Shown: piece after piece, positions 1 to 54,150 of the stretch
Layout: the number at the start of each line of letters is the position of its first letter
Position numbering within the stretch: the first letter of the stretch is position 1
Assembly (NCBI GenBank): GCA_965369655.1
Contig: CBDUQR010000016.1
Location: forward strand, 1 to 54,150
Origin: an uncultured bacterium
Lineage (GTDB): Bacteria > Zixibacteria > MSB-5A5 > JAABVY01 > JAHJOQ01
Direction of reading: 5' to 3'
Length of the DNA stretch: 54,150 nt
Translations under genes and position numbers: made by a program
Notes under the pieces: model-generated
Told to the model about the DNA's origin: nothing
Database searches by the model: none
Seen by the model: only the letters and a program-made list of their open reading frames with translations

Positions 1-144
1 GAAGGTCTACGCGAAGAAAATCCCAATGTCGCCAATTAACACAAGTTAGTACTAGGTCGGAGCATGGCACTCTACCTGTTCACCAAGTCACGGTCTTCCA
101 ACGGGTGCCATTTACTCTCGAATAGGTGCATCGTATCCCGAAGA

Positions 145-173
145 CGAACTCTGCAGAAGTTTGGGGAGAGTGA
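145..173 (+). repeat. 29-bp direct repeat, copy 1 (copy 2 at 2128-2156)
   Basis: CGAACTCTGCAGAAGTTTGGGGAGAGTGA vs CGAACTCCACAGAAGTTTGGGGAGAGTGA, 2 mismatches. Confidence 0.8.
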
Positions 174-438
174 TATTGGGGCCGCCATATTTTATTGGTC
201 GCGGAAGCGGCCTATTTTTGTTGCCATGCGTTTGGCTAAAGCGCCACGCTTATCATTCGTTGGCCGACCGCAAATTCGAGAAGTTTCGTCAATCTCACCA
301 GTAACATAAGTTACTTCTCGGATGTCGCGCGGATGGCCCAAGAGGTTCCTACCGGCTTTCGATTTTTCCTTGATTTTTCCAGGAATAGCTGCTATTCCTC
401 CATAGAGCGGTTTCATGTGAGGATAGAGGTGTGATTCC

Positions 439-1917
439 ATGAAAAGTGGTTTACTGCGTGTGATCGGACTGGCGCTGATTGTACTGGTAGCCCTTATCGG
501 TAAGGCTGTTGGCGATACTATTACAGCCAACACTGGTGGCTGCTTTTCAGCCGTGGTCGGTAAGGAGGTTTCCGCCGCCGGCTGGGTGATGATGGCTCAT
601 AACGAAGACGATTATATCCCGCAAATCGTCAATCATCACAAGGTGGCAAGACAAAAGCACGGTCCGGGCGCGACGGTCCAGCTAGTCAATGAGGGAACGC
701 TCGAACAGGTCCCGGAAACATGGTCGTACATTTGGTCGGAGATTCCGGGACTCCTGTTTTCGGACAGCTACCTCAATGAATGGGGCGTCTGCATCTGTTC
801 TGATGCTTGTCCCTCTCGCGAGGATAGTCCGGATCTGAAAGACGGCGGTATCTCCTACATGCTGCGCCGGATTGTGACCGAACGAGCGCGGACAGCTCGC
901 GAGGGAGTTCATATCGCCGGTGAACTGATCGAACGCTTTGGATACGCATCGTCGGGCCGGACCTATGTTATCAGCGACCCCAACGAGGGCTGGCTACTGG
1001 CTGCGGTCAATGGTAAACACTGGGTGGCACAACGCGTGCCCGATGACAGAGTGGCCCTGATTGCCAACACCTATACCATCCACGAAATCGACCTCGCCGA
1101 TTCTATGAATTATCTCGGATCCTCGGACATTATCGGCTACGCCGTACAGCGCGGGTGGTACGATTCTCAAATCGATGGGGAGTTCGACTTCGCTGCCGCC
1201 TACGCCGATCCCAAAGTTGCCGCCGACGAACGCAATATCGGACGGCAATGGGACGGGATCCGACTTCTGGCAGCAGATCCGCCTGAATACGGCGATCCGC
1301 TTCCATTTGCGATCGTTCCTAACGGCAAGGTCGATGTCGGTATGATTATGTCCGTCCTGCGCAGTCATTATGAGAATGCAGAATTGTATGGGACAGACAG
1401 TCTCGCTTGCCCGCATGGTAATAACGTGACGCCAATATGCCGCCACGATACCCAGACCAGCTTCATCGCGCAGCTACGCGGCAGCATGCCAACCGATATC
1501 GGCCTCGTTTACTGGGTATGTCTATCGTCGCCCTGTGTGTCAAGCTACATACCTTTTTACTTCGGAATGGAGACTTTCCCGCAGAGGTTCACCGGCTTAA
1601 GCGCGCAGCCCTCGAGAGATGACTATTTGCGACGCGTCGACCTTGCCTTCAAGGTCGATTCTTCCAGTGCATTCTGGACATTTACGCATCTTCGGCATAC
1701 GGTCGAAAACGACTATCCCGGTATTGCCGACCAAGTTCGCGCGATGTTTGACGCCGTCGAATCGGAGACTCTTGACGATCAGGCGACGGTTGAACGCGAG
1801 GCTGCCGCGTTATATGCCGATGATACGGCTCGAGCGATATCGATTCTGAGCGAATTCACACAATCCGTCATTGCTGATAACTGGGCCATTCTAAGAGAAC
1901 TGGAGCTTCACGAATGA
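439..1917 (+). CDS. Secreted peptidase family C69 (dipeptidase, Ntn-hydrolase fold)
   Basis: Signal peptide; N-terminal nucleophile Cys (GGCFSAVVGK), AHNED, NEWGV, ARTAREGV and WVAQRVPDD motifs; SD GAGGTG upstream. Confidence 0.85.
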   Translation: MKSGLLRVIGLALIVLVALIGKAVGDTITANTGGCFSAVVGKEVSAAGWVMMAHNEDDYIPQIVNHHKVARQKHGPGATVQLVNEGTLEQVPETWSYIWSEIPGLLFSDSYLNEWGVCICSDACPSREDSPDLKDGGISYMLRRIVTERARTAREGVHIAGELIERFGYASSGRTYVISDPNEGWLLAAVNGKHWVAQRVPDDRVALIANTYTIHEIDLADSMNYLGSSDIIGYAVQRGWYDSQIDGEFDFAAAYADPKVAADERNIGRQWDGIRLLAADPPEYGDPLPFAIVPNGKVDVGMIMSVLRSHYENAELYGTDSLACPHGNNVTPICRHDTQTSFIAQLRGSMPTDIGLVYWVCLSSPCVSSYIPFYFGMETFPQRFTGLSAQPSRDDYLRRVDLAFKVDSSSAFWTFTHLRHTVENDYPGIADQVRAMFDAVESETLDDQATVEREAAALYADDTARAISILSEFTQSVIADNWAILRELELHE

Positions 1918-2127
1918 TGTCTCGTAGTTGTTACTGGGCTCGGCTTGATTGGTGTATGCAGGGCTTTCCGGGCCGGCGCGGACGTCGGCCGGGCATGTGA
2001 ATTACGCGTCGGGTCATCCTTCATCTGTGACTCAGGGTCTTCGACAATTACCGGCGGAGTCGGTCTTATCCTATTGTCTTCCATCGTGTTCTGTTGATAT
2101 TGCTATAGGCTGCCCGGACCTCAAAAT

Positions 2128-2156
2128 CGAACTCCACAGAAGTTTGGGGAGAGTGA
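2128..2156 (+). repeat. 29-bp direct repeat, copy 2
   Basis: Matches 145-173 with 2 mismatches. Confidence 0.8.
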
Positions 2157-2466
2157 GGTCCACCCCGGATGTCAAATCCGTAGCGAAAACTCAAAGGTTC
2201 TGAGTTCTGCACGGTTCGGGGTACTCGTACCGAACTTGACTGGCCAATCTACATCAATCAAAATGTCCAGAAACCTGCTTCAAAATCAGAGACACAGGAA
2301 TATACATATCAACACCCCAGATAGGGGCTACTGGGTATATGGGGGGGATAGTTATTTCTACTGATGGCTATGTTTGTATTCACGATGTTCTTGTTGACTC
2401 ATAACCCAGGACTTATGACTATGCTAATTGAACATCTGATAAGCAGACTCCATGGAAGGAGATCAA

Positions 2467-2613
2467 ATGCCAGTATGCAAGACCAAGAAGAAAACAGCGA
2501 AGAAGAAAGTCAAGACGGTTCGCTGTGCAGGAAAGACGAAGGAAGGTAAGAGATGTAAGCGGATGGCAAGTCCGCCTTCCAAGTTCTGTCATGCACACAA
2601 GAGAAAGAGATAG
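2467..2613 (+). CDS. 48-aa basic CCCH Zn-finger microprotein (DUF5763-like); not in the ORF track
   Basis: My translation: MPVCKTKKKTAKKKVKTVRCAGKTKEGKRCKRMASPPSKFCHAHKRKR*. AAGGAG lies 5 nt before the ATG; C-x3-T-K-x-G-x-R-C-x9-C-x2-H motif; hairpin downstream. Confidence 0.75.
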   Translation: MPVCKTKKKTAKKKVKTVRCAGKTKEGKRCKRMASPPSKFCHAHKRKR

Positions 2614-2621
2614 AATCTCTA

Positions 2622-2667
2622 TTGAGTTCGGGGGAGTGGCTTCATGAGAAACACCCCCGGCACTCAG
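2622..2667 (+). terminator. GC-rich hairpin after the Zn-finger ORF
   Basis: TGAGTTCGGGGG...CCCCCGGCACTCA imperfect stem; no long U-tract. Confidence 0.4.
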
Positions 2668-2872
2668 ACTTGTGCCATATTGTGTCCACCGACCACCAAA
2701 ACAGACACAACTACACAAAACCAGACATAACCAAATAAAAAGACCTAAGTTAGTCTCCTATAACAACTTATGGTGTAATACGCTGTGTGACAACAAGTTG
2801 CGAATCAGGTGCCCGGAGAACTATGAATTCGTGGCTGATTCCTGATAATGAGAGCAATGCCCCAGTGCGTTC

Positions 2873-2920
2873 GCCCCTTAGTCTTGAAGGGCTCCATCCC
2901 CTCTCAAGACTGAGGGCGTC
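2873..2920. repeat. Long imperfect palindrome (REP-like hairpin)
   Basis: CGCCCCTTAGTCTTGAAGGG-CTCCAT-CCCCTCTCAAGACTGAGGGCG. Confidence 0.55.
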
Positions 2921-3313
2921 CCAGGAGTAGCCATTAATTATCCTATATCACCTTATTAGCCTGCCATTCAGAAACCACTCCCGCTCCTCCCAAAAGGACT
3001 CCGGGACCCAGTACGCCGAAGAGTGCTTCGGCGACTGATGCCGGAACTGCAAGGGAGTTCTATTGCCCAGTGTTCATCACGAAAACATGCTGACGGACTC
3101 AACGTTTGGGTTCCTCTTGGGCAACTTCGGTGTGACTATTGTGTGCCCTATGTTCCACAATTCCGAGAGAAACCCGCGCGGAGGGCGGGCCACCCGGGGT
3201 TGTAATCTTCGTGCGAGATTGAAAGGATTTGGGTGGGGACTAGTTGATTCCTTAGGCTTGTAGACAGTAGAGTTTGTTTCGGTCTTGCCGAGCATACATG
3301 AATTGCACACCTA

Positions 3314-4048
3314 TTACATGAAGGGATGAGTTCGTGAGGATTCGTCAGTCGCTCGACTTGACAACCTATTCTCTATCGAGGTGATAACAAGTTCCATCGC
3401 TCTGGCATTGCTTTCCTCAATTGACTCATCGCAACCCTTGAACAACTGTACATTGATTCCGGCATTATTCCAGATGTCAGCTTCGGCAGTTATCGACTCC
3501 GATAATTTAGCCAAACCCTTCTCCGTTGATACCAAACTATCCCCGCTAAAAAGCCGCCTTTGACGGTGACGGCGAATAATGAGGTCACTGTTGCCAACGA
3601 ATGCAAGAATTAGAATGTGACTCCTGATCCATGTCTGGGCCATAGCTAAGCTGCGAAAGAGGTCCAATGTCGTTGGATCAACCAGTCCGGCATCCGACTT
3701 CACTTTAAGCCACACTGTCGAATCAAACAGACCACGATCTGCAACTACAAATTTAGCGGGAGTACGCTTTATCTCTAGATAGTTCTTCAGAAACGACAAC
3801 AGCGTCCAAGCACTAAACTCAAAGCTCCACCTGTCCCAAATCGGTGACGAATGTGTTGCATATGAGGACAGTACAGTAGCATAGCCAGTTTTTTTGAGGA
3901 GGTCAATGAACGAGTTAGCGAATGTCGTCTTGCCCAGTCGTGGCATACCGGCGAGCTCAATAATCAACGGGTATTCAGATTCCGGTAACTCAACCATTCC
4001 AGAACGCAATCTGTCTTCCCAGGCATTTCGTTGATTCTTGTCAGCCAC
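3314..4048 (-). CDS. P-loop nucleoside/nucleotide kinase-like protein (dNMP/thymidylate-kinase fold)
   Basis: IIELAGMPRLGKTT Walker A, VVADRGLFD (DR motif of TMK/dNK fold), basic lid RRHRQRR; SD GGAGG + GTG. Confidence 0.75.
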   Translation of the reverse strand: MADKNQRNAWEDRLRSGMVELPESEYPLIIELAGMPRLGKTTFANSFIDLLKKTGYATVLSSYATHSSPIWDRWSFEFSAWTLLSFLKNYLEIKRTPAKFVVADRGLFDSTVWLKVKSDAGLVDPTTLDLFRSLAMAQTWIRSHILILAFVGNSDLIIRRHRQRRLFSGDSLVSTEKGLAKLSESITAEADIWNNAGINVQLFKGCDESIEESNARAMELVITSIENRLSSRATDESSRTHPFM

Positions 4049-4075
4049 TTTAGTACCTCCGTTGAATTGGGCGAA

Positions 4076-4624
4076 TTAGCTCAAGCAATTGTACAGGTCC
4101 TTGATTCCGTGGAAGTACCCACGGAGAACCGTCTTCCATGTCATCAGTAACAATACTGCGAAGAACCCGGAACAGACCGCAATCAGCCAAGACAGTGTCC
4201 CCGAAACCTCATCACTGCCAAACACGGCTATCACTATCCATAAGACCGCTGCAAACAGGAAATTCACTGCACAAGCACGTGCAGTCCGGACCACACTTCG
4301 CCTATAACCAAGATACTCGCTGGCACTACTTGAGCGGGATATAACGGTATTTAATTGATTATGATAGCTGACAGCAGGTTTGTTGCCAAAGACGTCGTTT
4401 CTCCATTTGTCGTTCCATCGATTGGTGAGGCTATCAGCAAGTCGGCTTACTGCAATACCCAAGATGTAGGCAAACGCCAAGATAAATGGAATTGAAGCAG
4501 TTCCCGCATTTGACAACTGCGTGATCGCTTTCCCATCAAGTGCAAGCAAGGCAATCGGCGTAAGCCATATCGAAGACACTATGCCAATCACAAGAAAATC
4601 GACAATTAGGTTAGTCGTTGCCAC
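4076..4624 (-). CDS. Hypothetical 4-TM membrane protein
   Basis: Two hydrophobic helix pairs separated by a soluble loop; SD GGAGG + GTG; 27 nt upstream of the kinase. Confidence 0.75.
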   Translation of the reverse strand: MATTNLIVDFLVIGIVSSIWLTPIALLALDGKAITQLSNAGTASIPFILAFAYILGIAVSRLADSLTNRWNDKWRNDVFGNKPAVSYHNQLNTVISRSSSASEYLGYRRSVVRTARACAVNFLFAAVLWIVIAVFGSDEVSGTLSWLIAVCSGFFAVLLLMTWKTVLRGYFHGIKDLYNCLS

Positions 4625-5193
4625 CTAGTACCTCCTGAAGAGTAACTTGCATAATACATACTCCCGTGTTCATTATATCCAATGAGGTTGCTCCTATTGA
4701 TACAGTCTTACGGCGGCCACCTAATGCCTGTCTGAGACTTCGGAGGAAATGTAAGTCAGTGTCTTGAGAGAATTCCATTTGAATTCTTACCTGCCTCACC
4801 AAAGCACTCGAATCAAGAATCGAGTTCCTCAACTACAGACGGAACTGGGGAGCGTGACGCGCCCTTGCGAGAAAGATCTAAGTGCGCTCTTTGTCTAAGT
4901 TCTGCCAGTGAAGGTCTTGAGAAAATGCGACTTCGGCCTCTGGCTTTCTTTCTTCTTGTCATGGCCGTACTGCCTCGCTTATTCAATCCAACATAATGTT
5001 ATACAGCGCACTTTCGTAGCAATCTATCCTACTTGATAGTAAATGTCAACAAACTGGTGGCATCACACGGTTGAGTCAGGGTCTTGACAGCACCTGAGGG
5101 CCAATTTGATGAACAGTATTCACTCACATTCGAAACAGTTGTTTTCTAGTATTTTTCTAACAGAACAAGCCGGAACAACAGATAATAAGAGAA

Positions 5194-5308
5194 AACACCA
5201 GACAAATGGCTCAAGCTAAGTTCTTGCTGTTATTATCCGTTAGTGTCTGGTGTTCCCGCTCTTTGGACAGATTCAAGGGCTCATAACCGGAAGGTCGGTG
5301 AATCGAGT
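5194..5308 (+). mobile_element. Putative integrative-element end scar: inverted repeat followed by a degenerate tRNA-Met(CAT) 3' fragment
   Basis: AACACCAGACA (5194-5204) / TGTCTGGTGTT (5244-5254) flank CTAAGTT...GTTAG. GGGCTCATAACCGGAAGGTCGGTGAATCGAGT (5277-5308) resembles the anticodon-to-T-arm part of tRNA-Met. Confidence 0.5.
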
Positions 5309-5864
5309 GTTCAGCTCTGTACTTATCTGCGGCATCCCGATCCGCTGAAAGAGTTCTGACGGTATCTAAGCTCATATCGCTGCAATCAGGCCGCCCTTCG
5401 CTTTAAGGTCACGATCACTTCAAACGGGATGGATACTCCAATAGCGTTGCAAGTCCCTGCACCGCTATACAACAGTATTGGAATTCTTGCATCGTCAATC
5501 CTAACTGGCCTTCAACCATCCGGTTATCGTCGGACATAATTCCGACACTTTGGCGAATAGCGGGCCCCCGCTTTGGACCACTGGATTCCCGGTTTTGCTG
5601 AAAGGGGATCGACGGTACGTAGGTGTGTGCCAAGAGTATTTGCGCCAAGAAATCTGACGGTGTGTGCCTGCATTTGCACATGTATTATCCGCTCAAAGCC
5701 GAGCAGGAACAGTGAACTCCTTCTCAACATATTCTGTGTGTGTCGGTTTCAGCATAGTCCAGACCTCCGGCATTTTGTCTCTCAGCATCACCCGTGACTA
5801 AGCTGCCTCGGGTTTATGTAGTGTCTCGGATTCAGAGAATATCCGAGTCAGAGGAAATCAAGTA

Positions 5865-6482
5865 GTGTTTGCGGCGTTCATATTGAAGGCGATATTCCTG
5901 TCTTTCTCAGGTGTGATGGCTCCGGGGCCACTCACCGCGGTCACTGTTGCGCATGGCAGTCGATCTCAGCATGCAGGTGTGTGGATCGCGATCGGTCATG
6001 GGATCGTCGAGTTTCCACTGATGGTGGTAGTATTCCTGGGGTTCGAGTATGTTTTTACATCGCCGCATGCGAAAGCCGTGATAGGACTTGTAGGAGGGCT
6101 CTTTCTCTTCTTTCTGGCATACGGCATGTTTCGCAGCATCGCTAAGGCGGATGTCGGAGGCAATGGAGCATTCAGATCACCAGTCGTGGCTGGTGTAGTT
6201 CTCACGATAGCAAATCCGTATTTCCTCATCTGGTGGGCGACTGTCGGGGCGTCACTGATAATCGCAGCGGTCGAATTTGGAGCCATCGGTGTTGTCGTTT
6301 TTGCGATATTCCACTGGCTCTGTGATTTTGTCTGGTGTTACTTCCTGTCGGCGCTTTCATTCAGGGGTGGACGATTCTTCGGCAACAAGTTTCAGAAAAT
6401 TGTATTCGGAGTCTGCGGAGTTTTCCTGATTATCATGGGCGGCAAGTTCGTTGTCGATGCTGTCGGTGTGCTCACCCTGTAG
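5865..6482 (+). CDS. LysE family translocator
   Basis: SGVMAPGPLT, GHGIVE and NPYFLIWWAT motifs; about 6 TM helices. Confidence 0.85.
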   Translation: MFAAFILKAIFLSFSGVMAPGPLTAVTVAHGSRSQHAGVWIAIGHGIVEFPLMVVVFLGFEYVFTSPHAKAVIGLVGGLFLFFLAYGMFRSIAKADVGGNGAFRSPVVAGVVLTIANPYFLIWWATVGASLIIAAVEFGAIGVVVFAIFHWLCDFVWCYFLSALSFRGGRFFGNKFQKIVFGVCGVFLIIMGGKFVVDAVGVLTL

Positions 6483-6577
6483 CATTTCGCCCACGAGTCG
6501 GGACAATGATGCGCGTGGAGACCGGCTCCCATCTTGACAAATCCGCACACATTCATTACACTCGGTTTCGACTGGTA

Positions 6578-6878
6578 TACTGTGGGCGGCAGACATCCTC
6601 GCAAGTCCTGAGCTTCGAAGGGTCTGCCACATCCTGATATTGGTATCGGCAGATGTGGAGAGGTTATCCCAAAAGACGCGAAAGGTGGGTAATCGTGTTT
6701 GCGAAAGAAAGTAGCGTCATTCCCGCGAAGGCGGGAATCTATTGAATGCGTTATCGTTGAATAGACTCCCGTGATATCCTGAGCAAAGCGAAGGGCCTTC
6801 GCGGGAGTGACAGAGTCGGTTTCCCACATGAGCTACTCAGCACTTTTGGGACAGCCTCTGGACATTTGCCCGGCACGG
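6578..6878. repeat. Composite REP-like element (GGCAGAC/GGCAGATG family) interrupted by a micro-insert and a MITE
   Basis: Colinear with the reverse complement of 11030-11105 once 6601-6621 and 6660-6862 are removed. Confidence 0.8.
6660..6858. mobile_element. MITE, 199 bp, 16-bp terminal inverted repeats, 4-bp target duplication TGGA
   Basis: Left GAGGTTATCCCAAAAG, right CTTTTGGGACAGCCTC (2 mismatches); TGGA at 6656-6659 and 6859-6862; internal GTCATTCCCGCGAAGGCGGGAATC palindromic repeat. Confidence 0.8.
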
Positions 6879-6904
6879 AAATCCCTAATTATGGAGGCGG
6901 AATA

Positions 6905-8437
6905 ATGCAGATAGATAATCTCGACAAGATTCTCAAAGAACTCGGAATCGAGAAGACGAATCTCGGCACGTCCGATGGTTCGGGCTGGTTTGCCAACGGC
7001 GCAGAGACACAGAGCATATCGCCGATCAATGGTCAGGTGATTGCAAAAGTCAAACAGGCGAACGCTGACGACTACAACAAGATCGTCGAGTCTGCGCAGA
7101 AGGCGTTCGCAATCTGGCGCGAAGTGCCTGCTCCCAAGCGCGGAGAAATCGTTCGGCAGCTCGGCGTCGCGCTGCGTGAGAAAAAAGACGCTCTCGGGTC
7201 GCTCGTGACAGCAGAGATGGGCAAGTCGATACAGGAGGGCAAAGGCGAAGTCCAGGAGATGATCGACATCTGCGATTATGCCTGTGGCCAGTCGCGGATG
7301 CTCTACGGCGTCCAGACCCACAGCGAGCGCGCATATCACCGGATGTACGAGCAGTGGCATCCGCTCGGAGTGGTCGGCATCATCAGCGCATTCAATTTTC
7401 CCGTCGCTGTCTGGGCATGGAATCTCGCAATCGCGCTTGTCTGCGGCGATGTCTGCGTGTGGAAACCGGCGTCACCGACACCGTTGACTGCGATTGCCTG
7501 TCAGAAAATCTGGGAGAAGGTCGCGAAGGCTAATAATCTTCCTGCCGGAATCTCATCGTTGTTCATCGGTAAAGGTTCGGAAGTCGGCGAGCTTCTCCTG
7601 AATGACAACAGGGTGCCACTTGTCAGCTACACCGGTTCGACGCGCATCGGTCGACGTATCGCCGAGGTTGTCGCCAAACGATTCGGCAGGACAATTCTCG
7701 AACTCGGCGGCAACAACGCGCTGATCGTCACACCTGCTGCTGATCTCGAACTTGCGTGCAAAGCAGTTCTATTCGGCGCTGTTGGAACTACAGGCCAGCG
7801 ATGCACGACGACGCGCCGTGTGATAGTCGAAGCGTCGATCTATGATAAGCTCGTCTCGACTCTTGAGCGCTACTACGGCAAGCTGACATACGGCAATCCC
7901 TTCGACGAGTCGAATCTCGTGGGGCCGATGGTCAACACGGGAGCCGTCGACGTGTATCTCGAAGCGATTGAGATCGTCAAGAAGCAGGGTGGAAAAATTC
8001 TCTGGGGTGGCGAGAAGATCGACAACGAGGGCGGATGCTATGCGAAGGCAACCGTAGCTGAAGTCACTAATGATCTGGAGATCGTGCAGGATGAGACATT
8101 CGCGCCGCTGTTGTATCTTATCAAGTATGAAGGCGATGTGAAGAATGCAATCGCAATTCAGAACGATGTCCCGCAGGGATTGAGTTCGTCGATCTTCACG
8201 AATGACATGATCGAATCGGAGAAATTCCTGTCGTGCGCAGGTTCGGACTGCGGCATTGCGAATGTCAACGTCGGAACATCCGGCGCGGAGATCGGGCTTG
8301 CGTTTGGTGGCGAGAAAGAGACCGGCGGCGGACGTGAATCGGGCAGTGACGCCTGGAAAGTCTACATGCGTCGCCAGTCGAACACGATCAACTGGTCCGG
8401 CGGTATGGAACTGGCGCAGGGGATAGAATTCGATTGA
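6905..8437 (+). CDS. Aldehyde dehydrogenase, ALDH7 / piperideine-6-carboxylate dehydrogenase-like
   Basis: PAPKRGEIVRQ, ISAFNFPVAVW, LELGGNNA, GQRCTT (catalytic Cys), FGGEKETGGGRESGSDAWK; ATG 6905 after GGAGG preferred to the ORF-track start 6866. Confidence 0.9.
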   Translation: MQIDNLDKILKELGIEKTNLGTSDGSGWFANGAETQSISPINGQVIAKVKQANADDYNKIVESAQKAFAIWREVPAPKRGEIVRQLGVALREKKDALGSLVTAEMGKSIQEGKGEVQEMIDICDYACGQSRMLYGVQTHSERAYHRMYEQWHPLGVVGIISAFNFPVAVWAWNLAIALVCGDVCVWKPASPTPLTAIACQKIWEKVAKANNLPAGISSLFIGKGSEVGELLLNDNRVPLVSYTGSTRIGRRIAEVVAKRFGRTILELGGNNALIVTPAADLELACKAVLFGAVGTTGQRCTTTRRVIVEASIYDKLVSTLERYYGKLTYGNPFDESNLVGPMVNTGAVDVYLEAIEIVKKQGGKILWGGEKIDNEGGCYAKATVAEVTNDLEIVQDETFAPLLYLIKYEGDVKNAIAIQNDVPQGLSSSIFTNDMIESEKFLSCAGSDCGIANVNVGTSGAEIGLAFGGEKETGGGRESGSDAWKVYMRRQSNTINWSGGMELAQGIEFD

Positions 8438-8570
8438 TGCAGGAGAATCACTGCTCTGCCCACCTTCGTGGGACTCGATAAGTGGCACACTCAGGATATG
8501 CGCGGGCCTAGGGTTACGCACAATTTCATCCCGGTCTGTCTATGATTGAACTACCTGGGGAGTAACATGC

Positions 8571-8665
8571 AAGCTCACGCCCACTTGCATGCCCTGAATG
8601 CGACGGGGGGGGCGTGACGACGTGGAGAAAAGCTATTCCTCACGCCCCGAGCGGGCGTGAGCTAC
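8571..8665. repeat. REP-like doublet (GTAG-type, GCTCACGCCC...GGGCGTGA)
   Basis: Two inverted copies of the palindrome; the right copy ends in GCTAC; the left copy carries a 22-nt insert. Confidence 0.65.
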
Positions 8666-8854
8666 ACTTCTGGCCAAGACTGAAGCCCGCCTGCAATTAT
8701 TGCATGTGGGCTTTGTGTTTGTATATCGCGCTCACAATTGTCTATCTTCTCTTATCCCTGCTTGACAAATCAGATCAGTATTTAGTAATTGCCTGCCTGA
8801 TTGCATAGCCTCAGCAACGACACCTGACAAGGCCTTATGCGGCGGGAGAATGTC

Positions 8855-10306
8855 ATGCGACCTGTTCTGAAGTTTCTCACTGATGAATTGATAGAGAAGA
8901 TTAAAGACGAAGCACGTGAACTGATCTGCAAACTCGGCGTCGAGATTCACAACGAGACTGTCGTGTCGATGCTCGCCGATCACGGTGCGAGAGTAGATGC
9001 AGAGAAACAACGCGTTTTCTTCACCGACGACATTATCGACAAATCAATCGGTTCCGCTCCGTCGTCGGTGAAGCTGTATGACGTGTCGGGCGAGCTGGCC
9101 GCAGATCTGTCCGGGTACAACGTGAACTACACACCGGGATCGGCTGCGATCAATATCCTCGATGGCGACAAGATCCGGAAGCCGCTGACGAAGGATTATG
9201 TTGATTACACGAAACTGGTGTGCGGAATGGAGCATATCGCGTTGCAGTCGACAGCGATGATACCGTCGGATGTGCATGAGCTGATCTCTGATTCATACCG
9301 TCTGTATCTGAGCCTCCTGTTCTGTGGCAAGCCAGTTGTGACTGGCACTTTCACGATTGAAGCATTCGAGATTATGAAAGATTTGCAGATTGCTGTGCGT
9401 GGCAGTCGCGAGGAACTTGCGGCGAAGCCATTGACTATGTTTTCATGCTGCCCGACGTCGCCGCTCAAGTGGAGCGAAGTGACATCTCAGAATGTAATCG
9501 ACTGTGCGAAATACTCGATCCCGGTCGAATACATTGCGATGCCGCTGTTGGGTTTCATGGCTCCGGCCACTCTCGTGGGGACGTTGATACAGCACACGGC
9601 GGAGACACTGAGCGGTCTTGCGATCAGCCAGCTTGCGAATCCGGGTACGCCGGTCGTATGGGGTGGATCGCCTGCGATATTCGATATCAGGTATGAGACG
9701 ACGCCGATGGGCGCGGTCGGCACGATGATGATCGACTGTGCTTACAACGAGATCGGCAAACATTTCGGACTGCCGACACAGGCGTATATCGGGCTTTCCG
9801 ATGCTAAGCTGCTCGATGCGCAGGCCGGACTTGAATCATCGATGGGAGCGACGGTAGCTGCTCTGAGTGGAATCAACAGCATCTCAGGACCCGGCATGCT
9901 CGATTTTGAGAGCTGTTTCTCGCTCGAGAAACTTGTGCTCGACAACGAAATCTGCGGCATGACACTTCGTATGATCGCAGGGATCGAGCCGAAGGAGGAC
10001 TTTCCGTCAATCGAAAGATTCGAGGAGTTGCTCAAAGATGGACACCTGTTGATTGCTGATCATACACGCAAGTATCTCCGGGAGGAAATACTATTCCCCG
10101 GGCCGACGATTGATCGCGCGAACAGATCGAGATGGCAGGAAGAGGGAAGCAGAAGACTCGGCGAAAGAGCGCATGGCGAAGTCAGACGAATTGTAGCCTC
10201 GTGGGACGGATACGTTCTCAGCGATGACATACGAACTGAACTAACAAAGCTGATGGAAACTGCGGCACGTCGTCACGGTATGGATAGACTGCCTGATATA
10301 CTATGA
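8855..10306 (+). CDS. Trimethylamine methyltransferase (MttB) superfamily protein, non-pyrrolysine type
   Basis: SPLKW, APATLVGTLIQHTAETLSG, PGTPVVWGG, SDAKLLDAQAGLE, SLEKLVLDNE motifs; no in-frame TAG; ATG 8855 after GGGAG (alternative 8837). Confidence 0.88.
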   Translation: MRPVLKFLTDELIEKIKDEARELICKLGVEIHNETVVSMLADHGARVDAEKQRVFFTDDIIDKSIGSAPSSVKLYDVSGELAADLSGYNVNYTPGSAAINILDGDKIRKPLTKDYVDYTKLVCGMEHIALQSTAMIPSDVHELISDSYRLYLSLLFCGKPVVTGTFTIEAFEIMKDLQIAVRGSREELAAKPLTMFSCCPTSPLKWSEVTSQNVIDCAKYSIPVEYIAMPLLGFMAPATLVGTLIQHTAETLSGLAISQLANPGTPVVWGGSPAIFDIRYETTPMGAVGTMMIDCAYNEIGKHFGLPTQAYIGLSDAKLLDAQAGLESSMGATVAALSGINSISGPGMLDFESCFSLEKLVLDNEICGMTLRMIAGIEPKEDFPSIERFEELLKDGHLLIADHTRKYLREEILFPGPTIDRANRSRWQEEGSRRLGERAHGEVRRIVASWDGYVLSDDIRTELTKLMETAARRHGMDRLPDIL

Positions 10307-11010
10307 GAGAGTTCTTCGGCATCTTAGTAGATCAAATCGTGCCATCGGTGAAAGCGGTGCTGCGAGCGCAGGGTATACCAGACGATGCGGAGCCTGCATC
10401 CAGTGTGATCGAACTTGCGGAAAGAGCTGTCGAAATGTTCAGCAGACTGGCAAGTCCGGTGGGTTTGATGTGTAATCTTGGGATTGACGAGTTCGGAGAG
10501 GTCTATGAAGGAGAAGGGCTGAACGAGGATGTTACCCCACTTGAGGATATTTACAAGCGAGCCGATCATCTCGCACTGTTTGGAGTGACCGTAGGAGAGG
10601 ACATCGGACAGGTGATCTCGTCGCTTTTTGACAAGAACGATTTCGCGCTCGGATCGATGCTCGATTCGGCAGCATCCGAGGGTGCCGAGAATGCCGCGCA
10701 GGAACTCCAACGAATGTATATCCAAAAACAGTCAGGAGAGTTTGGACCATCCGATGGAGCGCTCAGGTTCAGTCCCGGCTACTGCGGCTGGCATATCACT
10801 GCGCAACGGAAGCTGTTCGACATGCTCGACCCTGATGAGACAGTGATTTCGTTGAATGATAGTTGCCTGATGTCGCCTCTGAAGTCGATTTCCGGGGTGC
10901 TAGTGATCGGTCGAAAAGAGATATTCGAATTTGATGATTCGTTTCCATTCTGCTCAGAGTGCGCGCATCGATCATGCAGGGATAGAATAAGTTCAGTGCT
11001 GGAGCAGTGA
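10303..11010 (+). CDS. Stand-alone B12-dependent methionine synthase reactivation (SAM-binding) domain protein
   Basis: FGVTVG, RFSPGYCGW, LNDSCLMSPLKSISG, C-terminal CxxCxxxxC; overlaps the mttB stop codon. Confidence 0.85.
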   Translation: MREFFGILVDQIVPSVKAVLRAQGIPDDAEPASSVIELAERAVEMFSRLASPVGLMCNLGIDEFGEVYEGEGLNEDVTPLEDIYKRADHLALFGVTVGEDIGQVISSLFDKNDFALGSMLDSAASEGAENAAQELQRMYIQKQSGEFGPSDGALRFSPGYCGWHITAQRKLFDMLDPDETVISLNDSCLMSPLKSISGVLVIGRKEIFEFDDSFPFCSECAHRSCRDRISSVLEQ

Positions 11011-11029
11011 TAACAATGTTTGTAAATCT

Positions 11030-11143
11030 CGTGCGCGGCAGATGTCCACATCTGCCGATGACAACGCAAGATGGGGCAGACGAGGACGTCTGCCGCCCAC
11101 AGTACAGTACGAAGATGTCAGGATCGCGGGGATCCTGACCTAC
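11030..11143. repeat. Uninterrupted REP-like cluster (empty-site reference)
   Basis: GGCAGATGTCCACATCTGCC (11037-11056), GGCAGACGAGGACGTCTGCC and GTCAGGATCGCGGGGATCCTGACCTAC (11117-11143). Confidence 0.8.
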
Positions 11144-11170
11144 ATGAGTTGATAGCAGGAGTGTGATAAG

Positions 11171-11809
11171 ATGGAAATCCTCGATAAGCTGTCCGAGAGC
11201 CTTCAGAAAGGCGATGCAAAGGGTGTCGCGCAACTGACCGAATCCGCCATCGGAGAAGGGTTGTCTCCGCAGACTATACTCGACGATGGTCTCATTGCGG
11301 GCATGGCCGTGATCGGCGAGAAATTCAAGAAGCATGAGATATTCCTGCCGGATGTTCTTCTCGCAGCGAAAGCGATGTATGCGGGAATGGATTTGGTCAA
11401 GCCGCTTCTGATCCGAGACGGCATTCCCGCAATCGGAAGAGTTGTGATTGGATCGGTCAAGGGTGATCTCCACGATATCGGAAAGAACCTCGTCGGCATC
11501 ATGCTGAAGGGAGCAGGGTTCGAGGTGATCGATCTCGGCAACGATGTATCTCCAGAGAAGTTCATCGACGCCGCGCTGGAAAACGAAGCGCGGGTCATCG
11601 GGATGTCTGCACTGCTCACGACAACGATGCCGGGCATGAAAAAAGTTATCGATCTGGCGAAGGAACGGAACGTTTTCGACAAGCTGAAATTCGTTGTCGG
11701 CGGAGCGCCGGTCAACGACGATTATGCCAGAGAAATCGATGCTGACGCTTACTGTTTCGATGGAATCAAGGCAGTCGAATGCGTGAAAAGTCTTCTCGGT
11801 GTGAACTGA
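11171..11809 (+). CDS. Corrinoid (cobalamin-binding) protein, MttC/MtbC-like
   Basis: Cap domain IFLPDVLLAAKAM, DLHDIGKNLV B12 motif, MSALLTTTM, VGGAPV. Confidence 0.93.
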   Translation: MEILDKLSESLQKGDAKGVAQLTESAIGEGLSPQTILDDGLIAGMAVIGEKFKKHEIFLPDVLLAAKAMYAGMDLVKPLLIRDGIPAIGRVVIGSVKGDLHDIGKNLVGIMLKGAGFEVIDLGNDVSPEKFIDAALENEARVIGMSALLTTTMPGMKKVIDLAKERNVFDKLKFVVGGAPVNDDYAREIDADAYCFDGIKAVECVKSLLGVN

Positions 11810-11810
11810 C

Positions 11811-12704
11811 ATGGAATCCCTGATCGACAGGATCAAACGCGGAGACCTCTTGGTCGCGGATGGCGCGATGGGGACGATGTTATTTGAATCGGGACTCGAC
11901 CCGGGCGATTGCCCCGAAAAACTTAATGTAAGCAATCCAAAGCTGCTCGAAGATATTGCGCGCAGGTATCTCGATGCGGGCGCGGACATCCTGCAGACTA
12001 ATACCTTCGGTGCATCGCCATTGAAGCTCCAGCAGTATGGACTGGAAGACAAGACGGAAGAGATCAACATCACCGCAGTCGAGGTCGTGCGTTCGATTGC
12101 TGATGACAGGGCGTACGTCTCCGCATCGTGCGGGCCGAGCGGCAGGATTCTCAAGCCGTACGGTGATTGCGAGCCGGATGAATTGACCGAGAGTTTCGAA
12201 CGGCAGATTGCTGCGTTGGTGTCGGCGAGAATCGATATGCTTTGTATCGAGACAATGACCGATCTGAACGAAGCGACGATTGCGATCAAAGCTGCGCGTA
12301 AAGTCGATCCTGAGTTGACTGTGGCTGCGACAATGACTTTCGATTCGACTCCGCGAGGATTCTACACGATCATGGGAGTATCGATAGCTGATGCTGCCGC
12401 CGGTCTTGCAGAGGCAGGCGCGGATATCATCGGGTCGAACTGTGGCAACGGCGTCAGGAACATGGTAGAGATCGCGAAGGAGTTTCGTAAGTCAACGCAG
12501 ATGCCATTACTGATACAATCGAATGCCGGACTTCCCGAGATGATCGATGGCAAGCTGGCGTACAAAGAAACGCCTGAGTTCATGGCTGATGCCGCTGTGG
12601 AATTGTTCGAGCTTGGAGTCTCAATCGTCGGCGGATGCTGCGGAACGACACCTGAGCACATCGCAGCGATCAGAAAAGCGCTCGATTCGTACCAGCATAC
12701 TTAG
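11811..12704 (+). CDS. Homocysteine S-methyltransferase domain protein (MetH N-terminal / BHMT fold)
   Basis: DGAMGT, TNTFG, IETM, GSNC, SNAGLP, GGCCGT Zn ligands; 1 nt after the corrinoid gene. Confidence 0.92.
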   Translation: MESLIDRIKRGDLLVADGAMGTMLFESGLDPGDCPEKLNVSNPKLLEDIARRYLDAGADILQTNTFGASPLKLQQYGLEDKTEEINITAVEVVRSIADDRAYVSASCGPSGRILKPYGDCEPDELTESFERQIAALVSARIDMLCIETMTDLNEATIAIKAARKVDPELTVAATMTFDSTPRGFYTIMGVSIADAAAGLAEAGADIIGSNCGNGVRNMVEIAKEFRKSTQMPLLIQSNAGLPEMIDGKLAYKETPEFMADAAVELFELGVSIVGGCCGTTPEHIAAIRKALDSYQHT

Positions 12705-12756
12705 TGTCGCAATGGGTGATATGCTCAAACTTGTTTGGGCATGGACAGCACCACAT

Positions 12757-12899
12757 GTCATTCCCGCGAAGGCCCTTCGCTGTGCTCAGGATATTACGGG
12801 AATCTATTGAATGCTTTATCGTTAAATAGGCTCCCGCCTTCGCGGGAGCGACAGAGTCAGCGTCGCGCTCAGGTTTATTGGCACTTATAGGACAGCCTC
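12757..12899. repeat. Second copy of the ATTCCCGCGAAGGCGGGAAT palindromic repeat plus a MITE right end
   Basis: 12757-12858 aligns with 6716-6817; CTTATAGGACAGCCTC at 12884-12899 resembles the MITE right end; no clear left end found. Confidence 0.7.
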
Positions 12900-12933
12900 T
12901 TCACATCTGCTGCATCCTTGGAACAGATTCAGC

Positions 12934-12961
12934 TTGACAGTTTGTCAGCCGAACTTATAAT
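12934..12961 (+). promoter_or_regulatory. Sigma70-type promoter of tRNA-Thr
   Basis: TTGACA-N16-TATAAT. Confidence 0.75.
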
Positions 12962-12979
12962 AGCAGCGCGAAAACAGAG

Positions 12980-13052
12980 GCCGGCGTAACTCAGCTGGTA
13001 GAGTAGCTGATTTGTAATCAGCCAGTCGGGGGTTCGAGTCCCTTCGCCGGCT
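12980..13052 (+). tRNA. tRNA-Thr(TGT), CCA not encoded
   Basis: Acceptor GCCGGCG/CGCCGGC, anticodon arm GCTGA-TTTGTAA-TCAGC, T-loop GGTTCGAGTCC. Confidence 0.95.
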
Positions 13053-14082
13053 CTTGATCTTGTGTTTCCGCTCTCAAGTCTTTTATCAGCTTGTCGAAAG
13101 CTTTCTTGTATGATTTGGAATTTGTCCAGTCTTGGAAGTCGATGATTGTCAATTCCTTGACATCAGCAGCATACTTGTTCTTCCATTCCTCCGAATGAAC
13201 ATATTCATCGATGGTAATCGGAATCAAGACCTCAATGTCCAATCCTTGTTTCTTGAGGCTATCAGTCTTGCGCAAGGCACGATTGACTTCGCGCATTACT
13301 GGTCGTGACTCAAGAGAATTCTTGCTGCATACAAGGATCACTCTGTCTTTGTCTTTAATCTCATTATTGATGAACGCCCAGAGATCACCACTGGAATCTT
13401 CTTTGTATCTACAGCACTGGACATTTTCTTGAGTCAGATTACCGTAAAGCTTTGAGACAAACTCGTCATCTTTGTCAGAATACGAAATGAAGCATGTATG
13501 ATAATTGAAGTTCACCAGAAAACGTCCCAGATGTTCAATAAGGGAATTGGGATAACCGCATGCCCGCAAGAACGATGCGGGAAGTCCACCGCTCTTGAGC
13601 ATGGTGCGAATGTCAATGACATTTGGATACTTGTGTTGACATTTATCGAGTCCTACACAGTCATTTATTGCTGAGTCGATGATGACCGTCTCTCCCAGTT
13701 TGCTGAACGACAAGTCCGCTTGGCTGAGACATGAATGTCGAAAGGTGCATTTATACAGGTCTGTCCCCTGCAGGTTAGCGCGCAGCAGGTTTGATCTCTC
13801 AAAATGCGCACGCATCAGATTGGAACCGTACATATTGGTATCTATGAGCTTGGAGCCGCTAAAGTCAGCACCATCGAGGTTTAAATGAATGAGTTCTACT
13901 CCGGAGAGGTCAACCTTTGTCAGGTTAGCATTAGGTAGTTGGAAGCGATTCCGTGGTGGTTTGAAATCGGTCAGGTTAATAAGGGCACTTGACATCCCCA
14001 TAAGTACTGGATTCTCCTTCCTCCACTTATTCCATTCCTTCACACCCTGCTCAAGTATCTCCGAATACTTCGGCTTCGCCAT
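13018..14082 (-). CDS. Pentapeptide-repeat + C-terminal TIR domain protein
   Basis: WNKWRKENP start, A(N/D)L pentapeptide repeats, CFISYSDKD TIR box 1, SKNSLESRPVMREV with the conserved Glu, LIPITID, IIDFQDW. Confidence 0.88.
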   Translation of the reverse strand: MAKPKYSEILEQGVKEWNKWRKENPVLMGMSSALINLTDFKPPRNRFQLPNANLTKVDLSGVELIHLNLDGADFSGSKLIDTNMYGSNLMRAHFERSNLLRANLQGTDLYKCTFRHSCLSQADLSFSKLGETVIIDSAINDCVGLDKCQHKYPNVIDIRTMLKSGGLPASFLRACGYPNSLIEHLGRFLVNFNYHTCFISYSDKDDEFVSKLYGNLTQENVQCCRYKEDSSGDLWAFINNEIKDKDRVILVCSKNSLESRPVMREVNRALRKTDSLKKQGLDIEVLIPITIDEYVHSEEWKNKYAADVKELTIIDFQDWTNSKSYKKAFDKLIKDLRAETQDQEPAKGLEPPTG

Positions 14083-14178
14083 ATCTTCCTCCGCGGGGCA
14101 TACATGTTCCTATCTGCTTGAGAGAACTTATCTTCAGTCAGGAAGGTATTCTCAAGTTGCAAACTTGTCAAGAAAAGC

Positions 14179-14229
14179 GTCAGGATCGCCCTTCGCAAGG
14201 CTCAGGACTTTGCAGGGCTCCTGATCTAC
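14179..14229. repeat. GTAG-type REP interrupted by a 24-nt micro-insert
   Basis: GTCAGGATCGC[24 nt]AGGGCTCCTGATCTAC vs intact copy at 11117-11143. Confidence 0.75.
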
Positions 14230-14367
14230 GGGAATTCTCACTGCCGCCCACGGAATCCATATATATCGTTGACAATATTGGCTTTTATAGTAAATTGATA
14301 ATGCATGAATGGGCTTTGTGAGTTTTCAAATCTGATGGAATTATTGAAGTTATAAAGAGGAGTTGTA

Positions 14368-16503
14368 ATGTCTTCGTCGAGTCTAATACCACGATCCTCA
14401 TCCCCAAAAACATCGCCACGACTATCTGACAATCAATTGATTCTGCGCCAGTTCCGGGCATTATGCGCCCTGATTTTGATCGCGGGTCTCATGTCGGCGT
14501 CTGTTCATGCGGAGCTTGTATCGTCATCTGAGGCAGAGTTGGTCGGGCAGAATTGGATTACAAGCATTACCGACCTGAACGGTGACTGGGCAGGAGATGT
14601 TGCTCCCAAAGTCGCCAGTTCTGACGACATCTATCTCGGCGACACGCTGATCGCGCGAGTATATGCAGTTACGCCGTCCGGATATATCCTGGTTCCGGTG
14701 CTCAGGGAGCTTCCGCCGGTTGTTGCGTATTCCGAAGAATCGAGTTTCGATATCAATGCCGAGGATGGCTTCTGCGCTATGGTGAGCGAAGTGTTGACCC
14801 ACAGAGTCCGGCTGTTCGTTCAGGCGTATGGTAGTCTGGATCAGCGACAGGAGGACTTCGATCTGAAGCTTTTCGGTTCCAGCAATCAGAACGAATGGAA
14901 CCGTCTCGCTGTGTCGCCGGAGGAATTCTCTCAACTCCGTGGCGGAGCATCAGCGCAGACTGTCGGTCCTCTCCTGACCACGAGTTGGCATCAGGGATAT
15001 CCGTATAATCTTCTCTGTCCGATGGGAGATGGCGGGCGATGCGTTGTAGGCTGTGTTGCAACCGCCACAGCGCAGATTTTGGCGTATTGGAATTGGCCCA
15101 CTGCCGGATCGGGAAGTTCAAGTTATTACTGGTATGGCGATAATTCATGCGGAGGAAGCACACCGGGTCAAACTCTCAATGCCGACTATTCAGATTCGTA
15201 TGACTGGAATAATATCGTCAACAGTTGCAGCGGCGGATGCACTCAGGCGGAGATCAATGCGCTCTCGGAACTCTGCTACGAGGTAGGCGTTGCGTTCGAG
15301 ATGGATTATGGAAAGTGTGGTTCCGGCGCATACACGTCGTACGCTCAGACGGTGTTCCCGACCTATTTCAGGTACGACCAATCGATAACCCGTCAGGATA
15401 GAGACAATCACTCTCCCGAATCCTGGTTCGTGCTGGTCCAGGAGGAGATCAATGCAGATCGTCCTATGCAATACAGAATCAGCAGGCACTCGATCGTTTG
15501 TGATGGCTGGCAGATGGTCGGTGAAACGAAGCAGTACCACTTCAATTACGGCTGGGCCGACAGTCACAACGCCTGGTATACTCTCGATGAGCTTTTCTGC
15601 AACTGGGAAGGTTGTACGCCGATGGTGGAGTACATGATCAAGGACATCCAGCCCGAAGCGGACACCGACAATGACGGGTTTGTCAATTCGCTCGACAATT
15701 GTCCCGTGACATATAATCCCGATCAGGCCGATGTTGACGACGATGGCGTCGGAGATGTCTGTGACAACTGCGTGACAGAGCCGAATCCTCTCCAGGGCGA
15801 TGCCGATGATGACGGAATTGGCGATGCGTGCGATTCTGATGCTGACAATGATGGTCTCCTCAATGAGAACGACAACTGCTGGCTGGTTGTGAACCTGCTT
15901 CAGGAGGATGGCGACGGTGACGAAGTCGGCGACTCATGCGACAATTGTCTTGAAGTGCAGAATCCGTATCAATATGACGAGAACGGCGATGGTGTAGGAG
16001 ATGCCTGTGACGGCGAGTTGCATATCCAGGCGTACGATGTGCCTGACGCTTATCTTGATCAGCCGTATTTCTATCAGTTCTGGGCTGTCGGTGGGATCGA
16101 ACCTTACTTCTGGACGAAGCTCATTGGTCAGCCTCCATACGGCTGTACTTTCCACGGTGGGGAAGTCGGGACGATTGAGGGCACGCCATCATGGGAAGCG
16201 CAGTACTTCATGGCAATTGAAGTCATGGATTCGGACAACCCCCCGAGCTACGATATCATGAATGTGATTATCGACGCTATCCCGGGACAGCAGTATACTT
16301 GCGGCGATGTAAATGAGAGTGGCGATGTAGACATTGATGATGCTGTTTTTCTTGTCACCTACATCTTTGCAGGTGGCCCCGCACCTGACCCGATGGCTGC
16401 CGGTGACGTGAACTGTAGTGACAATATCGACATAGATGATATCGTGTACCTGATCAATTACATCTTCGCCGGCGGTCCCGAGCCATGCGCCGCGTGTCCC
16501 TGA
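14368..16503 (+). CDS. Secreted C10 (streptopain-like) cysteine peptidase with prodomain, thrombospondin type 3 repeats, Ig-like domain and C-terminal dockerin-like domain
   Basis: [19 protein letters not shown] (catalytic Cys), HSIVCDG, YHFNYGW; DNCP..NPDQADxDxDGxGDxCD repeats; twin Ca-loop tail; true start may be downstream (TTG near 14437). Confidence 0.88.
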
Positions 16504-16544
16504 TGTTGTGACAAATTCGATTGGGTTCAGCGTCACTATCCTGA

Positions 16545-18212
16545 GTGATCATTTCCTTTGGCCGAAGGCAGGATAACTTGCCGAGTCACGCAACAAGAAC
16601 GATAACTAAGCTGGTTGTTCTGATTGTGGCTCTTTGCGCAACGGCATCCGACTCGCTTGCTCAGGTAAGTACTACCGGCCCCGAACCTCCTCCCGGCATC
16701 GATCGCGGAATCAGGACAGCGACTCGTTCCCAGACGATTATCTTCGGCGTTCCTCCGTATGAGTGGCATCACGGTTGCGGTCCGACTGCCGTCGGCATGG
16801 TTGTGGGATTCTGGGATGGCAACGGTTATCCTGATCTCGTAGAGGGTGATGCTGCAGACCAGACTCCGGCTGTGAATGCCATGATGGCAAGCGACAACAA
16901 CTATGCAGCCTGCGGACAATCGTGGCAGGATCACTATCAGGACTATTCGTGTCCCCGCGACGGCTCTGGACCAATACAGGCAGATCTGTCGGAACTGGGT
17001 GGCGCACATGAGAGTGAATGCGTGGCCGATTTTATGCATACGTCGTGGAGCGTCTACGGACTTGCTTACGGCTGGAGTTATTTCTTCGACGATAATCTGG
17101 CGTTCATAGAATACGTGTCATTGAAGGAGCCGAGCGCGGACCCCGTAGCAGCGACCTATTACTTCGATGATTTCAGTTGGGAACAATACAAGAACGAAAT
17201 CGACAATCGAAGGCCGATGGTCCTGCTGGTCGACACTGACGCTGATGGTAACACGGATCATTTTGTGACCGGGATAGGCTATGACGAATCGGAATACGAA
17301 TACGGCATATTCGACACTTGGAACAGGAGCGTGCACTGGTTCAGATGGCGCAAGATAGCTCCCGGTTCATCGTGGGGCATCTACGGGCTGACGACATTCG
17401 GACTCGACGTTATCTGCGTCGACAGCGACGGCGATGGTCTCGGTGATCCGGGTCATCCGGAGAACACATGCCCTGACGATAATTGCCCGTACATCTCCAA
17501 CCCGCAGCAGGAGGATACCGACGGTGACGGACTCGGTGACGTTTGCGATCCTGATATCGACGACGACGGAATCCTGAACGAATCAGACAACTGCGTCTAT
17601 TCCGGCAATCCGGATCAGGAGGATAGCGATGGCGATGTTGTCGGTGATTCATGCGACAACTGTCTCGATGTTCACAACCCGGAGCAGTACGATGAGAATG
17701 GCGATGGCATAGGCGACGCCTGTGACGGTGAATTGCATATCCAGGCGTACGAAGTTCCAGACGGATACGTTGGCATTTCGTATTACTACAAATTCACTGC
17801 TGTGGGAGGAACAGAGCCATACTACTGGGACAAGACAATTGGCCAGCCTCCGTCCGGATGTGTTTTCACCGGTGACACTATGGGCACTATCAGCGGAACT
17901 CCGAACTGGGCGGCGACATACTTCATGAAAATCCTCCTTGTCGACTCTGATGTTCCGCCGAAGCAGGATACGCTCGGAGTGTTTATAACAATCGATTACG
18001 GGGAAGCACTGTGCGGTGATGTCAACGGGTCGTTCGCAGTAGACATTGACGATGTTGTTTACATCGTCAACTACATCTTCTCAGGCGGACCGCCTCCAAA
18101 TCCAATGGAATCGGGAGATGTTGATTGCAGCGGCAATGTCGATATAGATGATGTAGTGTACTTGATCAATTACATTTTCACGGGCGGCCCCGAGCCGTGC
18201 GCAGCGTGCTGA
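16545..18212 (+). CDS. Secreted papain-fold (C39/C10-like) cysteine peptidase with TSP3 repeats, Ig-like domain and dockerin-like domain
   Basis: [35 protein letters not shown]-terminal half paralogous to the upstream gene; start uncertain (possibly TTG 16578). Confidence 0.78.
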
Positions 18213-18215
18213 ATC

Positions 18216-19100
18216 TTGACAGAAAACGACGTTAAGAAAATCATCGTAGTCTCTGACGGCACTGGCAGGACTGCCCGGCGACTCATGGACGCGGTGCTCG
18301 CACAGTATGCGGGGCATGAGGCTCGATTCCGGCTCGAACATATATACAGCGACACAAGAACTCTGAAGCAACTCGCGAATATCATCGACGAAGTCGATCC
18401 CGACTCACTCGTCATTTTCTCTCTGATCGCCAAGGATCTAAGAAAGTATTTTCACAAGCGTCTCCACGAAGAAGAGATACTCCATCTCAATGTGCTGGAG
18501 CCGATGCTCTCGACGATGACCAAGTTCCTCGGCTTCCACCCTGAGTTCAAGCCCGGATTGCTTCAGATTATTGATGACAAGTACTATGAGAAAGTGGATG
18601 CGATCGGATTCACCGTAGAGCATGACGATGGACTCGGTCATCAAATCAACAAAGCCGATCTGGTGATTGTCGGCCCGTCGAGGACATGCAAGACCCCGAT
18701 CAGCATGTTCCTCGCGTGTAACTATGGCATGAAAGTAGCCAATATCCCGACGGTGAAGGGCAAAGAACAGGAACGCAGACTCCTCGATCACTTGAAAGAT
18801 GTCGATGATCGGAAAATTGTCGGTGTGACTATGCGCGCAGAAGTTCTTGCTCAGGTCCGGGAAGAGAGATCCGTGTTTCTTGTAAACGACGATGATTCAT
18901 CGGTGATTGATTCCTATGCGAGCATCGAGCAGATTGAAGAGGAACTGAAGTATGTCCGGGGTTTGTGCAATCGACAATGCTGGGAGATGGTGAACGTGAC
19001 TCGTCGCGCGATTGAAGAAATCTCTGCGGAGATTCTGGCGCTTCTGTTGTCTGATATTGACGACATGCCGGGCAAGGCCGATCTCGATGCTCGCGAGTAG
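18216..19100 (+). CDS. Kinase/pyrophosphorylase (PEP synthase / PPDK regulatory protein, DUF299)
   Basis: VSDGTGRTA, FTVEHDDG, GPSRTCKTP, KVANIP, RRAIEE. Confidence 0.88.
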   Translation: MTENDVKKIIVVSDGTGRTARRLMDAVLAQYAGHEARFRLEHIYSDTRTLKQLANIIDEVDPDSLVIFSLIAKDLRKYFHKRLHEEEILHLNVLEPMLSTMTKFLGFHPEFKPGLLQIIDDKYYEKVDAIGFTVEHDDGLGHQINKADLVIVGPSRTCKTPISMFLACNYGMKVANIPTVKGKEQERRLLDHLKDVDDRKIVGVTMRAEVLAQVREERSVFLVNDDDSSVIDSYASIEQIEEELKYVRGLCNRQCWEMVNVTRRAIEEISAEILALLLSDIDDMPGKADLDARE

Positions 19101-19155
19101 GGCTTGATGAAAAGGATTGTTGGCTTGAAATGCCGGGTGATCACCGCCCCGCACC

Positions 19156-19267
19156 GTCTTTGCGAGCGGTCGCCGATCCCCGAGGGACAGGGAGCGCGGC
19201 AATCTCTTGTCGGACAGTGGATTGCAGGAGACGGGATCGCCACGTCGCTGACGCTCCTCGCGATGAC
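19156..19267. repeat. TTGCGAG...GCAATC / GATNGCCACGTCGCT...CTCGCGATGAC palindromic intergenic repeat
   Basis: Terminal GTCTTTGCGAG / CTCGCGATGAC inverted arms with inner GGCAATCTC / GGGATCGCC arms. Confidence 0.6.
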
Positions 19268-19454
19268 GACGGCACAGGTCCGTGCCCGACATAGGGCTTT
19301 TCAACATGTTCGATTAGCGGGCAGACCGCAACCATCTGTTGACTAATCCACTCTGTCTGCTATATTGAAAACAGGCGATTCTTACCAGACTGTTTATGTG
19401 ATGTTCGATAGTGACGATAAATCAGTGATCGTAACCTCTTAAGGAGTGTGTGCA

Positions 19455-22163
19455 ATGAAAGCATACGTATTACCGAAGTGGCTGACGGCTCTTGCTATGA
19501 TCGTGTGCGTGTCTGCGATATTGCTGTGCGGTGTCGCGACGCTTTACGCCGGTGATGGGAGAGACGCTTCAGCGGAACCGATATGGATCTATGATTCGGA
19601 TCTATATGTCAAACATGTCGAAACGGCTGATCTGAATGGTGATGACATTTTGGATGTTATCGCCGGCGAGCACAACACGGACTACTACGGAGAACCATCC
19701 AGGGTAATCGCAATCGACGGAAAGACGGGTGACACGATCTGGACCTACCTGTTGAATGACGGCGTCAGGTCGATGACGGTCGGCGACATCAACAACGACA
19801 ATGTTGCGGATGTCATAGCCGGAGCATCGTATCACTCGACCCAGACTCCCGATGGACGCGTTCATGCTATTGACGGCACCGACGGAAGCCAGCTCTGGAC
19901 ATACTACATTGGCGCGACCATTGAGGATGTCCAGATCGGTGATTTCAACGGCGATGAGAATATGGATGTAGCAGCGGCGAGCTTCGACGATTATATCTAT
20001 GCCATTAATGGCGAGACCGGAGCCAGTCTCTGGAATCAGCTTATCGGCAGCATGTGGGTCAACGCTGTCGCCACAGGTGATGTCAACGGCGACAACATCG
20101 ACGATGTCGCGTTTGCTCACGAGTATATGACCAACTACGACAACTTCTACGGTGTTCTTGACGGCACGGATGGTTCGTTTATCTGGGCGGATACCGTTCC
20201 GTATGCCGTCCTGAATGTGGTGATGGTCGATATAGACGCGGATGACGACCTTGAGGCTATATTTGGTGGTGTATACTATGACGATCATGGCGAGATATTT
20301 ATCAGGAATGCCGCATCCGGCGAACTCGAATGGTCATACGACATCGGCTATGTTCATCATGTGAATGGCGAAATTCTCCTGCATCCGTACGACATCGATG
20401 AGGATACCGACCTCGATCTCGTTGTCGGGCGGTATATCGGAGGCTACACGCTATACGCATTCGACGGTGATGCACCGACGCTGATGTGGGAATCCGATTC
20501 GCTCGGTGTTTACCCGAGGGACATTGCATTTGGAGATTACACTGGTGACGGCAATTTGAATATATCTGTGGCAGGCTACGATCGTGTAGTGGTGCTGAAG
20601 GCTAACGGTGGATCGAAGATCTGGTATTATGCCGTTGCGGGTACGATGGCGAGCGTTGCGACCGGTGATTTCGATGATGATGGCATTGACGATGTCGCTG
20701 CCGGTGGTGGTGCGGACAATGTAGGGTCTACTCCGCCGAATCCGCAGAAGTCTGTCTGGGCTCTGAAGACAGTGTTATCACCTGTCCTCTGGGAGTTTGA
20801 TTTCGGTTCGTATGGCAATGAAGTCGCGCTCGGTGACGTTAATGGTGATGGCTGCGAGGATGTTGCCGTAGTGGCATCGTCCGGTGACAGGCTCTGGGTG
20901 ATCGATGGTGCAACGGGGACGGAACTCTGGCACTGGGCAGGCAATGACAATCTGTTCGCTGTGACAATCGGAGATTTCGATGGCAACGGTATGGGCGATG
21001 TGGCTGTCGGCGGCTATGACGCCGTCGTGACTGCGTTTGTCGGAGAGACAGGCGCATTCATGTGGGACTTTACGACGCCAACCGACGACGTCTACCGCAA
21101 GTGCCTTAAGTCGGCTGACCTGAATAAAGATAGCAATGTCGATGTGATCGCTGGCAGCGAGGACAACCATATCTATGCGATCAACGGAGAAGGCGGGGGA
21201 GAGCTGTGGAATTACGATTGCGGAGCGGACGTCAATGATCTCGTCCTCAGAGATATGAATTCGGATGACACTCTCGATGTCATCGTCGCGGTCGGCGGGG
21301 GGACATCGGGCGAGAAGGTCGTGGTAATTGACGGGAGAGATGGCAGCGAAATGTGGGCTCATAATGCGCCTGAATCCGTTGAGCATCTTGCTGTAGATGA
21401 TCCGAAAGCACCCGATTTTCCCGGCGAATCCTTCTTCGACGTCTTCTGTGCCGCGACACCCTATGGAACGAGGCAGGTTATCAAGATAGATGCGGACACG
21501 CATCTCGAAGACTGGTCGACCCCGATTGATGTTGCGTCGAATACACACGGGCTCGCTCGCGGTGACTGCAATGACGATGGTGTGCTGGATGTCGCTTTGC
21601 CGGGCAGTTCAACTTCGATGAGTGTATACCTGCTCGATGGCGTCGACGGAAGCATTCTATGGAGTTTCCCCACAGGTGGCGAGGTCAATTGCGTGCTGAT
21701 ATCCGACATTGATCTCGACGGCGATCTCGAAGTGATCGCCGGTTCGGACGATCAGAATGTATATGTGCTCGACGGACTCACCGGCAATGAAGAGTTCAAT
21801 TACAGCACTGCCGACGACGTTATGCATGTCATGGTCGGCGATGTCAACTGCGATGGTGAACCGAACATCGTAGTAGTGACTTTCGGATCGGACGGCGTCG
21901 TCTACGCGTTCAAGTCCCTCGTGACCGAACCGCAATATCTCTGCGGCGATGCCGACAGCAGTGGCGAAGTCGATATCGATGATGTTGTGTTTCTGATCAC
22001 ATACATATTTGCTAGCGGCCCGCCTCCGGAGCCGTTGGCTGCAGGAGATACCGATTGTTCAGGATTCATCGACATCGATGATGTTGTGTACCTGATTTAC
22101 TACATATTCGCGGGAGGACCAGCGCCCTGCGATCCGGATGGTAATGGGATACCGGACTGCTGA
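19455..22163 (+). CDS. Secreted FG-GAP / PQQ-type beta-propeller repeat protein with C-terminal dockerin-like domain
   Basis: Many GDxNxDxxxDV and IDGxxGxxLW repeats; signal peptide; CGDADSSGEVDIDD tail; AAGGAG SD (ORF-track start 19446). Confidence 0.85.
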   Translation: MKAYVLPKWLTALAMIVCVSAILLCGVATLYAGDGRDASAEPIWIYDSDLYVKHVETADLNGDDILDVIAGEHNTDYYGEPSRVIAIDGKTGDTIWTYLLNDGVRSMTVGDINNDNVADVIAGASYHSTQTPDGRVHAIDGTDGSQLWTYYIGATIEDVQIGDFNGDENMDVAAASFDDYIYAINGETGASLWNQLIGSMWVNAVATGDVNGDNIDDVAFAHEYMTNYDNFYGVLDGTDGSFIWADTVPYAVLNVVMVDIDADDDLEAIFGGVYYDDHGEIFIRNAASGELEWSYDIGYVHHVNGEILLHPYDIDEDTDLDLVVGRYIGGYTLYAFDGDAPTLMWESDSLGVYPRDIAFGDYTGDGNLNISVAGYDRVVVLKANGGSKIWYYAVAGTMASVATGDFDDDGIDDVAAGGGADNVGSTPPNPQKSVWALKTVLSPVLWEFDFGSYGNEVALGDVNGDGCEDVAVVASSGDRLWVIDGATGTELWHWAGNDNLFAVTIGDFDGNGMGDVAVGGYDAVVTAFVGETGAFMWDFTTPTDDVYRKCLKSADLNKDSNVDVIAGSEDNHIYAINGEGGGELWNYDCGADVNDLVLRDMNSDDTLDVIVAVGGGTSGEKVVVIDGRDGSEMWAHNAPESVEHLAVDDPKAPDFPGESFFDVFCAATPYGTRQVIKIDADTHLEDWSTPIDVASNTHGLARGDCNDDGVLDVALPGSSTSMSVYLLDGVDGSILWSFPTGGEVNCVLISDIDLDGDLEVIAGSDDQNVYVLDGLTGNEEFNYSTADDVMHVMVGDVNCDGEPNIVVVTFGSDGVVYAFKSLVTEPQYLCGDADSSGEVDIDDVVFLITYIFASGPPPEPLAAGDTDCSGFIDIDDVVYLIYYIFAGGPAPCDPDGNGIPDC

Positions 22164-22313
22164 TTTTGCTGAAGATAATATGATGCAAATTGTGACCGCA
22201 GGGGCTTGTGCTCTTGCGGTCTTGCTTTGTGTGCGAGTGGCGTTGGATGGTGAGATGACCGTCAAAAATCGCTTGATTTGGTCAAAATAGAATATATATT
22301 GCCGCTTCCCAAT

Positions 22314-22395
22314 GGAGGGGTTCCCGAGTGGTCAAAGGGAACAGACTGTAAATCTGTCGGCGAAGCCTTCGGAGGTTCAAATCCTCCCCCCTCCA
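22314..22395 (+). tRNA. tRNA-Tyr(GTA), CCA not encoded
   Basis: Acceptor GGAGGGG/CCCCTCC, ACAGA-CTGTAAA-TCTGT, long variable arm, GGTTCAAATCC. Confidence 0.95.
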
Positions 22396-22402
22396 TAATA
22401 TC

Positions 22403-22433
22403 AACCCGTGACATTCGAGCCGCGGGGTTTTTT
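22403..22433 (+). terminator. Intrinsic terminator after tRNA-Tyr
   Basis: AACCCGTG...CGCGGGG followed by T6. Confidence 0.65.
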
Positions 22434-22462
22434 GTACTCCGATCACAGAATAGACGTTGCCG

Positions 22463-22666
22463 CTACGGGTAATCCGGCACGCCGTCACCTGATTCGTACG
22501 GGTTCGGGGCTGCTCCTCCACCGAGTATTTATCCGACAATGAACATTATATCATCTATGTCGACTTCGCCGCTTGAATTGGCATCCCCACAGGCGACTTC
22601 GTCAATGCAGGAGTATGAGAACGAGTAGACGACTTTGACAGAAGGGACCACTCTGTTAGATTGCAT
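22463..22666 (-). pseudogene. Degenerate dockerin-like domain fragment
   Basis: Reverse translation ...IDEVACGDANSSGEVDIDDIMFIVG*ILGGGAAPNPYESGDGVPDYP*; in-frame TAA (22529-22531) at the conserved Tyr; second Ca-loop missing. Confidence 0.75.
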
Positions 22667-23017
22667 TAAGTGATGGTTTATCTCAGCAGTTGAAAGTCGC
22701 TGCAACATCAGAGGATAGTGACCGTCGCTTTGCTCGGATATTGGGAAAGGCGACGGTGTTTGTTCTCTATAAATCTGTCCCGGAGAGCATATCCAGGTCG
22801 TTCGAGAATCTTGTTGCGAAAGAAAAAAAACGGTTGACAGATTGATCGGTTTTGATTATCAAGTATAAGCCCTTCATACACAGCCCTCTTATCAGGCGGT
22901 CGTGAAATTTTAATTTCCCGGCCGCTTATTGTTTGTGTCCGCACCTGAATACCTGATGTGAAGCTTCAACTTGCTGATTCGGCTTGATAACACGGGTTCG
23001 CCCGATTATATAGTTGC

Positions 23018-23641
23018 ATGGATAAAATCCGGAGACTGTTGAAGAAACACTATCCCGAGGCGTGCTGTACGCTGAAACACAGATCACCGTTTACGCTGCT
23101 CATATCCACGATACTCTCGGCGCAGGCGACCGACAAATCGGTCAATCGAGTGACGCCTGAGCTTTTTTCGAGATTTCCGGATGCTGAGTCGTTCGCGCAA
23201 GCGCGACTGCCATCGATTGAGAAGATTATTAGGCCGTTGGGGCTGTATAACAACAAAGCGAAGAATATCAAGGCATGCTGCAGAATGCTCGTCGATGATT
23301 TCGGCGGCGAAATACCTCGGACCATAGCGGAGTTGACGCGGCTGCCGGGAGTGGGGCGGAAGACTGCTAATGTCGTGCTCGGCAATGCGTTCGATGTCAA
23401 CGAGGGTATCTGCGTCGATACGCATGTCGGACGGCTATCACGTCGGCTCGGCCTGTCGAAATCGAGAGACCCGAACAAAGTCGAACAGGACCTGATGAAG
23501 ATAGTCCCGAGGGATGACTGGACAATCATCTCGCATCTCCTGATAGCCCACGGCCGCCGTGTATGCGATTCACGAAAACCGGATTGTGAGAATTGCTTTC
23601 TGGAGAAGTTGTGTCCGAAGGTGGGGGTGAAGAGTAAATGA
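23018..23641 (+). CDS. nth: Endonuclease III
   Basis: LSAQATD, LPGVGRKTANVVL HhH, VDTHV, C-x6-C-x2-C-x5-C 4Fe-4S motif. Confidence 0.95.
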   Translation: MDKIRRLLKKHYPEACCTLKHRSPFTLLISTILSAQATDKSVNRVTPELFSRFPDAESFAQARLPSIEKIIRPLGLYNNKAKNIKACCRMLVDDFGGEIPRTIAELTRLPGVGRKTANVVLGNAFDVNEGICVDTHVGRLSRRLGLSKSRDPNKVEQDLMKIVPRDDWTIISHLLIAHGRRVCDSRKPDCENCFLEKLCPKVGVKSK

Positions 23642-23670
23642 CACCGTGAACAGACAAGATTCCGAATCAG

Positions 23671-24144
23671 ATGGGAGGAAAGATGGTAAAGTTGCATGCT
23701 ATGTTTGAAGCAGACTGGTTGTTCAAGGATGGTAAATGGAGTGACGAATCTAAGCTGCTCGAAGTTGATACTTCAAAGCTGCCCAATTTAGGAGTGTATG
23801 TCATCTACACTGGTTCAAGCATTCAGCGTATCCAAGGGTCTGACAAATTAGGTGTAATACACATCGGTCAAGGGAATCTGCAATCAAGAATTAATGCATT
23901 CCTTAAGTGTGCCAGGGGTGACTGGCAGAAGGGTCATTCTGAGGGAGTCAGGTTCAAGCTGTTCGACTATGCGAAAGTAACCAAGACTCAAGCCGATGAT
24001 CTGATGGTGCGTTGGACGAGAATAAGAAACGCTGTTGAACTTGAAGGGAAGTTACATATGCAATACATTCAGCGATTCGGCGAATTACCGCCACTCAACC
24101 ATCAGGTAAGCAAATCTGTTTCCAAGAAGCTAAGGACCTCGTAA
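23671..24144 (+). CDS. GIY-YIG-like nuclease domain protein
   Basis: GVYVI ... IHIGQG NLQSRI ... E ... LPPLN pattern; start may be ATG 23683 after GGAGG. Confidence 0.6.
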   Translation: MGGKMVKLHAMFEADWLFKDGKWSDESKLLEVDTSKLPNLGVYVIYTGSSIQRIQGSDKLGVIHIGQGNLQSRINAFLKCARGDWQKGHSEGVRFKLFDYAKVTKTQADDLMVRWTRIRNAVELEGKLHMQYIQRFGELPPLNHQVSKSVSKKLRTS

Positions 24145-24383
24145 CTGAGCCTTCGTTCGTGTCATTCGAGCCACAACAACTGTGCGCACGGATTTACAGT
24201 TGCACAAGAATTGAGCCTGTCGTTCGGATGGCATTTGACTTGTTCCTGCTGTTAATACAAACCTATGCAGCCATTTGCGTGCTGAATATTCGTGGATGAG
24301 ATCTTGCGGCATTGTGTTTGCTTATGTATATTGATAATTAAATCTATGATTGAACAGGAAAGCAAGTCGGTAAGGGAGGAACA

Positions 24384-25154
24384 ATGACTTTACATTATGC
24401 CAAGCGAGGATGGCGACCTCTGGCCGCCCTAATTGTGGTCGTGGCATCGGTGGCTATCTTCTGTAGCGCTGCGTTGGCGGACGGCGCTGGGGGAACAGAG
24501 TTCAGATCCGGACTCCGGTCCATGCAGTTTGGGATTGAGCGCGATTTCCAGCTCGGTGCATTCGATGGATTTCTCCTATCATGCAAAAGACACATCTCAC
24601 CGAACTCTGCGTATCGGCTCGGGCTGACGCTCGATGCAAGTTCTCAAAACAATGGACGGCTCCCGGCTAAACAATTCCCTGGGACCCAAGTACAGAGAAG
24701 GGATTCGTATTCAGACTATGACGGTAATTGGGCTGACATAGATGTCCAGCTGCTGTATGTGCGCTACATGTCACCCGAGAAACGTATCAGGCCATTCTGG
24801 GGGCTTGGCCCGAGTATCGGGTACTACCGCTATGACTATGAGCGCGATGGGGAGATTCAGGACCCATACTATACGAGTGCCGATTGGGACTATACGTATA
24901 CGCTGACAGGTGGGATTGCTGGTGTATTCGGTGTGGAATGGTTCGCATGGGACGGGATCAGCTTTCTTGCAGAGTATCGTGCGGCTCTCACTTACACCTA
25001 TTGGTCTGAGGAATACCGTCTGACGAACAACAGTCAAAACAGCAGCATTCGCAATATAAGCAGGCAACTGAGCTTTGAGTCGCAGGCTGTCATGTTCGGA
25101 ATCGCAGTCTATCTGAATGGCATGTGTAGGATCAATAAGTTGATGGAGTTGTAA
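24384..25154 (+). CDS. Outer-membrane beta-barrel protein (paralog 1)
   Basis: Signal peptide, alternating beta-strand pattern, QFGIERDFQLG and GVFGVEWF shared with the next gene; C-terminus appears extended. Confidence 0.7.
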   Translation: MTLHYAKRGWRPLAALIVVVASVAIFCSAALADGAGGTEFRSGLRSMQFGIERDFQLGAFDGFLLSCKRHISPNSAYRLGLTLDASSQNNGRLPAKQFPGTQVQRRDSYSDYDGNWADIDVQLLYVRYMSPEKRIRPFWGLGPSIGYYRYDYERDGEIQDPYYTSADWDYTYTLTGGIAGVFGVEWFAWDGISFLAEYRAALTYTYWSEEYRLTNNSQNSSIRNISRQLSFESQAVMFGIAVYLNGMCRINKLMEL

Positions 25155-25156
25155 CG

Positions 25157-25846
25157 ATGGCAATTCAAAGATACAATCGGACAATTTGCCGCAAGCTTTG
25201 TGGAATTGCGCTAATACTGTTGATGCTCGCAGCAATTCCCGCGTATGGCGAGAATGGCGACGAAGCGCCAGCGAAATGGTCTCTTCAGTTTGGCATTGAG
25301 AGAGATTTTCAGCTTGGCGAATTCGATGGAATGCAGATATCGATTCGGAAACACTGTTCGGCTCAAAAAGCCTGGCGTTTGGGAGCGTCATTTAACTGTT
25401 TAATTGCCAATGGTGACATTGAAAGACATAGTTACGATGAAGTGAACATGGATATCCTTGAGAGCGACTTCAGAGGATTCGAAGCAGTCTTGTCGCTGAT
25501 ACATGAGTGGCATCCGCTCAGATCGAAATCAATCAGGGCAATTATAGGTTGTGGACCTGAATTGGGGTTAGAAACAAGCAATTATGAAATCGATCAACCT
25601 GGGAGATTGAGAGCGGAGGATATCCAGGCTTATCATGCTGGACTTAGAGGTGTTTTCGGTGCTGAGTGGTTTGTTGCCAAGCAGATAAGTTTAATCGGAG
25701 AATATGCATTATCTATCGTGTATTCTCATGAATCAACTGTTAATACGAATGAATATACTACCAGAAGCACTGAACTTGTAACTAAGAAGAACTCATTCGA
25801 GCTGGCTACGAATTCGGTGAACTTCGGGGTGTCGGTGTATTTCTGA
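25157..25846 (+). CDS. Outer-membrane beta-barrel protein (paralog 2)
   Basis: Signal peptide, QFGIERDFQLG, GVFGAEWF, terminal FGVSVYF beta-signal. Confidence 0.75.
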   Translation: MAIQRYNRTICRKLCGIALILLMLAAIPAYGENGDEAPAKWSLQFGIERDFQLGEFDGMQISIRKHCSAQKAWRLGASFNCLIANGDIERHSYDEVNMDILESDFRGFEAVLSLIHEWHPLRSKSIRAIIGCGPELGLETSNYEIDQPGRLRAEDIQAYHAGLRGVFGAEWFVAKQISLIGEYALSIVYSHESTVNTNEYTTRSTELVTKKNSFELATNSVNFGVSVYF

Positions 25847-25887
25847 TCGTGGGGATGGGCATGTTCTTTGAAATCGGTAGATGTGGA

Positions 25888-26042
25888 GAGGCTGTCACAT
25901 AAGTAGGTCGTGTTCCGAACCTGATGTAATCAGGTGAGAAACGCGACACCTCTATCTTGTTGACTGACAGTCGGGTTTCTTGCAGGCTACTCCTGCTGCG
26001 GAACGCCGACCTACAGGAGAACAGAATTTTTGAGGCAGCCTC
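25888..26042. mobile_element. MITE, 155 bp, GAGGCTG terminal inverted repeats, in the same REP target as 6660-6858
   Basis: GAGGCTGTCACATAAG ... TTTTGAGGCAGCCTC; flanks AGATGTGGA / GGGACATCTGCC (TGGA/GGGA duplication); internal GTAGGTCG...CGACCTAC REP pair. Confidence 0.72.
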
Positions 26043-26068
26043 GGGACATCTGCCGCACGGATGAGGAT

Positions 26069-26117
26069 GGACCCCGGCAGGTCCTGAGCTAAAGCGAAGG
26101 GTTTTCACCGGGGTGAC
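26069..26117. repeat. GTCACCCCGGTGAAAACCGGGGTCC palindrome (minus strand) interrupted by a 24-nt micro-insert
   Basis: Removing 26077-26100 restores GGACCCCG-GTTTTCACCGGGGTGAC. Confidence 0.7.
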
Positions 26118-26130
26118 ATGCTTTCCACAA

Positions 26131-26694
26131 TTACTCTCTACCGTAATTCTTGACGCCTTCTTCGAAGAGGTTGCCGCCGTAGCAATCGAATGTTACGATT
26201 GCGGGGAAGTCCTCGACTGTCAGCTTGCGTACTGCCTCGGGGCCCAGATCGTCGTAGGCGATGACTTCAGCCTCTTTGATAGACTTAGCGATCAACGCGC
26301 CGGCGCCACCGATAGCGAGAAAATAACAGCCAACAGATTCTTTCAGTTTGTCACGGACTTCTTCAGACATTTGACCTTTGCCGATCATCCCTTTCAGGCC
26401 TGCTTCGATCATGGCAGGTGAGTAGGCATTCATCCGATACGACGTCGTCGGACCTGCAGAACCAATCGCTTTGCCCGGCTTGGCCGGGGTCGGTCCGACA
26501 AAGTAGATTATCTGGCCTTTCGGGTCGAAGGGGAGAGGCTCGCCCTTTGCGAGCGCCTCGGTCATCTTTTTGTGCGCCGCGTCTCGGCCAGTGTAAATGG
26601 TACCGCTGATAAGCACCTGCGTTCCGATCTTGAGTTTCCTGATGACATCATCGGTAAGTGGCGTAGTGATTTTGACTTTTTCTTCCGACATCAT
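26131..26694 (-). CDS. Class I fumarate hydratase / tartrate dehydratase beta subunit
   Basis: TGRDAAHK, GPTTSYRM, MIGKG, DDLGPEAV; start MMSEEK after GGAGA. Confidence 0.9.
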   Translation of the reverse strand: MMSEEKVKITTPLTDDVIRKLKIGTQVLISGTIYTGRDAAHKKMTEALAKGEPLPFDPKGQIIYFVGPTPAKPGKAIGSAGPTTSYRMNAYSPAMIEAGLKGMIGKGQMSEEVRDKLKESVGCYFLAIGGAGALIAKSIKEAEVIAYDDLGPEAVRKLTVEDFPAIVTFDCYGGNLFEEGVKNYGRE

Positions 26695-26704
26695 ATATCT
26701 CCGA

Positions 26705-27547
26705 TCAGATGATGACTTCTTTGTGTCTGGCCGCGTGGCACTGGATATTGACTGCAACCGGGAAACTGGCCATGTGGCAGGGATGCGTCTCGATAAACAC
26801 GGCCAGCGCGGTAGTCCGGCCTCCGAGTCCCTGCGGACCTATACCGATGTTGTTGATTTTTTCGAGCAACTCGACTTCAAGGTCGGCGTAATACGGGTCT
26901 GCGTGTTTCGACCCAACTTCACGAAGCAGGGATTTTTTGGCAATCTGCGCGCATTTCTCGAAAGTCCCACCGACGCCGACTCCAACGATGATGGGTGGAC
27001 ATGGATTGCCGCCGGAGCGTCTGACCCGATCCAGGACGAAATCCTTAAGACCTTCGACGCCGTCGGAGGGTTTCATCATTTTGATTTCGCTCATGTTCTC
27101 CGAGCCGCCGCCTTTCGCCGCAAAGACAATCTTGACTTTATCGCCCGCGACGATGTCGTAGTGGATCACTGCCGGAGTATTGTCCTTTGTATTCAGCCGC
27201 TTGATCGGGTCTCCGAGGATCGATTTGCGAAGGTAGCCGTCGGCGTATCCCTGGCGAACGCCCTCGTTTATAGCGTCGGTTATCGTACCGCCCGTGAAAT
27301 GGACGTCCTGCCCGATATCGACGAAGAAGACTGCGAAGCCTGTGTCCTGACACATGGGGACCTGCTGGTCGCGCGCAATCTGAGCATTAGTGATGATGTC
27401 GGCCAGAATACCTTTGCCGACCGGCGATTCCTCGGTCTTCTCGGCGTTCACGAGCGCAGACCTGACGTCATCGCCGAGGAAGTAGTTCGCGTCCATGCAC
27501 ATCTGACGGACTTTCGGAATGATTTCGCTTACGTCAATTTCACGCAT
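26705..27547 (-). CDS. Class I fumarate hydratase / tartrate dehydratase alpha subunit
   Basis: MCQDTG, KGGGSEN, NPCPP, GPQGLGG, QCHAAR. Confidence 0.92.
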   Translation of the reverse strand: MREIDVSEIIPKVRQMCMDANYFLGDDVRSALVNAEKTEESPVGKGILADIITNAQIARDQQVPMCQDTGFAVFFVDIGQDVHFTGGTITDAINEGVRQGYADGYLRKSILGDPIKRLNTKDNTPAVIHYDIVAGDKVKIVFAAKGGGSENMSEIKMMKPSDGVEGLKDFVLDRVRRSGGNPCPPIIVGVGVGGTFEKCAQIAKKSLLREVGSKHADPYYADLEVELLEKINNIGIGPQGLGGRTTALAVFIETHPCHMASFPVAVNIQCHAARHKEVII

Positions 27548-27588
27548 ACTGACTCCTTGCGCGTGTGGGCTGGATTACCGGAGAGGTA

Positions 27589-27849
27589 TTAGCTGGAGAT
27601 GGCCTCGACGGAGATGAATTTCTTGTCACGGCCCTTGCGGACAAACTTGACATGGCCGTCGACAAGCGAGAAAATCGTGAAGTCTTTGCCAAGACCAACG
27701 TTGTCGCCAGGGAAGAACTTAGTGCCGCACTGTCGGACTATAATGCTTCCGGCGGTTACGAATTCACCGCCATATGCCTTGATGCCACGTCTCTGTCCAT
27801 TTGAATCCCGACCGTTCCTGGATGAACCGACACCCTTCTTATGTGCCAT
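27589..27849 (-). CDS. rpmA: 50S ribosomal protein L27
   Basis: [23 protein letters not shown]; true start 27849. Confidence 0.97.
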
Positions 27850-27950
27850 CTTTTCCTCCTGTTTCAGCAGAAAACCCAAATTCGAGAATTCGGGCTTTCC
27901 CAACTCGGTCGGATAATATAGTGCAGTCGCCGAAATAGCAAGAGAAAAGT

Positions 27951-30401
27951 CTAAGGTGCGACCGGCTTTTCGGCGGAATTGAATGTAAACGTCAGTTTCT
28001 CGCTCTCCTCCGGGCAGTCGATCAGGATGTTGCAGTCGCCTGCAAACTGACCTCTCAGAATCTCCTCGGCGAGCGGATCTTCGAGAAACCTCTGGATCGC
28101 CCTGTTTAAAGGCCTTGCACCGAAGTTTGGGTCATAACCCTTGTCCGCGATGAACTCTTTGGCATTGTCAGTCAGCCTGAAGGAGATTCCTTTCTCAGCC
28201 AGCCGTTTGGCGACATCCGAGAGCTGTATGTCGATGATCTCCCTGATATCGTCCTTTGTCAACTGGCGGAAGATTACCGTCTCGTCTATTCTGTTGAGCA
28301 ACTCCGGATTGAATATCTTCTTGAGTTCCCCTGTGACCCGTTTAGACATGTCTCCATGTTCCAGCGGACCATCTGCGTCGGCTTTGAAGCCGAGCGTCTT
28401 GGAATCGAAAATCTGCCTCGTTCCGATATTCGAGGTCATGATTATCACGGTATTGCGAAAATCAACCTTGCGTCCGAACGAATCAGTCAGACTGCCGTCG
28501 TCGAGGAGCTGCAGGAGGATATTGAACACATCCTGATGCGCTTTTTCGATCTCGTCGAGCAGTACCACGGAATAGGGGTGACGGCGTACTTTTTCGGTCA
28601 ACTGACCGCCCTCCTCGTATCCGACGTATCCGGGCGGAGCGCCAATGAGCCTCGATACTGCGAATTTCTCCATGTACTCGGACATGTCGATTCTGATGAG
28701 AGCCTTCTCGTCCTCAAACAGGAATTTCGCGAGGACACGCGCAAGCTCAGTTTTACCAACGCCGGTCGGGCCGAGGAATATGAATGATCCGATCGGCCTG
28801 GTCGGATCGCCAAGTCCCGCCCGCGCACGACGAATAGCCTTTGCAATGGCAGTGATAGCTTCTTTCTGTCCCACGATGAGTTTCGCCAGTTCCTCCTCCA
28901 TCCGGATGAGTCTGCGGGATTCGTGTTCTTCGAGTCTGAATAATGGAATGCCGGTCATCTTCGAAACAACGACAGCAACATCTTCGGAAGTCAGTTCTAT
29001 CTGCTCCTTTTCGCGATCTGCATCCCAATCCTGCTTCATCTGTTCGAGTTTATCACGCCTGGCTTTGAGTTCATCGCGAAGCTGTGCTGCCGTTTCGAAT
29101 GCCTGATTCTTGACAGCTTCTTCTTTGCTTGTGGAGAGTTCCTCGATCTCTTTCTCGAATTCGGTGAACTCCTCCGGCTTGGTATAAGTAGACAGATGGG
29201 CGCGCGAGCCTGCCTCGTCAATAATATCGAGAGCTTTATCCGGCTGGAACTTGCCGGTAATATACCTGTCGGACAGTTTGACTGCGGCTTCGACAGCCTC
29301 ATCCGAAATTTCCAGCTTGTGATGCTCTTCGTATTTCTGACGGAGACCCTTCAGGATGGCGATAGTATCTTCCGTAGACGGAGGCTCGATCATGACAGTC
29401 TGAAATCTTCGATCGAGAGCGCCGTCTTTCTCGATATACTTGCGGTATTCGTTGAGAGTCGTTGCCCCGATGCACTGCAACTCACCACGTGAGAGAGCAG
29501 GTTTGAAAATATTGGATGCGTCGAGAGATCCCTCTGCGCCGCCCGCCCCGACGATCGTATGCAGTTCGTCAATGAATATTATCACGTCCTGACAGTCTAT
29601 GATCTCGTTCATCACGGCTTTTAGCCGCTCTTCGAATTGACCGCGATACTTAGTGCCGGCGACAAGTGACGCCATATCCAGAGTTACCAGTCTCTGGTTC
29701 TCGAGCGTCTGGGGAACTTTGCCCTTAACGATTCTCTGCGCGAGTCCTTCGGCGATTGCAGTCTTGCCCACTCCCGGTTCGCCGATCAACAGCGGGTTGT
29801 TCTTCTTTCTGCGTGACAGAATCTGGCTCACCCTTTCGATTTCATCATCGCGTCCGATGACAGGATCGAGTTTTCCTCTGCGGGCGAGTTCGGTCAGATC
29901 TCTTCCAAAGTGATCGAGTGCCGGCGTCTTGCTTTTCTTACGCTTGCGAGAAAACGACGACGGATTGCCGCCGAGGATATTCTTGAGTTCGTCATAGACT
30001 TCCTGGTAGGAGATGTCGTACATCGTCAGCACCTGCGCCGCGACGCCCTCCTCGTCCTTCAGCAGCGACAGCAGAATGTGCTCGGTATCGATGTCCTTCG
30101 ACTTCAGCGCACGAGCCTCCTGACCGGCCACCTCGAGAGTCTTCTTTGCGCGAGCTGTCAGGGGGAGTTGCCCCATCGTTATCGTGCCGCCGGACGGCTG
30201 AACGACGTCCTCTATCGATTGTTTGAGATCGTTCAGGTCGAGGCCAATGTTGGCGACGATTTCGACCGCTCGTCCTTCGCCGAGTTTGAGCAAACCGAGG
30301 AGAAGATGTTCGGTCCCGATGTAATCGTGGCGTAATCTCGAAGCCTCGTCACGGGCATACTCGATCGCTTTCCTGGCCAGTTCAGTGAACATCTCATTCA
30401 T
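27951..30401 (-). CDS. clpC: ATP-dependent Clp protease ATP-binding subunit ClpC
   Basis: Clp-N repeats, two AAA+ modules ([16 protein letters not shown]), UVR coiled coil, LGF ClpP-docking loop; ATG 30401 after GGGAGG. Confidence 0.95.
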
Positions 30402-30426
30402 TTGCAACCTCCCTGGTTATAGCTGT

Positions 30427-31476
30427 TCATCGGTCTGCGAGCCTGCTGCGAACGAGTTCCGCTCTCTTGTTGTCGCGCTCCGATGAAGAAAGCTCCCGTC
30501 TGAGTAGCTTCTGCAGATGTGCAGGCTGAGCCAGAAGCATGATCTCGTTGATCAGCCTCATCGGAAGCATATCGAGGATTCCCATCGAAACTCCCAGCCT
30601 GACTGCAGAAAGCAGGTTCATAGCCTCTTCGGACGTCAGCACGCGAGCGTGCTTTAGTATTCCATACGCCCGCCATATCTTGTCCTTTATCTCTTCGCCC
30701 GCATCTCGAACCATCGTCCGTCGGGCGTTTTCTTCGTGACTCATCAACTGACGCGTTACTTCCTCCAGCGAACCTATGATGTCCTCCTCGGTCCGTCCGA
30801 GCGTGGTCTGGTTCGATATCTGGAACAGGTTCCCGAGCACGTCAGTACCCTCGCCGTAGAATCCTCTCACAGCGAGTCCGACTTTGGTGATCTGCGAAAT
30901 CACGGCGTCAATCTCGTTGGTCAGGACCAATCCCGGTAAATGTATCAGCACCGAGGCCCTGAGTCCTGTGCCAACGTTGGTCGGACAGGAAGTCAGATAG
31001 CCATATTTGCTGCTGAAGTCGTAGTCGAGTCTCTCGTTCAGTTTCTTGTCGATATCGTTGGCTCGGCTCATGGCCGCCCTGATTTCGAGACCTGACCGGA
31101 ACGACTGTATTCGGAGATGATCCTCTTCATTGATCATAATCGAAACCGATTCATCGTTCAGCACATAGACTGCGCCGTCTCTCGGCTCCCGCATGAATTC
31201 AGGCGAAATCAGATGTCTCTCGATGAGGAAATCCCTATCGAGCCTGCCGATGCTTTCGGAGTCGTACAATTTGCCGGTATCGAGAAGTCCCCGGTCATCC
31301 AGAGCCATGCGAATGTAATTCTTTGCGCTTGCCTGGACATCTGCCGGAGCTCTGCCGGGATACTGCAGATTGGCTATGTTTCGCGCGAGTCTGATGCGAC
31401 TCGACATCACTATCGATGCATCGCTGCCATCAGCTTCCAGCCACCTGGCGGGTTTTTCTATTAGCTCGTCAAACAT
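30427..31476 (-). CDS. mcsB: Protein arginine kinase McsB
   Basis: SSRIRLARN, INEEDHLR, GYLTSCPTNVGTGLRASV, FQISNQTTLG. Confidence 0.95.
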   Translation of the reverse strand: MFDELIEKPARWLEADGSDASIVMSSRIRLARNIANLQYPGRAPADVQASAKNYIRMALDDRGLLDTGKLYDSESIGRLDRDFLIERHLISPEFMREPRDGAVYVLNDESVSIMINEEDHLRIQSFRSGLEIRAAMSRANDIDKKLNERLDYDFSSKYGYLTSCPTNVGTGLRASVLIHLPGLVLTNEIDAVISQITKVGLAVRGFYGEGTDVLGNLFQISNQTTLGRTEEDIIGSLEEVTRQLMSHEENARRTMVRDAGEEIKDKIWRAYGILKHARVLTSEEAMNLLSAVRLGVSMGILDMLPMRLINEIMLLAQPAHLQKLLRRELSSSERDNKRAELVRSRLADR

Positions 31477-31524
31477 ATCTTCCTCTAACAGAAGTATACT
31501 GTCGCCGGTTCAGGTCGACAATAG

Positions 31525-32028
31525 CTAATGTTCTTTCACCGTCATTTCCTTGAGCCTGTCTCTCAGTTCGGCGGCCAGTTCGAAATCCTCGTTTTCGACT
31601 GCCTCGCGAAGCTGTTCCTTGAGTTTCAACTCTTTCCTTATCGGCTCCATTTTCTCAGGTGATCCCGCGGGCATACAGCCGACGTGTCGATTGGAGCCAT
31701 GGATTTTCCTGAGAAGATCATCGAGCTGCGGGTGAAACGCCTCGTAGCACTTTCCGCAGCCGAACCTTCCGGTCCTGGAAAACTCGGCGAAAGTCAGCCC
31801 GCAACCGTCACAGATGATCTGCTTGAGCGAGCCTGACGCCGCCTGCGCCTTCTCGACCATGCTGGAGAGGAAATCTCCTAGTGGGAAAGGAACGTTTTTG
31901 AGCGGATTGTTGAATCCACGCCTCTCGGCGCACGCCTCACACAGGTTCAAAACTTTTTTCTGATTGCTGATCACCTGCGTGAGATGAATGGTCGCTTCGC
32001 GCTCATTGCAATCCTGGCACAGCATCAT
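31525..32028 (-). CDS. mcsA: McsA activator (Zn fingers + UVR domain)
   Basis: Four CxxC pairs, IHGSNRHVG, ENEDFELAAELRD. Confidence 0.93.
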   Translation of the reverse strand: MMLCQDCNEREATIHLTQVISNQKKVLNLCEACAERRGFNNPLKNVPFPLGDFLSSMVEKAQAASGSLKQIICDGCGLTFAEFSRTGRFGCGKCYEAFHPQLDDLLRKIHGSNRHVGCMPAGSPEKMEPIRKELKLKEQLREAVENEDFELAAELRDRLKEMTVKEH

Positions 32029-32792
32029 AGTTCTCCTACGTCAGCAGGAATCGCGCGACCGTTCGAGAGTTCAAAAACCTGGTTGGCTCTCGCTGCGAAC
32101 TCCCGATTGTGAGTCGCGATTATGAACGTAATGCCCGATTTCCTGTTCAATTCAAGCAGAGTGTCATGCAGAGCCGCAGCGGTTTTGGTGTCGAGATTGC
32201 CGCTCGGCTCGTCTGCGAGGACCAATTTGGGGTCCGCCACGAGAGCTCTCGCTACTGCGACTCTCTGCTGTTCTCCGCCCGAAAGCTTTCCGGGCCTGTG
32301 ACCAGCCCTGTCTGCCAGTCCTACTATGTTTAACGCTTCAAGCGCTTTCTTGTTCGACTCTTTTGGATTATCTCCGCGTATCAGCAGAGGTATCATGACA
32401 TTTTCGAGCGCGCTGAAGTCCGACATCAGGTGATGAAACTGAAACACGAATCCGATGTTGTCATTTCTGAAGCCTGCCAGTTGTTCGTCGTCCATGTCAC
32501 TGTATCTCTCGCCGCAGACCTCGAGTTTTCCGGATGAATATGTGTCGAGTCCTCCCAGTATGTGCAGGAGTGTGCTCTTGCCCGCGCCCGATTCTCCAAC
32601 AATCGACACTACATCTCCAGACTTGACTTCCAGATCGACTCCGGTCAAAACCCGCAGCACGCCGTCGGCCGTATCGAAGCTCTTCTGAAGTCCTGTGGCC
32701 CTGACAACTATGTCAGACCCCATTTCCGGGGCTGATTCGGCGCGTTGCTCTTCCGCGTTGTAGCTATTCATATTTTCGCCACAGGCAGACAT
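32025..32792 (-). CDS. lolD: Lipoprotein-releasing ABC transporter ATPase LolD-like
   Basis: [35 protein letters not shown]; follows lolC/E; start may be ATG 32771. Confidence 0.85.
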
Positions 32793-32806
32793 TTGTTTAG
32801 CATAAT

Positions 32807-34045
32807 TTATTCGTATCTAAGAATTTCCACAGGATAAAGCCGCCCGGCCCTGTATGCCGGATAGATGGCGGCAAGGAAACTGAGCAGGATGGATGTTCCC
32901 GCGATAATGGCGAAATCGGTAAATATCATCTCGACCGGCAACTTGCTGATGAAATAGATGTCGGCTGGCAGCGATATTATGCCGAACTTCTGCTGCGCAT
33001 AGCATATGAGAAGTCCCACGATCGTGCCGGCGATTGTGCCTATCGTTCCGGTCACGAGACCCTGATAGACAAAAATGCGCGTTATCGATTTCCGTGTGGC
33101 CCCCATCGACTTGAGTATCGCTATCTCACGCTTCTTTTCGAGCACGAGCATAACGAGTGTCGAGACGATGTTGAATGCGGCAACCGCTATGATCAGCCCG
33201 AAGCCGACAAACATGCCGTATTTCTCCAGCTTCATCCACGAGTAGAGGTTACGGTGCATCTCGGTCCAGTCTGTCGCGAAAAACGGATAACCGAGAAGGG
33301 TGTTCATCCGGTCGGCGACAGCTCTCGATTTGTGCATGTCGTCGAGCCTGATCTGGATTCCCGTTACAAGCTGTTCCATCTTGAAAAGCTTCTGAGCCGA
33401 GGGGATGCTGATGTAACAGAGCGAAGCATCGTATTCGTGGAGACCGTTGGAGAATATGCCGGAGACCGTGAACTGCGCAACCTTCGGCATCTTCATACCG
33501 GTCACACCTCCGACAAACGTCATATCCTTGAGGCTCATCAATACGACTCGCGATCCGATAGTGACGCCGAGCCTGTCGGCGAGAGTCACGCCGAGCACGA
33601 TTCCGGGAAGTCCCGACTCCATCGTATCGAGACTCAGTTCACCGCGTGTGATTGTCTCGCGAAGATCGGATACGCCGGTCTCAAGCGCCGGATCGATGCC
33701 CCGCACCATCGTACCATCGTTTTCCCTCGATGATGAGATCGATGCTTTGTAATAGACGAACGGCGCGGCTGCTTCGACATGATCGAACCGGAGAACCTCG
33801 CTTAGCAGGCTGTCGGCATCCTCGATCCCGATGTCATCGAACGTATAGATCGAAATATGTGCAAGAGTGCCCACGATTCTCCCGCGGACCTCGGATTCAA
33901 AACCGTTCATCATCGACAAGACTGTCACGAGTGCGGCTACACCGATGGTGATACCTGCAATGGTGATAAGCGAAATGACCGATATGAATCTCTCGCGCTG
34001 CTTCGATTTCATGTAGCGGGCAGCGATGAAGGCCTCGTAACGCAT
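32807..34045 (-). CDS. Lipoprotein-releasing ABC transporter permease LolC/E
   Basis: LSMMNGFE, VAAFNIVSTL, EIAILKSMGA, PVEILRYE. Confidence 0.9.
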   Translation of the reverse strand: MRYEAFIAARYMKSKQRERFISVISLITIAGITIGVAALVTVLSMMNGFESEVRGRIVGTLAHISIYTFDDIGIEDADSLLSEVLRFDHVEAAAPFVYYKASISSSRENDGTMVRGIDPALETGVSDLRETITRGELSLDTMESGLPGIVLGVTLADRLGVTIGSRVVLMSLKDMTFVGGVTGMKMPKVAQFTVSGIFSNGLHEYDASLCYISIPSAQKLFKMEQLVTGIQIRLDDMHKSRAVADRMNTLLGYPFFATDWTEMHRNLYSWMKLEKYGMFVGFGLIIAVAAFNIVSTLVMLVLEKKREIAILKSMGATRKSITRIFVYQGLVTGTIGTIAGTIVGLLICYAQQKFGIISLPADIYFISKLPVEMIFTDFAIIAGTSILLSFLAAIYPAYRAGRLYPVEILRYE

Positions 34046-34048
34046 TGT

Positions 34049-35554
34049 CTACTCCGGTTTCAACTGAGGGAAGAGGAGGACTTCGCGGATATTGGTCTGA
34101 TTGGTCAGGAGCATGACCATCCTGTCTACTCCGAATCCGAGCCCGCCTGTCGGCGGCATGCCATATTCGAGCGCGCGCAGGAAGTCTTCGTCGAGGACGT
34201 GCGCTTCAGCGTCGCCAAGTTTCGAGAGCTCCCGCTGCATTTCGAAGCGGCGGCGCTGGTCGATCGGGTCGTTGAGTTCTGAGAATGCGTTCGCCATTTC
34301 CATGCCGCAGACAAAAAGCTCGAAGCGTTCGGTGAGTTTTGGGTTATCTCGATGGATTTTCGCCAGCGGTGACATCTCGAGCGGATGATCGGTGATGAAC
34401 GTCGGCTGTATCAGATTTGGCTGTACTTTCTCGGTGAAAATGTCATCGATGATCTTGGCTCGTCCTCGGGATTCCTCGATCTCGATGCCTTTGGATTTGC
34501 ATTCGCGCACGAGCGCGCTGTCGTCGAGGGTCGAGACATCGATGTCGGCATACTTCTTTATCGCGTCAAGTATGCTGAGTCTCGGCCATTCCGCGCTGAG
34601 ATCGATCTCGTGTCCCTGATAAAATATTGTCGTCGAACCGGGGACGACACTGGCAACATAAGTGAAAAGTCTCTGCATCAATTCCATGATATCGTTATAG
34701 TCGACGAACGCCTGGTAGAGTTCGACCATCGTGAACTCAGGATTATGAAGCCGATCGAGTCCCTCGTTGCGGAAGTCCTTGCATACCTCGTAGACTTTTT
34801 CGAACCCGCCGATAATCAGTCTTTTGAGATAAAGCTCATCAGCGATCCGCAGATACAATTCCATTCCGAGCCTGTTGTGATAAGTCGTGAACGGCTCGGC
34901 AGAACCGCCGCCGTAGAGCGGTTGCAGAATCGGAGTTTCGACCTCGACAAATCCTTCGCCGTCAAGAAAACTTCTTATGGCCTGAATAATCTTCGTGCGT
35001 GCCAGGAATATCTTCTTAACGTCTCGATTGGATATGAGGTCGAGATATCGCTGTCGGTATCTGACTTCGACGTCTTTCAGCCCGTGCCATTTCTCGGGAA
35101 GGGGGCGAAGGGATTTCGCAAGGAGTTCAAAGCTCTCCACCCAGATTGACATCTCGCCCTTCTTCGTCCTGAACGCTGTGCCGGTGCAGCCGATTATGTC
35201 TCCGGCATCCAGTTGTTTGAACAGGGCATATTTATCATCACCGAGCACGTCTTTTTTCATGTAAAGCTGAATCTGTCCAGAGTCATCCTGTATGTGACAG
35301 AATGAGGCCTTGCCCATCACTCGTTTCGTCATGAGCCTGCCGGCTGTGGATATGACCTGCTTTCCGGATTCAAGCTTGTCGAAGTCGTCGATTACCTCGC
35401 GAGTGCTGTACGAGACATTATATTTGTATGGATACGGGTTGACGCCGGATTCGCGCAAGGCTTCGAGCTTCTGAATCCTGACGGATCGCTGCTCCGATGT
35501 ATTCTCTGCATCTGACTTGGTCAATTGCGGCTCCCTGCTCTCTGATGTAGTCAT
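34049..35554 (-). CDS. lysS: Lysine--tRNA ligase, class II
   Basis: YRQRYLDLI, FRNEG, HNPEFT, YGMPPTGGLGFG; ATG 35554 overlaps the coaD stop codon. Confidence 0.96.
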   Translation of the reverse strand: MTTSESREPQLTKSDAENTSEQRSVRIQKLEALRESGVNPYPYKYNVSYSTREVIDDFDKLESGKQVISTAGRLMTKRVMGKASFCHIQDDSGQIQLYMKKDVLGDDKYALFKQLDAGDIIGCTGTAFRTKKGEMSIWVESFELLAKSLRPLPEKWHGLKDVEVRYRQRYLDLISNRDVKKIFLARTKIIQAIRSFLDGEGFVEVETPILQPLYGGGSAEPFTTYHNRLGMELYLRIADELYLKRLIIGGFEKVYEVCKDFRNEGLDRLHNPEFTMVELYQAFVDYNDIMELMQRLFTYVASVVPGSTTIFYQGHEIDLSAEWPRLSILDAIKKYADIDVSTLDDSALVRECKSKGIEIEESRGRAKIIDDIFTEKVQPNLIQPTFITDHPLEMSPLAKIHRDNPKLTERFELFVCGMEMANAFSELNDPIDQRRRFEMQRELSKLGDAEAHVLDEDFLRALEYGMPPTGGLGFGVDRMVMLLTNQTNIREVLLFPQLKPE

Positions 35555-36039
35555 TCGAGTCCCGAGTATTTTTCGATCAATTTTTTCTCGACACACTTGG
35601 GAACGTGCTTGGAAATATCTCCGTTATTTCTCGCGACCTCTCGGACAAGCGAGGAGGAGAGATACACGTATCTCAACGACGGCATAAGAAACACGGTTTC
35701 GACCTCGCTGGCAAGTTGTCTGTTCATCAGCGCAAGCTGGAACTCATATTCGAAGTCGGACACCGCTCGAAGTCCTCTGAAAATCGCAGTCGCCTTCTGC
35801 TTGATCGCAAAGTCAGCCAACAGCCCGGTGAATCCTATGACCGTGATGCGATCCACATCTGCCGTCGCTTCTTTTGCGAGGTTGAGCCGTTCTTCAGCAG
35901 AGAAGAGACACGGTTTCTCACTGTTCATCGCTACCGCGACGACCAATTTGTCGAAGAGATGTGTGGCCCTGTTGATCAGATCGAGATGGCCGTTCGTAAT
36001 GGGATCAAAACTTCCGGGATAAATAGCGATCTTCATCAT
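35551..36039 (-). CDS. coaD: Phosphopantetheine adenylyltransferase
   Basis: YPGSFDPITNGH, RGLRAVSDFEYE, SSSLVRE. Confidence 0.96.
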   Translation of the reverse strand: MMKIAIYPGSFDPITNGHLDLINRATHLFDKLVVAVAMNSEKPCLFSAEERLNLAKEATADVDRITVIGFTGLLADFAIKQKATAIFRGLRAVSDFEYEFQLALMNRQLASEVETVFLMPSLRYVYLSSSLVREVARNNGDISKHVPKCVEKKLIEKYSGLE

Positions 36040-36584
36040 ATTTTCCTAAGTATCAGGATTTCACTCTGTCCGAATTGGCGTTCTCGCAGCAGTTTATAAC
36101 TCTTTGGATCGAAGGATGCCTTCGACTTGCCGGAGTGTTCGAGGACGATCAGACATCCCGACCTCACAATTCCGTCAGCCGCTATCCTCGATAGAAGCTT
36201 CGTAGCCAAATGTGTGCCGTATGGCGGATCGGCCAGGAGAAGCGTTATGTCGCCGAGCGCGCTAAATCTGTCGAGGGCATCCGGCAGCCTGAGTTTCAGG
36301 ATCTCAGACTTCCCTGTCATCGCGACTGTCTGAAGATTCTCTTTGACGATTTTCAGCGCGTCACGGGAATCGTCGATGAAATAACATTTCTTTGCCCCGC
36401 GCGACAACGCCTCTATACCGAGGTTCCCGGAGCCACAGAACATGTCCGCGACCACGGCGTTCGCTATCTCGGGAGCGACAATATTGAATATGCACTCCTT
36501 CACCTGCTCGAGCGTCGGTCTCACCTCGAGACCTTTCAAGGTTTTGAGCTTGAATCCCTTCTTCTCTCCTGCAACGATTCTCAT
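36036..36584 (-). CDS. rsmD: 16S rRNA m2G966 methyltransferase
   Basis: MRIVAG, RPT, DMFCGSGNLGIEALSRGA, DPPY. Confidence 0.92.
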   Translation of the reverse strand: MRIVAGEKKGFKLKTLKGLEVRPTLEQVKECIFNIVAPEIANAVVADMFCGSGNLGIEALSRGAKKCYFIDDSRDALKIVKENLQTVAMTGKSEILKLRLPDALDRFSALGDITLLLADPPYGTHLATKLLSRIAADGIVRSGCLIVLEHSGKSKASFDPKSYKLLRERQFGQSEILILRKI

Positions 36585-36585
36585 A

Positions 36586-37467
36586 TCAGATCGCCCCAAG
36601 CGCCGCAAGCGGCAGGATCAAACGTTCCGGTCTTTCCACTGTTCCGCGAAGAACGCGTGAGATGGGTCTGCTTTCCGATCTGACGAATCCGAGCTTTTTG
36701 ACGATCGCATCAGCCAGCCGGTCATCCGTGGAAGCGTCGAGCAGGATTCTGCTTCCCGGATTGCGGTGCGTATCCGAACTCCATGAGAGATAGGTCGCAA
36801 GTGTCTCGATGAACGAATCGGTCGATTCACCCGCTGGCAGGCGCGCAGACGTCAGTTCCTGATCCTGCATGCCGGTAGTGCGTACGACATAGGCCGATCT
36901 CCCACCGAGGTAGATGCATTCCGTGATTTGCGTCTCCTTTGAAGCGGCATACTTGCGGAATACATAATGCAGTATGGATTGCGGCGTCCAGATACTGTCG
37001 AGGACGAATCCGGCGGAGATTGATTGTTTCATCAACGAGTCGATCAGGCGTCTCTTAACAGCGCGAATCTTGCGTGTCTGGAATTCCCCGTTCGCGGAGG
37101 AGCCGACGTACACAGACTCGTATATATAACCTTCGTTTTCATCCGTGAGATGTTTACTTAGTTCCCACATTTCCCAGTCATCACGATCGATCTCGGAGTC
37201 GACAGGGATGCTCACCGTAGATTCCACTATGTAATCGGGTGGCAAGACCAGCGATATCGGCACAAGGCTGCACTTATCAGGGAGCATCGATTTAATCTGC
37301 GTCAGAATTCTGCTGAAGTGATTCGAGGAAGCGCCTGTGTCGGGGCGCAACTCGAACTCTGCCGTACAGACCAGCCGGTGTCTCTTGCGCAATACCCGGA
37401 TTATGACAGCCTTCACGTATCCGTCGTCGAATTCGAGTCCGAGCCTGTATGAGTATGGCGAGATCAT
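36586..37467 (-). CDS. Hypothetical protein, weak PilM/GspL actin-like resemblance
   Basis: N-terminal LGLEFDDGYVKAV resembles the PilM GLDIGxxxIKxV start; ends PLAALGA; translationally coupled to neighbours. Confidence 0.5.
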   Translation of the reverse strand: MISPYSYRLGLEFDDGYVKAVIIRVLRKRHRLVCTAEFELRPDTGASSNHFSRILTQIKSMLPDKCSLVPISLVLPPDYIVESTVSIPVDSEIDRDDWEMWELSKHLTDENEGYIYESVYVGSSANGEFQTRKIRAVKRRLIDSLMKQSISAGFVLDSIWTPQSILHYVFRKYAASKETQITECIYLGGRSAYVVRTTGMQDQELTSARLPAGESTDSFIETLATYLSWSSDTHRNPGSRILLDASTDDRLADAIVKKLGFVRSESRPISRVLRGTVERPERLILPLAALGAI

Positions 37468-37883
37468 TCGTCGCCTGTGCCTATCATGTTCCTGATGGCC
37501 TTGAGTTTCGCCTCTCCAATACCGTTGACTTGCGTCAGATCATCGACCGTATCAAACTTGCCATAGCTTCGCCTGTGCTCCACGATACGCTTCGCAATAA
37601 ATGTCCCGATACCCGGCAGCAATACAAGCGAATCTATCGGGGCGGTGTTGATATTGATCCGGTTGATTATCAGCATTTCCTGCGTTACCGATCCTGCGCC
37701 GCCGTATGTATGAGAAGGGTATTGCGGCAGAGCCTCTATCTGGTTGATGACCACTTCGGGAGTGATCACTTCTCTCGACTTCTGGAAAATCGCGACAGCA
37801 CCTCCTGCAAGGAGCAGCGCCATCAGAAACAGCACTGCTCGGAAATCGGATGCAAACAAGAATTCAGGGCGCTTGAAAACCAT
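37464..37883 (-). CDS. comEA: ComEA family helix-hairpin-helix DNA-binding protein
   Basis: N-terminal TM, ININTA, LPGIG..IAKRIV, VNGIG. Confidence 0.85.
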   Translation of the reverse strand: MVFKRPEFLFASDFRAVLFLMALLLAGGAVAIFQKSREVITPEVVINQIEALPQYPSHTYGGAGSVTQEMLIINRININTAPIDSLVLLPGIGTFIAKRIVEHRRSYGKFDTVDDLTQVNGIGEAKLKAIRNMIGTGDE

Positions 37884-37919
37884 ATCAAGCCTCGCTATTT
37901 AAGCCTGTCAAAGATATTG

Positions 37920-38846
37920 TCAGCGTGAGAGAAGGGCAACCAAAACTTTGCCCACGTCGGCAAGACTTTCGGGACTGCACTTGTCCGGAGTGTCTGCGAG
38001 AGTATGCCAGTACGGATAGTCGAAATCGATGATGTCGATCACGGGGATCCCTTTGGTCAGGAACGGGATGTGGTCATCGTAGATCGTATACTTAACCTGG
38101 TCGACAAATGAAGTCACCCCAAGCTCCGCAGCGGTTTTCCACACGAGGTCGTTGATGCGCCTGGCGTTGGACTGCGAGTACTGCTCCCGGTAGATATTCA
38201 GATCCGCGTCGCCGATCATATCGATGAGAATTCCGAATGCGTATTTGCTGCGCGAGATACTCTCGGAGAAATGCTTCGAGCCGATGCAGAAGTAGTCGTG
38301 ATACCCAGCCTGACCATAGTCCTCGCAGTCGAAGAGCACGATGTCTATTCCGTACGGTGAGTCGAGTTCGGAGACTAAGTTAGCGATCTCCATCAGGACT
38401 GCGCAGCCGGAAGCGCCGTCGTTGGCGCCCAGTATCGGGATATGTTTTTTTGATGAATCAGGATCAAGATCGGCGAACGGTCGGGTGTCCCAGTGAGCAC
38501 AGAGGATGATTCGCGGCATGCGCCCCGGATTGAATTCCGCTATCACGTTGGCGAGTTCGGAGAACGTCGTGTCCTCGACTGTATCTGTGAATTCGAATCT
38601 CTGGAGCCAGACCGAATCAGCGCGCGATCTGAAAAAGCTCTGGTAGTAATCGAGTGCCCGTCTTGCTCCTTCGGAGCCGGGATTTCGCGGGCCGATGTCG
38701 CACTGCTCGATCAGATACTGATATGACCTGTCACCGCTGAATTCAGGCGATCCTGATTCGCATCTCGATAACCCGATCGACAGGAGCGCCAGAAACGCCA
38801 GCGTCGGGCGACGGATCGAAATGTGAATCGGCATTTTCAAGTTCAT
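37920..38846 (-). CDS. M28 family peptidase / glutaminyl cyclase-like exported protein
   Basis: GPRNPGS, AHWDTR, GANDGASG, FDCED, DMIGD, DDH, YWHT. Confidence 0.85.
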   Translation of the reverse strand: MNLKMPIHISIRRPTLAFLALLSIGLSRCESGSPEFSGDRSYQYLIEQCDIGPRNPGSEGARRALDYYQSFFRSRADSVWLQRFEFTDTVEDTTFSELANVIAEFNPGRMPRIILCAHWDTRPFADLDPDSSKKHIPILGANDGASGCAVLMEIANLVSELDSPYGIDIVLFDCEDYGQAGYHDYFCIGSKHFSESISRSKYAFGILIDMIGDADLNIYREQYSQSNARRINDLVWKTAAELGVTSFVDQVKYTIYDDHIPFLTKGIPVIDIIDFDYPYWHTLADTPDKCSPESLADVGKVLVALLSR

Positions 38847-41800
38847 CAGAATCTTATCTCGACCCAGATACCTACCTGGCGAATGTGGGATTTTCGCCTC
38901 GTACGCTTGTCTTCCGTGTCGGACCAGCGCATCTGCAACCCGCCATTGATGCTAGACGAGAAGCTGTACGAAACTCTCGGGTTGAATGTCAGGTCCGTGC
39001 GTTCATTGCCAGGGGTCACGTTTCCAGCTCCATCCACGTTTTCCGATTTCGTCAATCGCCTGGAGATGTCCAGTGTCAGATTCAGAGTACTCTGGAACTT
39101 GATTCGACCGAAGAGAGGAATCTTGAATCCGGTCGGCGATCTGAAGCTGTATCGATTGGACAGTGTGAACCCCCGGCTCGTGTTTCTCTGCTCACGCGAT
39201 ACGCCGGAATTGATGGTCTTACTGCTCGATTTGCTGTACTCCAGCCTTCCCGTTGTCTGAACCGATTTCAGCCATGTCACGCTGAAACCGAACAGGGGGC
39301 CGAAATTGTGGCTTATGTTTTCCTTCTCTACCGCACCGGTACTCTTGTTGATGCTCTCATCGATTTTACGACTGTAGGAACTGTTTACCGAGAATGACTT
39401 GAATACCCATCCGATGACTCTGAACCTTTCGAGCCGTCCTATATTGACGCCGAGGTCAGGGAAGGTGACCGATCTAGATATTACTCGCTGAGTTGCGGAT
39501 GTCTGGATTCGCCTGGCGTAGCCGGTCGATATCTTTGTACCGAGGATGAACCTGACGCCACTCTTGGCGCTGTACGTCTCGGCCTTGCTGTCGCTGAATC
39601 TTCGGGCGCTTCCGGCTGTTTGTCTGGTTCCCACGCCCGGATCCTTGGTCAGCCCGAATTGGAATTTCATAGAAGGGCGACCGATCAGGCCGGAACTCGA
39701 GAATCGATTGTCCTGCCTGTATTGCAGGGAGACAGGATCTATCCTGCTCGTTGCCTTCCTCAATCCCCAAAGGAATGGCTTAAACAAGATGAAGCCTCCC
39801 TTGCTATCCCGGCCAAAGAGCTTCTGCGAGTCAAATCTTCCACTGAGAGACCAGTTTGAGTTTATGGAAGCTAGCCTGGTTCCGTCTTTGTACCGCTTCG
39901 GGTCTGAGTTTTCGTCATAGCTGGCCTTGAAGTCGAATCCGGTGGTGAAGAAGTTGAATATCTTCGGGTCGTACTTGGCTGTGAACGACTGACGCCTGCT
40001 CAACTCAGTCCCGAGCTTGAACGTCTTCGGATTGAACGAGAACTTCAGAGTCTCCGGATCGCGCAGGTCGCGCTTCGTCGAATAGTTGAAGCTGAGTGGG
40101 AGTGATCCGAAGAGACTGTATTGCATCTGGAACGATCCACCGAACTTGCGGTCGTATGTTGAGAAATGCGTGCCCTTGCTGTTGATGCTTTCGGACTGCT
40201 TTCGATTGACGTCTCCCTTGAAGGTCATCCTCTTGGGGAAGTAACCCATCTCGGTATTCGTGATTGCACTTGGGAAAAACGGTATGAATCTGGTCCATGC
40301 AAACACCTTGAATGTCTTTTTCTGGGTGACGAGCGAGTAATCTGCCCGCGCCGTATACGATTCGCTTTCGGAGAACGGCTGAGTCGGAGATTTTGAGTGG
40401 TTGGCAGAATAAGAGAAGTTGGTCCCGAAATTGTTCAGCGTAAGATTCCAGAGCCAGTTATTCGTTTTCCTCGTGAACTTGGAGGATATCCTGAAAGATG
40501 TTGAATAACTCCTCGTGGTTTCTTCTTCTCTGTCTTTTTCCGTGATCACGATATCGGAGCCCGATTTCAGTCTTGGCACGGAGGTGTTTCTTGTCCACGA
40601 ATATGAGACAGGCAATTTCGCGCCCCACTTGGGCGGAAGCAGTTTGTCGAGACTGAAGCTCGTGGAAATTGACAGCGACGCACTTTCCTTCCCAGCGCCG
40701 AGGTTGTTTCTGTTCGCAGCGGTCAATTGTCTGAAGTAAGCATCTGTTTTTCGATAGCTGATCGAGAACGATCCCAGGTCGGAGATACTTGTAGAGACAC
40801 TTATCCTTTGGGCGAGTCCCTTGTCTCGCCTGACATCCGTGACTCGTAACTCATCGAGCCATATCTGACCTGATACGAGATCGTCCGGGTCGTAATCGTC
40901 CGGTGACGCCGGAATATCCCGTTCCACGCCGACAGCAAGATAGATGATGTTCGTGAGGCGAGGCCGTCCTCTGATGCCATATTTGCCGATGCGCAATGTT
41001 TTCCTGCTCGGCAGAGTATCCTGAATCTGTTGGAGTTCATCCTTTACTTGTGTTATTTCGTCGAGATCGATGTCGATCCAACCCTGCCGATCCCACTTAT
41101 TGGGGGTATGGTAGAGTTCTGTTATGTATTCGTAGTAGTTCAGCGAATCTGTCCCCATCCGGAATATCAGGCTCGTGGATGTGTCGGTGGTGTCGCTGTG
41201 GACATACATCTGGACACGCTTGTATCCGGCGTAGTTCTCGCCCCGGAACAGAACCCTTTCCGCAATCCCGGCGACGCCCTGCCTCAGATTTGTGTATTTG
41301 AGCAGGAGTGACTGCTCTTTCTCGCGCGTCTCGCTAACCCTGTCGTAGTATCCCTCCACGTCTGGCGGAGGTTCGTAGACGTCGCCGTTCTCCTCGGTGT
41401 TTATCACCGCCACTTCGAGCTTAACGCCGACAGTATCCGGCGTGATCAGCGAATCCTCAAGCCAATCTCCGGACTCTGTCATGCTGAACCTCAGCGGCTG
41501 CACAAGCCATCTCGTCGATACCAGATTGATAGATGCGATCTCGAGGAATTTCCTTTCTTCGAGGTCGGTCATTATCATGCGGGCATACGATATTCGGTTC
41601 CAGGTCGACGCCCCAACGGAATCGTCGAAATCAATCAGGGGGAATCTGTAGGTGACCCAGGTGCCGCCGAATTCAGACGCCTTCTCCGAGCCCTCGACGA
41701 GATACTTGCTCTGATCCTCGAAGTTGAGAATGAATTCATAGTATGCATTTGTTGTGTTTAGAGACTTGTCACCGTTGATGTCCTCGGTGTCCGGCAGGAA

Positions 41801-44701
41801 TCCTCTGCCGGGGTCGTTTGCATTTCCCTGGGTTCCATTGATCTGTTCGTAGTTATCAGGATAGTCGTTATCGTAGTGCCAGTTGTCGGCAGACGGGTCA
41901 GATGATGAGAACCACTCTGTGCTGTCAATGTTCGCTCTCTCCTCGGCGTCCGTCCAGTTATCCAGGCCGACATCCTCGCCTTCATCCAGGATGTCGTTCT
42001 TGAATACAAAGTCCTCGGTGTCGAATTTCTGATTGTTGTTGATGTCTTCCGAGATTTCACCGAGATGGATTCTCAACTGTCCCCGACCATCCGGTTTTTT
42101 CATTCTGATTTCGAGGAACTGTGTCCTGCTCTGATCCCAGGCTCCACGGCTGATCGGGCGCATGACGCCGGCCCATGAATCGGGATTCGAGGTTGATGTA
42201 TCCGGATCGAAGCGAAGCACGAGAATGTGCGCCTTGTTGTCCTTGTCCTGCACGTCGCGATCCCAGATATCAGTCACAGGAATCTCGTCATACGGGTTGT
42301 ACCATATCAGTCTGCCACGCGGATTGGTTGTCTCGTCGACCTCTTCAGGTGGCGATGACCTGGTCCACGCGTGTCGCAGGATAGACAGGCTGTATGCTTC
42401 CTTGGCGCCCTCGAAATCATCGACAAATGCCTCGCCTCGGGTATTCGGATTCGGGATGCTCTGCGCGATCTCTCCGGAGATGCTCATCCGCGATGGCGAC
42501 GTCGCCTCGATTAACGGCAGAGCGTCGAACAGGCTCGTGAGAATCGGCAGTTCGAAACTCGTCGAGAAGTCCGAGTCCCAGATCATGTATTTAGATTCCT
42601 CCTGACCGATTCTGGGCTTTCGATCTGTCGATTTCTCAGTCTTTAAGAGAAGCGTGGATCCGATCTTGAAATTCCTGGAGAGAACATATTCGAGTCGCGC
42701 ACCGAAGAGCGATTTTTTCTCGGCGGCGATGAACGGCTGATATTCGAAATCGACGGTCACGTTGGCGTTCGGATCGAGAACCTCGTCGGTCTTGAATATA
42801 ATCCGGCCGAGATCGTAGTAGATTGTGTAATCCTTGTCTTTCGAGAGTCTGCGTCCGTTAAGCGTAACGACTTCTGATCCCTCGATGATGTTGATCTTTC
42901 CAAGGCTGAACTCAGTCTGCCTTTGTTTGAGTTTTATCGCGAGGTAGTACTTCGACGCACTTCTGATATTCTGGTAGTTGCTTTCTGTGTAAATCTCCGG
43001 CACCGTATCTATCAGATCAGGGTTGCGGAACGGTTCCCGGGTCGGGAAGATTATGAAGCCCCGGTCGAGGAAGACAGTATTCTCATTGATATCGAAGAGT
43101 CCGTCTGGGTTTGGGCTTCCGTTCAGGTCGAGTTTGTCGAGCCCCATGATCTCGATATATGGTGTACCGTCGAGATGATCGAGATTGGCATCTTCCCTGC
43201 TCTCCTCTCCCTGTTTTCCTTTGAATATCTGTACCTCAAGGCCGTCAGGATCGACATCCCGCGAGCGCAGGGAATAGATATTTTTCCACTCGTACTGGAA
43301 AGTTCTGTACGACGGCAGAGGGTTCCCTTTTTTGATGAGCTTGAGAATGAGCGTGTCGCTGAGGGTGTCCGCAGAAATATCACCATACTGGAATCTCGAT
43401 CCATCTGACCTCTCGACTTCCATCCAGCAGGCGAGGTCCTGAGTCACTCCGACGTTCGTAAACGTCTCGAGGTAGAGTTCATTCTCGTAGAATATGAATT
43501 TTGATTTGTCGATTTCCCGCCAGGTAGTACGAACTTCTTCATCCGTGTACAGGTCGGGATTTCGAGGATCGACGTGGGCGTTGCCAGGGACTATGTTGTA
43601 TCTTTCAATGTCGGTTTCGTTCAGGTATAGACGGAAATCCACGATCTTGTCGCCGTACGTGAAGTCGAAGGTGTCAGACGATGCGCCCGGCTGGCCATAG
43701 TAGATCGTTCCGAGATCGAAGAATGTGTTTTTTAGATAATCGTAATCTCTGATGTAATTCACACTCTCTTTTGCGCCAGCGGTGAAGCTCGACTTCTCGG
43801 TGTTTCCTTTCTCCTGCGAAGTTATCACCGTTAGACCGAAATTGCCGAGTTGGGCTGTCGCCTTGATCCCGAAAAGCCCCTGAATTCTCTGCGAATAACC
43901 GACAAACTGTGTGTTGGGAAGCGATAGGTTGGTGTTTCCCGCCTCGATGGTCTGGATAATATCGTCTTCAGTGCCTTTGTATCGAATTTGTATGCGGTTG
44001 TCGAGATCAGCCTGGCGTTTCGAGTCCTGATCGACCGTGACCTCGATCTTGGAGCCGATTGTACCGGAAATCTTGAAGCGTGAGACCTGCTCCATATTGA
44101 GCGACGGGAACTTGCTCTGCTTATATGTGGCTACCTGAGTGCGATCATCCCACTGACTCCTGCCGTCGAAACTTACTCTGTATGATCCGTTCACGCGAAG
44201 CCCCGCACCGCCTTCTCCAATCAAGCTTCTGACAAGTTTCGGGAACTTGATCGGGACAGTTATGTTGAGCAGGCCTTTTGCCTTGTCCGCTTCTTTTTTT
44301 GCTATAGATGTCGAGAGGCTCTGTGCCCAGTACTCGCTGACCTTCACTTCATTCCTGAATCGATTGAATGACAGAGGCTCGGATGATACCGGCAGTGCAA
44401 TGTCGAGATTATAGGTCGATGGATGGTAACTGTGCTTTTTATAGAAAGTGAACATGAGAGCTGGCCAGCTAACATCATTGCTCTTCATCGGCCTGCGTCT
44501 GCCGAGATCGAGCCACTTGTAATTCTCGATACCTATGGAAATGCCTGAGAACTGCTCTGGAGCGGGAAGCGAAACCACCGCAACCGGTGGGAACTCAAGT
44601 GGGATAAACAGCCCCTGGCCCATTGCCGGGGCGCACAGGGTAAATAATGTAATCGCGACAGCAAGTGCCGCGCTGAATGCTGACCTTCGTTTATGCTGCA
44701 A
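38846..44701 (-). CDS. sprA: SprA/Sov-like large outer-membrane protein (T9SS translocon homologue)
   Basis: Y.G.EDDIIQ.IEAGN..L.LP, GLFGIK, GRLIWYN, SWAGVMR, GEISED, PDTEDIN, EQSL, IWLDELRV; 1951 aa; terminal Phe. Confidence 0.85.
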   Translation of the reverse strand: MQHKRRSAFSAALAVAITLFTLCAPAMGQGLFIPLEFPPVAVVSLPAPEQFSGISIGIENYKWLDLGRRRPMKSNDVSWPALMFTFYKKHSYHPSTYNLDIALPVSSEPLSFNRFRNEVKVSEYWAQSLSTSIAKKEADKAKGLLNITVPIKFPKLVRSLIGEGGAGLRVNGSYRVSFDGRSQWDDRTQVATYKQSKFPSLNMEQVSRFKISGTIGSKIEVTVDQDSKRQADLDNRIQIRYKGTEDDIIQTIEAGNTNLSLPNTQFVGYSQRIQGLFGIKATAQLGNFGLTVITSQEKGNTEKSSFTAGAKESVNYIRDYDYLKNTFFDLGTIYYGQPGASSDTFDFTYGDKIVDFRLYLNETDIERYNIVPGNAHVDPRNPDLYTDEEVRTTWREIDKSKFIFYENELYLETFTNVGVTQDLACWMEVERSDGSRFQYGDISADTLSDTLILKLIKKGNPLPSYRTFQYEWKNIYSLRSRDVDPDGLEVQIFKGKQGEESREDANLDHLDGTPYIEIMGLDKLDLNGSPNPDGLFDINENTVFLDRGFIIFPTREPFRNPDLIDTVPEIYTESNYQNIRSASKYYLAIKLKQRQTEFSLGKINIIEGSEVVTLNGRRLSKDKDYTIYYDLGRIIFKTDEVLDPNANVTVDFEYQPFIAAEKKSLFGARLEYVLSRNFKIGSTLLLKTEKSTDRKPRIGQEESKYMIWDSDFSTSFELPILTSLFDALPLIEATSPSRMSISGEIAQSIPNPNTRGEAFVDDFEGAKEAYSLSILRHAWTRSSPPEEVDETTNPRGRLIWYNPYDEIPVTDIWDRDVQDKDNKAHILVLRFDPDTSTSNPDSWAGVMRPISRGAWDQSRTQFLEIRMKKPDGRGQLRIHLGEISEDINNNQKFDTEDFVFKNDILDEGEDVGLDNWTDAEERANIDSTEWFSSSDPSADNWHYDNDYPDNYEQINGTQGNANDPGRGFLPDTEDINGDKSLNTTNAYYEFILNFEDQSKYLVEGSEKASEFGGTWVTYRFPLIDFDDSVGASTWNRISYARMIMTDLEERKFLEIASINLVSTRWLVQPLRFSMTESGDWLEDSLITPDTVGVKLEVAVINTEENGDVYEPPPDVEGYYDRVSETREKEQSLLLKYTNLRQGVAGIAERVLFRGENYAGYKRVQMYVHSDTTDTSTSLIFRMGTDSLNYYEYITELYHTPNKWDRQGWIDIDLDEITQVKDELQQIQDTLPSRKTLRIGKYGIRGRPRLTNIIYLAVGVERDIPASPDDYDPDDLVSGQIWLDELRVTDVRRDKGLAQRISVSTSISDLGSFSISYRKTDAYFRQLTAANRNNLGAGKESASLSISTSFSLDKLLPPKWGAKLPVSYSWTRNTSVPRLKSGSDIVITEKDREEETTRSYSTSFRISSKFTRKTNNWLWNLTLNNFGTNFSYSANHSKSPTQPFSESESYTARADYSLVTQKKTFKVFAWTRFIPFFPSAITNTEMGYFPKRMTFKGDVNRKQSESINSKGTHFSTYDRKFGGSFQMQYSLFGSLPLSFNYSTKRDLRDPETLKFSFNPKTFKLGTELSRRQSFTAKYDPKIFNFFTTGFDFKASYDENSDPKRYKDGTRLASINSNWSLSGRFDSQKLFGRDSKGGFILFKPFLWGLRKATSRIDPVSLQYRQDNRFSSSGLIGRPSMKFQFGLTKDPGVGTRQTAGSARRFSDSKAETYSAKSGVRFILGTKISTGYARRIQTSATQRVISRSVTFPDLGVNIGRLERFRVIGWVFKSFSVNSSYSRKIDESINKSTGAVEKENISHNFGPLFGFSVTWLKSVQTTGRLEYSKSSSKTINSGVSREQRNTSRGFTLSNRYSFRSPTGFKIPLFGRIKFQSTLNLTLDISRRLTKSENVDGAGNVTPGNERTDLTFNPRVSYSFSSSINGGLQMRWSDTEDKRTRRKSHIRQVGIWVEIRF

Positions 44702-44760
44702 CGACGATAACCCTCAACAGGATTATGGTTTCATACAGTAAAAACTTTCGATAGGCCTCC

Positions 44761-45696
44761 TCAGTTGAAGTCGCCGAGATATGTTATCTCCTCATCGAGA
44801 TCGTATCCGAATTTATCTCTGACCATCTTTTTCAACTCCATCGCGAGCCTTCTTATATCGTCGGCCGTGGCGCCGCCGAGATTTACGAGGATATTGGCAT
44901 GGTTCTCATAAACGCCTGCATTGCCAACCCGTAGCATCTTTGCGCCGACCTGTTCGAGAAGATAGCCGGCAGCCAGCTTGCCGTGTTCCTCATCCGGTTT
45001 CTCGATATTCCTGAAGAAACATCCGGCCGAACAATCTGTCTCCGGATGTCTTTTCGATCGTTGTTCGAGAATGTCGAGTCGTTCTTTCTGAAGCCGCGCA
45101 GTATCTTCTCCCGTCAGTTCAAATTTTGCTTCAAGCACTATCTCACGAGTGCGCTTCAATATACTATTGCGATATGAGAATTCAAAATAATATTTGTTTT
45201 CGGTGCGTTCGTTTGATCCGGGCATAAGTAGCGCCGCCGACACGAGATGATCGGAGATCGCGCCGCCGTATGCTCCGGCGTTGCCGCAGATTGCTCCGCC
45301 GACTGTTCCCTTGATGCCTGCGAGCATCTGAACGCCGCCGAGGCCGAGTTCACATGCTTTCTCAACAAATGTCTCGAGGTCGAATCCGCCGCCAACGGTA
45401 ATCCTGTTGCCATCCTGAACGAAGTGATCTATGGCGCACCGTATGATCACGCCGCGAAAGCCGTCATCAGAGACAAGCAGGTTTGAGCCGCCGCCAATAA
45501 CGAAGTATTCAGCGTCATGTCTCTGACAAATCGAGACCGCGTCCGCCATTTCCTGTTTTGTGCGCGTTTCGAGGTAGATCGATGCGGGGCCACCGACGCC
45601 TAAAGTGGTATGTTTCGAGAGCGGCTCGTCTACAATCATAGCGTCGCCGAACCTTGACTCGATTTCGTCACGCAGGGTTTTATCGACTGTCATCAT
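44761..45696 (-). CDS. murB: UDP-N-acetylmuramate dehydrogenase
   Basis: HTTLGVGGPA, GGGSNLL, GTVGGAICGNAGAYG, YRNS, SAGCFFRN, HAN. Confidence 0.95.
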   Translation of the reverse strand: MMTVDKTLRDEIESRFGDAMIVDEPLSKHTTLGVGGPASIYLETRTKQEMADAVSICQRHDAEYFVIGGGSNLLVSDDGFRGVIIRCAIDHFVQDGNRITVGGGFDLETFVEKACELGLGGVQMLAGIKGTVGGAICGNAGAYGGAISDHLVSAALLMPGSNERTENKYYFEFSYRNSILKRTREIVLEAKFELTGEDTARLQKERLDILEQRSKRHPETDCSAGCFFRNIEKPDEEHGKLAAGYLLEQVGAKMLRVGNAGVYENHANILVNLGGATADDIRRLAMELKKMVRDKFGYDLDEEITYLGDFN

Positions 45697-45791
45697 ACTT
45701 ATAGACGGTCACGTCAGATGGGCCGGTCGTCGCAGCAGAATTATACTCTCCTGCAGCTTATACTCGCTCGCGTCTGAACGGTTCCGCAATG

Positions 45792-46169
45792 TCAGATGCC
45801 GGACGAGTCTTCTTCGGATTCACCGGCAGCTTCCGAATCAGATCCATCAGTATGTTTCGTGTTACCCGATTCTGCATCGGAACTGCCCGACTCCTGCTCA
45901 CTCTTGAGCTCATCGACGTAGTTCATGCGGAGCTGGTAGAGAGTACTCTTGAGAATCCTGTCCTCGTCGGGGGTCAGGTTGCCCTCGGTTTTTCGCTCGA
46001 GCATGCTCAGCATATCGATGGTCGCTTTTGCGATCTCGACATTCCTGTCGATTTTTCCCGTCAGCGGATTCTGGAGTTTCCCCATCTGCTGCATCGCCGC
46101 AGACTCGAGTGAGACCAGAAGCTGTAACAGATAAGGGTCAACTGAGAGATCGTTCGGACTGTCGCTCAT
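45792..46169 (-). CDS. DUF1844 family protein
   Basis: GKLQNP, AKATIDML, KTEGNL, LRMNYV. Confidence 0.85.
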   Translation of the reverse strand: MSDSPNDLSVDPYLLQLLVSLESAAMQQMGKLQNPLTGKIDRNVEIAKATIDMLSMLERKTEGNLTPDEDRILKSTLYQLRMNYVDELKSEQESGSSDAESGNTKHTDGSDSEAAGESEEDSSGI

Positions 46170-46372
46170 GATCTTTCTCCGGAGTAATCCTGTGCGATTC
46201 GCAGCGCCAGGTTGATATTGTGCTGCACATCCATCAACTCAGCCTCGATTTTCTTGGCCAGACGAAGCAGATCGTAATCCTCTGTGCTGTCGACAAGTGT
46301 CCTGATCTCGTGTGCGAGTTCACGTGAGAGGAGAGAGGCCTTTTCCAGTCTTTCGTGTTTCGTCATAGACAC
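46166..46372 (-). CDS. Small helical hypothetical protein
   Basis: Fills the gap between recG and DUF1844 with a 4-nt overlap; amphipathic helices; start may be ATG 46366. Confidence 0.7.
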   Translation of the reverse strand: MSMTKHERLEKASLLSRELAHEIRTLVDSTEDYDLLRLAKKIEAELMDVQHNINLALRIAQDYSGERS

Positions 46373-46376
46373 CTGC

Positions 46377-48473
46377 TCAGCCTGAAGTCAGGAACGATGA
46401 TGATCGCCCGTACAGGGCGGCAGCCTCGTTCTTCAGCTTCTTTATCTCATCAGGCGACAATTTAAGTTTTTTTGACACAATGTCAAACGCGCATTTGCGC
46501 GCTGCTTCGAGGATGGCTGAATCCCTGACAATGTCGGCAAGCTTGAATTCGGGAAGACCGTGCTGTCTGGAGCCGAGGAATTCTCCGGGACCCCGAAGGC
46601 GCAGATCGGTCTCGGCAATGTCAAACCCGTCAGACGATGAAACTATCGCAGATAGTCTCTCCACGGCGGTTTCGCTCGGGTCTGCCGATGAGATCAGGAT
46701 GCAGTAGGATTTCTCCGGTCCTCTGCCGATTCGTCCCCGAAGTTGATGAAGTTGCGAGAGGCCGAATCGTTCGGCGTTTTCGATAAGCATGACCGATGCG
46801 TTCGGTATGTCGATTCCGACCTCGATGACGGTCGTGGTGACCAGGACGTCGTAGTTGCCGTCGCGGAATCCGGTGGACACGCGGTCGCGTTCCTCCGAGT
46901 TCATTCTGCCGTGTATCAGTCCGATTCGCAACTCAGGGAACACATTGTCGCGAAGGTTTTCATAGGCCGAGACCGCCGATTTCAAGTCCATCTTTTCTGA
47001 ATCCTCGACGAGAGGGAAGACCACGAACGCCTGCCGACCTTTCCTGCATTCGGATCGGATGAAATCGTATGCCTTGTGTCTCTTTTCGTCGGTACGCCAT
47101 GCTGTTGTGACCGGTTTGCGGCCGGGTGGAAGCTCTCTGATGATGGTCAGGTCAAGATCGCCATAGGCGGTCAGGGCGAGCGACCTCGGTATCGGCGTCG
47201 CGGTCATCACGAGCAGGTCAGCGAGCCGTCCCTTCTTCTTGAACTTGAGCCGTTGGTTGACGCCGAAACGATGTTGCTCATCTATGATTGCGATAGCAAG
47301 GTTCTTGAACTCTATCCCTTCTGAAAAAAGGGCGTGAGTTCCTACAATGATGTCAACGTTGCCGGTTGCGATCATCTCGCACCGAGAACGCTTTTCCGAT
47401 ATGGAGCCGGTCAACAATTCAGACCTGAGTCCAAGCTGCTCCGTCATGTTTCTTATCGTGCGAAAATGTTGTTCGGCAAGCAGCTCGGTCGGGACCATGA
47501 TCGCCGCCTGCATATCGTTTTCGACAGCGTATATCATCGAAGCCAGCGCAACGATCGTCTTGCCTGATCCGACATCGCCCATCAGGAGGCGGTGCATCGG
47601 GGAGGACCGTCGCATGTCTTCGAGCACCTGCGCGATCGCCCTATTCTGACCTCTCGTCAGAGTGAAGGGAAGCGACTCATAGAAATCGGCAAGCAGGTTC
47701 GACGGCGGAGCATATGAATGTGGTTTGCGGCTTTTCTTTTTGGTCTGTCGGGAAAGCGCCAGCCTGAGTTCGAGAAGAAACATCTCATCGAAAATCAACC
47801 GCTCGCGAGCCAGTTTCAACTGATCCTGATCTTTCGGGAAATGGATGCAGGCGATAGCTTCTTTGAGCGGCAGAAGCCTGTTGTCATCCAGGAGCCGGTC
47901 GGGCAAATAGTCATCGATCGACGGCGCATATTTGGTGAGTGCAGTCTTGATGATCTGTCTGAATCTTCTGCTTTCGAGTCCGACGGTCTTCAACTCGGCG
48001 GTCGTCGGATAGAGAGGGATGATTCTGCCTGAGTGAATGAGTTCATCTGTATCATCCTCGCTTGCAAGAAACTCGAATTCAGGATGTATCAACTGGGGGC
48101 CGTTGAAATGTGTCACCGTCCCGGAGACTGCGAGGAGGTCGTCGCGCTTGAATCTGTTTTCTAGATACTGATGTCCCTTGAACCATGTCAGAGTCAGGTA
48201 GCCGTCGCCGTCCGAGAGCAGCACTTCAAAGACGGTTCTCCGGCCTTTGAGCACGCCGTGTGTGACGACTCTGCCGACAGCCGTGACCTCATCCCCCTCT
48301 ATCAGATCGGTGAAAGGCTTGATACTGGATCTGTCGAGCCACCGTCGGGGGAAGTATCTCAACAGATCAATCGCCGTCTCCACGCCGACCGTGCTAAGGA
48401 TTGCGGCTCTCTTAGGTCCCACCCCCTTGACGAACTGAACCGGGTCCAGATACTTCGCATACCCGTTTGACAT
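46377..48473 (-). CDS. recG: ATP-dependent DNA helicase RecG
   Basis: [45 protein letters not shown]. Confidence 0.96.
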
Positions 48474-48676
48474 GGTCTCAAATTAGGGCAGACGAAAACA
48501 TGCCGCAACGAAAATGTTCTCTTTTTTGTTGAAATGTAATGACTTGTGGTTTTTTCAGTTGCATTAAGGAGCAGGATGGCTATGTGTGAGTTTGGGATAT
48601 TTGCGTAGCGATATGACGGGAATAATATGCGAAGCTTCGTGTAAGTGTGTATAAGAGAGTGAAAAGAAGTTTGGAA

Positions 48677-50059
48677 ATGGAGGTGATCGTGAAAACATCC
48701 AAAAGACTGGTTATGCTGGCGGCTGTCCTGCTGTGTATCTCCGGCGCAGCTTACGCTCAGGTAGCCTTGACAGTCTACAATCAGGATCTCGGGCTGGTAA
48801 GAGAGAGTCGGGACCTCGAATTCAAGAAGGGTGAATTCGAGCTTGAGTTCACCGACATCCCATCCTCGATCGATCCGACCTCGGTTCATTTCAAGCTGGT
48901 CGATCATCCGGATGACGCTGTCCTGCTCGAACAGAACTACCGTTACGATCTCGTCAGCGCGACGAAGATTCTCCAGAAGTTCATCGGCAGCGAGATTGAA
49001 ATAACAGCCGTCGCCGGTGATGCGGGCAAATTCTATTCAGGGAAACTTCTCGCCTTCGATGGAGGCAATGTTACGCTGCTCACTAAGGATGGCGGCGTTA
49101 AGTTGATCGATCAGAAGTGGATATCAGATGTGGCATTCGAGAAGCTGCCGGAAGGACTCGTGACAAGACCAACGCTGGTCTGGAAATTGCTGTCTAATAC
49201 ATCCGGCAAGCAGAAAGCCGAAGTCTCCTATCTGACTCGCAACATCAACTGGCACGCCGAGTATGTGGCTGTCGTCTCGACAGATGACAAACAGCTCGAT
49301 CTCTCCGGATGGGTTTCTGTCGATAACAGGACAGGCGCAACATATCATGACGCTAAACTCAAGTTGATTGCCGGTGACGTTAACGTGATCCGACCGCCGG
49401 CGCCGGCATACAGCAGGGCCAAGGGTATCTCACTCGCGATGGAGGATATGGCAGGCGCTGGATTCGAGGAGAAAGCCTTCTTCGAGTATCATCTGTATAC
49501 GCTGCCTCGCAAGACTACTCTGGCTAACAACGAGATCAAGCAGATTTCGCTTTTTGAGCCGGCCACCACTCAGGTGGAGAAGGTCTATAACTACAACGGC
49601 CAGCGGTATCAGAAGGACGTGCGCATTGTGCTCGAATTCACCAACTCCGAAGCTGCCGGACTCGGCATGCCGCTGCCCGCAGGGAAGCTGCGCGTGATGA
49701 AGATGGATACCGACGGACTCCTCGAATTCGTCGGGGAGGATTTGATCGATCACACTCCGAAGAACGAAGACCTCAAAGTGTACCTCGGCAACGCTTTCGA
49801 CCTCGTGGGTGAGCGGAAAGTTCTCGACAGGAGGAAAATCACCGACAAGATGTGGGAAGAACAGGTCGAGATCAAGTTGCGCAACCATAAAGATGAGGAT
49901 GTGGTAATCAAAGTCATCGAAGGAATGAGCAGGTACTGGGAAATCCGCGAATCGAACTATGAATATGAGCAAAAGGACGCATCGACTGCGGAATTCCAAA
50001 TTCCGGTGACGGCCGATGGAGAGTCAACGCTGACATACACCGTGCGTTCATGGTATTAG
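48677..50059 (+). CDS. DUF4139 domain secreted protein
   Basis: LTVYNQDLGLVRE, LEQNYRYDL, WHAEY, EYHLY, LGMPLPAG, IDHTP; start uncertain (48647, 48677 or 48689). Confidence 0.85.
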   Translation: MEVIVKTSKRLVMLAAVLLCISGAAYAQVALTVYNQDLGLVRESRDLEFKKGEFELEFTDIPSSIDPTSVHFKLVDHPDDAVLLEQNYRYDLVSATKILQKFIGSEIEITAVAGDAGKFYSGKLLAFDGGNVTLLTKDGGVKLIDQKWISDVAFEKLPEGLVTRPTLVWKLLSNTSGKQKAEVSYLTRNINWHAEYVAVVSTDDKQLDLSGWVSVDNRTGATYHDAKLKLIAGDVNVIRPPAPAYSRAKGISLAMEDMAGAGFEEKAFFEYHLYTLPRKTTLANNEIKQISLFEPATTQVEKVYNYNGQRYQKDVRIVLEFTNSEAAGLGMPLPAGKLRVMKMDTDGLLEFVGEDLIDHTPKNEDLKVYLGNAFDLVGERKVLDRRKITDKMWEEQVEIKLRNHKDEDVVIKVIEGMSRYWEIRESNYEYEQKDASTAEFQIPVTADGESTLTYTVRSWY

Positions 50060-50165
50060 CGGATCGCTTGCAGATATGGCGGCGCCAAGATTCGTTTGAC
50101 AAATCTTTTTGGACGTATTAGTATGTCACGCGTCAACGATCCAATAGGGAGGAGATGAGAAAACG

Positions 50166-51467
50166 ATGAGAACTGTAATTGCAATACTGTTGGTTTTGAC
50201 TCTGGCAGTGCCGGCCTCTGCTCGCCTGACCTATGATGCGCTGGTGCGTTCGGCGAGGATTTACCTCGGTCAGACCCCAACGGACTATGAGAATGCTCAG
50301 GCTAAGCTCGAAGAGGCGATCGAGACATTCCAGGACAAGCAACCCCTTGAAGCTTATATGCTCCTCGGCGCGCTTCATGCCGAGTTGGGGCGCTTCAAAG
50401 AAATGAATGAGAATTTCGATGCGGCGCTCGCTATCTGTACCGATCCGCAGGACAAGAAAGTGAAGAAGCGCTGCGAGAAAGAGAATGTCCTGAAGAACAT
50501 CGGGAATATCCGTCTGAGTGAATGGATCGAGCAGTTCAATGAAGGCGCTCAGATTCTTGGCGATGTGAGGGACCTGGAGAAGGAACTGGAAGAGCTCGTA
50601 ACGGAATTGGAAGAGGCTATCGAAGAGGGAGATGCCGAAGAGGACGAGATTGCGGATCTAAAAGATGAGACCGAGGCAATGGAGGAGGAGATCCAATCCA
50701 CATATCGTGAGGCATTGAGGCTATTCGTTAACTCCACCGGCATTTCTCCCGATTCCGCCCAGGGCTGGATCAATATGGGAATTAGCTACTACAATCTCGG
50801 AATAAAGGATTCTGCGATTCTGGCATACGAAAAGGCTACCGAATATCATCCCGACAACTTCGATTTGCTGTCCAACATGGCGACGATTCATTTCGAGTTG
50901 CAGGATTGGGATGCCTGCGAAAAGACATTCAGCAGGATGGCACTTCTTGAACCTGAGGATGTCGGCGTGCTCAAGAATCACGCGATGATCCTCAGGCAAC
51001 TCGAAATGAACGATTCCGCTCGTGTGATGATGGACAAAGTGCTTGAATTGGATCCAAATGATACAGAGATACACAGGCAGAGAGGTTTCGATGAGGTCAT
51101 CAAGGGAGCCGACATTAACGGGACCATGCTGGATCTCCGTCGCGAAGATGAGAAAGCTCACGCAGCTGAGATCGACAGCCTGATTAAGTTGAGAAACGAA
51201 GCATACAGTCAGGTGATCGAAGACTTCACTGTTGTCACGGCGAACGAGCCGTCAGATTTCGATGCCTGGTACTATCTTGGATTGAGCCATCGCCTGCTTG
51301 AACAGGACAATGAAGCGATTGCAGCATTCGAGCATGCTGTCGAAGTTAAGCCTGAGGAAGCCGACATCTGGGAACAGCTTGCTGTCCTGTATCTCAAGAT
51401 CGGGGAAAAACAGAAATCGGACAAGGCTCTCAAGACGGCTAATGAGTTGAAGTCCGACGACAACTAA
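50166..51467 (+). CDS. Exported tetratricopeptide repeat protein
   Basis: Signal peptide, multiple TPR motifs (AWYYLGL, WINMGI), GGAGG SD. Confidence 0.85.
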   Translation: MRTVIAILLVLTLAVPASARLTYDALVRSARIYLGQTPTDYENAQAKLEEAIETFQDKQPLEAYMLLGALHAELGRFKEMNENFDAALAICTDPQDKKVKKRCEKENVLKNIGNIRLSEWIEQFNEGAQILGDVRDLEKELEELVTELEEAIEEGDAEEDEIADLKDETEAMEEEIQSTYREALRLFVNSTGISPDSAQGWINMGISYYNLGIKDSAILAYEKATEYHPDNFDLLSNMATIHFELQDWDACEKTFSRMALLEPEDVGVLKNHAMILRQLEMNDSARVMMDKVLELDPNDTEIHRQRGFDEVIKGADINGTMLDLRREDEKAHAAEIDSLIKLRNEAYSQVIEDFTVVTANEPSDFDAWYYLGLSHRLLEQDNEAIAAFEHAVEVKPEEADIWEQLAVLYLKIGEKQKSDKALKTANELKSDDN

Positions 51468-51492
51468 TACGCTTCTTCTCAGAATTTATCAG

Positions 51493-51520
51493 GGCGGTGG
51501 AATTCCACCGCCTTTTTCTT
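51493..51520 (+). terminator. Intrinsic terminator after the TPR gene
   Basis: GGCGGTGG-AATT-CCACCGCC followed by TTTTTCTT. Confidence 0.85.
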
Positions 51521-51532
51521 TATATTCGCCTC

Positions 51533-53920
51533 GTGATTGCAGAACTATTTTTCACCAGCGGGCCACCGCATCCGCTTTCCTATCGAATCGAGTCATCACA
51601 TGCGTACCGGCTGGATGTCGGGTGCAGGGTGATCGCTCCGCTGCGCAGCAGGCATCTTGTGGGAGTGGTCTGGGCGCTGCGCGATGATCCGGAGACCGAG
51701 CGCGATCTCAAACCGATCGAGGAAATCCTCGACTGCCGACCGTTTCTCTCTCCGGAGCAGATCGAGTTCGCTGAGTGGATGGCTCGTTACTACTATGCAT
51801 CTCTTCCAGCGGTGCTGAGACTGTTTCTCCCCGGACTTCATACCAGGCCTGACAGGCTTACGGTGATTAAATCGGCGGAAGTTGCAGGTGATATCGACGA
51901 GACAGAGCGGGTTTATCTGGAGAATCTGTCGACCGACCGCCCGATAAAGGCGAAAGTGCTCAGATCGAGGCTCGGATCGCCGTCCGGTTTCTACCGGCAG
52001 CTTGACACGCTCGAATACAAGGGGTTGATCCATATAGGCGCGACATCGAAGAGGAGAGGGGCAAGTGTTTCACTGAAAGCGAGGCTGATAGCGGTGCCCG
52101 ACAAGATCGCCTCGCTTGGATCGAAACAGAGAAAGATTGTCTCTCTGCTACAGAAATCGCCACAGGGAATCAGGCTTCAGACATTATCGAAACGGCTGAA
52201 AGCATCGGGAGAATCGGTTCAGAGGCTGGTTGACAGGAAGATCGTCGAACTAGTTTCTCTCGATACATCTGTGTCGCATTCTCCGCAGGAGTTGATTCTC
52301 AACCGGGAGCAGATGGATGCTGCCGAGGCCGTAAGCCCATCCGTAACGAAAGGAGAGTTCGATGTGTTTCTCCTGCACGGCGTCACCGGCAGCGGCAAGA
52401 CAGAGGTGTATATCAGGCTCATCTGGGATGCAATCGAAAAAGGCAAGTCCGCCCTTCTGTTGCAGCCCGAGATAGCCCTCTCCGAACAAATCTATTCGAA
52501 ATTGCGGGAGCGCTTCGGGGATCGGGTCTGCCGTCTGCATTCAGGTCTCACTGACGCCGAGCGCTTCGAGACTTTCCGGAGAATCAGGCTGGGTCGGATT
52601 CGCATAGTCATCGGTCCGAGGTCCGCGATGTTCTCTCCACTGCGGGATATTGGAGTTGTGATCGTCGACGAGGAGCATGACCATTCATACAAGCAGGCCG
52701 GTTCCGCGCCGTACTATCAGGGAAGAGATGCTGCCGTGATGTTTGCGCGTATCTGCAGTTGCCCGGTTCTTCTCGGCTCGGCGACGCCATCGGCTGAGAG
52801 CTGGGGGAACGCCAGGAGTGGGAAGTACAAGCTGATTACGGTCACCGCTCGCTGGGATGACAAGGAACTGCCGGATATCAGGCTGATCGGTCACCAGCCT
52901 GATACCCCTCGCGCATCGCCGCTCTCATGGTATCTGGCTGAACGCATCTCTGACTGTCTTGATACGGGTGCGCAGGTCGTCCTGCTCATGAACCGTCGAG
53001 GTTTTTCGCCGACCGTGAAATGCCGGAATTGCAGACACACTTTCCATTGTCCGAACTGCGACATTGGGCTGGTTTTCCACAAGGGCAGGAATGAGATGCT
53101 CTGTCATCTCTGCGGCCACCGGGCCGCAATTGCCAAAGTCTGCCCTGAGTGTGGTGGGGTGAACATCGGTTACTACGGCGCAGGAACACAGAAGATTGAG
53201 GAGTATCTGCAAGAAGCATTTCCTGATGCAAAGCTTGGCAGGCTCGATGTCGATGTTGCCACCAGCGTGAAAGCGGCCGCAGGAGTCCTCGACAGCTTCA
53301 GGAGAGGGAAGACCGATATACTGGTGGGTACCCAGATGGTGGCGAAGGGATTCAATTTTCCAAACGTTCGGCTCGTCGGAATACTCTCTGCCGACACATC
53401 GTTGAGCCTTCCCGACTTCAGGGCAGCCGAGAGGACTCATGCCCTCATCTATCAGGCGGCAGGAAGAGCTGGGCGCGGGAAATTCAAGGGCGAGGTGATC
53501 GTTCAGGTCGAGTGCGAGGATGCGCCGCTGTTCATCGAGGAGGGCGAGATCGGATTCGCGTCATTTCTCGACAAGGAATTAGTAAGGCGCGAGGAGCTTG
53601 GCTATCCTCCGTTCAAGCACCTGATTCTGCTCAGGCTAAAGTCCGGTTCGGCTCGCAGGGTTGAGGAGGCCGCATTTGAGATGCAGAAGAGACTCACCGG
53701 TCAGCGTAAAGCCTATGAGTCATTCATGACAGTGCTTGGACCGTCTCCGGCGCCCTTTTTCAAGGTGAAGAACAACTACCGTTGGAGAGTCATGATAAAG
53801 ACCAGTTCAGTCTCATCGAGCCTCAAGTTTATGGATCAGTTCCTTTCGCAAAAACTGACTCGGTCATGCCTGAGGCAGATACACATCGTAGTCGATGTCG
53901 ATCCATACGATATGCTGTAG
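51533..53920 (+). CDS. priA: Primosomal protein N' (replication restart helicase)
   Basis: HGVTGSGKTEVY, DEEHD.SYKQ, GSATPS, NRRGF, four CxxC pairs, GTQMVAKG, GRAGR; the ORF-track start 51497 lies inside the terminator, so GTG 51533 is preferred. Confidence 0.95.
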   Translation: MIAELFFTSGPPHPLSYRIESSHAYRLDVGCRVIAPLRSRHLVGVVWALRDDPETERDLKPIEEILDCRPFLSPEQIEFAEWMARYYYASLPAVLRLFLPGLHTRPDRLTVIKSAEVAGDIDETERVYLENLSTDRPIKAKVLRSRLGSPSGFYRQLDTLEYKGLIHIGATSKRRGASVSLKARLIAVPDKIASLGSKQRKIVSLLQKSPQGIRLQTLSKRLKASGESVQRLVDRKIVELVSLDTSVSHSPQELILNREQMDAAEAVSPSVTKGEFDVFLLHGVTGSGKTEVYIRLIWDAIEKGKSALLLQPEIALSEQIYSKLRERFGDRVCRLHSGLTDAERFETFRRIRLGRIRIVIGPRSAMFSPLRDIGVVIVDEEHDHSYKQAGSAPYYQGRDAAVMFARICSCPVLLGSATPSAESWGNARSGKYKLITVTARWDDKELPDIRLIGHQPDTPRASPLSWYLAERISDCLDTGAQVVLLMNRRGFSPTVKCRNCRHTFHCPNCDIGLVFHKGRNEMLCHLCGHRAAIAKVCPECGGVNIGYYGAGTQKIEEYLQEAFPDAKLGRLDVDVATSVKAAAGVLDSFRRGKTDILVGTQMVAKGFNFPNVRLVGILSADTSLSLPDFRAAERTHALIYQAAGRAGRGKFKGEVIVQVECEDAPLFIEEGEIGFASFLDKELVRREELGYPPFKHLILLRLKSGSARRVEEAAFEMQKRLTGQRKAYESFMTVLGPSPAPFFKVKNNYRWRVMIKTSSVSSSLKFMDQFLSQKLTRSCLRQIHIVVDVDPYDML

Positions 53921-54150
53921 CTTCTCAAAGACAGTAGGTACCATGCTGTTCCACAAGGTTTGCAGGTGGACAAGTGAGCCAATGTTCACTATCTTTGCCC
54001 CGTGAGGTGACTATCTCTTGGAGCAACTGCGACCATGATTCAGACAGAATTCCTTAGTTGGCGGATGACGGTAGACATCGTTGTCTTGGCTTTCATATTA
54101 TAGCTGTTCTCAGAATAACTTTCCGATTGCTGTGGTTTTTTGGGTATGTT

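Follow-up and report, generated by a model that had tools for sequence, protein, structure and literature searches.

The closest described case to the element reported here is that of the small dispersed repeats (SDRs) of the Nostocaceae, to which it may be likened by its behaviour. SDR1-8 of Nostoc punctiforme and its relatives were reportedly introduced by Elhai et al. in 2008 (Genome Res 18:1484) as "very small mobile repeated elements," and they are said to be embedded in other repeats, in mini-transposons, and in runs of heptamers, to nest within copies of themselves, and to form arrays. Their secondary structure is reportedly backed by compensatory changes, and the idea of an RNA intermediate is said to have been raised in the same work. 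In the available parts of the texts that cite this work (PMC5861425, PMC13756078, PMC2884548, and PMC3116915), SDRs are 21 to 27 nt long, with SDR5 at 21 nt, and are reported only in Nostocaceae; according to an introduction from 2026 among these texts, SDR5 has no known function and SDRs have no known enzyme. A search for literature texts that quote SDR sequences returned none.

Several other systems bring short repeats and hairpins together. Transposition of IS200/IS605 elements uses folded single strands and inserts the element, in a given orientation, beside a short target without duplicating it; these elements require a hairpin at each end and, as a rule, either encode TnpA or rely on it. 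The REPs and REPINs associated with RAYT genes are, as far as the available text of two studies goes, short extragenic hairpins of high copy number (Bertels and Rainey 2011, PMC3116915; Di Nocera et al. 2013, PMC3733652). The portions available of the latter study also describe REP families with unusual loop lengths and CGTC REPs without a dedicated transposase (Di Nocera et al. 2013, PMC3733652).

Here we describe a real SDR-like micro-insertion module, its insertion point, its arrays, its coamplification with host repeats, and a family of relatives that crosses phyla. We put the probability that a discrete module of 21 to 24 nt was inserted in hairpins and then multiplied with its hosts at roughly 75%.

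Module copies and empty host repeats

The window, the whole stretch of DNA that was analysed, comprises 54,150 nt from an uncultured bacterium (GCA_965369655.1 CBDUQR010000016.1:1-54150), and the region shown covers positions 6,578-26,117. The strict pattern CCTTCG-N1-6-GCTCAGG has five matches in the window compared with 0.02 expected (five or more in 0 of 100 shuffles), with cores at 6607-6621(-), 6778-6794(-), 12774-12790(+), 14190-14206(+), and 26083-26100(-). All five exact copies listed in the original prediction were recovered where it had placed them, and the genome-wide pattern search that it had proposed gave 160 strict copies in the 2.99-Mb genome, against one in a Markov-1 simulated genome. 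Loosening the pattern to one mismatch per half yielded 580 matches against 347 in the simulated genome, which is too noisy. The copies in the window, their empty counterparts, and one landmark gene are as follows.

6601..6621 (-): 21-nt module CCTTCGAAGCTCAGGACTTGC; its host (6588-6628) is an F1 palindrome, entered between the 5' arm and the loop hexamer
6771..6794 (-): 24-nt module CCTTCGCTTTGCTCAGGATATCAC; its host is a REPIN-like, CGTC-tagged repeat of two hairpins (6715-6811), filled in the right hairpin
12774..12797 (+): 24-nt module CCTTCGCTGTGCTCAGGATATTAC, in the left hairpin of a repeat of the same family as the 6771 host (12756-12852)
14190..14213 (+): 24-nt module, in a GTAG-tagged REP, GTCAGGATC..GCTCCTGATC-TAC (14179-14229)
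26077..26100 (-): 24-nt module whose spacer is 5 nt long; its host (26071-26117) is a hairpin of CGTC type, ACCCCGGTG..CCGGGGT
8587..8608 (-): degenerate, module-like filling inside a TCACGCCC..GGGCGTGA hairpin
6719..6738 (no strand assigned): empty host hairpin ATTCCCGC-GAAG-GCGGGAAT, an intact ATTCCCGCGAAGGCGGGAAT host with CGTC-1 REP features
8640..8660 (no strand assigned): empty hairpin TCACGCCC-CGAGC-GGGCGTGA, an intact copy of the repeat that hosts the 8587 look-alike
11037..11094 (no strand assigned): a pair of F1 palindromes, both empty, GGCAGATGTCCACATCTGCC (11037) and GGCAGACGAGGACGTCTGCC (11075)
11117..11139 (no strand assigned): empty GTAG-type REP, GTCAGGATC-GCGGG-GATCCTGAC
12980..13052 (+): tRNA gene, the reference point that establishes orthology at 12774

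The boundary of the 14190 module is ambiguous by 2 nt, 14188-14211 being equivalent, and the 6601 module is predicted to fold into a structure that stacks on the host stem and ends in an apical loop, CTCAGGA. Intact hosts in the window, which had been predicted for four of five families, are indeed present (F1, ATTCCCGCGAAGGCGGGAAT, GTCAGGATC..GATCCTGAC, and TCACGCCC..GGGCGTGA). Likewise, the inserts at 6771 and 12774, said to occupy the right and left arms of the same host, lie in the right and left hairpins of one two-hairpin repeat type, at the equivalent base. The filling at 8587-8608(-), proposed as a sixth, degenerate copy, is a plausible look-alike placed there by resemblance only. The claim that each insert follows a C stands for 138 flank triplets of the strict copies but not for 19 in which CCTTCG is preceded by T; no longer word is shared.

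In a healing test, the insert was excised and the rejoined 18-mer was looked for elsewhere in the genome. It was found for 99 of the 160 copies, 91 of these with a deletion of exactly 21 to 24 nt, compared with 95 of 2,000 random sites, in keeping with the prediction that removal restores a hairpin. The healed 12774 sequence matches 12 empty copies genome-wide, that of 26077 has three elsewhere in the genome, and a 24-nt deletion at 6771 gives a sequence with two. Exact 18-mer healing of the 6601 insert is obtained only with an 18-nt cut, and the site still fits family F1; the 14190 insert has no exact 18-mer match and fits its family, whose other members heal. The predicted enrichment in palindromes is also clear: perfect hairpins with stems of at least 6 bp contain 67 of 158 copies versus 208 of 3,000 random sites, and those with stems of at least 8 bp contain 29 of 158 versus 14 of 3,000. 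A separate test for repeated 10-mers in the flanks did not discriminate, as 10-mers are too common.

Insertion point, arrays, and orthologous sites

In family F1, palindrome lengths rise in steps as a ladder of 20 + n x 21 nt (n from 0 to 4): 63 palindromes are empty, 31 contain a single unit, 9 contain two, and there is one palindrome each with three and with four units. The F1 palindrome carries inserts on either strand, inserts occur on both sides of one loop (C2, C58, and C15), and two subtypes adjoin each other in heterotypic tandem pairs (C1:281112, C30:1804, C17:34660, and C74). The insert separates the 5' arm from the loop in GTAG REPs and F1; in the CGTC hairpin, it separates the loop from the 3' arm and interrupts the stem asymmetrically. 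Of 93 copies scored for junction microhomology, 15 have none, 49 have 1 nt, and 17 have 2 nt, and because its length varies in this way, there is no target duplication of fixed length. This variability, together with ends (CCTTCG and the tail) that are not inverted repeats, sets the module apart from MITEs. A minisatellite made by slippage, with tandem duplicates at one locus only, is a poor description as well, since most copies are single units in unrelated hosts and neighbouring units can be heterotypic.

The inserts show no bias in orientation relative to neighbouring genes (30 sense and 37 antisense) and none, by a crude test, in strand relative to GC skew (39/35 versus 24/30; P = 0.38). 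It is of note that a single-strand mechanism acting on the lagging strand might predict a strand bias with GC skew.

The subtype of the insert follows the host, with the spacer AA in F1, CTGT or CTTT in the CGTC doublet, and CAGG or CAAA in GTAG REPs. Host families also differ in where the insert begins on its 5' side and in its tail, which is a poor fit to a single cut-and-paste unit. Because subtypes track host families, much of the copy number stems from coamplification and not from independent insertion, so that perhaps only a few tens of the insertions were independent; spread within a host family could be gene conversion. The original prediction had named, as grounds for abandoning it, fixed ancient subfamilies with no sign of independent insertion. 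This applies in part, through the coamplification just described. The discrete minimal unit that it proposed is supported by the filled and empty forms, the 20 + 21n ladder, the inserts on both strands and on both sides of a loop, the heterotypic tandems, the enrichment in perfect hairpins, and an empty ortholog.

That ortholog comes from a same-genus genome (G001), in which the repeat corresponding to 12774 (G001:C490) lies upstream of the same tRNA gene and is empty. A probable orthologous empty REP for 14190 is found in the same genome, giving one clean and one probable filled/empty pair. At the other orthologous sites sought there (the spacers at 6601/6771, 26077, and the C13 sites), the region is rearranged or without the host repeat, and the C17 site has no usable synteny in the same-genus genome. 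G001 contains about 60 copies of a host element and only two strict motif matches, compared with 160 here. In another relative, G040, a RAYT gene (L345) is flanked by REPs that represent the 14190 host family without its insert. The filled/empty polymorphism for which a search had been proposed is seen between genomes at 12774. Logan contigs from three runs of one study say little on this point: they end inside or beside modules, and no gain or loss of 21 to 24 nt was listed for them.

Conserved loop and spread across bacteria

The conserved loop TCG-N2-5-GCTC, closed by a covarying stem, recurs across many phyla and is also present on plasmids and viral contigs. At least three Watson-Crick pairs adjoin the loop in 84 of 203 instances in which the pairing is not fixed by the search pattern, whereas shuffling the partners gave a mean of 9.3 and a maximum of 20 in 1,000 shuffles; at least 14 stem types occur among the instances. 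Two further structural rules were rejected. Complementarity between spacer and tail, as a general second stem, is true of F1 and some GTAG hosts and fails in the CGTC host, and pairing of the host loop with CCTTCG is obeyed by several hosts and not by those with a GTCCAC loop.

Matches to the module are present in 34 of 41 genomes of the class (reversed-pattern controls, 0 to 2). Copies number 275 in a Chloroflexaceae MAG, 110 in Microbacterium mangrovi, 101 in a Synechococcaceae MAG, and 37 in a Leptolyngbyaceae MAG; Sphingobium and Comamonas replicons have several, and small Patescibacteria genomes also contain the module. It occurs in 45 plasmid records, none of them a Nostoc plasmid, and in at least 120 viral contigs. 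A named phage collection gave no match, at an E-value limit that required about 23 identical bases and was insensitive. Copy number is very patchy among close relatives, as the difference between this genome and G001 illustrates. Tandem 21-24-nt arrays and heptamer-repeat contexts exist outside this genome (L054, L093, L120, L123, L224, and L233, with heptamer runs at L093, L120, and L123), and the module is found at a MITE apex (G183), nested in a related hairpin (G037), and as inverted doublets (L026 and L168). Some variants from other phyla finish with a TGAC tail, on the side of the CGTC tag. An Rfam scan returned nothing at threshold except two tRNAs; a weak partial match to RF02901 (31 bits versus a cutoff of 97) corresponds to an inverted module pair inside the small RNA (sRNA) seed from Aggregatibacter. 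Literature texts searched for the core DNA words of the module, or for the short peptide words that it would encode, contained nothing relevant.

With regard to SDRs, the likeness extends to size and copy number (units of 21 to 24 nt in 160 strict copies), to embedding and nesting (REP and REPIN hosts, arrays of two to four units, heptamer contexts, the MITE apex, and the nested copy in G037), and to compensatory structure, to judge from the paired stems and their many types. In contrast to SDRs, which are reported only in Nostocaceae in the available parts of the citing texts, the module is found in a sediment bacterium and many phyla, and its hosts here are REPs and not HIP1. With REPs and REPINs, it shares short extragenic hairpins in high copy number, the inverted doublets, and, in some variants from other phyla, the TGAC tail. 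However, the module conserves a loop and not a terminal tag plus stem, and the GTAG and CGTC tags belong to the hosts, with no tag of its own beside a 20-40-nt palindrome. It is a passenger inside REPs, and those beside the RAYT gene in G040 are the empty form. One host family has the features given for CGTC-1, namely a CGTC/TGTC tag, an 8-bp stem that begins with AT, a 4-nt loop, and a CCA/CTA tail, but the text available of that study treats loop length as family variation and describes no loop cassette that crosses families (PMC3733652). Insertion sequences and MITEs aimed at REP loops (IS1397; Tobes and Pareja 2006; both cited in PMC3116915) similarly use REP hairpins as landing sites; unlike the module, they measure from 100 nt to kilobases and have terminal inverted repeats and target duplications.

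Candidate enzymes, rival explanations, and mechanism

The original prediction had linked the unit to an HUH/RAYT-type transposase, and this link finds no support. Five Y1 matches are present in this genome, four of them RAYT-like genes, each with its own different REPs and none with the module; none of 20 Y1 genes from four module-rich relatives (G037, G029, G040, and G016) is flanked by the module on both sides, so the count for RAYT-like genes stands at 0 of 24. A disrupted Y1 match (L354) has three core motifs, downstream only, at 180 to 260 nt. Y1 gene counts do not track module counts across genomes, and two module-rich cyanobacterial genomes (61 and 37 copies) have no Y1 match, a result that genome completeness may limit. 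Set against IS200/IS605 elements, of which it may or may not be a non-autonomous derivative, the module has a single hairpin, lacks a linked TnpA, and follows no fixed target word beyond the preceding C or T, the Y1 genes being present and unlinked. Clustering of the neighbouring genes at 270 loci recovered only common families (ABC transporters, FG-GAP/dockerin proteins, OsmC, and phage head genes).

The absence of a linked gene would suit an explanation without a dedicated enzyme, in which the cassette is copied from one repeat to another when a polymerase switches template at hairpin bases, or through gene conversion over short tracts, and the arrays arise by slippage. Microhomology of 1 to 2 nt at 66 of 93 junctions, the confinement of subtypes to host families, the head-to-tail arrays, and the occurrence in small Patescibacteria genomes point the same way. 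We nevertheless regard this explanation as rather unlikely, as 15 of the 93 junctions have no microhomology, heterotypic tandem pairs are not products of slippage, and defined ends with a narrow length range recur in more than 10 unrelated hosts. In addition, a loop that is conserved across phyla while its stem covaries implies a sequence-specific reader, for which such copying has no place. Conservation and covariation would also be expected if the loop were a functional site, bound by some widespread protein or acting as an RNA motif and selected at hairpin tips, with filled and empty forms as immobile variants of REP loops. The weak RF02901 match fits this, as do REP families with long and short loop variants (known from the available text of PMC3733652). 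The asymmetric interruption of the CGTC stem, the one to four tandem units, the even split between sense and antisense copies, the patchy copy number (160 versus 2), and the sharing of one module by unrelated hosts, heptamer repeats, and MITE apices speak against a functional loop and make it clearly improbable.

The covariation is equally compatible with a folded RNA and with folded DNA, and the unit has the size of a small RNA, as would be expected if a small structured RNA were reverse-transcribed into nicked hairpins. Retro-insertion of this kind is nonetheless very doubtful: a search for PF00078 reverse transcriptases detected none in this genome (99.5% complete) or in the six module-rich relatives, one of them a closed genome; the five relatives that have one carry 8, 0, 2, 1, and 10 module matches; and orientation is unbiased relative to transcription. 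Hairpins are prone to deletion, and the orthologous pair at 12774 cannot alone give the direction of change, so that the filled form might be ancestral and the empty repeats the result of precise loss of the inner hairpin. We give this little credence, since an identical ancestral filling would have to be assumed for every one of the unrelated host families, the REPs on either side of a RAYT gene in a relative are empty, hosts are numerous in G001 but hardly ever filled, and multi-unit arrays and two-sided insertions occur. The original prediction had also allowed for a footprint from excision of a larger element. The 21 to 24 nt would then be the joined ends that remain, and the variable spacer between CCTTCG and GCTCAGG could be the former junction. 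However, none of 81 left and 61 right F1/F2 junctions is split by long DNA, all exceptional ones are point-mutated, truncated, or host derived, and no neighbouring gene recurs, which leaves the footprint barely credible.

Insertion into hairpins followed by multiplication with the hosts is the account that we favour. The unit is oriented and self-folding, with a short stem (CCT/AGG here) closing a loop of TCG, 2 to 5 variable bases, and GCTC, followed by a tail of 5 to 8 nt. It entered preexisting hairpins of at least 10 unrelated small-repeat families (GTAG REPs, CGTC REPs and doublets, and the GGCAGAC palindrome) at the stem-loop junction, without target duplication of fixed length, and repeated insertion at one place can build head-to-tail arrays. 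Insertions were probably rare, and each filled repeat then multiplied like any copy of its host family, which explains why subtypes track host families and why 160 copies are found here compared with 2 in the same-genus genome. The local module belongs to a multiphylum class defined by a conserved loop and a freely covarying stem. Insertion may act on folded single-stranded DNA through a trans-acting factor that reads this loop; for the enzyme, our best guess, a doubtful one, would be a nuclease that transfers strands in the manner of the IS200/IS605 HUH enzymes. It is possible, if speculative, that the module is a gene-less micro-transposon of about 21 to 24 nt, recognised via its 11-nt hairpin loop and moving in most bacterial phyla and in phage and prophage DNA, with insertion at stem-loop junctions by a core replication or repair protein or an unrecognised trans-acting nuclease, and that the Nostoc SDRs are one local case of a general, overlooked class.

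If the module really moves, it ranks among the smallest insertion units known, without a gene of its own, and one may ask which factor recognises a loop of 11 nt in phyla so numerous. SDR-like behaviour extends far outside the cyanobacteria, into cultured bacteria such as M. mangrovi and those with the Sphingobium and Comamonas replicons, and the mechanism is therefore open to testing. In practical terms, the module inflates apparent REP diversity, presumably seeds spurious open reading frames, and breaks short-read assemblies at repeats.

Insertion of a short module at stem-loop junctions

A discrete module of 21 to 24 nt, which consists of CCTTCG-N-GCTCAGG and a tail, was inserted at the stem-loop junctions of hairpin repeats, can re-insert beside itself and was then carried by its host repeats. 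The pattern CCTTCG-N1-6-GCTCAGG has five matches in the window compared with 0.02 expected, and none of 100 dinucleotide shuffles reached five; these copies, named here by their starts (6601, 6771, 12774, 14190 and 26077), agree in position, strand and sequence with the original prediction. A genome-wide pattern search revealed strong over-representation of the strict motif in the genome under study (G000; 2.99 Mb in 100 contigs, with the window as contig C16), namely, 160 matches (78 and 82 per strand) versus 1 in a Markov-1 simulated genome. This number is a lower bound because point-mutated copies exist too, and 3 of the 160 matches (on C27, C34 and C39) resemble chance hits in unique sequence. 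No orientation bias was detected relative to GC skew (p = 0.38) or to gene direction (30 sense and 37 antisense).

For each copy, 15 to 66 nt were deleted and the rejoined 9+9-nt flanks were sought elsewhere in G000. Such healing was obtained for 99 of the 160 copies versus 95 of 2,000 random sites, which supports the predicted restoration of the host repeat upon excision, and the cut was exactly 21 to 24 nt in 91 of the 99 cases (21 nt in 29 copies, 22 nt in 12, 23 nt in 12 and 24 nt in 38). Among 93 healed copies, junction microhomology amounted to 0 nt in 15, 1 nt in 49 (a C in 41 cases) and 2 nt in 17, with longer values stemming from arrays, and there was no target duplication of fixed length. 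In G000, CCTTCG is preceded by C in 138 flank triplets and by T in 19. Consistent with the expected enrichment in palindromes, the module lies within a perfect hairpin at a much higher rate than random sites, both for stems of at least 6 bp (67/158 versus 208/3,000) and for stems of at least 8 bp (29/158 versus 14/3,000); this tally is an undercount, since inserts that break an arm escape it.

The insertion point is clearest in the F1 host family, a 20-nt palindrome made up of GGCAGAY, a loop hexamer and RTCTGCC, in which the unit sits precisely between the 5' arm and the hexamer. When both strands were counted and the tallies halved, 63 F1 repeats in G000 were empty, 31 held one unit, 9 held two, and 1 each held three and four, giving a length ladder of 20, 41 to 42, 62 to 63, 85 and 106 nt. 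The family's flanking tag follows the insert on its 3' side in 22 of the 34 filled copies, with clear cases of the opposite side on C58 and C15, and an F1 hairpin on C2 carries one unit per strand at mirror positions either side of the loop. Units of two subtypes are neighbors at C1:281112, C30:1804, C17:34660 and on C74. An aberrant filling at G000:C3:94096 is likewise 21 nt long but consists of 14 nt of the module and, after it, GGCAGAC, the 7-nt host arm copied in direct orientation.

Other hosts are unrelated to F1. GTAG-tagged REPs, with arms GTCGAAACC, GTCAGGAnC, GTCAAGCGG, GTCACGCC or GTCATGCC followed by CTAC, also carry the unit where the 5' arm meets the loop, as in GTCAAGCGG - unit - GCAGG CCGCTTGAC. 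A second family shows the features listed for CGTC-1 REPs in section 6 of Di Nocera et al. (PMC3733652), namely, a CGTC or TGTC tag, a stem of 8 bp that begins with AT, a loop of 4 nt and a tail resembling CCA. This host builds inverted doublets and holds the unit at the junction of loop and 3' arm, and its loop, CGAAGG, pairs with the first six bases of the unit. As predicted, the copies at 6771 and 12774 lie in such doublets, the former in the right hairpin and the latter in the left, at the equivalent base. Further hosts are ATTCCGGYG, ACCCCTGCG, GTCCCCGT, ATCACCACG and ATTGCCACG repeats and a CACTCCGYTTCGC element. Four of the five host families in the window have empty copies there, as had been claimed. 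At 11037-11139, the window also contains a small repeat cluster, with two empty F1 palindromes and one GTCAGGATC REP side by side.

A conserved loop on a variable stem

Pairing was assessed only in the 203 instances whose flanks had been left unfixed by the search patterns. Three or more Watson-Crick pairs adjoin the loop in 84 of them, while 1,000 shuffles of the partners averaged 9.3 and peaked at 20. The stems were of GGC/GCC (23), TGG/CCA (19), TGC/GCA (12) and at least 11 further types. Since they vary and yet are paired, the constant part of the module is the loop (TCG, spacer and GCTC) with its closing T-A pair, and the stem is free as long as it pairs. In G000, the short stem, CCT/AGG, mostly has a C/A mismatch just past it, and folding predicts that in F1 and GTAG REPs the unit would form a coaxial stack with the host stem, its apex being CTCAGGA.

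Direction of change and candidate mechanisms

A filled/empty difference was sought in a sister genome and was seen at the 12774 site. In G001, a same-genus genome whose genes are about 78 to 84% identical, contig C490 has the doublet at the same place upstream of the tRNA gene (12980-13052 in the window) without the 24 nt. At the 14190 site, G001 has a short-looped REP at an equal distance from a conserved promoter-like block, probably a second orthologous empty site; these two sites are the informative ones among those compared with G001. Moreover, the composite repeat of about 125 to 230 nt around the CGTC doublet (window 6645-6880) has about 60 matching places in G001, with alignments of about 209 nt for a 232-nt query, lengths that fit copies without the 24-nt insert, and G001 has only 2 strict motif hits despite these copies. 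In the relative G040 (locus L345), the REPs on either side of a RAYT gene are of the GTCAGGAGC type, in its empty form. Together with the occurrence of an identical filling across unrelated hosts, these observations show that the change was an insertion and not a deletion.

Within G000, insert subtypes follow host families, and a dimer of a 21-nt and a 22-nt unit recurs at many F1 loci. The former indicates that most copies arose by multiplication of filled repeats; independent insertions were probably some tens in number. This counts in part against the original prediction, which would fail if the filled and empty forms were fixed ancient subfamilies that bore no trace of independent insertion. 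Taken together, we favor, with a probability of about 0.75, insertion of the module at stem-loop junctions followed by its hitch-hiking on multiplying host repeats. It may act as a folded single strand, the conserved loop of which would be recognized by a trans-acting reader.

The original prediction had the module placed by a structure-targeting enzyme of the HUH/RAYT type or left as the footprint of a larger element upon excision. The footprint was not borne out, as no larger element dividing the two halves of the module was found. With regard to an enzyme, G000 has five matches to Y1 transposases, four of them RAYT-like genes, each with its own, different flanking REPs. The module flanks none of these four and none of the 20 Y1 genes of four relatives rich in the module, contrary to what had been proposed; one disrupted Y1 match in these relatives has three core motifs, on its downstream side only. 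Y1 genes are present in 37 of 41 same-class genomes irrespective of module count. Among cyanobacterial genomes, whose completeness is not established, the eight with at least 30 module copies have 9, 17, 0, 6, 1, 0, 5 and 5 Y1 matches, and those with 12 to 19 Y1 genes have 0 to 2 module copies. No recurrent neighbor gene was found beside the module at 270 loci, and no PF00078 reverse transcriptase was matched in G000 or six module-rich relatives, one of them a closed genome. The lack of any gene that is linked to the module or co-varies with it weighs against a simple partnership of the RAYT type, and within the favored reading of insertion and hitch-hiking an HUH-like strand-transfer step is conceivable but unlikely. 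That copy-choice or gene conversion is the whole story is slightly more doubtful still; the remaining rivals rank lower again. The conserved loop speaks against a purely enzyme-free copy-choice. The best Y1_Tnp match of G000 (C23:20496-20732) lies inside a 1,072-residue open frame that is unlike RAYT and may encode a fused or unrelated protein.

Distribution and relation to known repeats

The pattern is present in 34 of 41 same-class genomes, with up to 41 copies, compared with 0 to 2 for the reversed-pattern control. With each species represented by a single genome, a scan yielded at least 120 loci, with titles spanning many phyla; a minority of the single hits look like chance. Among the matches listed, spacer use is strongly non-random (ACAA in 24 and ACAG in 22) and the tails recur. 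Several genomes are rich in copies.

Module copies in individual genomes (whole-genome counts with controls)
Chloroflexaceae MAG: 275 copies
Microbacterium mangrovi: 110 copies
Synechococcaceae MAG: 101 copies
Leptolyngbyaceae MAG: 37 copies

Occurrence in 151 cyanobacterial genomes is markedly patchy, with 131, 105, 61, 43 and 39 copies in a few and 0 to 3 in most. The module was also found in 45 plasmid records, mainly from Sphingobium, Moraxella osloensis, Streptomyces, Novosphingobium and Comamonas, and a 19-base version was found in at least 120 viral contigs, often between head-morphogenesis genes. Contexts elsewhere resemble those in G000, hairpin apices among them: the module lies in the loop of a related hairpin in G037, in tandem arrays with a 21- to 24-nt period at L054, L224 and L233, and in runs of 7-base repeats at L093, L120 and L123. 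In G183, a 7.1-Mb cyanobacterial genome, it forms the center of a long MITE-like palindrome, GAAACCCCAAAAGCTGTTCCGC - module - GCGGAACAGCTTTTGGGGTTTC, at many loci (L313 to L330).

In behavior, the module matches the small dispersed repeats (SDRs) of Nostocaceae (Elhai 2008), compared here by description. According to passages in papers citing that work, SDR5 is 21 nt long and of unknown function, and SDRs were not found outside Nostocaceae. The sections of Di Nocera et al. (PMC3733652) that were consulted describe loop-length variants within REP families and CGTC REPs without a transposase, and no cassette common to several REP families. Literature string searches returned no description of the module in the text covered; similar loops may be listed in the supplements to the SDR work and in the additional files that accompany Di Nocera et al.

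Sequencing runs containing the window sequence are marine sediment metagenomes. Short-read contigs from three public runs stop within or beside modules at window positions 12785-12830 and 14179-14208, indicating that these repeats break assemblies. At G044:C20:58827-59732, Microbacterium mangrovi has a long mixed array in which at least 14 copies of the module follow one another at spacings of about 36 and 71 nt. Lastly, inverted module pairs at L026:1495-1559 and L168:1390-1532 match Rfam RF02901 weakly and in part (Aggregatibacter sRNA 41; 30 to 32 bits versus a cutoff of 97), from which it follows that the seed of that sRNA contains such a pair.

Follow-up and report, generated by a model that had tools for sequence, protein, structure and literature searches.

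A four-gene operon in Zixibacteria as a probable folate-independent relay from a methyl donor over a corrinoid protein to homocysteine

Background

Can a bacterium form methionine by passing a methyl group over a corrinoid protein to homocysteine without drawing on folate? The question is raised by four consecutive genes in a marine-sediment Zixibacteria genome (GCA_965369655.1, contig CBDUQR010000016.1), of which the window analysed here comprises positions 1-54,150 of the forward strand, 54,150 nucleotides in all. An initial annotation had read the genes as a self-contained, folate-independent route from a methylated amine or betaine over a corrinoid protein to homocysteine, in a layout that might be new. 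That annotation as a whole is partly supported. The relay from donor to corrinoid to homocysteine, with SAM-dependent reactivation of the MetH type and no pterin module, agrees with the evidence at hand, which is comparative, and we consider it the probable function of the operon; betaine as the donor is unlikely.

The layout itself has been known since 2022, when Williams et al. described this cluster and, in the passages that deal with it, proposed corrinoid-dependent methionine synthesis from a methyl donor left unnamed (PMC9324843). Related solutions are known elsewhere. The MtgBCDE system of Ruegeria pomeroyi and Phaeobacter inhibens is presented in the relevant parts of Mausz et al. 2025 as a split methionine synthase and glycine betaine demethylase (PMC12478193), and the core methionine synthases MesA-MesD are folate-independent enzymes, some of which are thought to draw methyl groups from corrinoid proteins, according to the portion of Price et al. 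2021 that concerns them (PMC7857596). The literature searched holds no biochemical, genetic or expression data on any member of the present cluster type. What we add is the operon as sole methionine synthase found, the tracking of MTHFR with MetH and MetE, the apparent lack of homocysteine biosynthesis and the replaced betaine residues.

Organisation and conservation of the operon

Open reading frames and Pfam searches place four co-oriented genes at 8855-12704 on the forward strand, each matching the family that the annotation had named for it:

8837 or 8855 to 10306, forward strand: MttB-like protein, a non-pyrrolysine methyltransferase of the MttB superfamily, presumed methyl-donor:corrinoid methyltransferase (PF06253)
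10303 to 11010, forward strand: Act, stand-alone MetH activation (reactivation) protein of the TM0269 type (PF02965)
11011 to 11170, no strand: REP-like gap, three hairpins between Act and Cor, a dispersed genome repeat
11171 to 11809, forward strand: Cor, corrinoid (cobalamin-binding) carrier with cap and Rossmann domains (PF02607 and PF02310)
11811 to 12704, forward strand: Hcy methyltransferase, a homocysteine S-methyltransferase corresponding to the Hcy-binding barrel of MetH but encoded separately (PF02574)

The start of the MttB-like gene at 8855 (483 aa) is plausible because a GGGAGA ends 5 nt upstream, and an alternative in-frame ATG at 8837, also open, would give 489 aa. The MttB-like and Act genes overlap in an ATGA (10303-10306) and the Cor and Hcy methyltransferase genes lie 1 nt apart in a TGAcATG (11807-11813). 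Translational coupling is thus found at two junctions, as the annotation had it, since a 160-nt gap full of REP-like hairpin repeats splits Act from Cor. The repeat has 79 more matches elsewhere in the genome (blastn-short), the same gap measures just 24 nt in the closest relative, and it stands outside the enzyme system.

The complete set of four, in the same order, recurs in 61 of the 80 related loci, which according to their record titles represent about ten phylum-level groups, and this argues that the arrangement did not arise by chance. In 8 of the other 19 loci the contig ends ahead of the last gene, and 11 are differently arranged or incomplete. Among the related loci no further conserved neighbours of the operon were seen, and their neighbourhoods hold no linked transporter or catabolic gene. 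Within the Zixibacteria, the Hcy methyltransferase gene follows 2-3 kb further downstream, on the same strand of the same contig, in 36 of the 40 genomes with this MttB clade.

The MttB-like methyltransferase

The first protein belongs to the MttB superfamily by profile and by fold. It matches PF06253 with 231.7 bits (cut-off 25) over profile positions 29-493 of 500, and its AF2 model (pLDDT 97.1) retrieves the MttB and MtgB TIM barrels in Foldseek (E 4e-42; TM 0.93/0.91 to 7xcl and 0.93/0.95 to 9yce). It is not MttB proper: the ORF contains no in-frame TAG, Leu320 aligns with Pyl334 of Methanosarcina barkeri MttB, this position being occupied by L in 72 of the 76 clade members and by M in the other 4, and the TIGR02369 score of 336 bits falls under the cut-off of 525.

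Nor can it be equated with MtgB, the glycine betaine methyltransferase. The betaine-binding residues of the Desulfitobacterium hafniense enzyme are Y97, R312, H348 and F356, of which R312 is retained in MtcB, MtpB, MthB and MtyB (PMC13080624). In a pairwise HMMER alignment, as distinct from a structural superposition, these four align with S102, Q315, S350 and E358 of the MttB-like protein, so that none is kept, and the pocket positions S102, Q315, S350, D356, F357 and E358 are near-invariant in the 76 clade members.

Activation protein, corrinoid protein and homocysteine methyltransferase

Act is by its sequence and predicted fold a TM0269-type MetH activation protein, with putative SAM-binding and reactivating functions. 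The PF02965 match is partial (residues 85-201) and scores 36.2 bits (cut-off 25), and TM0269 itself (PDB 1j6r) is found at E 1.2e-5, with RFSPGY (residues 155-160) aligned to RISPGY; we take the RxxxGY in this stretch to be the AdoMet motif of MetH activation domains. Its AF2 model (pLDDT 92.9) has 1j6r_A as best Foldseek match (E 8.4e-13, TMt 0.79), and among the matches listed the next 14, which extend to E 3.2e-5, are without exception activation domains of MetH, those of E. coli, human and Thermus included. Beyond the part aligned with TM0269 lies a C-terminal CxxCx4C motif. C161, C217, C220 and C225 are invariant in 41 sequences, and among 120 homologues CxxCx4C is present in all 120, SPGYCGW in 118 and the Arg of the AdoMet motif in 98.

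Cor combines a cap domain (PF02607, 82.7 bits) with a Rossmann domain (PF02310, 99.5 bits) and has the corrinoid-protein signature DxHxxG / SxL / GG; in 40 sequences D99-x-H101-x-x-G104, S146-x-L148 and G177-G178 show no variation. Its best NCBIfam matches are of the MtgC/MtbC type, and since it stays below the cut-offs of all the named equivalogs (MtgC, MtbC and MtaC; TIGR02370 194.7 bits, cut-off 215.3) we place it in the fold class without assigning it to a named subfamily.

The Hcy methyltransferase matches PF02574 over its full length (profile positions 1-283 of 283, 239.9 bits, cut-off 22). Among 36 sequences no variation occurs at C211, C276 and C277; from the MetH and BHMT literature we presume them to be the three zinc-binding cysteines. 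All NCBIfam equivalogs, PRK07534 and PRK09485 included, score below their cut-offs.

Cor is predicted to dock on the Hcy methyltransferase. The complex prediction reached a score of 0.61, as compared with 0.05 for the best of 3 controls, its runs agreeing in at least 65% of contacts with a partner pLDDT of at least 89. Among 80 solved complexes the mark applied was attained by 58, and among 110 mismatched pairs by 2; these counts are rough because we used our own alignments. The predicted interface on Cor lies on the cap helix (residues 54-64) and need not be the catalytic pose, and the pass may reflect likeness to full-length MetH structures solved with both modules (e.g. 8ssc).

Methionine metabolism of the genome and its relatives

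The genome is a draft of 100 contigs, 99.54% complete with 0.08% contamination, and the absences given here refer to family searches. The annotation had named a pterin-binding MetH module, metF and RamA as genes to look for, and in its favour none came to light: the sole Pterin_bind gene (PF00809) is DHPS/FolP (TIGR01496, 325 bits), and neither MTHFR nor RamA (PF14574) was found, nor was DUF1638 (PF07796). The searches also recovered no MetH, no Meth_synt_2 (PF01717, which covers MetE and core-MetE) and no PF02574 gene besides that of the operon, and the only other B12-binding gene encodes the methylmalonyl-CoA mutase small subunit. The operon is therefore the only methionine-forming enzyme found in the genome.

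The genome also seems to be without de novo synthesis of homocysteine, a point that the annotation had not noticed. In four family searches MetX, MetA and HcyBio did not turn up, and PF01053 matches reached at most 39.9 bits. MetK and AhcY are present, adjacent and both above their NCBIfam cut-offs, so the likely role of the operon is remethylation of the SAH-derived homocysteine of the SAM cycle. The genome may nevertheless hold an MTHFR of a non-canonical kind, or make homocysteine by a pathway that escaped recognition, such as the O-phosphohomoserine route (PMC13759103).

Our survey took in 121 Zixibacteria genomes whose completeness is 90% or higher. The MttB clade occurs in 40, of which 22 have neither MetH nor MetE, and MTHFR was found in none of these 22. 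Elsewhere MTHFR tracks the canonical enzymes: 67 of the 68 MTHFR-positive genomes have MetH or MetE, as do all 15 that have both the operon and MTHFR. Across phyla, 16 of 50 operon-bearing genomes, two closed chromosomes among them, are without MetH, MetE and MTHFR. A full MetH accompanies the operon in 26 of these 50 genomes and in 10 of the 40 Zixibacteria, so the operon is not generally its replacement.

Proposed mechanism

From this gene content, conservation, motifs, folds and missing alternatives we infer the catalytic steps, the direction of flow and the kind of donor. Through the operon, homocysteine would be converted to methionine with a methyl group drawn from some methylated compound, methyl-tetrahydrofolate taking no part. 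The MttB-like TIM-barrel enzyme would methylate the Co(I) form of the corrinoid protein, and the zinc-type homocysteine S-methyltransferase would take the methyl group from methyl-Co(III) to yield methionine; should the cofactor be oxidised to Co(II), the TM0269-like protein would restore it by SAM-dependent reductive methylation. Its most likely role would be to close the activated-methyl cycle (methionine to SAM to SAH to homocysteine to methionine) from an external, non-folate methyl source.

Alternative explanations

The same relay could run on glycine betaine or another acidic quaternary amine (carnitine, proline betaine, gamma-butyrobetaine, phosphocholine), the MttB-like protein then being an MtgB-type enzyme. 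The six MttB-superfamily members with known substrates, Pyl-MttB aside, all use quaternary amines, as listed in the part of PMC12155760 that treats them; MtgB (9yce/2qne) is the best PDB sequence match (189 bits, with 170 for MttB 7xcl), MtgC models are the best, albeit sub-threshold, NCBIfam matches of Cor, and the sharing of components among MtgB, MtgC and MtgE has been shown genetically in Ruegeria (PMC12478193, in the sections concerned). By fold alignment, however, the MttB-like protein is equally far from MtgB and MttB (27% identity each), and the betaine pocket described above is replaced near-invariantly throughout the clade. Betaine transporters are mostly missing as well: BCCT was found in 0 of the 40 operon-bearing Zixibacteria genomes and OpuAC in 8, only 1 of them among the 22 in which the operon stands alone, and the host genome has neither. 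The replaced residues and missing transporters together make glycine betaine an unlikely donor, and the donor is probably not another acidic quaternary amine either; we give this explanation a small chance.

Alternatively, the Hcy methyltransferase could work by itself in the manner of MmuM or BHMT (on S-methylmethionine, SAM or betaine), with the other three proteins feeding another acceptor such as HgcA. PF02574 also holds cobalamin-independent enzymes, although the PRK07534 and PRK09485 matches are below cut-off, and a transfer from MttB to HgcA has been proposed for Zixibacteria from docking alone (PMC12484752, in its relevant part). Four Zixibacteria genomes (G064, G096, G101 and G104) have Hcy methyltransferase orthologues of 54-64% identity without MttB, Act or Cor nearby, and in a further one (G088) the gene is unlinked from the other three, so the enzyme may also act alone or with other partners. 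Against its doing so here stand the 1-nt spacing of the Cor and Hcy methyltransferase genes, their adjacency in the 61 loci and 36 Zixibacteria genomes counted above, the complex prediction with its possible debt to solved MetH structures, and the MetH-type activation protein, which is sensible only in a MetH-like cycle. We regard this explanation as improbable.

Very improbable, to our mind, is an ordinary split MetH in which the MttB-like barrel does the work of the pterin module, with methyl-tetrahydrofolate or a different methyl-pterin as its ligand. [quoted passage not shown] The superfamily literature, in the parts that bear on this (PMC13080624, PMC9842639, PMC12155760), names no pterin-binding member. 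MTHFR was not found in the host genome, in any of the 22 operon-alone Zixibacteria or in 16 of the 50 operon genomes across phyla, and we know of no way in which methyl-tetrahydrofolate is made without it.

Comparison with known systems

The donor-to-corrinoid-to-homocysteine relay that we favour shares homologous parts with MetH (TIGR02082), the Hcy barrel, the B12 cap and Rossmann domains and the activation domain corresponding to three of its four modules. In the operon each module is encoded as a protein of its own, and an MttB-family barrel takes the position of the pterin module, which is lacking; with FolP as sole PF00809 protein and no MTHFR, the genome has no four-module MetH in one enzyme. 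A stand-alone activation protein also accompanies the short MetH of Thermotoga maritima (TM0268 with TM0269, PDB 1j6r), from which Act differs in its extra C-terminal CxxCx4C extension. The T. maritima activation protein is said to have been the subject of work by Huang et al. in 2007.

MtgB/MtgC/MtgA of D. hafniense and MttB/MttC of Methanosarcina have the same MttB-superfamily fold (TM about 0.93) and the same type of corrinoid partner. The acceptor side is a THF methyltransferase (MtgA) or a CoM methyltransferase (MtbA) in those systems and an Hcy methyltransferase here, where, moreover, pyrrolysine and all four betaine-binding residues are lacking and a MetH-type protein replaces the RamA-type activation. 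In MtgBCDE, as told in the pertinent sections of PMC12478193, methionine synthesis is likewise tied to methylated-amine demethylation through an MttB-family enzyme, one separate cobalamin carrier and a separate Hcy methyltransferase. In Ruegeria, however, methionine synthesis cannot do without the pterin protein MtgD, reactivation is assigned to RamA and DUF1638, the genes lie at scattered genomic sites and glycine betaine is the substrate ascribed to MtgB; with no pterin module but FolP, neither PF14574 nor PF07796, and a MetH-type activation protein instead, the operon does not belong to that system. MesA-MesD, to go by the same portion of PMC7857596, are MetE-type zinc barrels (PF01717) without homology to the operon, and the main text of that paper mentions MttB 0 times.

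The cluster predicted by Williams et al. (PMC9324843, passages as above) has the same four components, no pyrrolysine and the same hypothesis, and a non-pyrrolysine MttB/MtgB homologue, an Hcy S-methyltransferase, a corrinoid protein and an activation protein are clustered here as there. Their MAGs also encode a full MetH, in contrast to the present genome, which lacks MetH, MetE and MTHFR. Candidatus Hatepunaea meridiana, an organism of that paper whose locus is among the related ones, has an MttB 68% identical to the MttB-like protein, and its genome encodes MetH as a 1246-aa frame together with MTHFR. Its cluster differs from ours, which has the REP-like repeat between Act and Cor, and carries a 1.5-kb stretch with two ORFs that match no Pfam family between the Cor and Hcy methyltransferase genes.

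Organization of the operon

The initial annotation described four co-oriented genes with two coupled junctions, a description borne out by the open reading frames, their Pfam matches and the junctions themselves.

Features of the operon
8837 or 8855 to 10306, + strand: ORF 1, MttB-like methyltransferase (Pfam MTTB, 231.7 bits)
10303–11010, + strand: ORF 2, stand-alone MetH-activation protein, Act (Met_synt_B12, 36.2 bits, residues 85–201 only)
11171–11809, + strand: ORF 3, corrinoid protein (Pfam B12-binding_2 and B12-binding)
11811–12704, + strand: ORF 4, homocysteine (Hcy) methyltransferase (S-methyl_trans, 239.9 bits, whole profile)

In a profile search none of the four proteins attains an NCBIfam equivalog cut-off. 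The stop of the MttB-like gene overlaps the Act start in the tetranucleotide ATGA (10303–10306), and a single nucleotide separates the corrinoid stop from the Hcy methyltransferase start (TGAcATG). The start of the MttB-like gene at 8855, as first annotated, is plausible because the motif GGGAGA ends 5 nt before this ATG. Scanning the window and six related loci with Rfam at gathering thresholds revealed no riboswitch or leader RNA near the operon, the only matches being two tRNAs and PYLIS_3 matches inside mttB-like genes.

The 160-nt gap between the Act and corrinoid genes (11011–11170) holds three GC-rich hairpins belonging to a REP-like dispersed repeat, for which blastn-short gives 79 further matches elsewhere in the genome; the gap is only 24 nt in the closest relative. 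The REP-like insertion, though inside the operon, leaves every gene intact.

Methionine metabolism of the genome

The initial annotation had read the operon as a relay carrying methyl groups from a methylamine or betaine through the corrinoid protein to homocysteine without folate, leaving a pterin-binding MetH module, metF and RamA to be looked for in the genome (2.99 Mb in 100 contigs, 99.54% complete, 0.08% contaminated). Whole-genome family searches agree with that reading: the one Pterin_bind gene is FolP (TIGR01496, 325 bits), and no MTHFR, RamA, DUF1638 or Meth_synt_2 gene was found, the last of these models also detecting archaeal core-MetE in control genomes. The single PF02574 gene and the single Met_synt_B12 gene are the operon's own, and the second of two B12-binding genes encodes the small subunit of methylmalonyl-CoA mutase. 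In the closest relative, G001, a fragment matching the pterin family turned out to belong to folP: it is the gene's 5' end, adjoining ftsH and truncated by a contig end.

Adjacent genes encode MetK (563 bits) and AhcY (636 bits), both over their cut-offs. For homocysteine formation, family searches of the whole genome found no MetX, MetA or HcyBio and only partial matches to PF01053 (at most 39.9 bits). We read homocysteine as probably derived from SAH, with the operon returning it to methionine, so that the path would run from SAH to homocysteine and, via the operon, to methionine. The datasets listed with the locus are DNA from marine-sediment metagenomes of one study, with no RNA listed.

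Distribution of the operon and of MTHFR

A one-genome-per-species scan returned 413 stretches encoding an MttB-like relative, of which the best 80 loci were retained. The groups named in their record titles are Zixibacteria, Ignavibacteria/Bacteroidota, Acidobacteriota, Gemmatimonadota and Planctomycetota/Phycisphaerae, as well as Cloacimonadota, Neomarinimicrobiota, Caldithrix, Ca. Deferrimicrobium and Ca. Hatepunaea. By tblastn with the four window proteins, all four genes occur in the same order in 61 of these best 80 of 413 loci; the contig ends before the last gene in 8, and the other 11 are arranged differently (MttB alone, MttB-Cor, MttB-Act-Cor without Hcy, MttB-Act-Hcy without Cor, or with a decayed Act). 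Identity across loci is highest for MttB (62–86%) and lowest for Act (35–75%). When 745 crude flanking ORFs of the 80 loci were clustered, the four operon genes alone recurred, and no recurring transporter, regulator or catabolic gene was linked to the operon; the flanks hold peptidases, a CBS-pair protein (4 loci), a reductive-dehalogenase-like Fer4 protein (3 loci) and unrelated genes. The CBS-pair protein, about 140 aa long, adjoins the operon in its 4 of 80 loci (L053 5010–5435, L062, L070 and L084). CBS pairs often bind adenosyl ligands, and this one could be a SAM-sensing regulator.

We compared 121 Zixibacteria genomes of at least 90% completeness, the window's genome included.

Methionine-forming systems in Zixibacteria (n = 121)
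MttB clade (close relatives of the MttB-like protein) at 65% identity or more: 40 genomes
MTHFR: 68 genomes
Full MetH: 30 genomes
MetE-type genes: 41 genomes

MetH or MetE is present in 67 of the 68 MTHFR-positive genomes, and MTHFR in 67 of the 70 genomes with MetH or MetE. MetH or MetE accompanies the operon in 18 of its 40 genomes, and MTHFR occurs in 15 of those 18; the other 22 have neither enzyme, and MTHFR occurs in none of them. The 81 clade-free genomes divide into 52 with MetH or MetE and 29 with none of the three systems. An orthologue of the Hcy methyltransferase follows MttB on the same strand of the same contig, 2–3 kb downstream, in 36 of the 40 operon genomes; in the other 4 it lies on a different contig. 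Across phyla the picture is the same: 50 of 58 operon genomes with apparently uncut four-gene loci were searched, eight with short contigs being dropped; 31 of them carry MTHFR, 26 a MetH-sized pterin frame and 9 MetE-type genes, and 16 of the 50, including two closed chromosomes, have none of the three. These patterns are given as counts without statistics because related genomes are not independent.

MTHFR tracks MetH and MetE, not the operon. Since it does so, use of methyl-THF by the operon is disfavoured, and this pattern is the strongest evidence in the analysis for an operon independent of methyl-THF.

Many operon-free Zixibacteria (families f5–f8 and f10; for example G053:C1:31549–35230) carry a pair of neighbouring core-MetE-like genes (about 330 aa each), adjoined by a 610–660-aa homocysteine S-methyltransferase-MTHFR fusion (YitJ-like).

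The MttB-like protein and the methyl donor

The MttB-like ORF has no in-frame stop codon, and in a HMMER alignment to solved structures its Leu320 is the counterpart of Pyl334 in Methanosarcina barkeri MttB (residues are counted from ATG 8837; for the 8855 start, subtract 6). The top PDB sequence matches are Desulfitobacterium hafniense MtgB (189 bits) and M. barkeri MttB (170 bits), and the AlphaFold model (pLDDT 97.1, 102-sequence alignment) superposes on both with a TM-score of about 0.93 at 27% identity. PYLIS_3, the Rfam model of the pyrrolysine insertion sequence of mttB, matches three related loci (L012 6963–7060, L031 6958–7057, L048 6961–7060) at 39–40 bits against a gathering threshold of 38, in non-Pyl mttB-like genes, over the codons that follow the Pyl-equivalent Leu; these matches are probably coding-sequence homology rather than a recoding signal.

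Picking et al. 2026 (PMC13080624, where residue numbers equal the 9yce chain index + 2) show that glycine betaine is held in D. hafniense MtgB by Y97, F356, R312 and H348, and report that R312 is also conserved in MtcB, MtpB, MthB and MtyB. The HMMER alignment places S102, E358, Q315 and S350, respectively, at these four positions of the MttB-like protein, while the active-site residues G110-T111, M249 and Y364 of M. barkeri MttB (PMC9842639) align with S102-A103, M235 and S350. The replacements are strongly conserved among close relatives.

Conservation of pocket residues in 76 clade members
S102: 73 of the 74 having a residue there
Q315: 76 of 76
S350: 71 of 76
D356, F357 and E358: 76 of 76 each

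Among 101 representative sequences, the signature S/[Q or H]/Y/S reaches relatives at about 35–64% identity. According to PMC12155760, the known substrates of non-Pyl MttB-superfamily members are all quaternary amines bearing an acidic group, and the alignment shows that the residue expected to bind that group is missing here. BCCT transporters occur in 2 of 121 Zixibacteria genomes and 0 of 40 operon genomes, and OpuAC in 21 of 121, 8 of 40 and 1 of the 22 operon-only genomes; a family search of the window's genome found neither. Because the pocket residues are replaced and these transporters are mostly missing, glycine betaine and its acidic relatives appear unlikely donors, and with them the betaine named in the initial annotation. 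The branch of the superfamily that holds this enzyme is large and uncharacterised, and the pocket is unlike all six known substrate types, so that identifying the donor would widen the family's known chemistry. Our guess is a small or non-acidic methylammonium compound.

A fuller proposal, which we hold to be improbable as a whole, is that the enzyme is a Pyl-free demethylase of a non-acidic methylammonium, that the module is a distinct class of MTHFR-independent methionine synthase and that the cysteine cluster of Act binds an electron-relaying centre. Under this proposal protonated tri- or dimethylamine or a choline-type cation would be examples of the donor, and the clade-invariant S102/Q315/S350/D356/E358 pocket would be used for demethylation; C161, C217, C220 and C225 of Act could hold a metal or Fe-S centre receiving the electron directly from ferredoxin, and the module alone would complete the methyl cycle of bacteria in sediments and soils, drawn from some ten phyla and producing neither methyl-THF nor homocysteine. 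A zinc site in the MttB-like enzyme was also considered; the clade-specific C223, C301 and C373 lie inside helices in the DSSP string of the model, which lends no support to a metal site in the pocket.

The activation protein

The best PDB sequence match of Act is Thermotoga maritima TM0269 (1j6r, E 1.2e-5), its RFSPGY pairing with RISPGY in the alignment. The first fold match of the Act model (pLDDT 92.9) is likewise 1j6r_A (E 8.4e-13, TMt 0.79), followed down to E 3.2e-5 by MetH activation domains only. Four cysteines (C161, C217, C220 and C225) are invariant in 41 sequences, and the C-terminal CxxCx4C motif formed by the last three (C217-x2-C220-x4-C225; window 10951–11010, residues 217–235) lies outside the region aligned with TM0269. 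The motif is present in 120 of 120 homologues among the matches listed, all of the same clade. The four cysteines look like a metal site, and the motif is a candidate Zn or Fe-S site that may be relevant to the arrival of the reactivating electron.

The gene directly preceding mttB, and on its strand, encodes a 442–489-aa protein in three Zixibacteria loci (L012 4582–5910, and at the corresponding place in L017 and L031). This protein, which has a 4Fe-4S dicluster domain and weakly matches reductive dehalogenases, could conceivably serve as an electron donor, though only 3 of 80 loci have it.

The corrinoid protein and the homocysteine methyltransferase

The DxHxxG, SxL and GG motifs of the corrinoid protein are invariant, as are C211, C276 and C277 of the Hcy methyltransferase, which we take to correspond to the zinc ligands of the homocysteine module of MetH. 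A complex prediction for the two proteins scored 0.61 against 0.05 for the best of three controls, a mark attained by 58 of 80 solved complexes and 2 of 110 mismatched pairs (rough counts, owing to custom alignments), with at least 65% contact agreement between runs and partner pLDDT of at least 89. Since solved full-length MetH structures exist, this pass may reflect likeness to them; the predicted interface involves the cap helix (residues 54–64), not necessarily in a catalytic pose.

Strict coupling of carrier and acceptor is weakened by three observations: orphan Hcy methyltransferase orthologues (54–64% identity) stand alone in G064, G096, G101 and G104; G088 has its Hcy gene and MttB-Act-Cor on different contigs; and G151 has a variant trio made up of an 855-aa Methyltransf_23-domain protein, a B12-binding-only protein of 150 aa that lacks the cap domain, and an Hcy methyltransferase orthologue (58% identity). 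The trio lies at 1092–5061 (- strand) of L095 (G151:C37), beside a transposase fragment. Four further Zixibacteria genomes have a distant MttB (45–50% identity) adjoining an Hcy methyltransferase in reversed gene order.

Relation to described systems

Although the initial annotation held that the four-gene layout might be new, exactly this cluster was described in Ca. Electryoneota MAGs, and as present in diverse bacteria, by Williams et al. 2022 (PMC9324843), who hypothesize that it makes methionine by a novel route, dependent on a corrinoid, whose methyl donor is unknown. Those MAGs additionally encode a full MetH, whereas the window's genome has none. In Ruegeria, Mausz et al. 2025 (PMC12478193) link MttB-family MtgB, corrinoid MtgC, pterin MtgD and Hcy methyltransferase MtgE genetically; there MtgD is essential and RamA and DUF1638 are the activators, in contrast to the window's genome, which lacks RamA and DUF1638. 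A Zixibacteria MttB feeding HgcA has been proposed from docking alone (PMC12484752), and neither PMC13759103 nor the main text of PMC7857596 mentions MttB. The literature searched yielded no biochemical or genetic work on this cluster type.

The finding is real; the operon adds a further example to a cluster type that was put forward as a hypothesis in 2022, and the relay is the best available reading of it. The value of the window lies in its being a clean case, with the operon as sole methionine-forming system, MTHFR absent and homocysteine synthesis apparently absent; the comparative counts, the pocket comparison and the Act cysteine motif sharpen what to test. If the relay works as supposed, methionine and SAM would be regenerated from a methyl compound of the environment, without any folate-bound methyl group, in many uncultured bacteria, among them Zixibacteria, Ignavibacteria, Acidobacteriota, Gemmatimonadota, Planctomycetota and Cloacimonadota. 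Genome-based calls of a missing methionine synthase would then change, and there would be an added cobalamin demand in sediments and soils and an added sink for methylated amines.

Genes adjoining the operon

Just upstream of the operon, 5865–8437 (+ strand) encodes a LysE-type exporter followed by an aldehyde dehydrogenase (NCBIfam L-piperidine-6-carboxylate dehydrogenase, 758.7 against a cut-off of 730), a pair not kept in related loci. Downstream, tRNA-Thr(TGT) at 12980–13053 is preceded by a perfect TTGACA-16-TATAAT promoter match (12934–12961) and overlapped by about 36 nt by the stop end of an ORF at 13018–14082 (- strand). This ORF, adjoining the operon, encodes N-terminal pentapeptide repeats and a C-terminal TIR domain (TIR_2, 64 bits), and its product may be a defence or NADase-type protein. 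Two secreted-looking proteins encoded at 14368–18212 (+ strand) have thrombospondin type-3 repeats and C-terminal dockerins, one with a Peptidase_C10 domain and the other with a Peptidase_C39-like domain.
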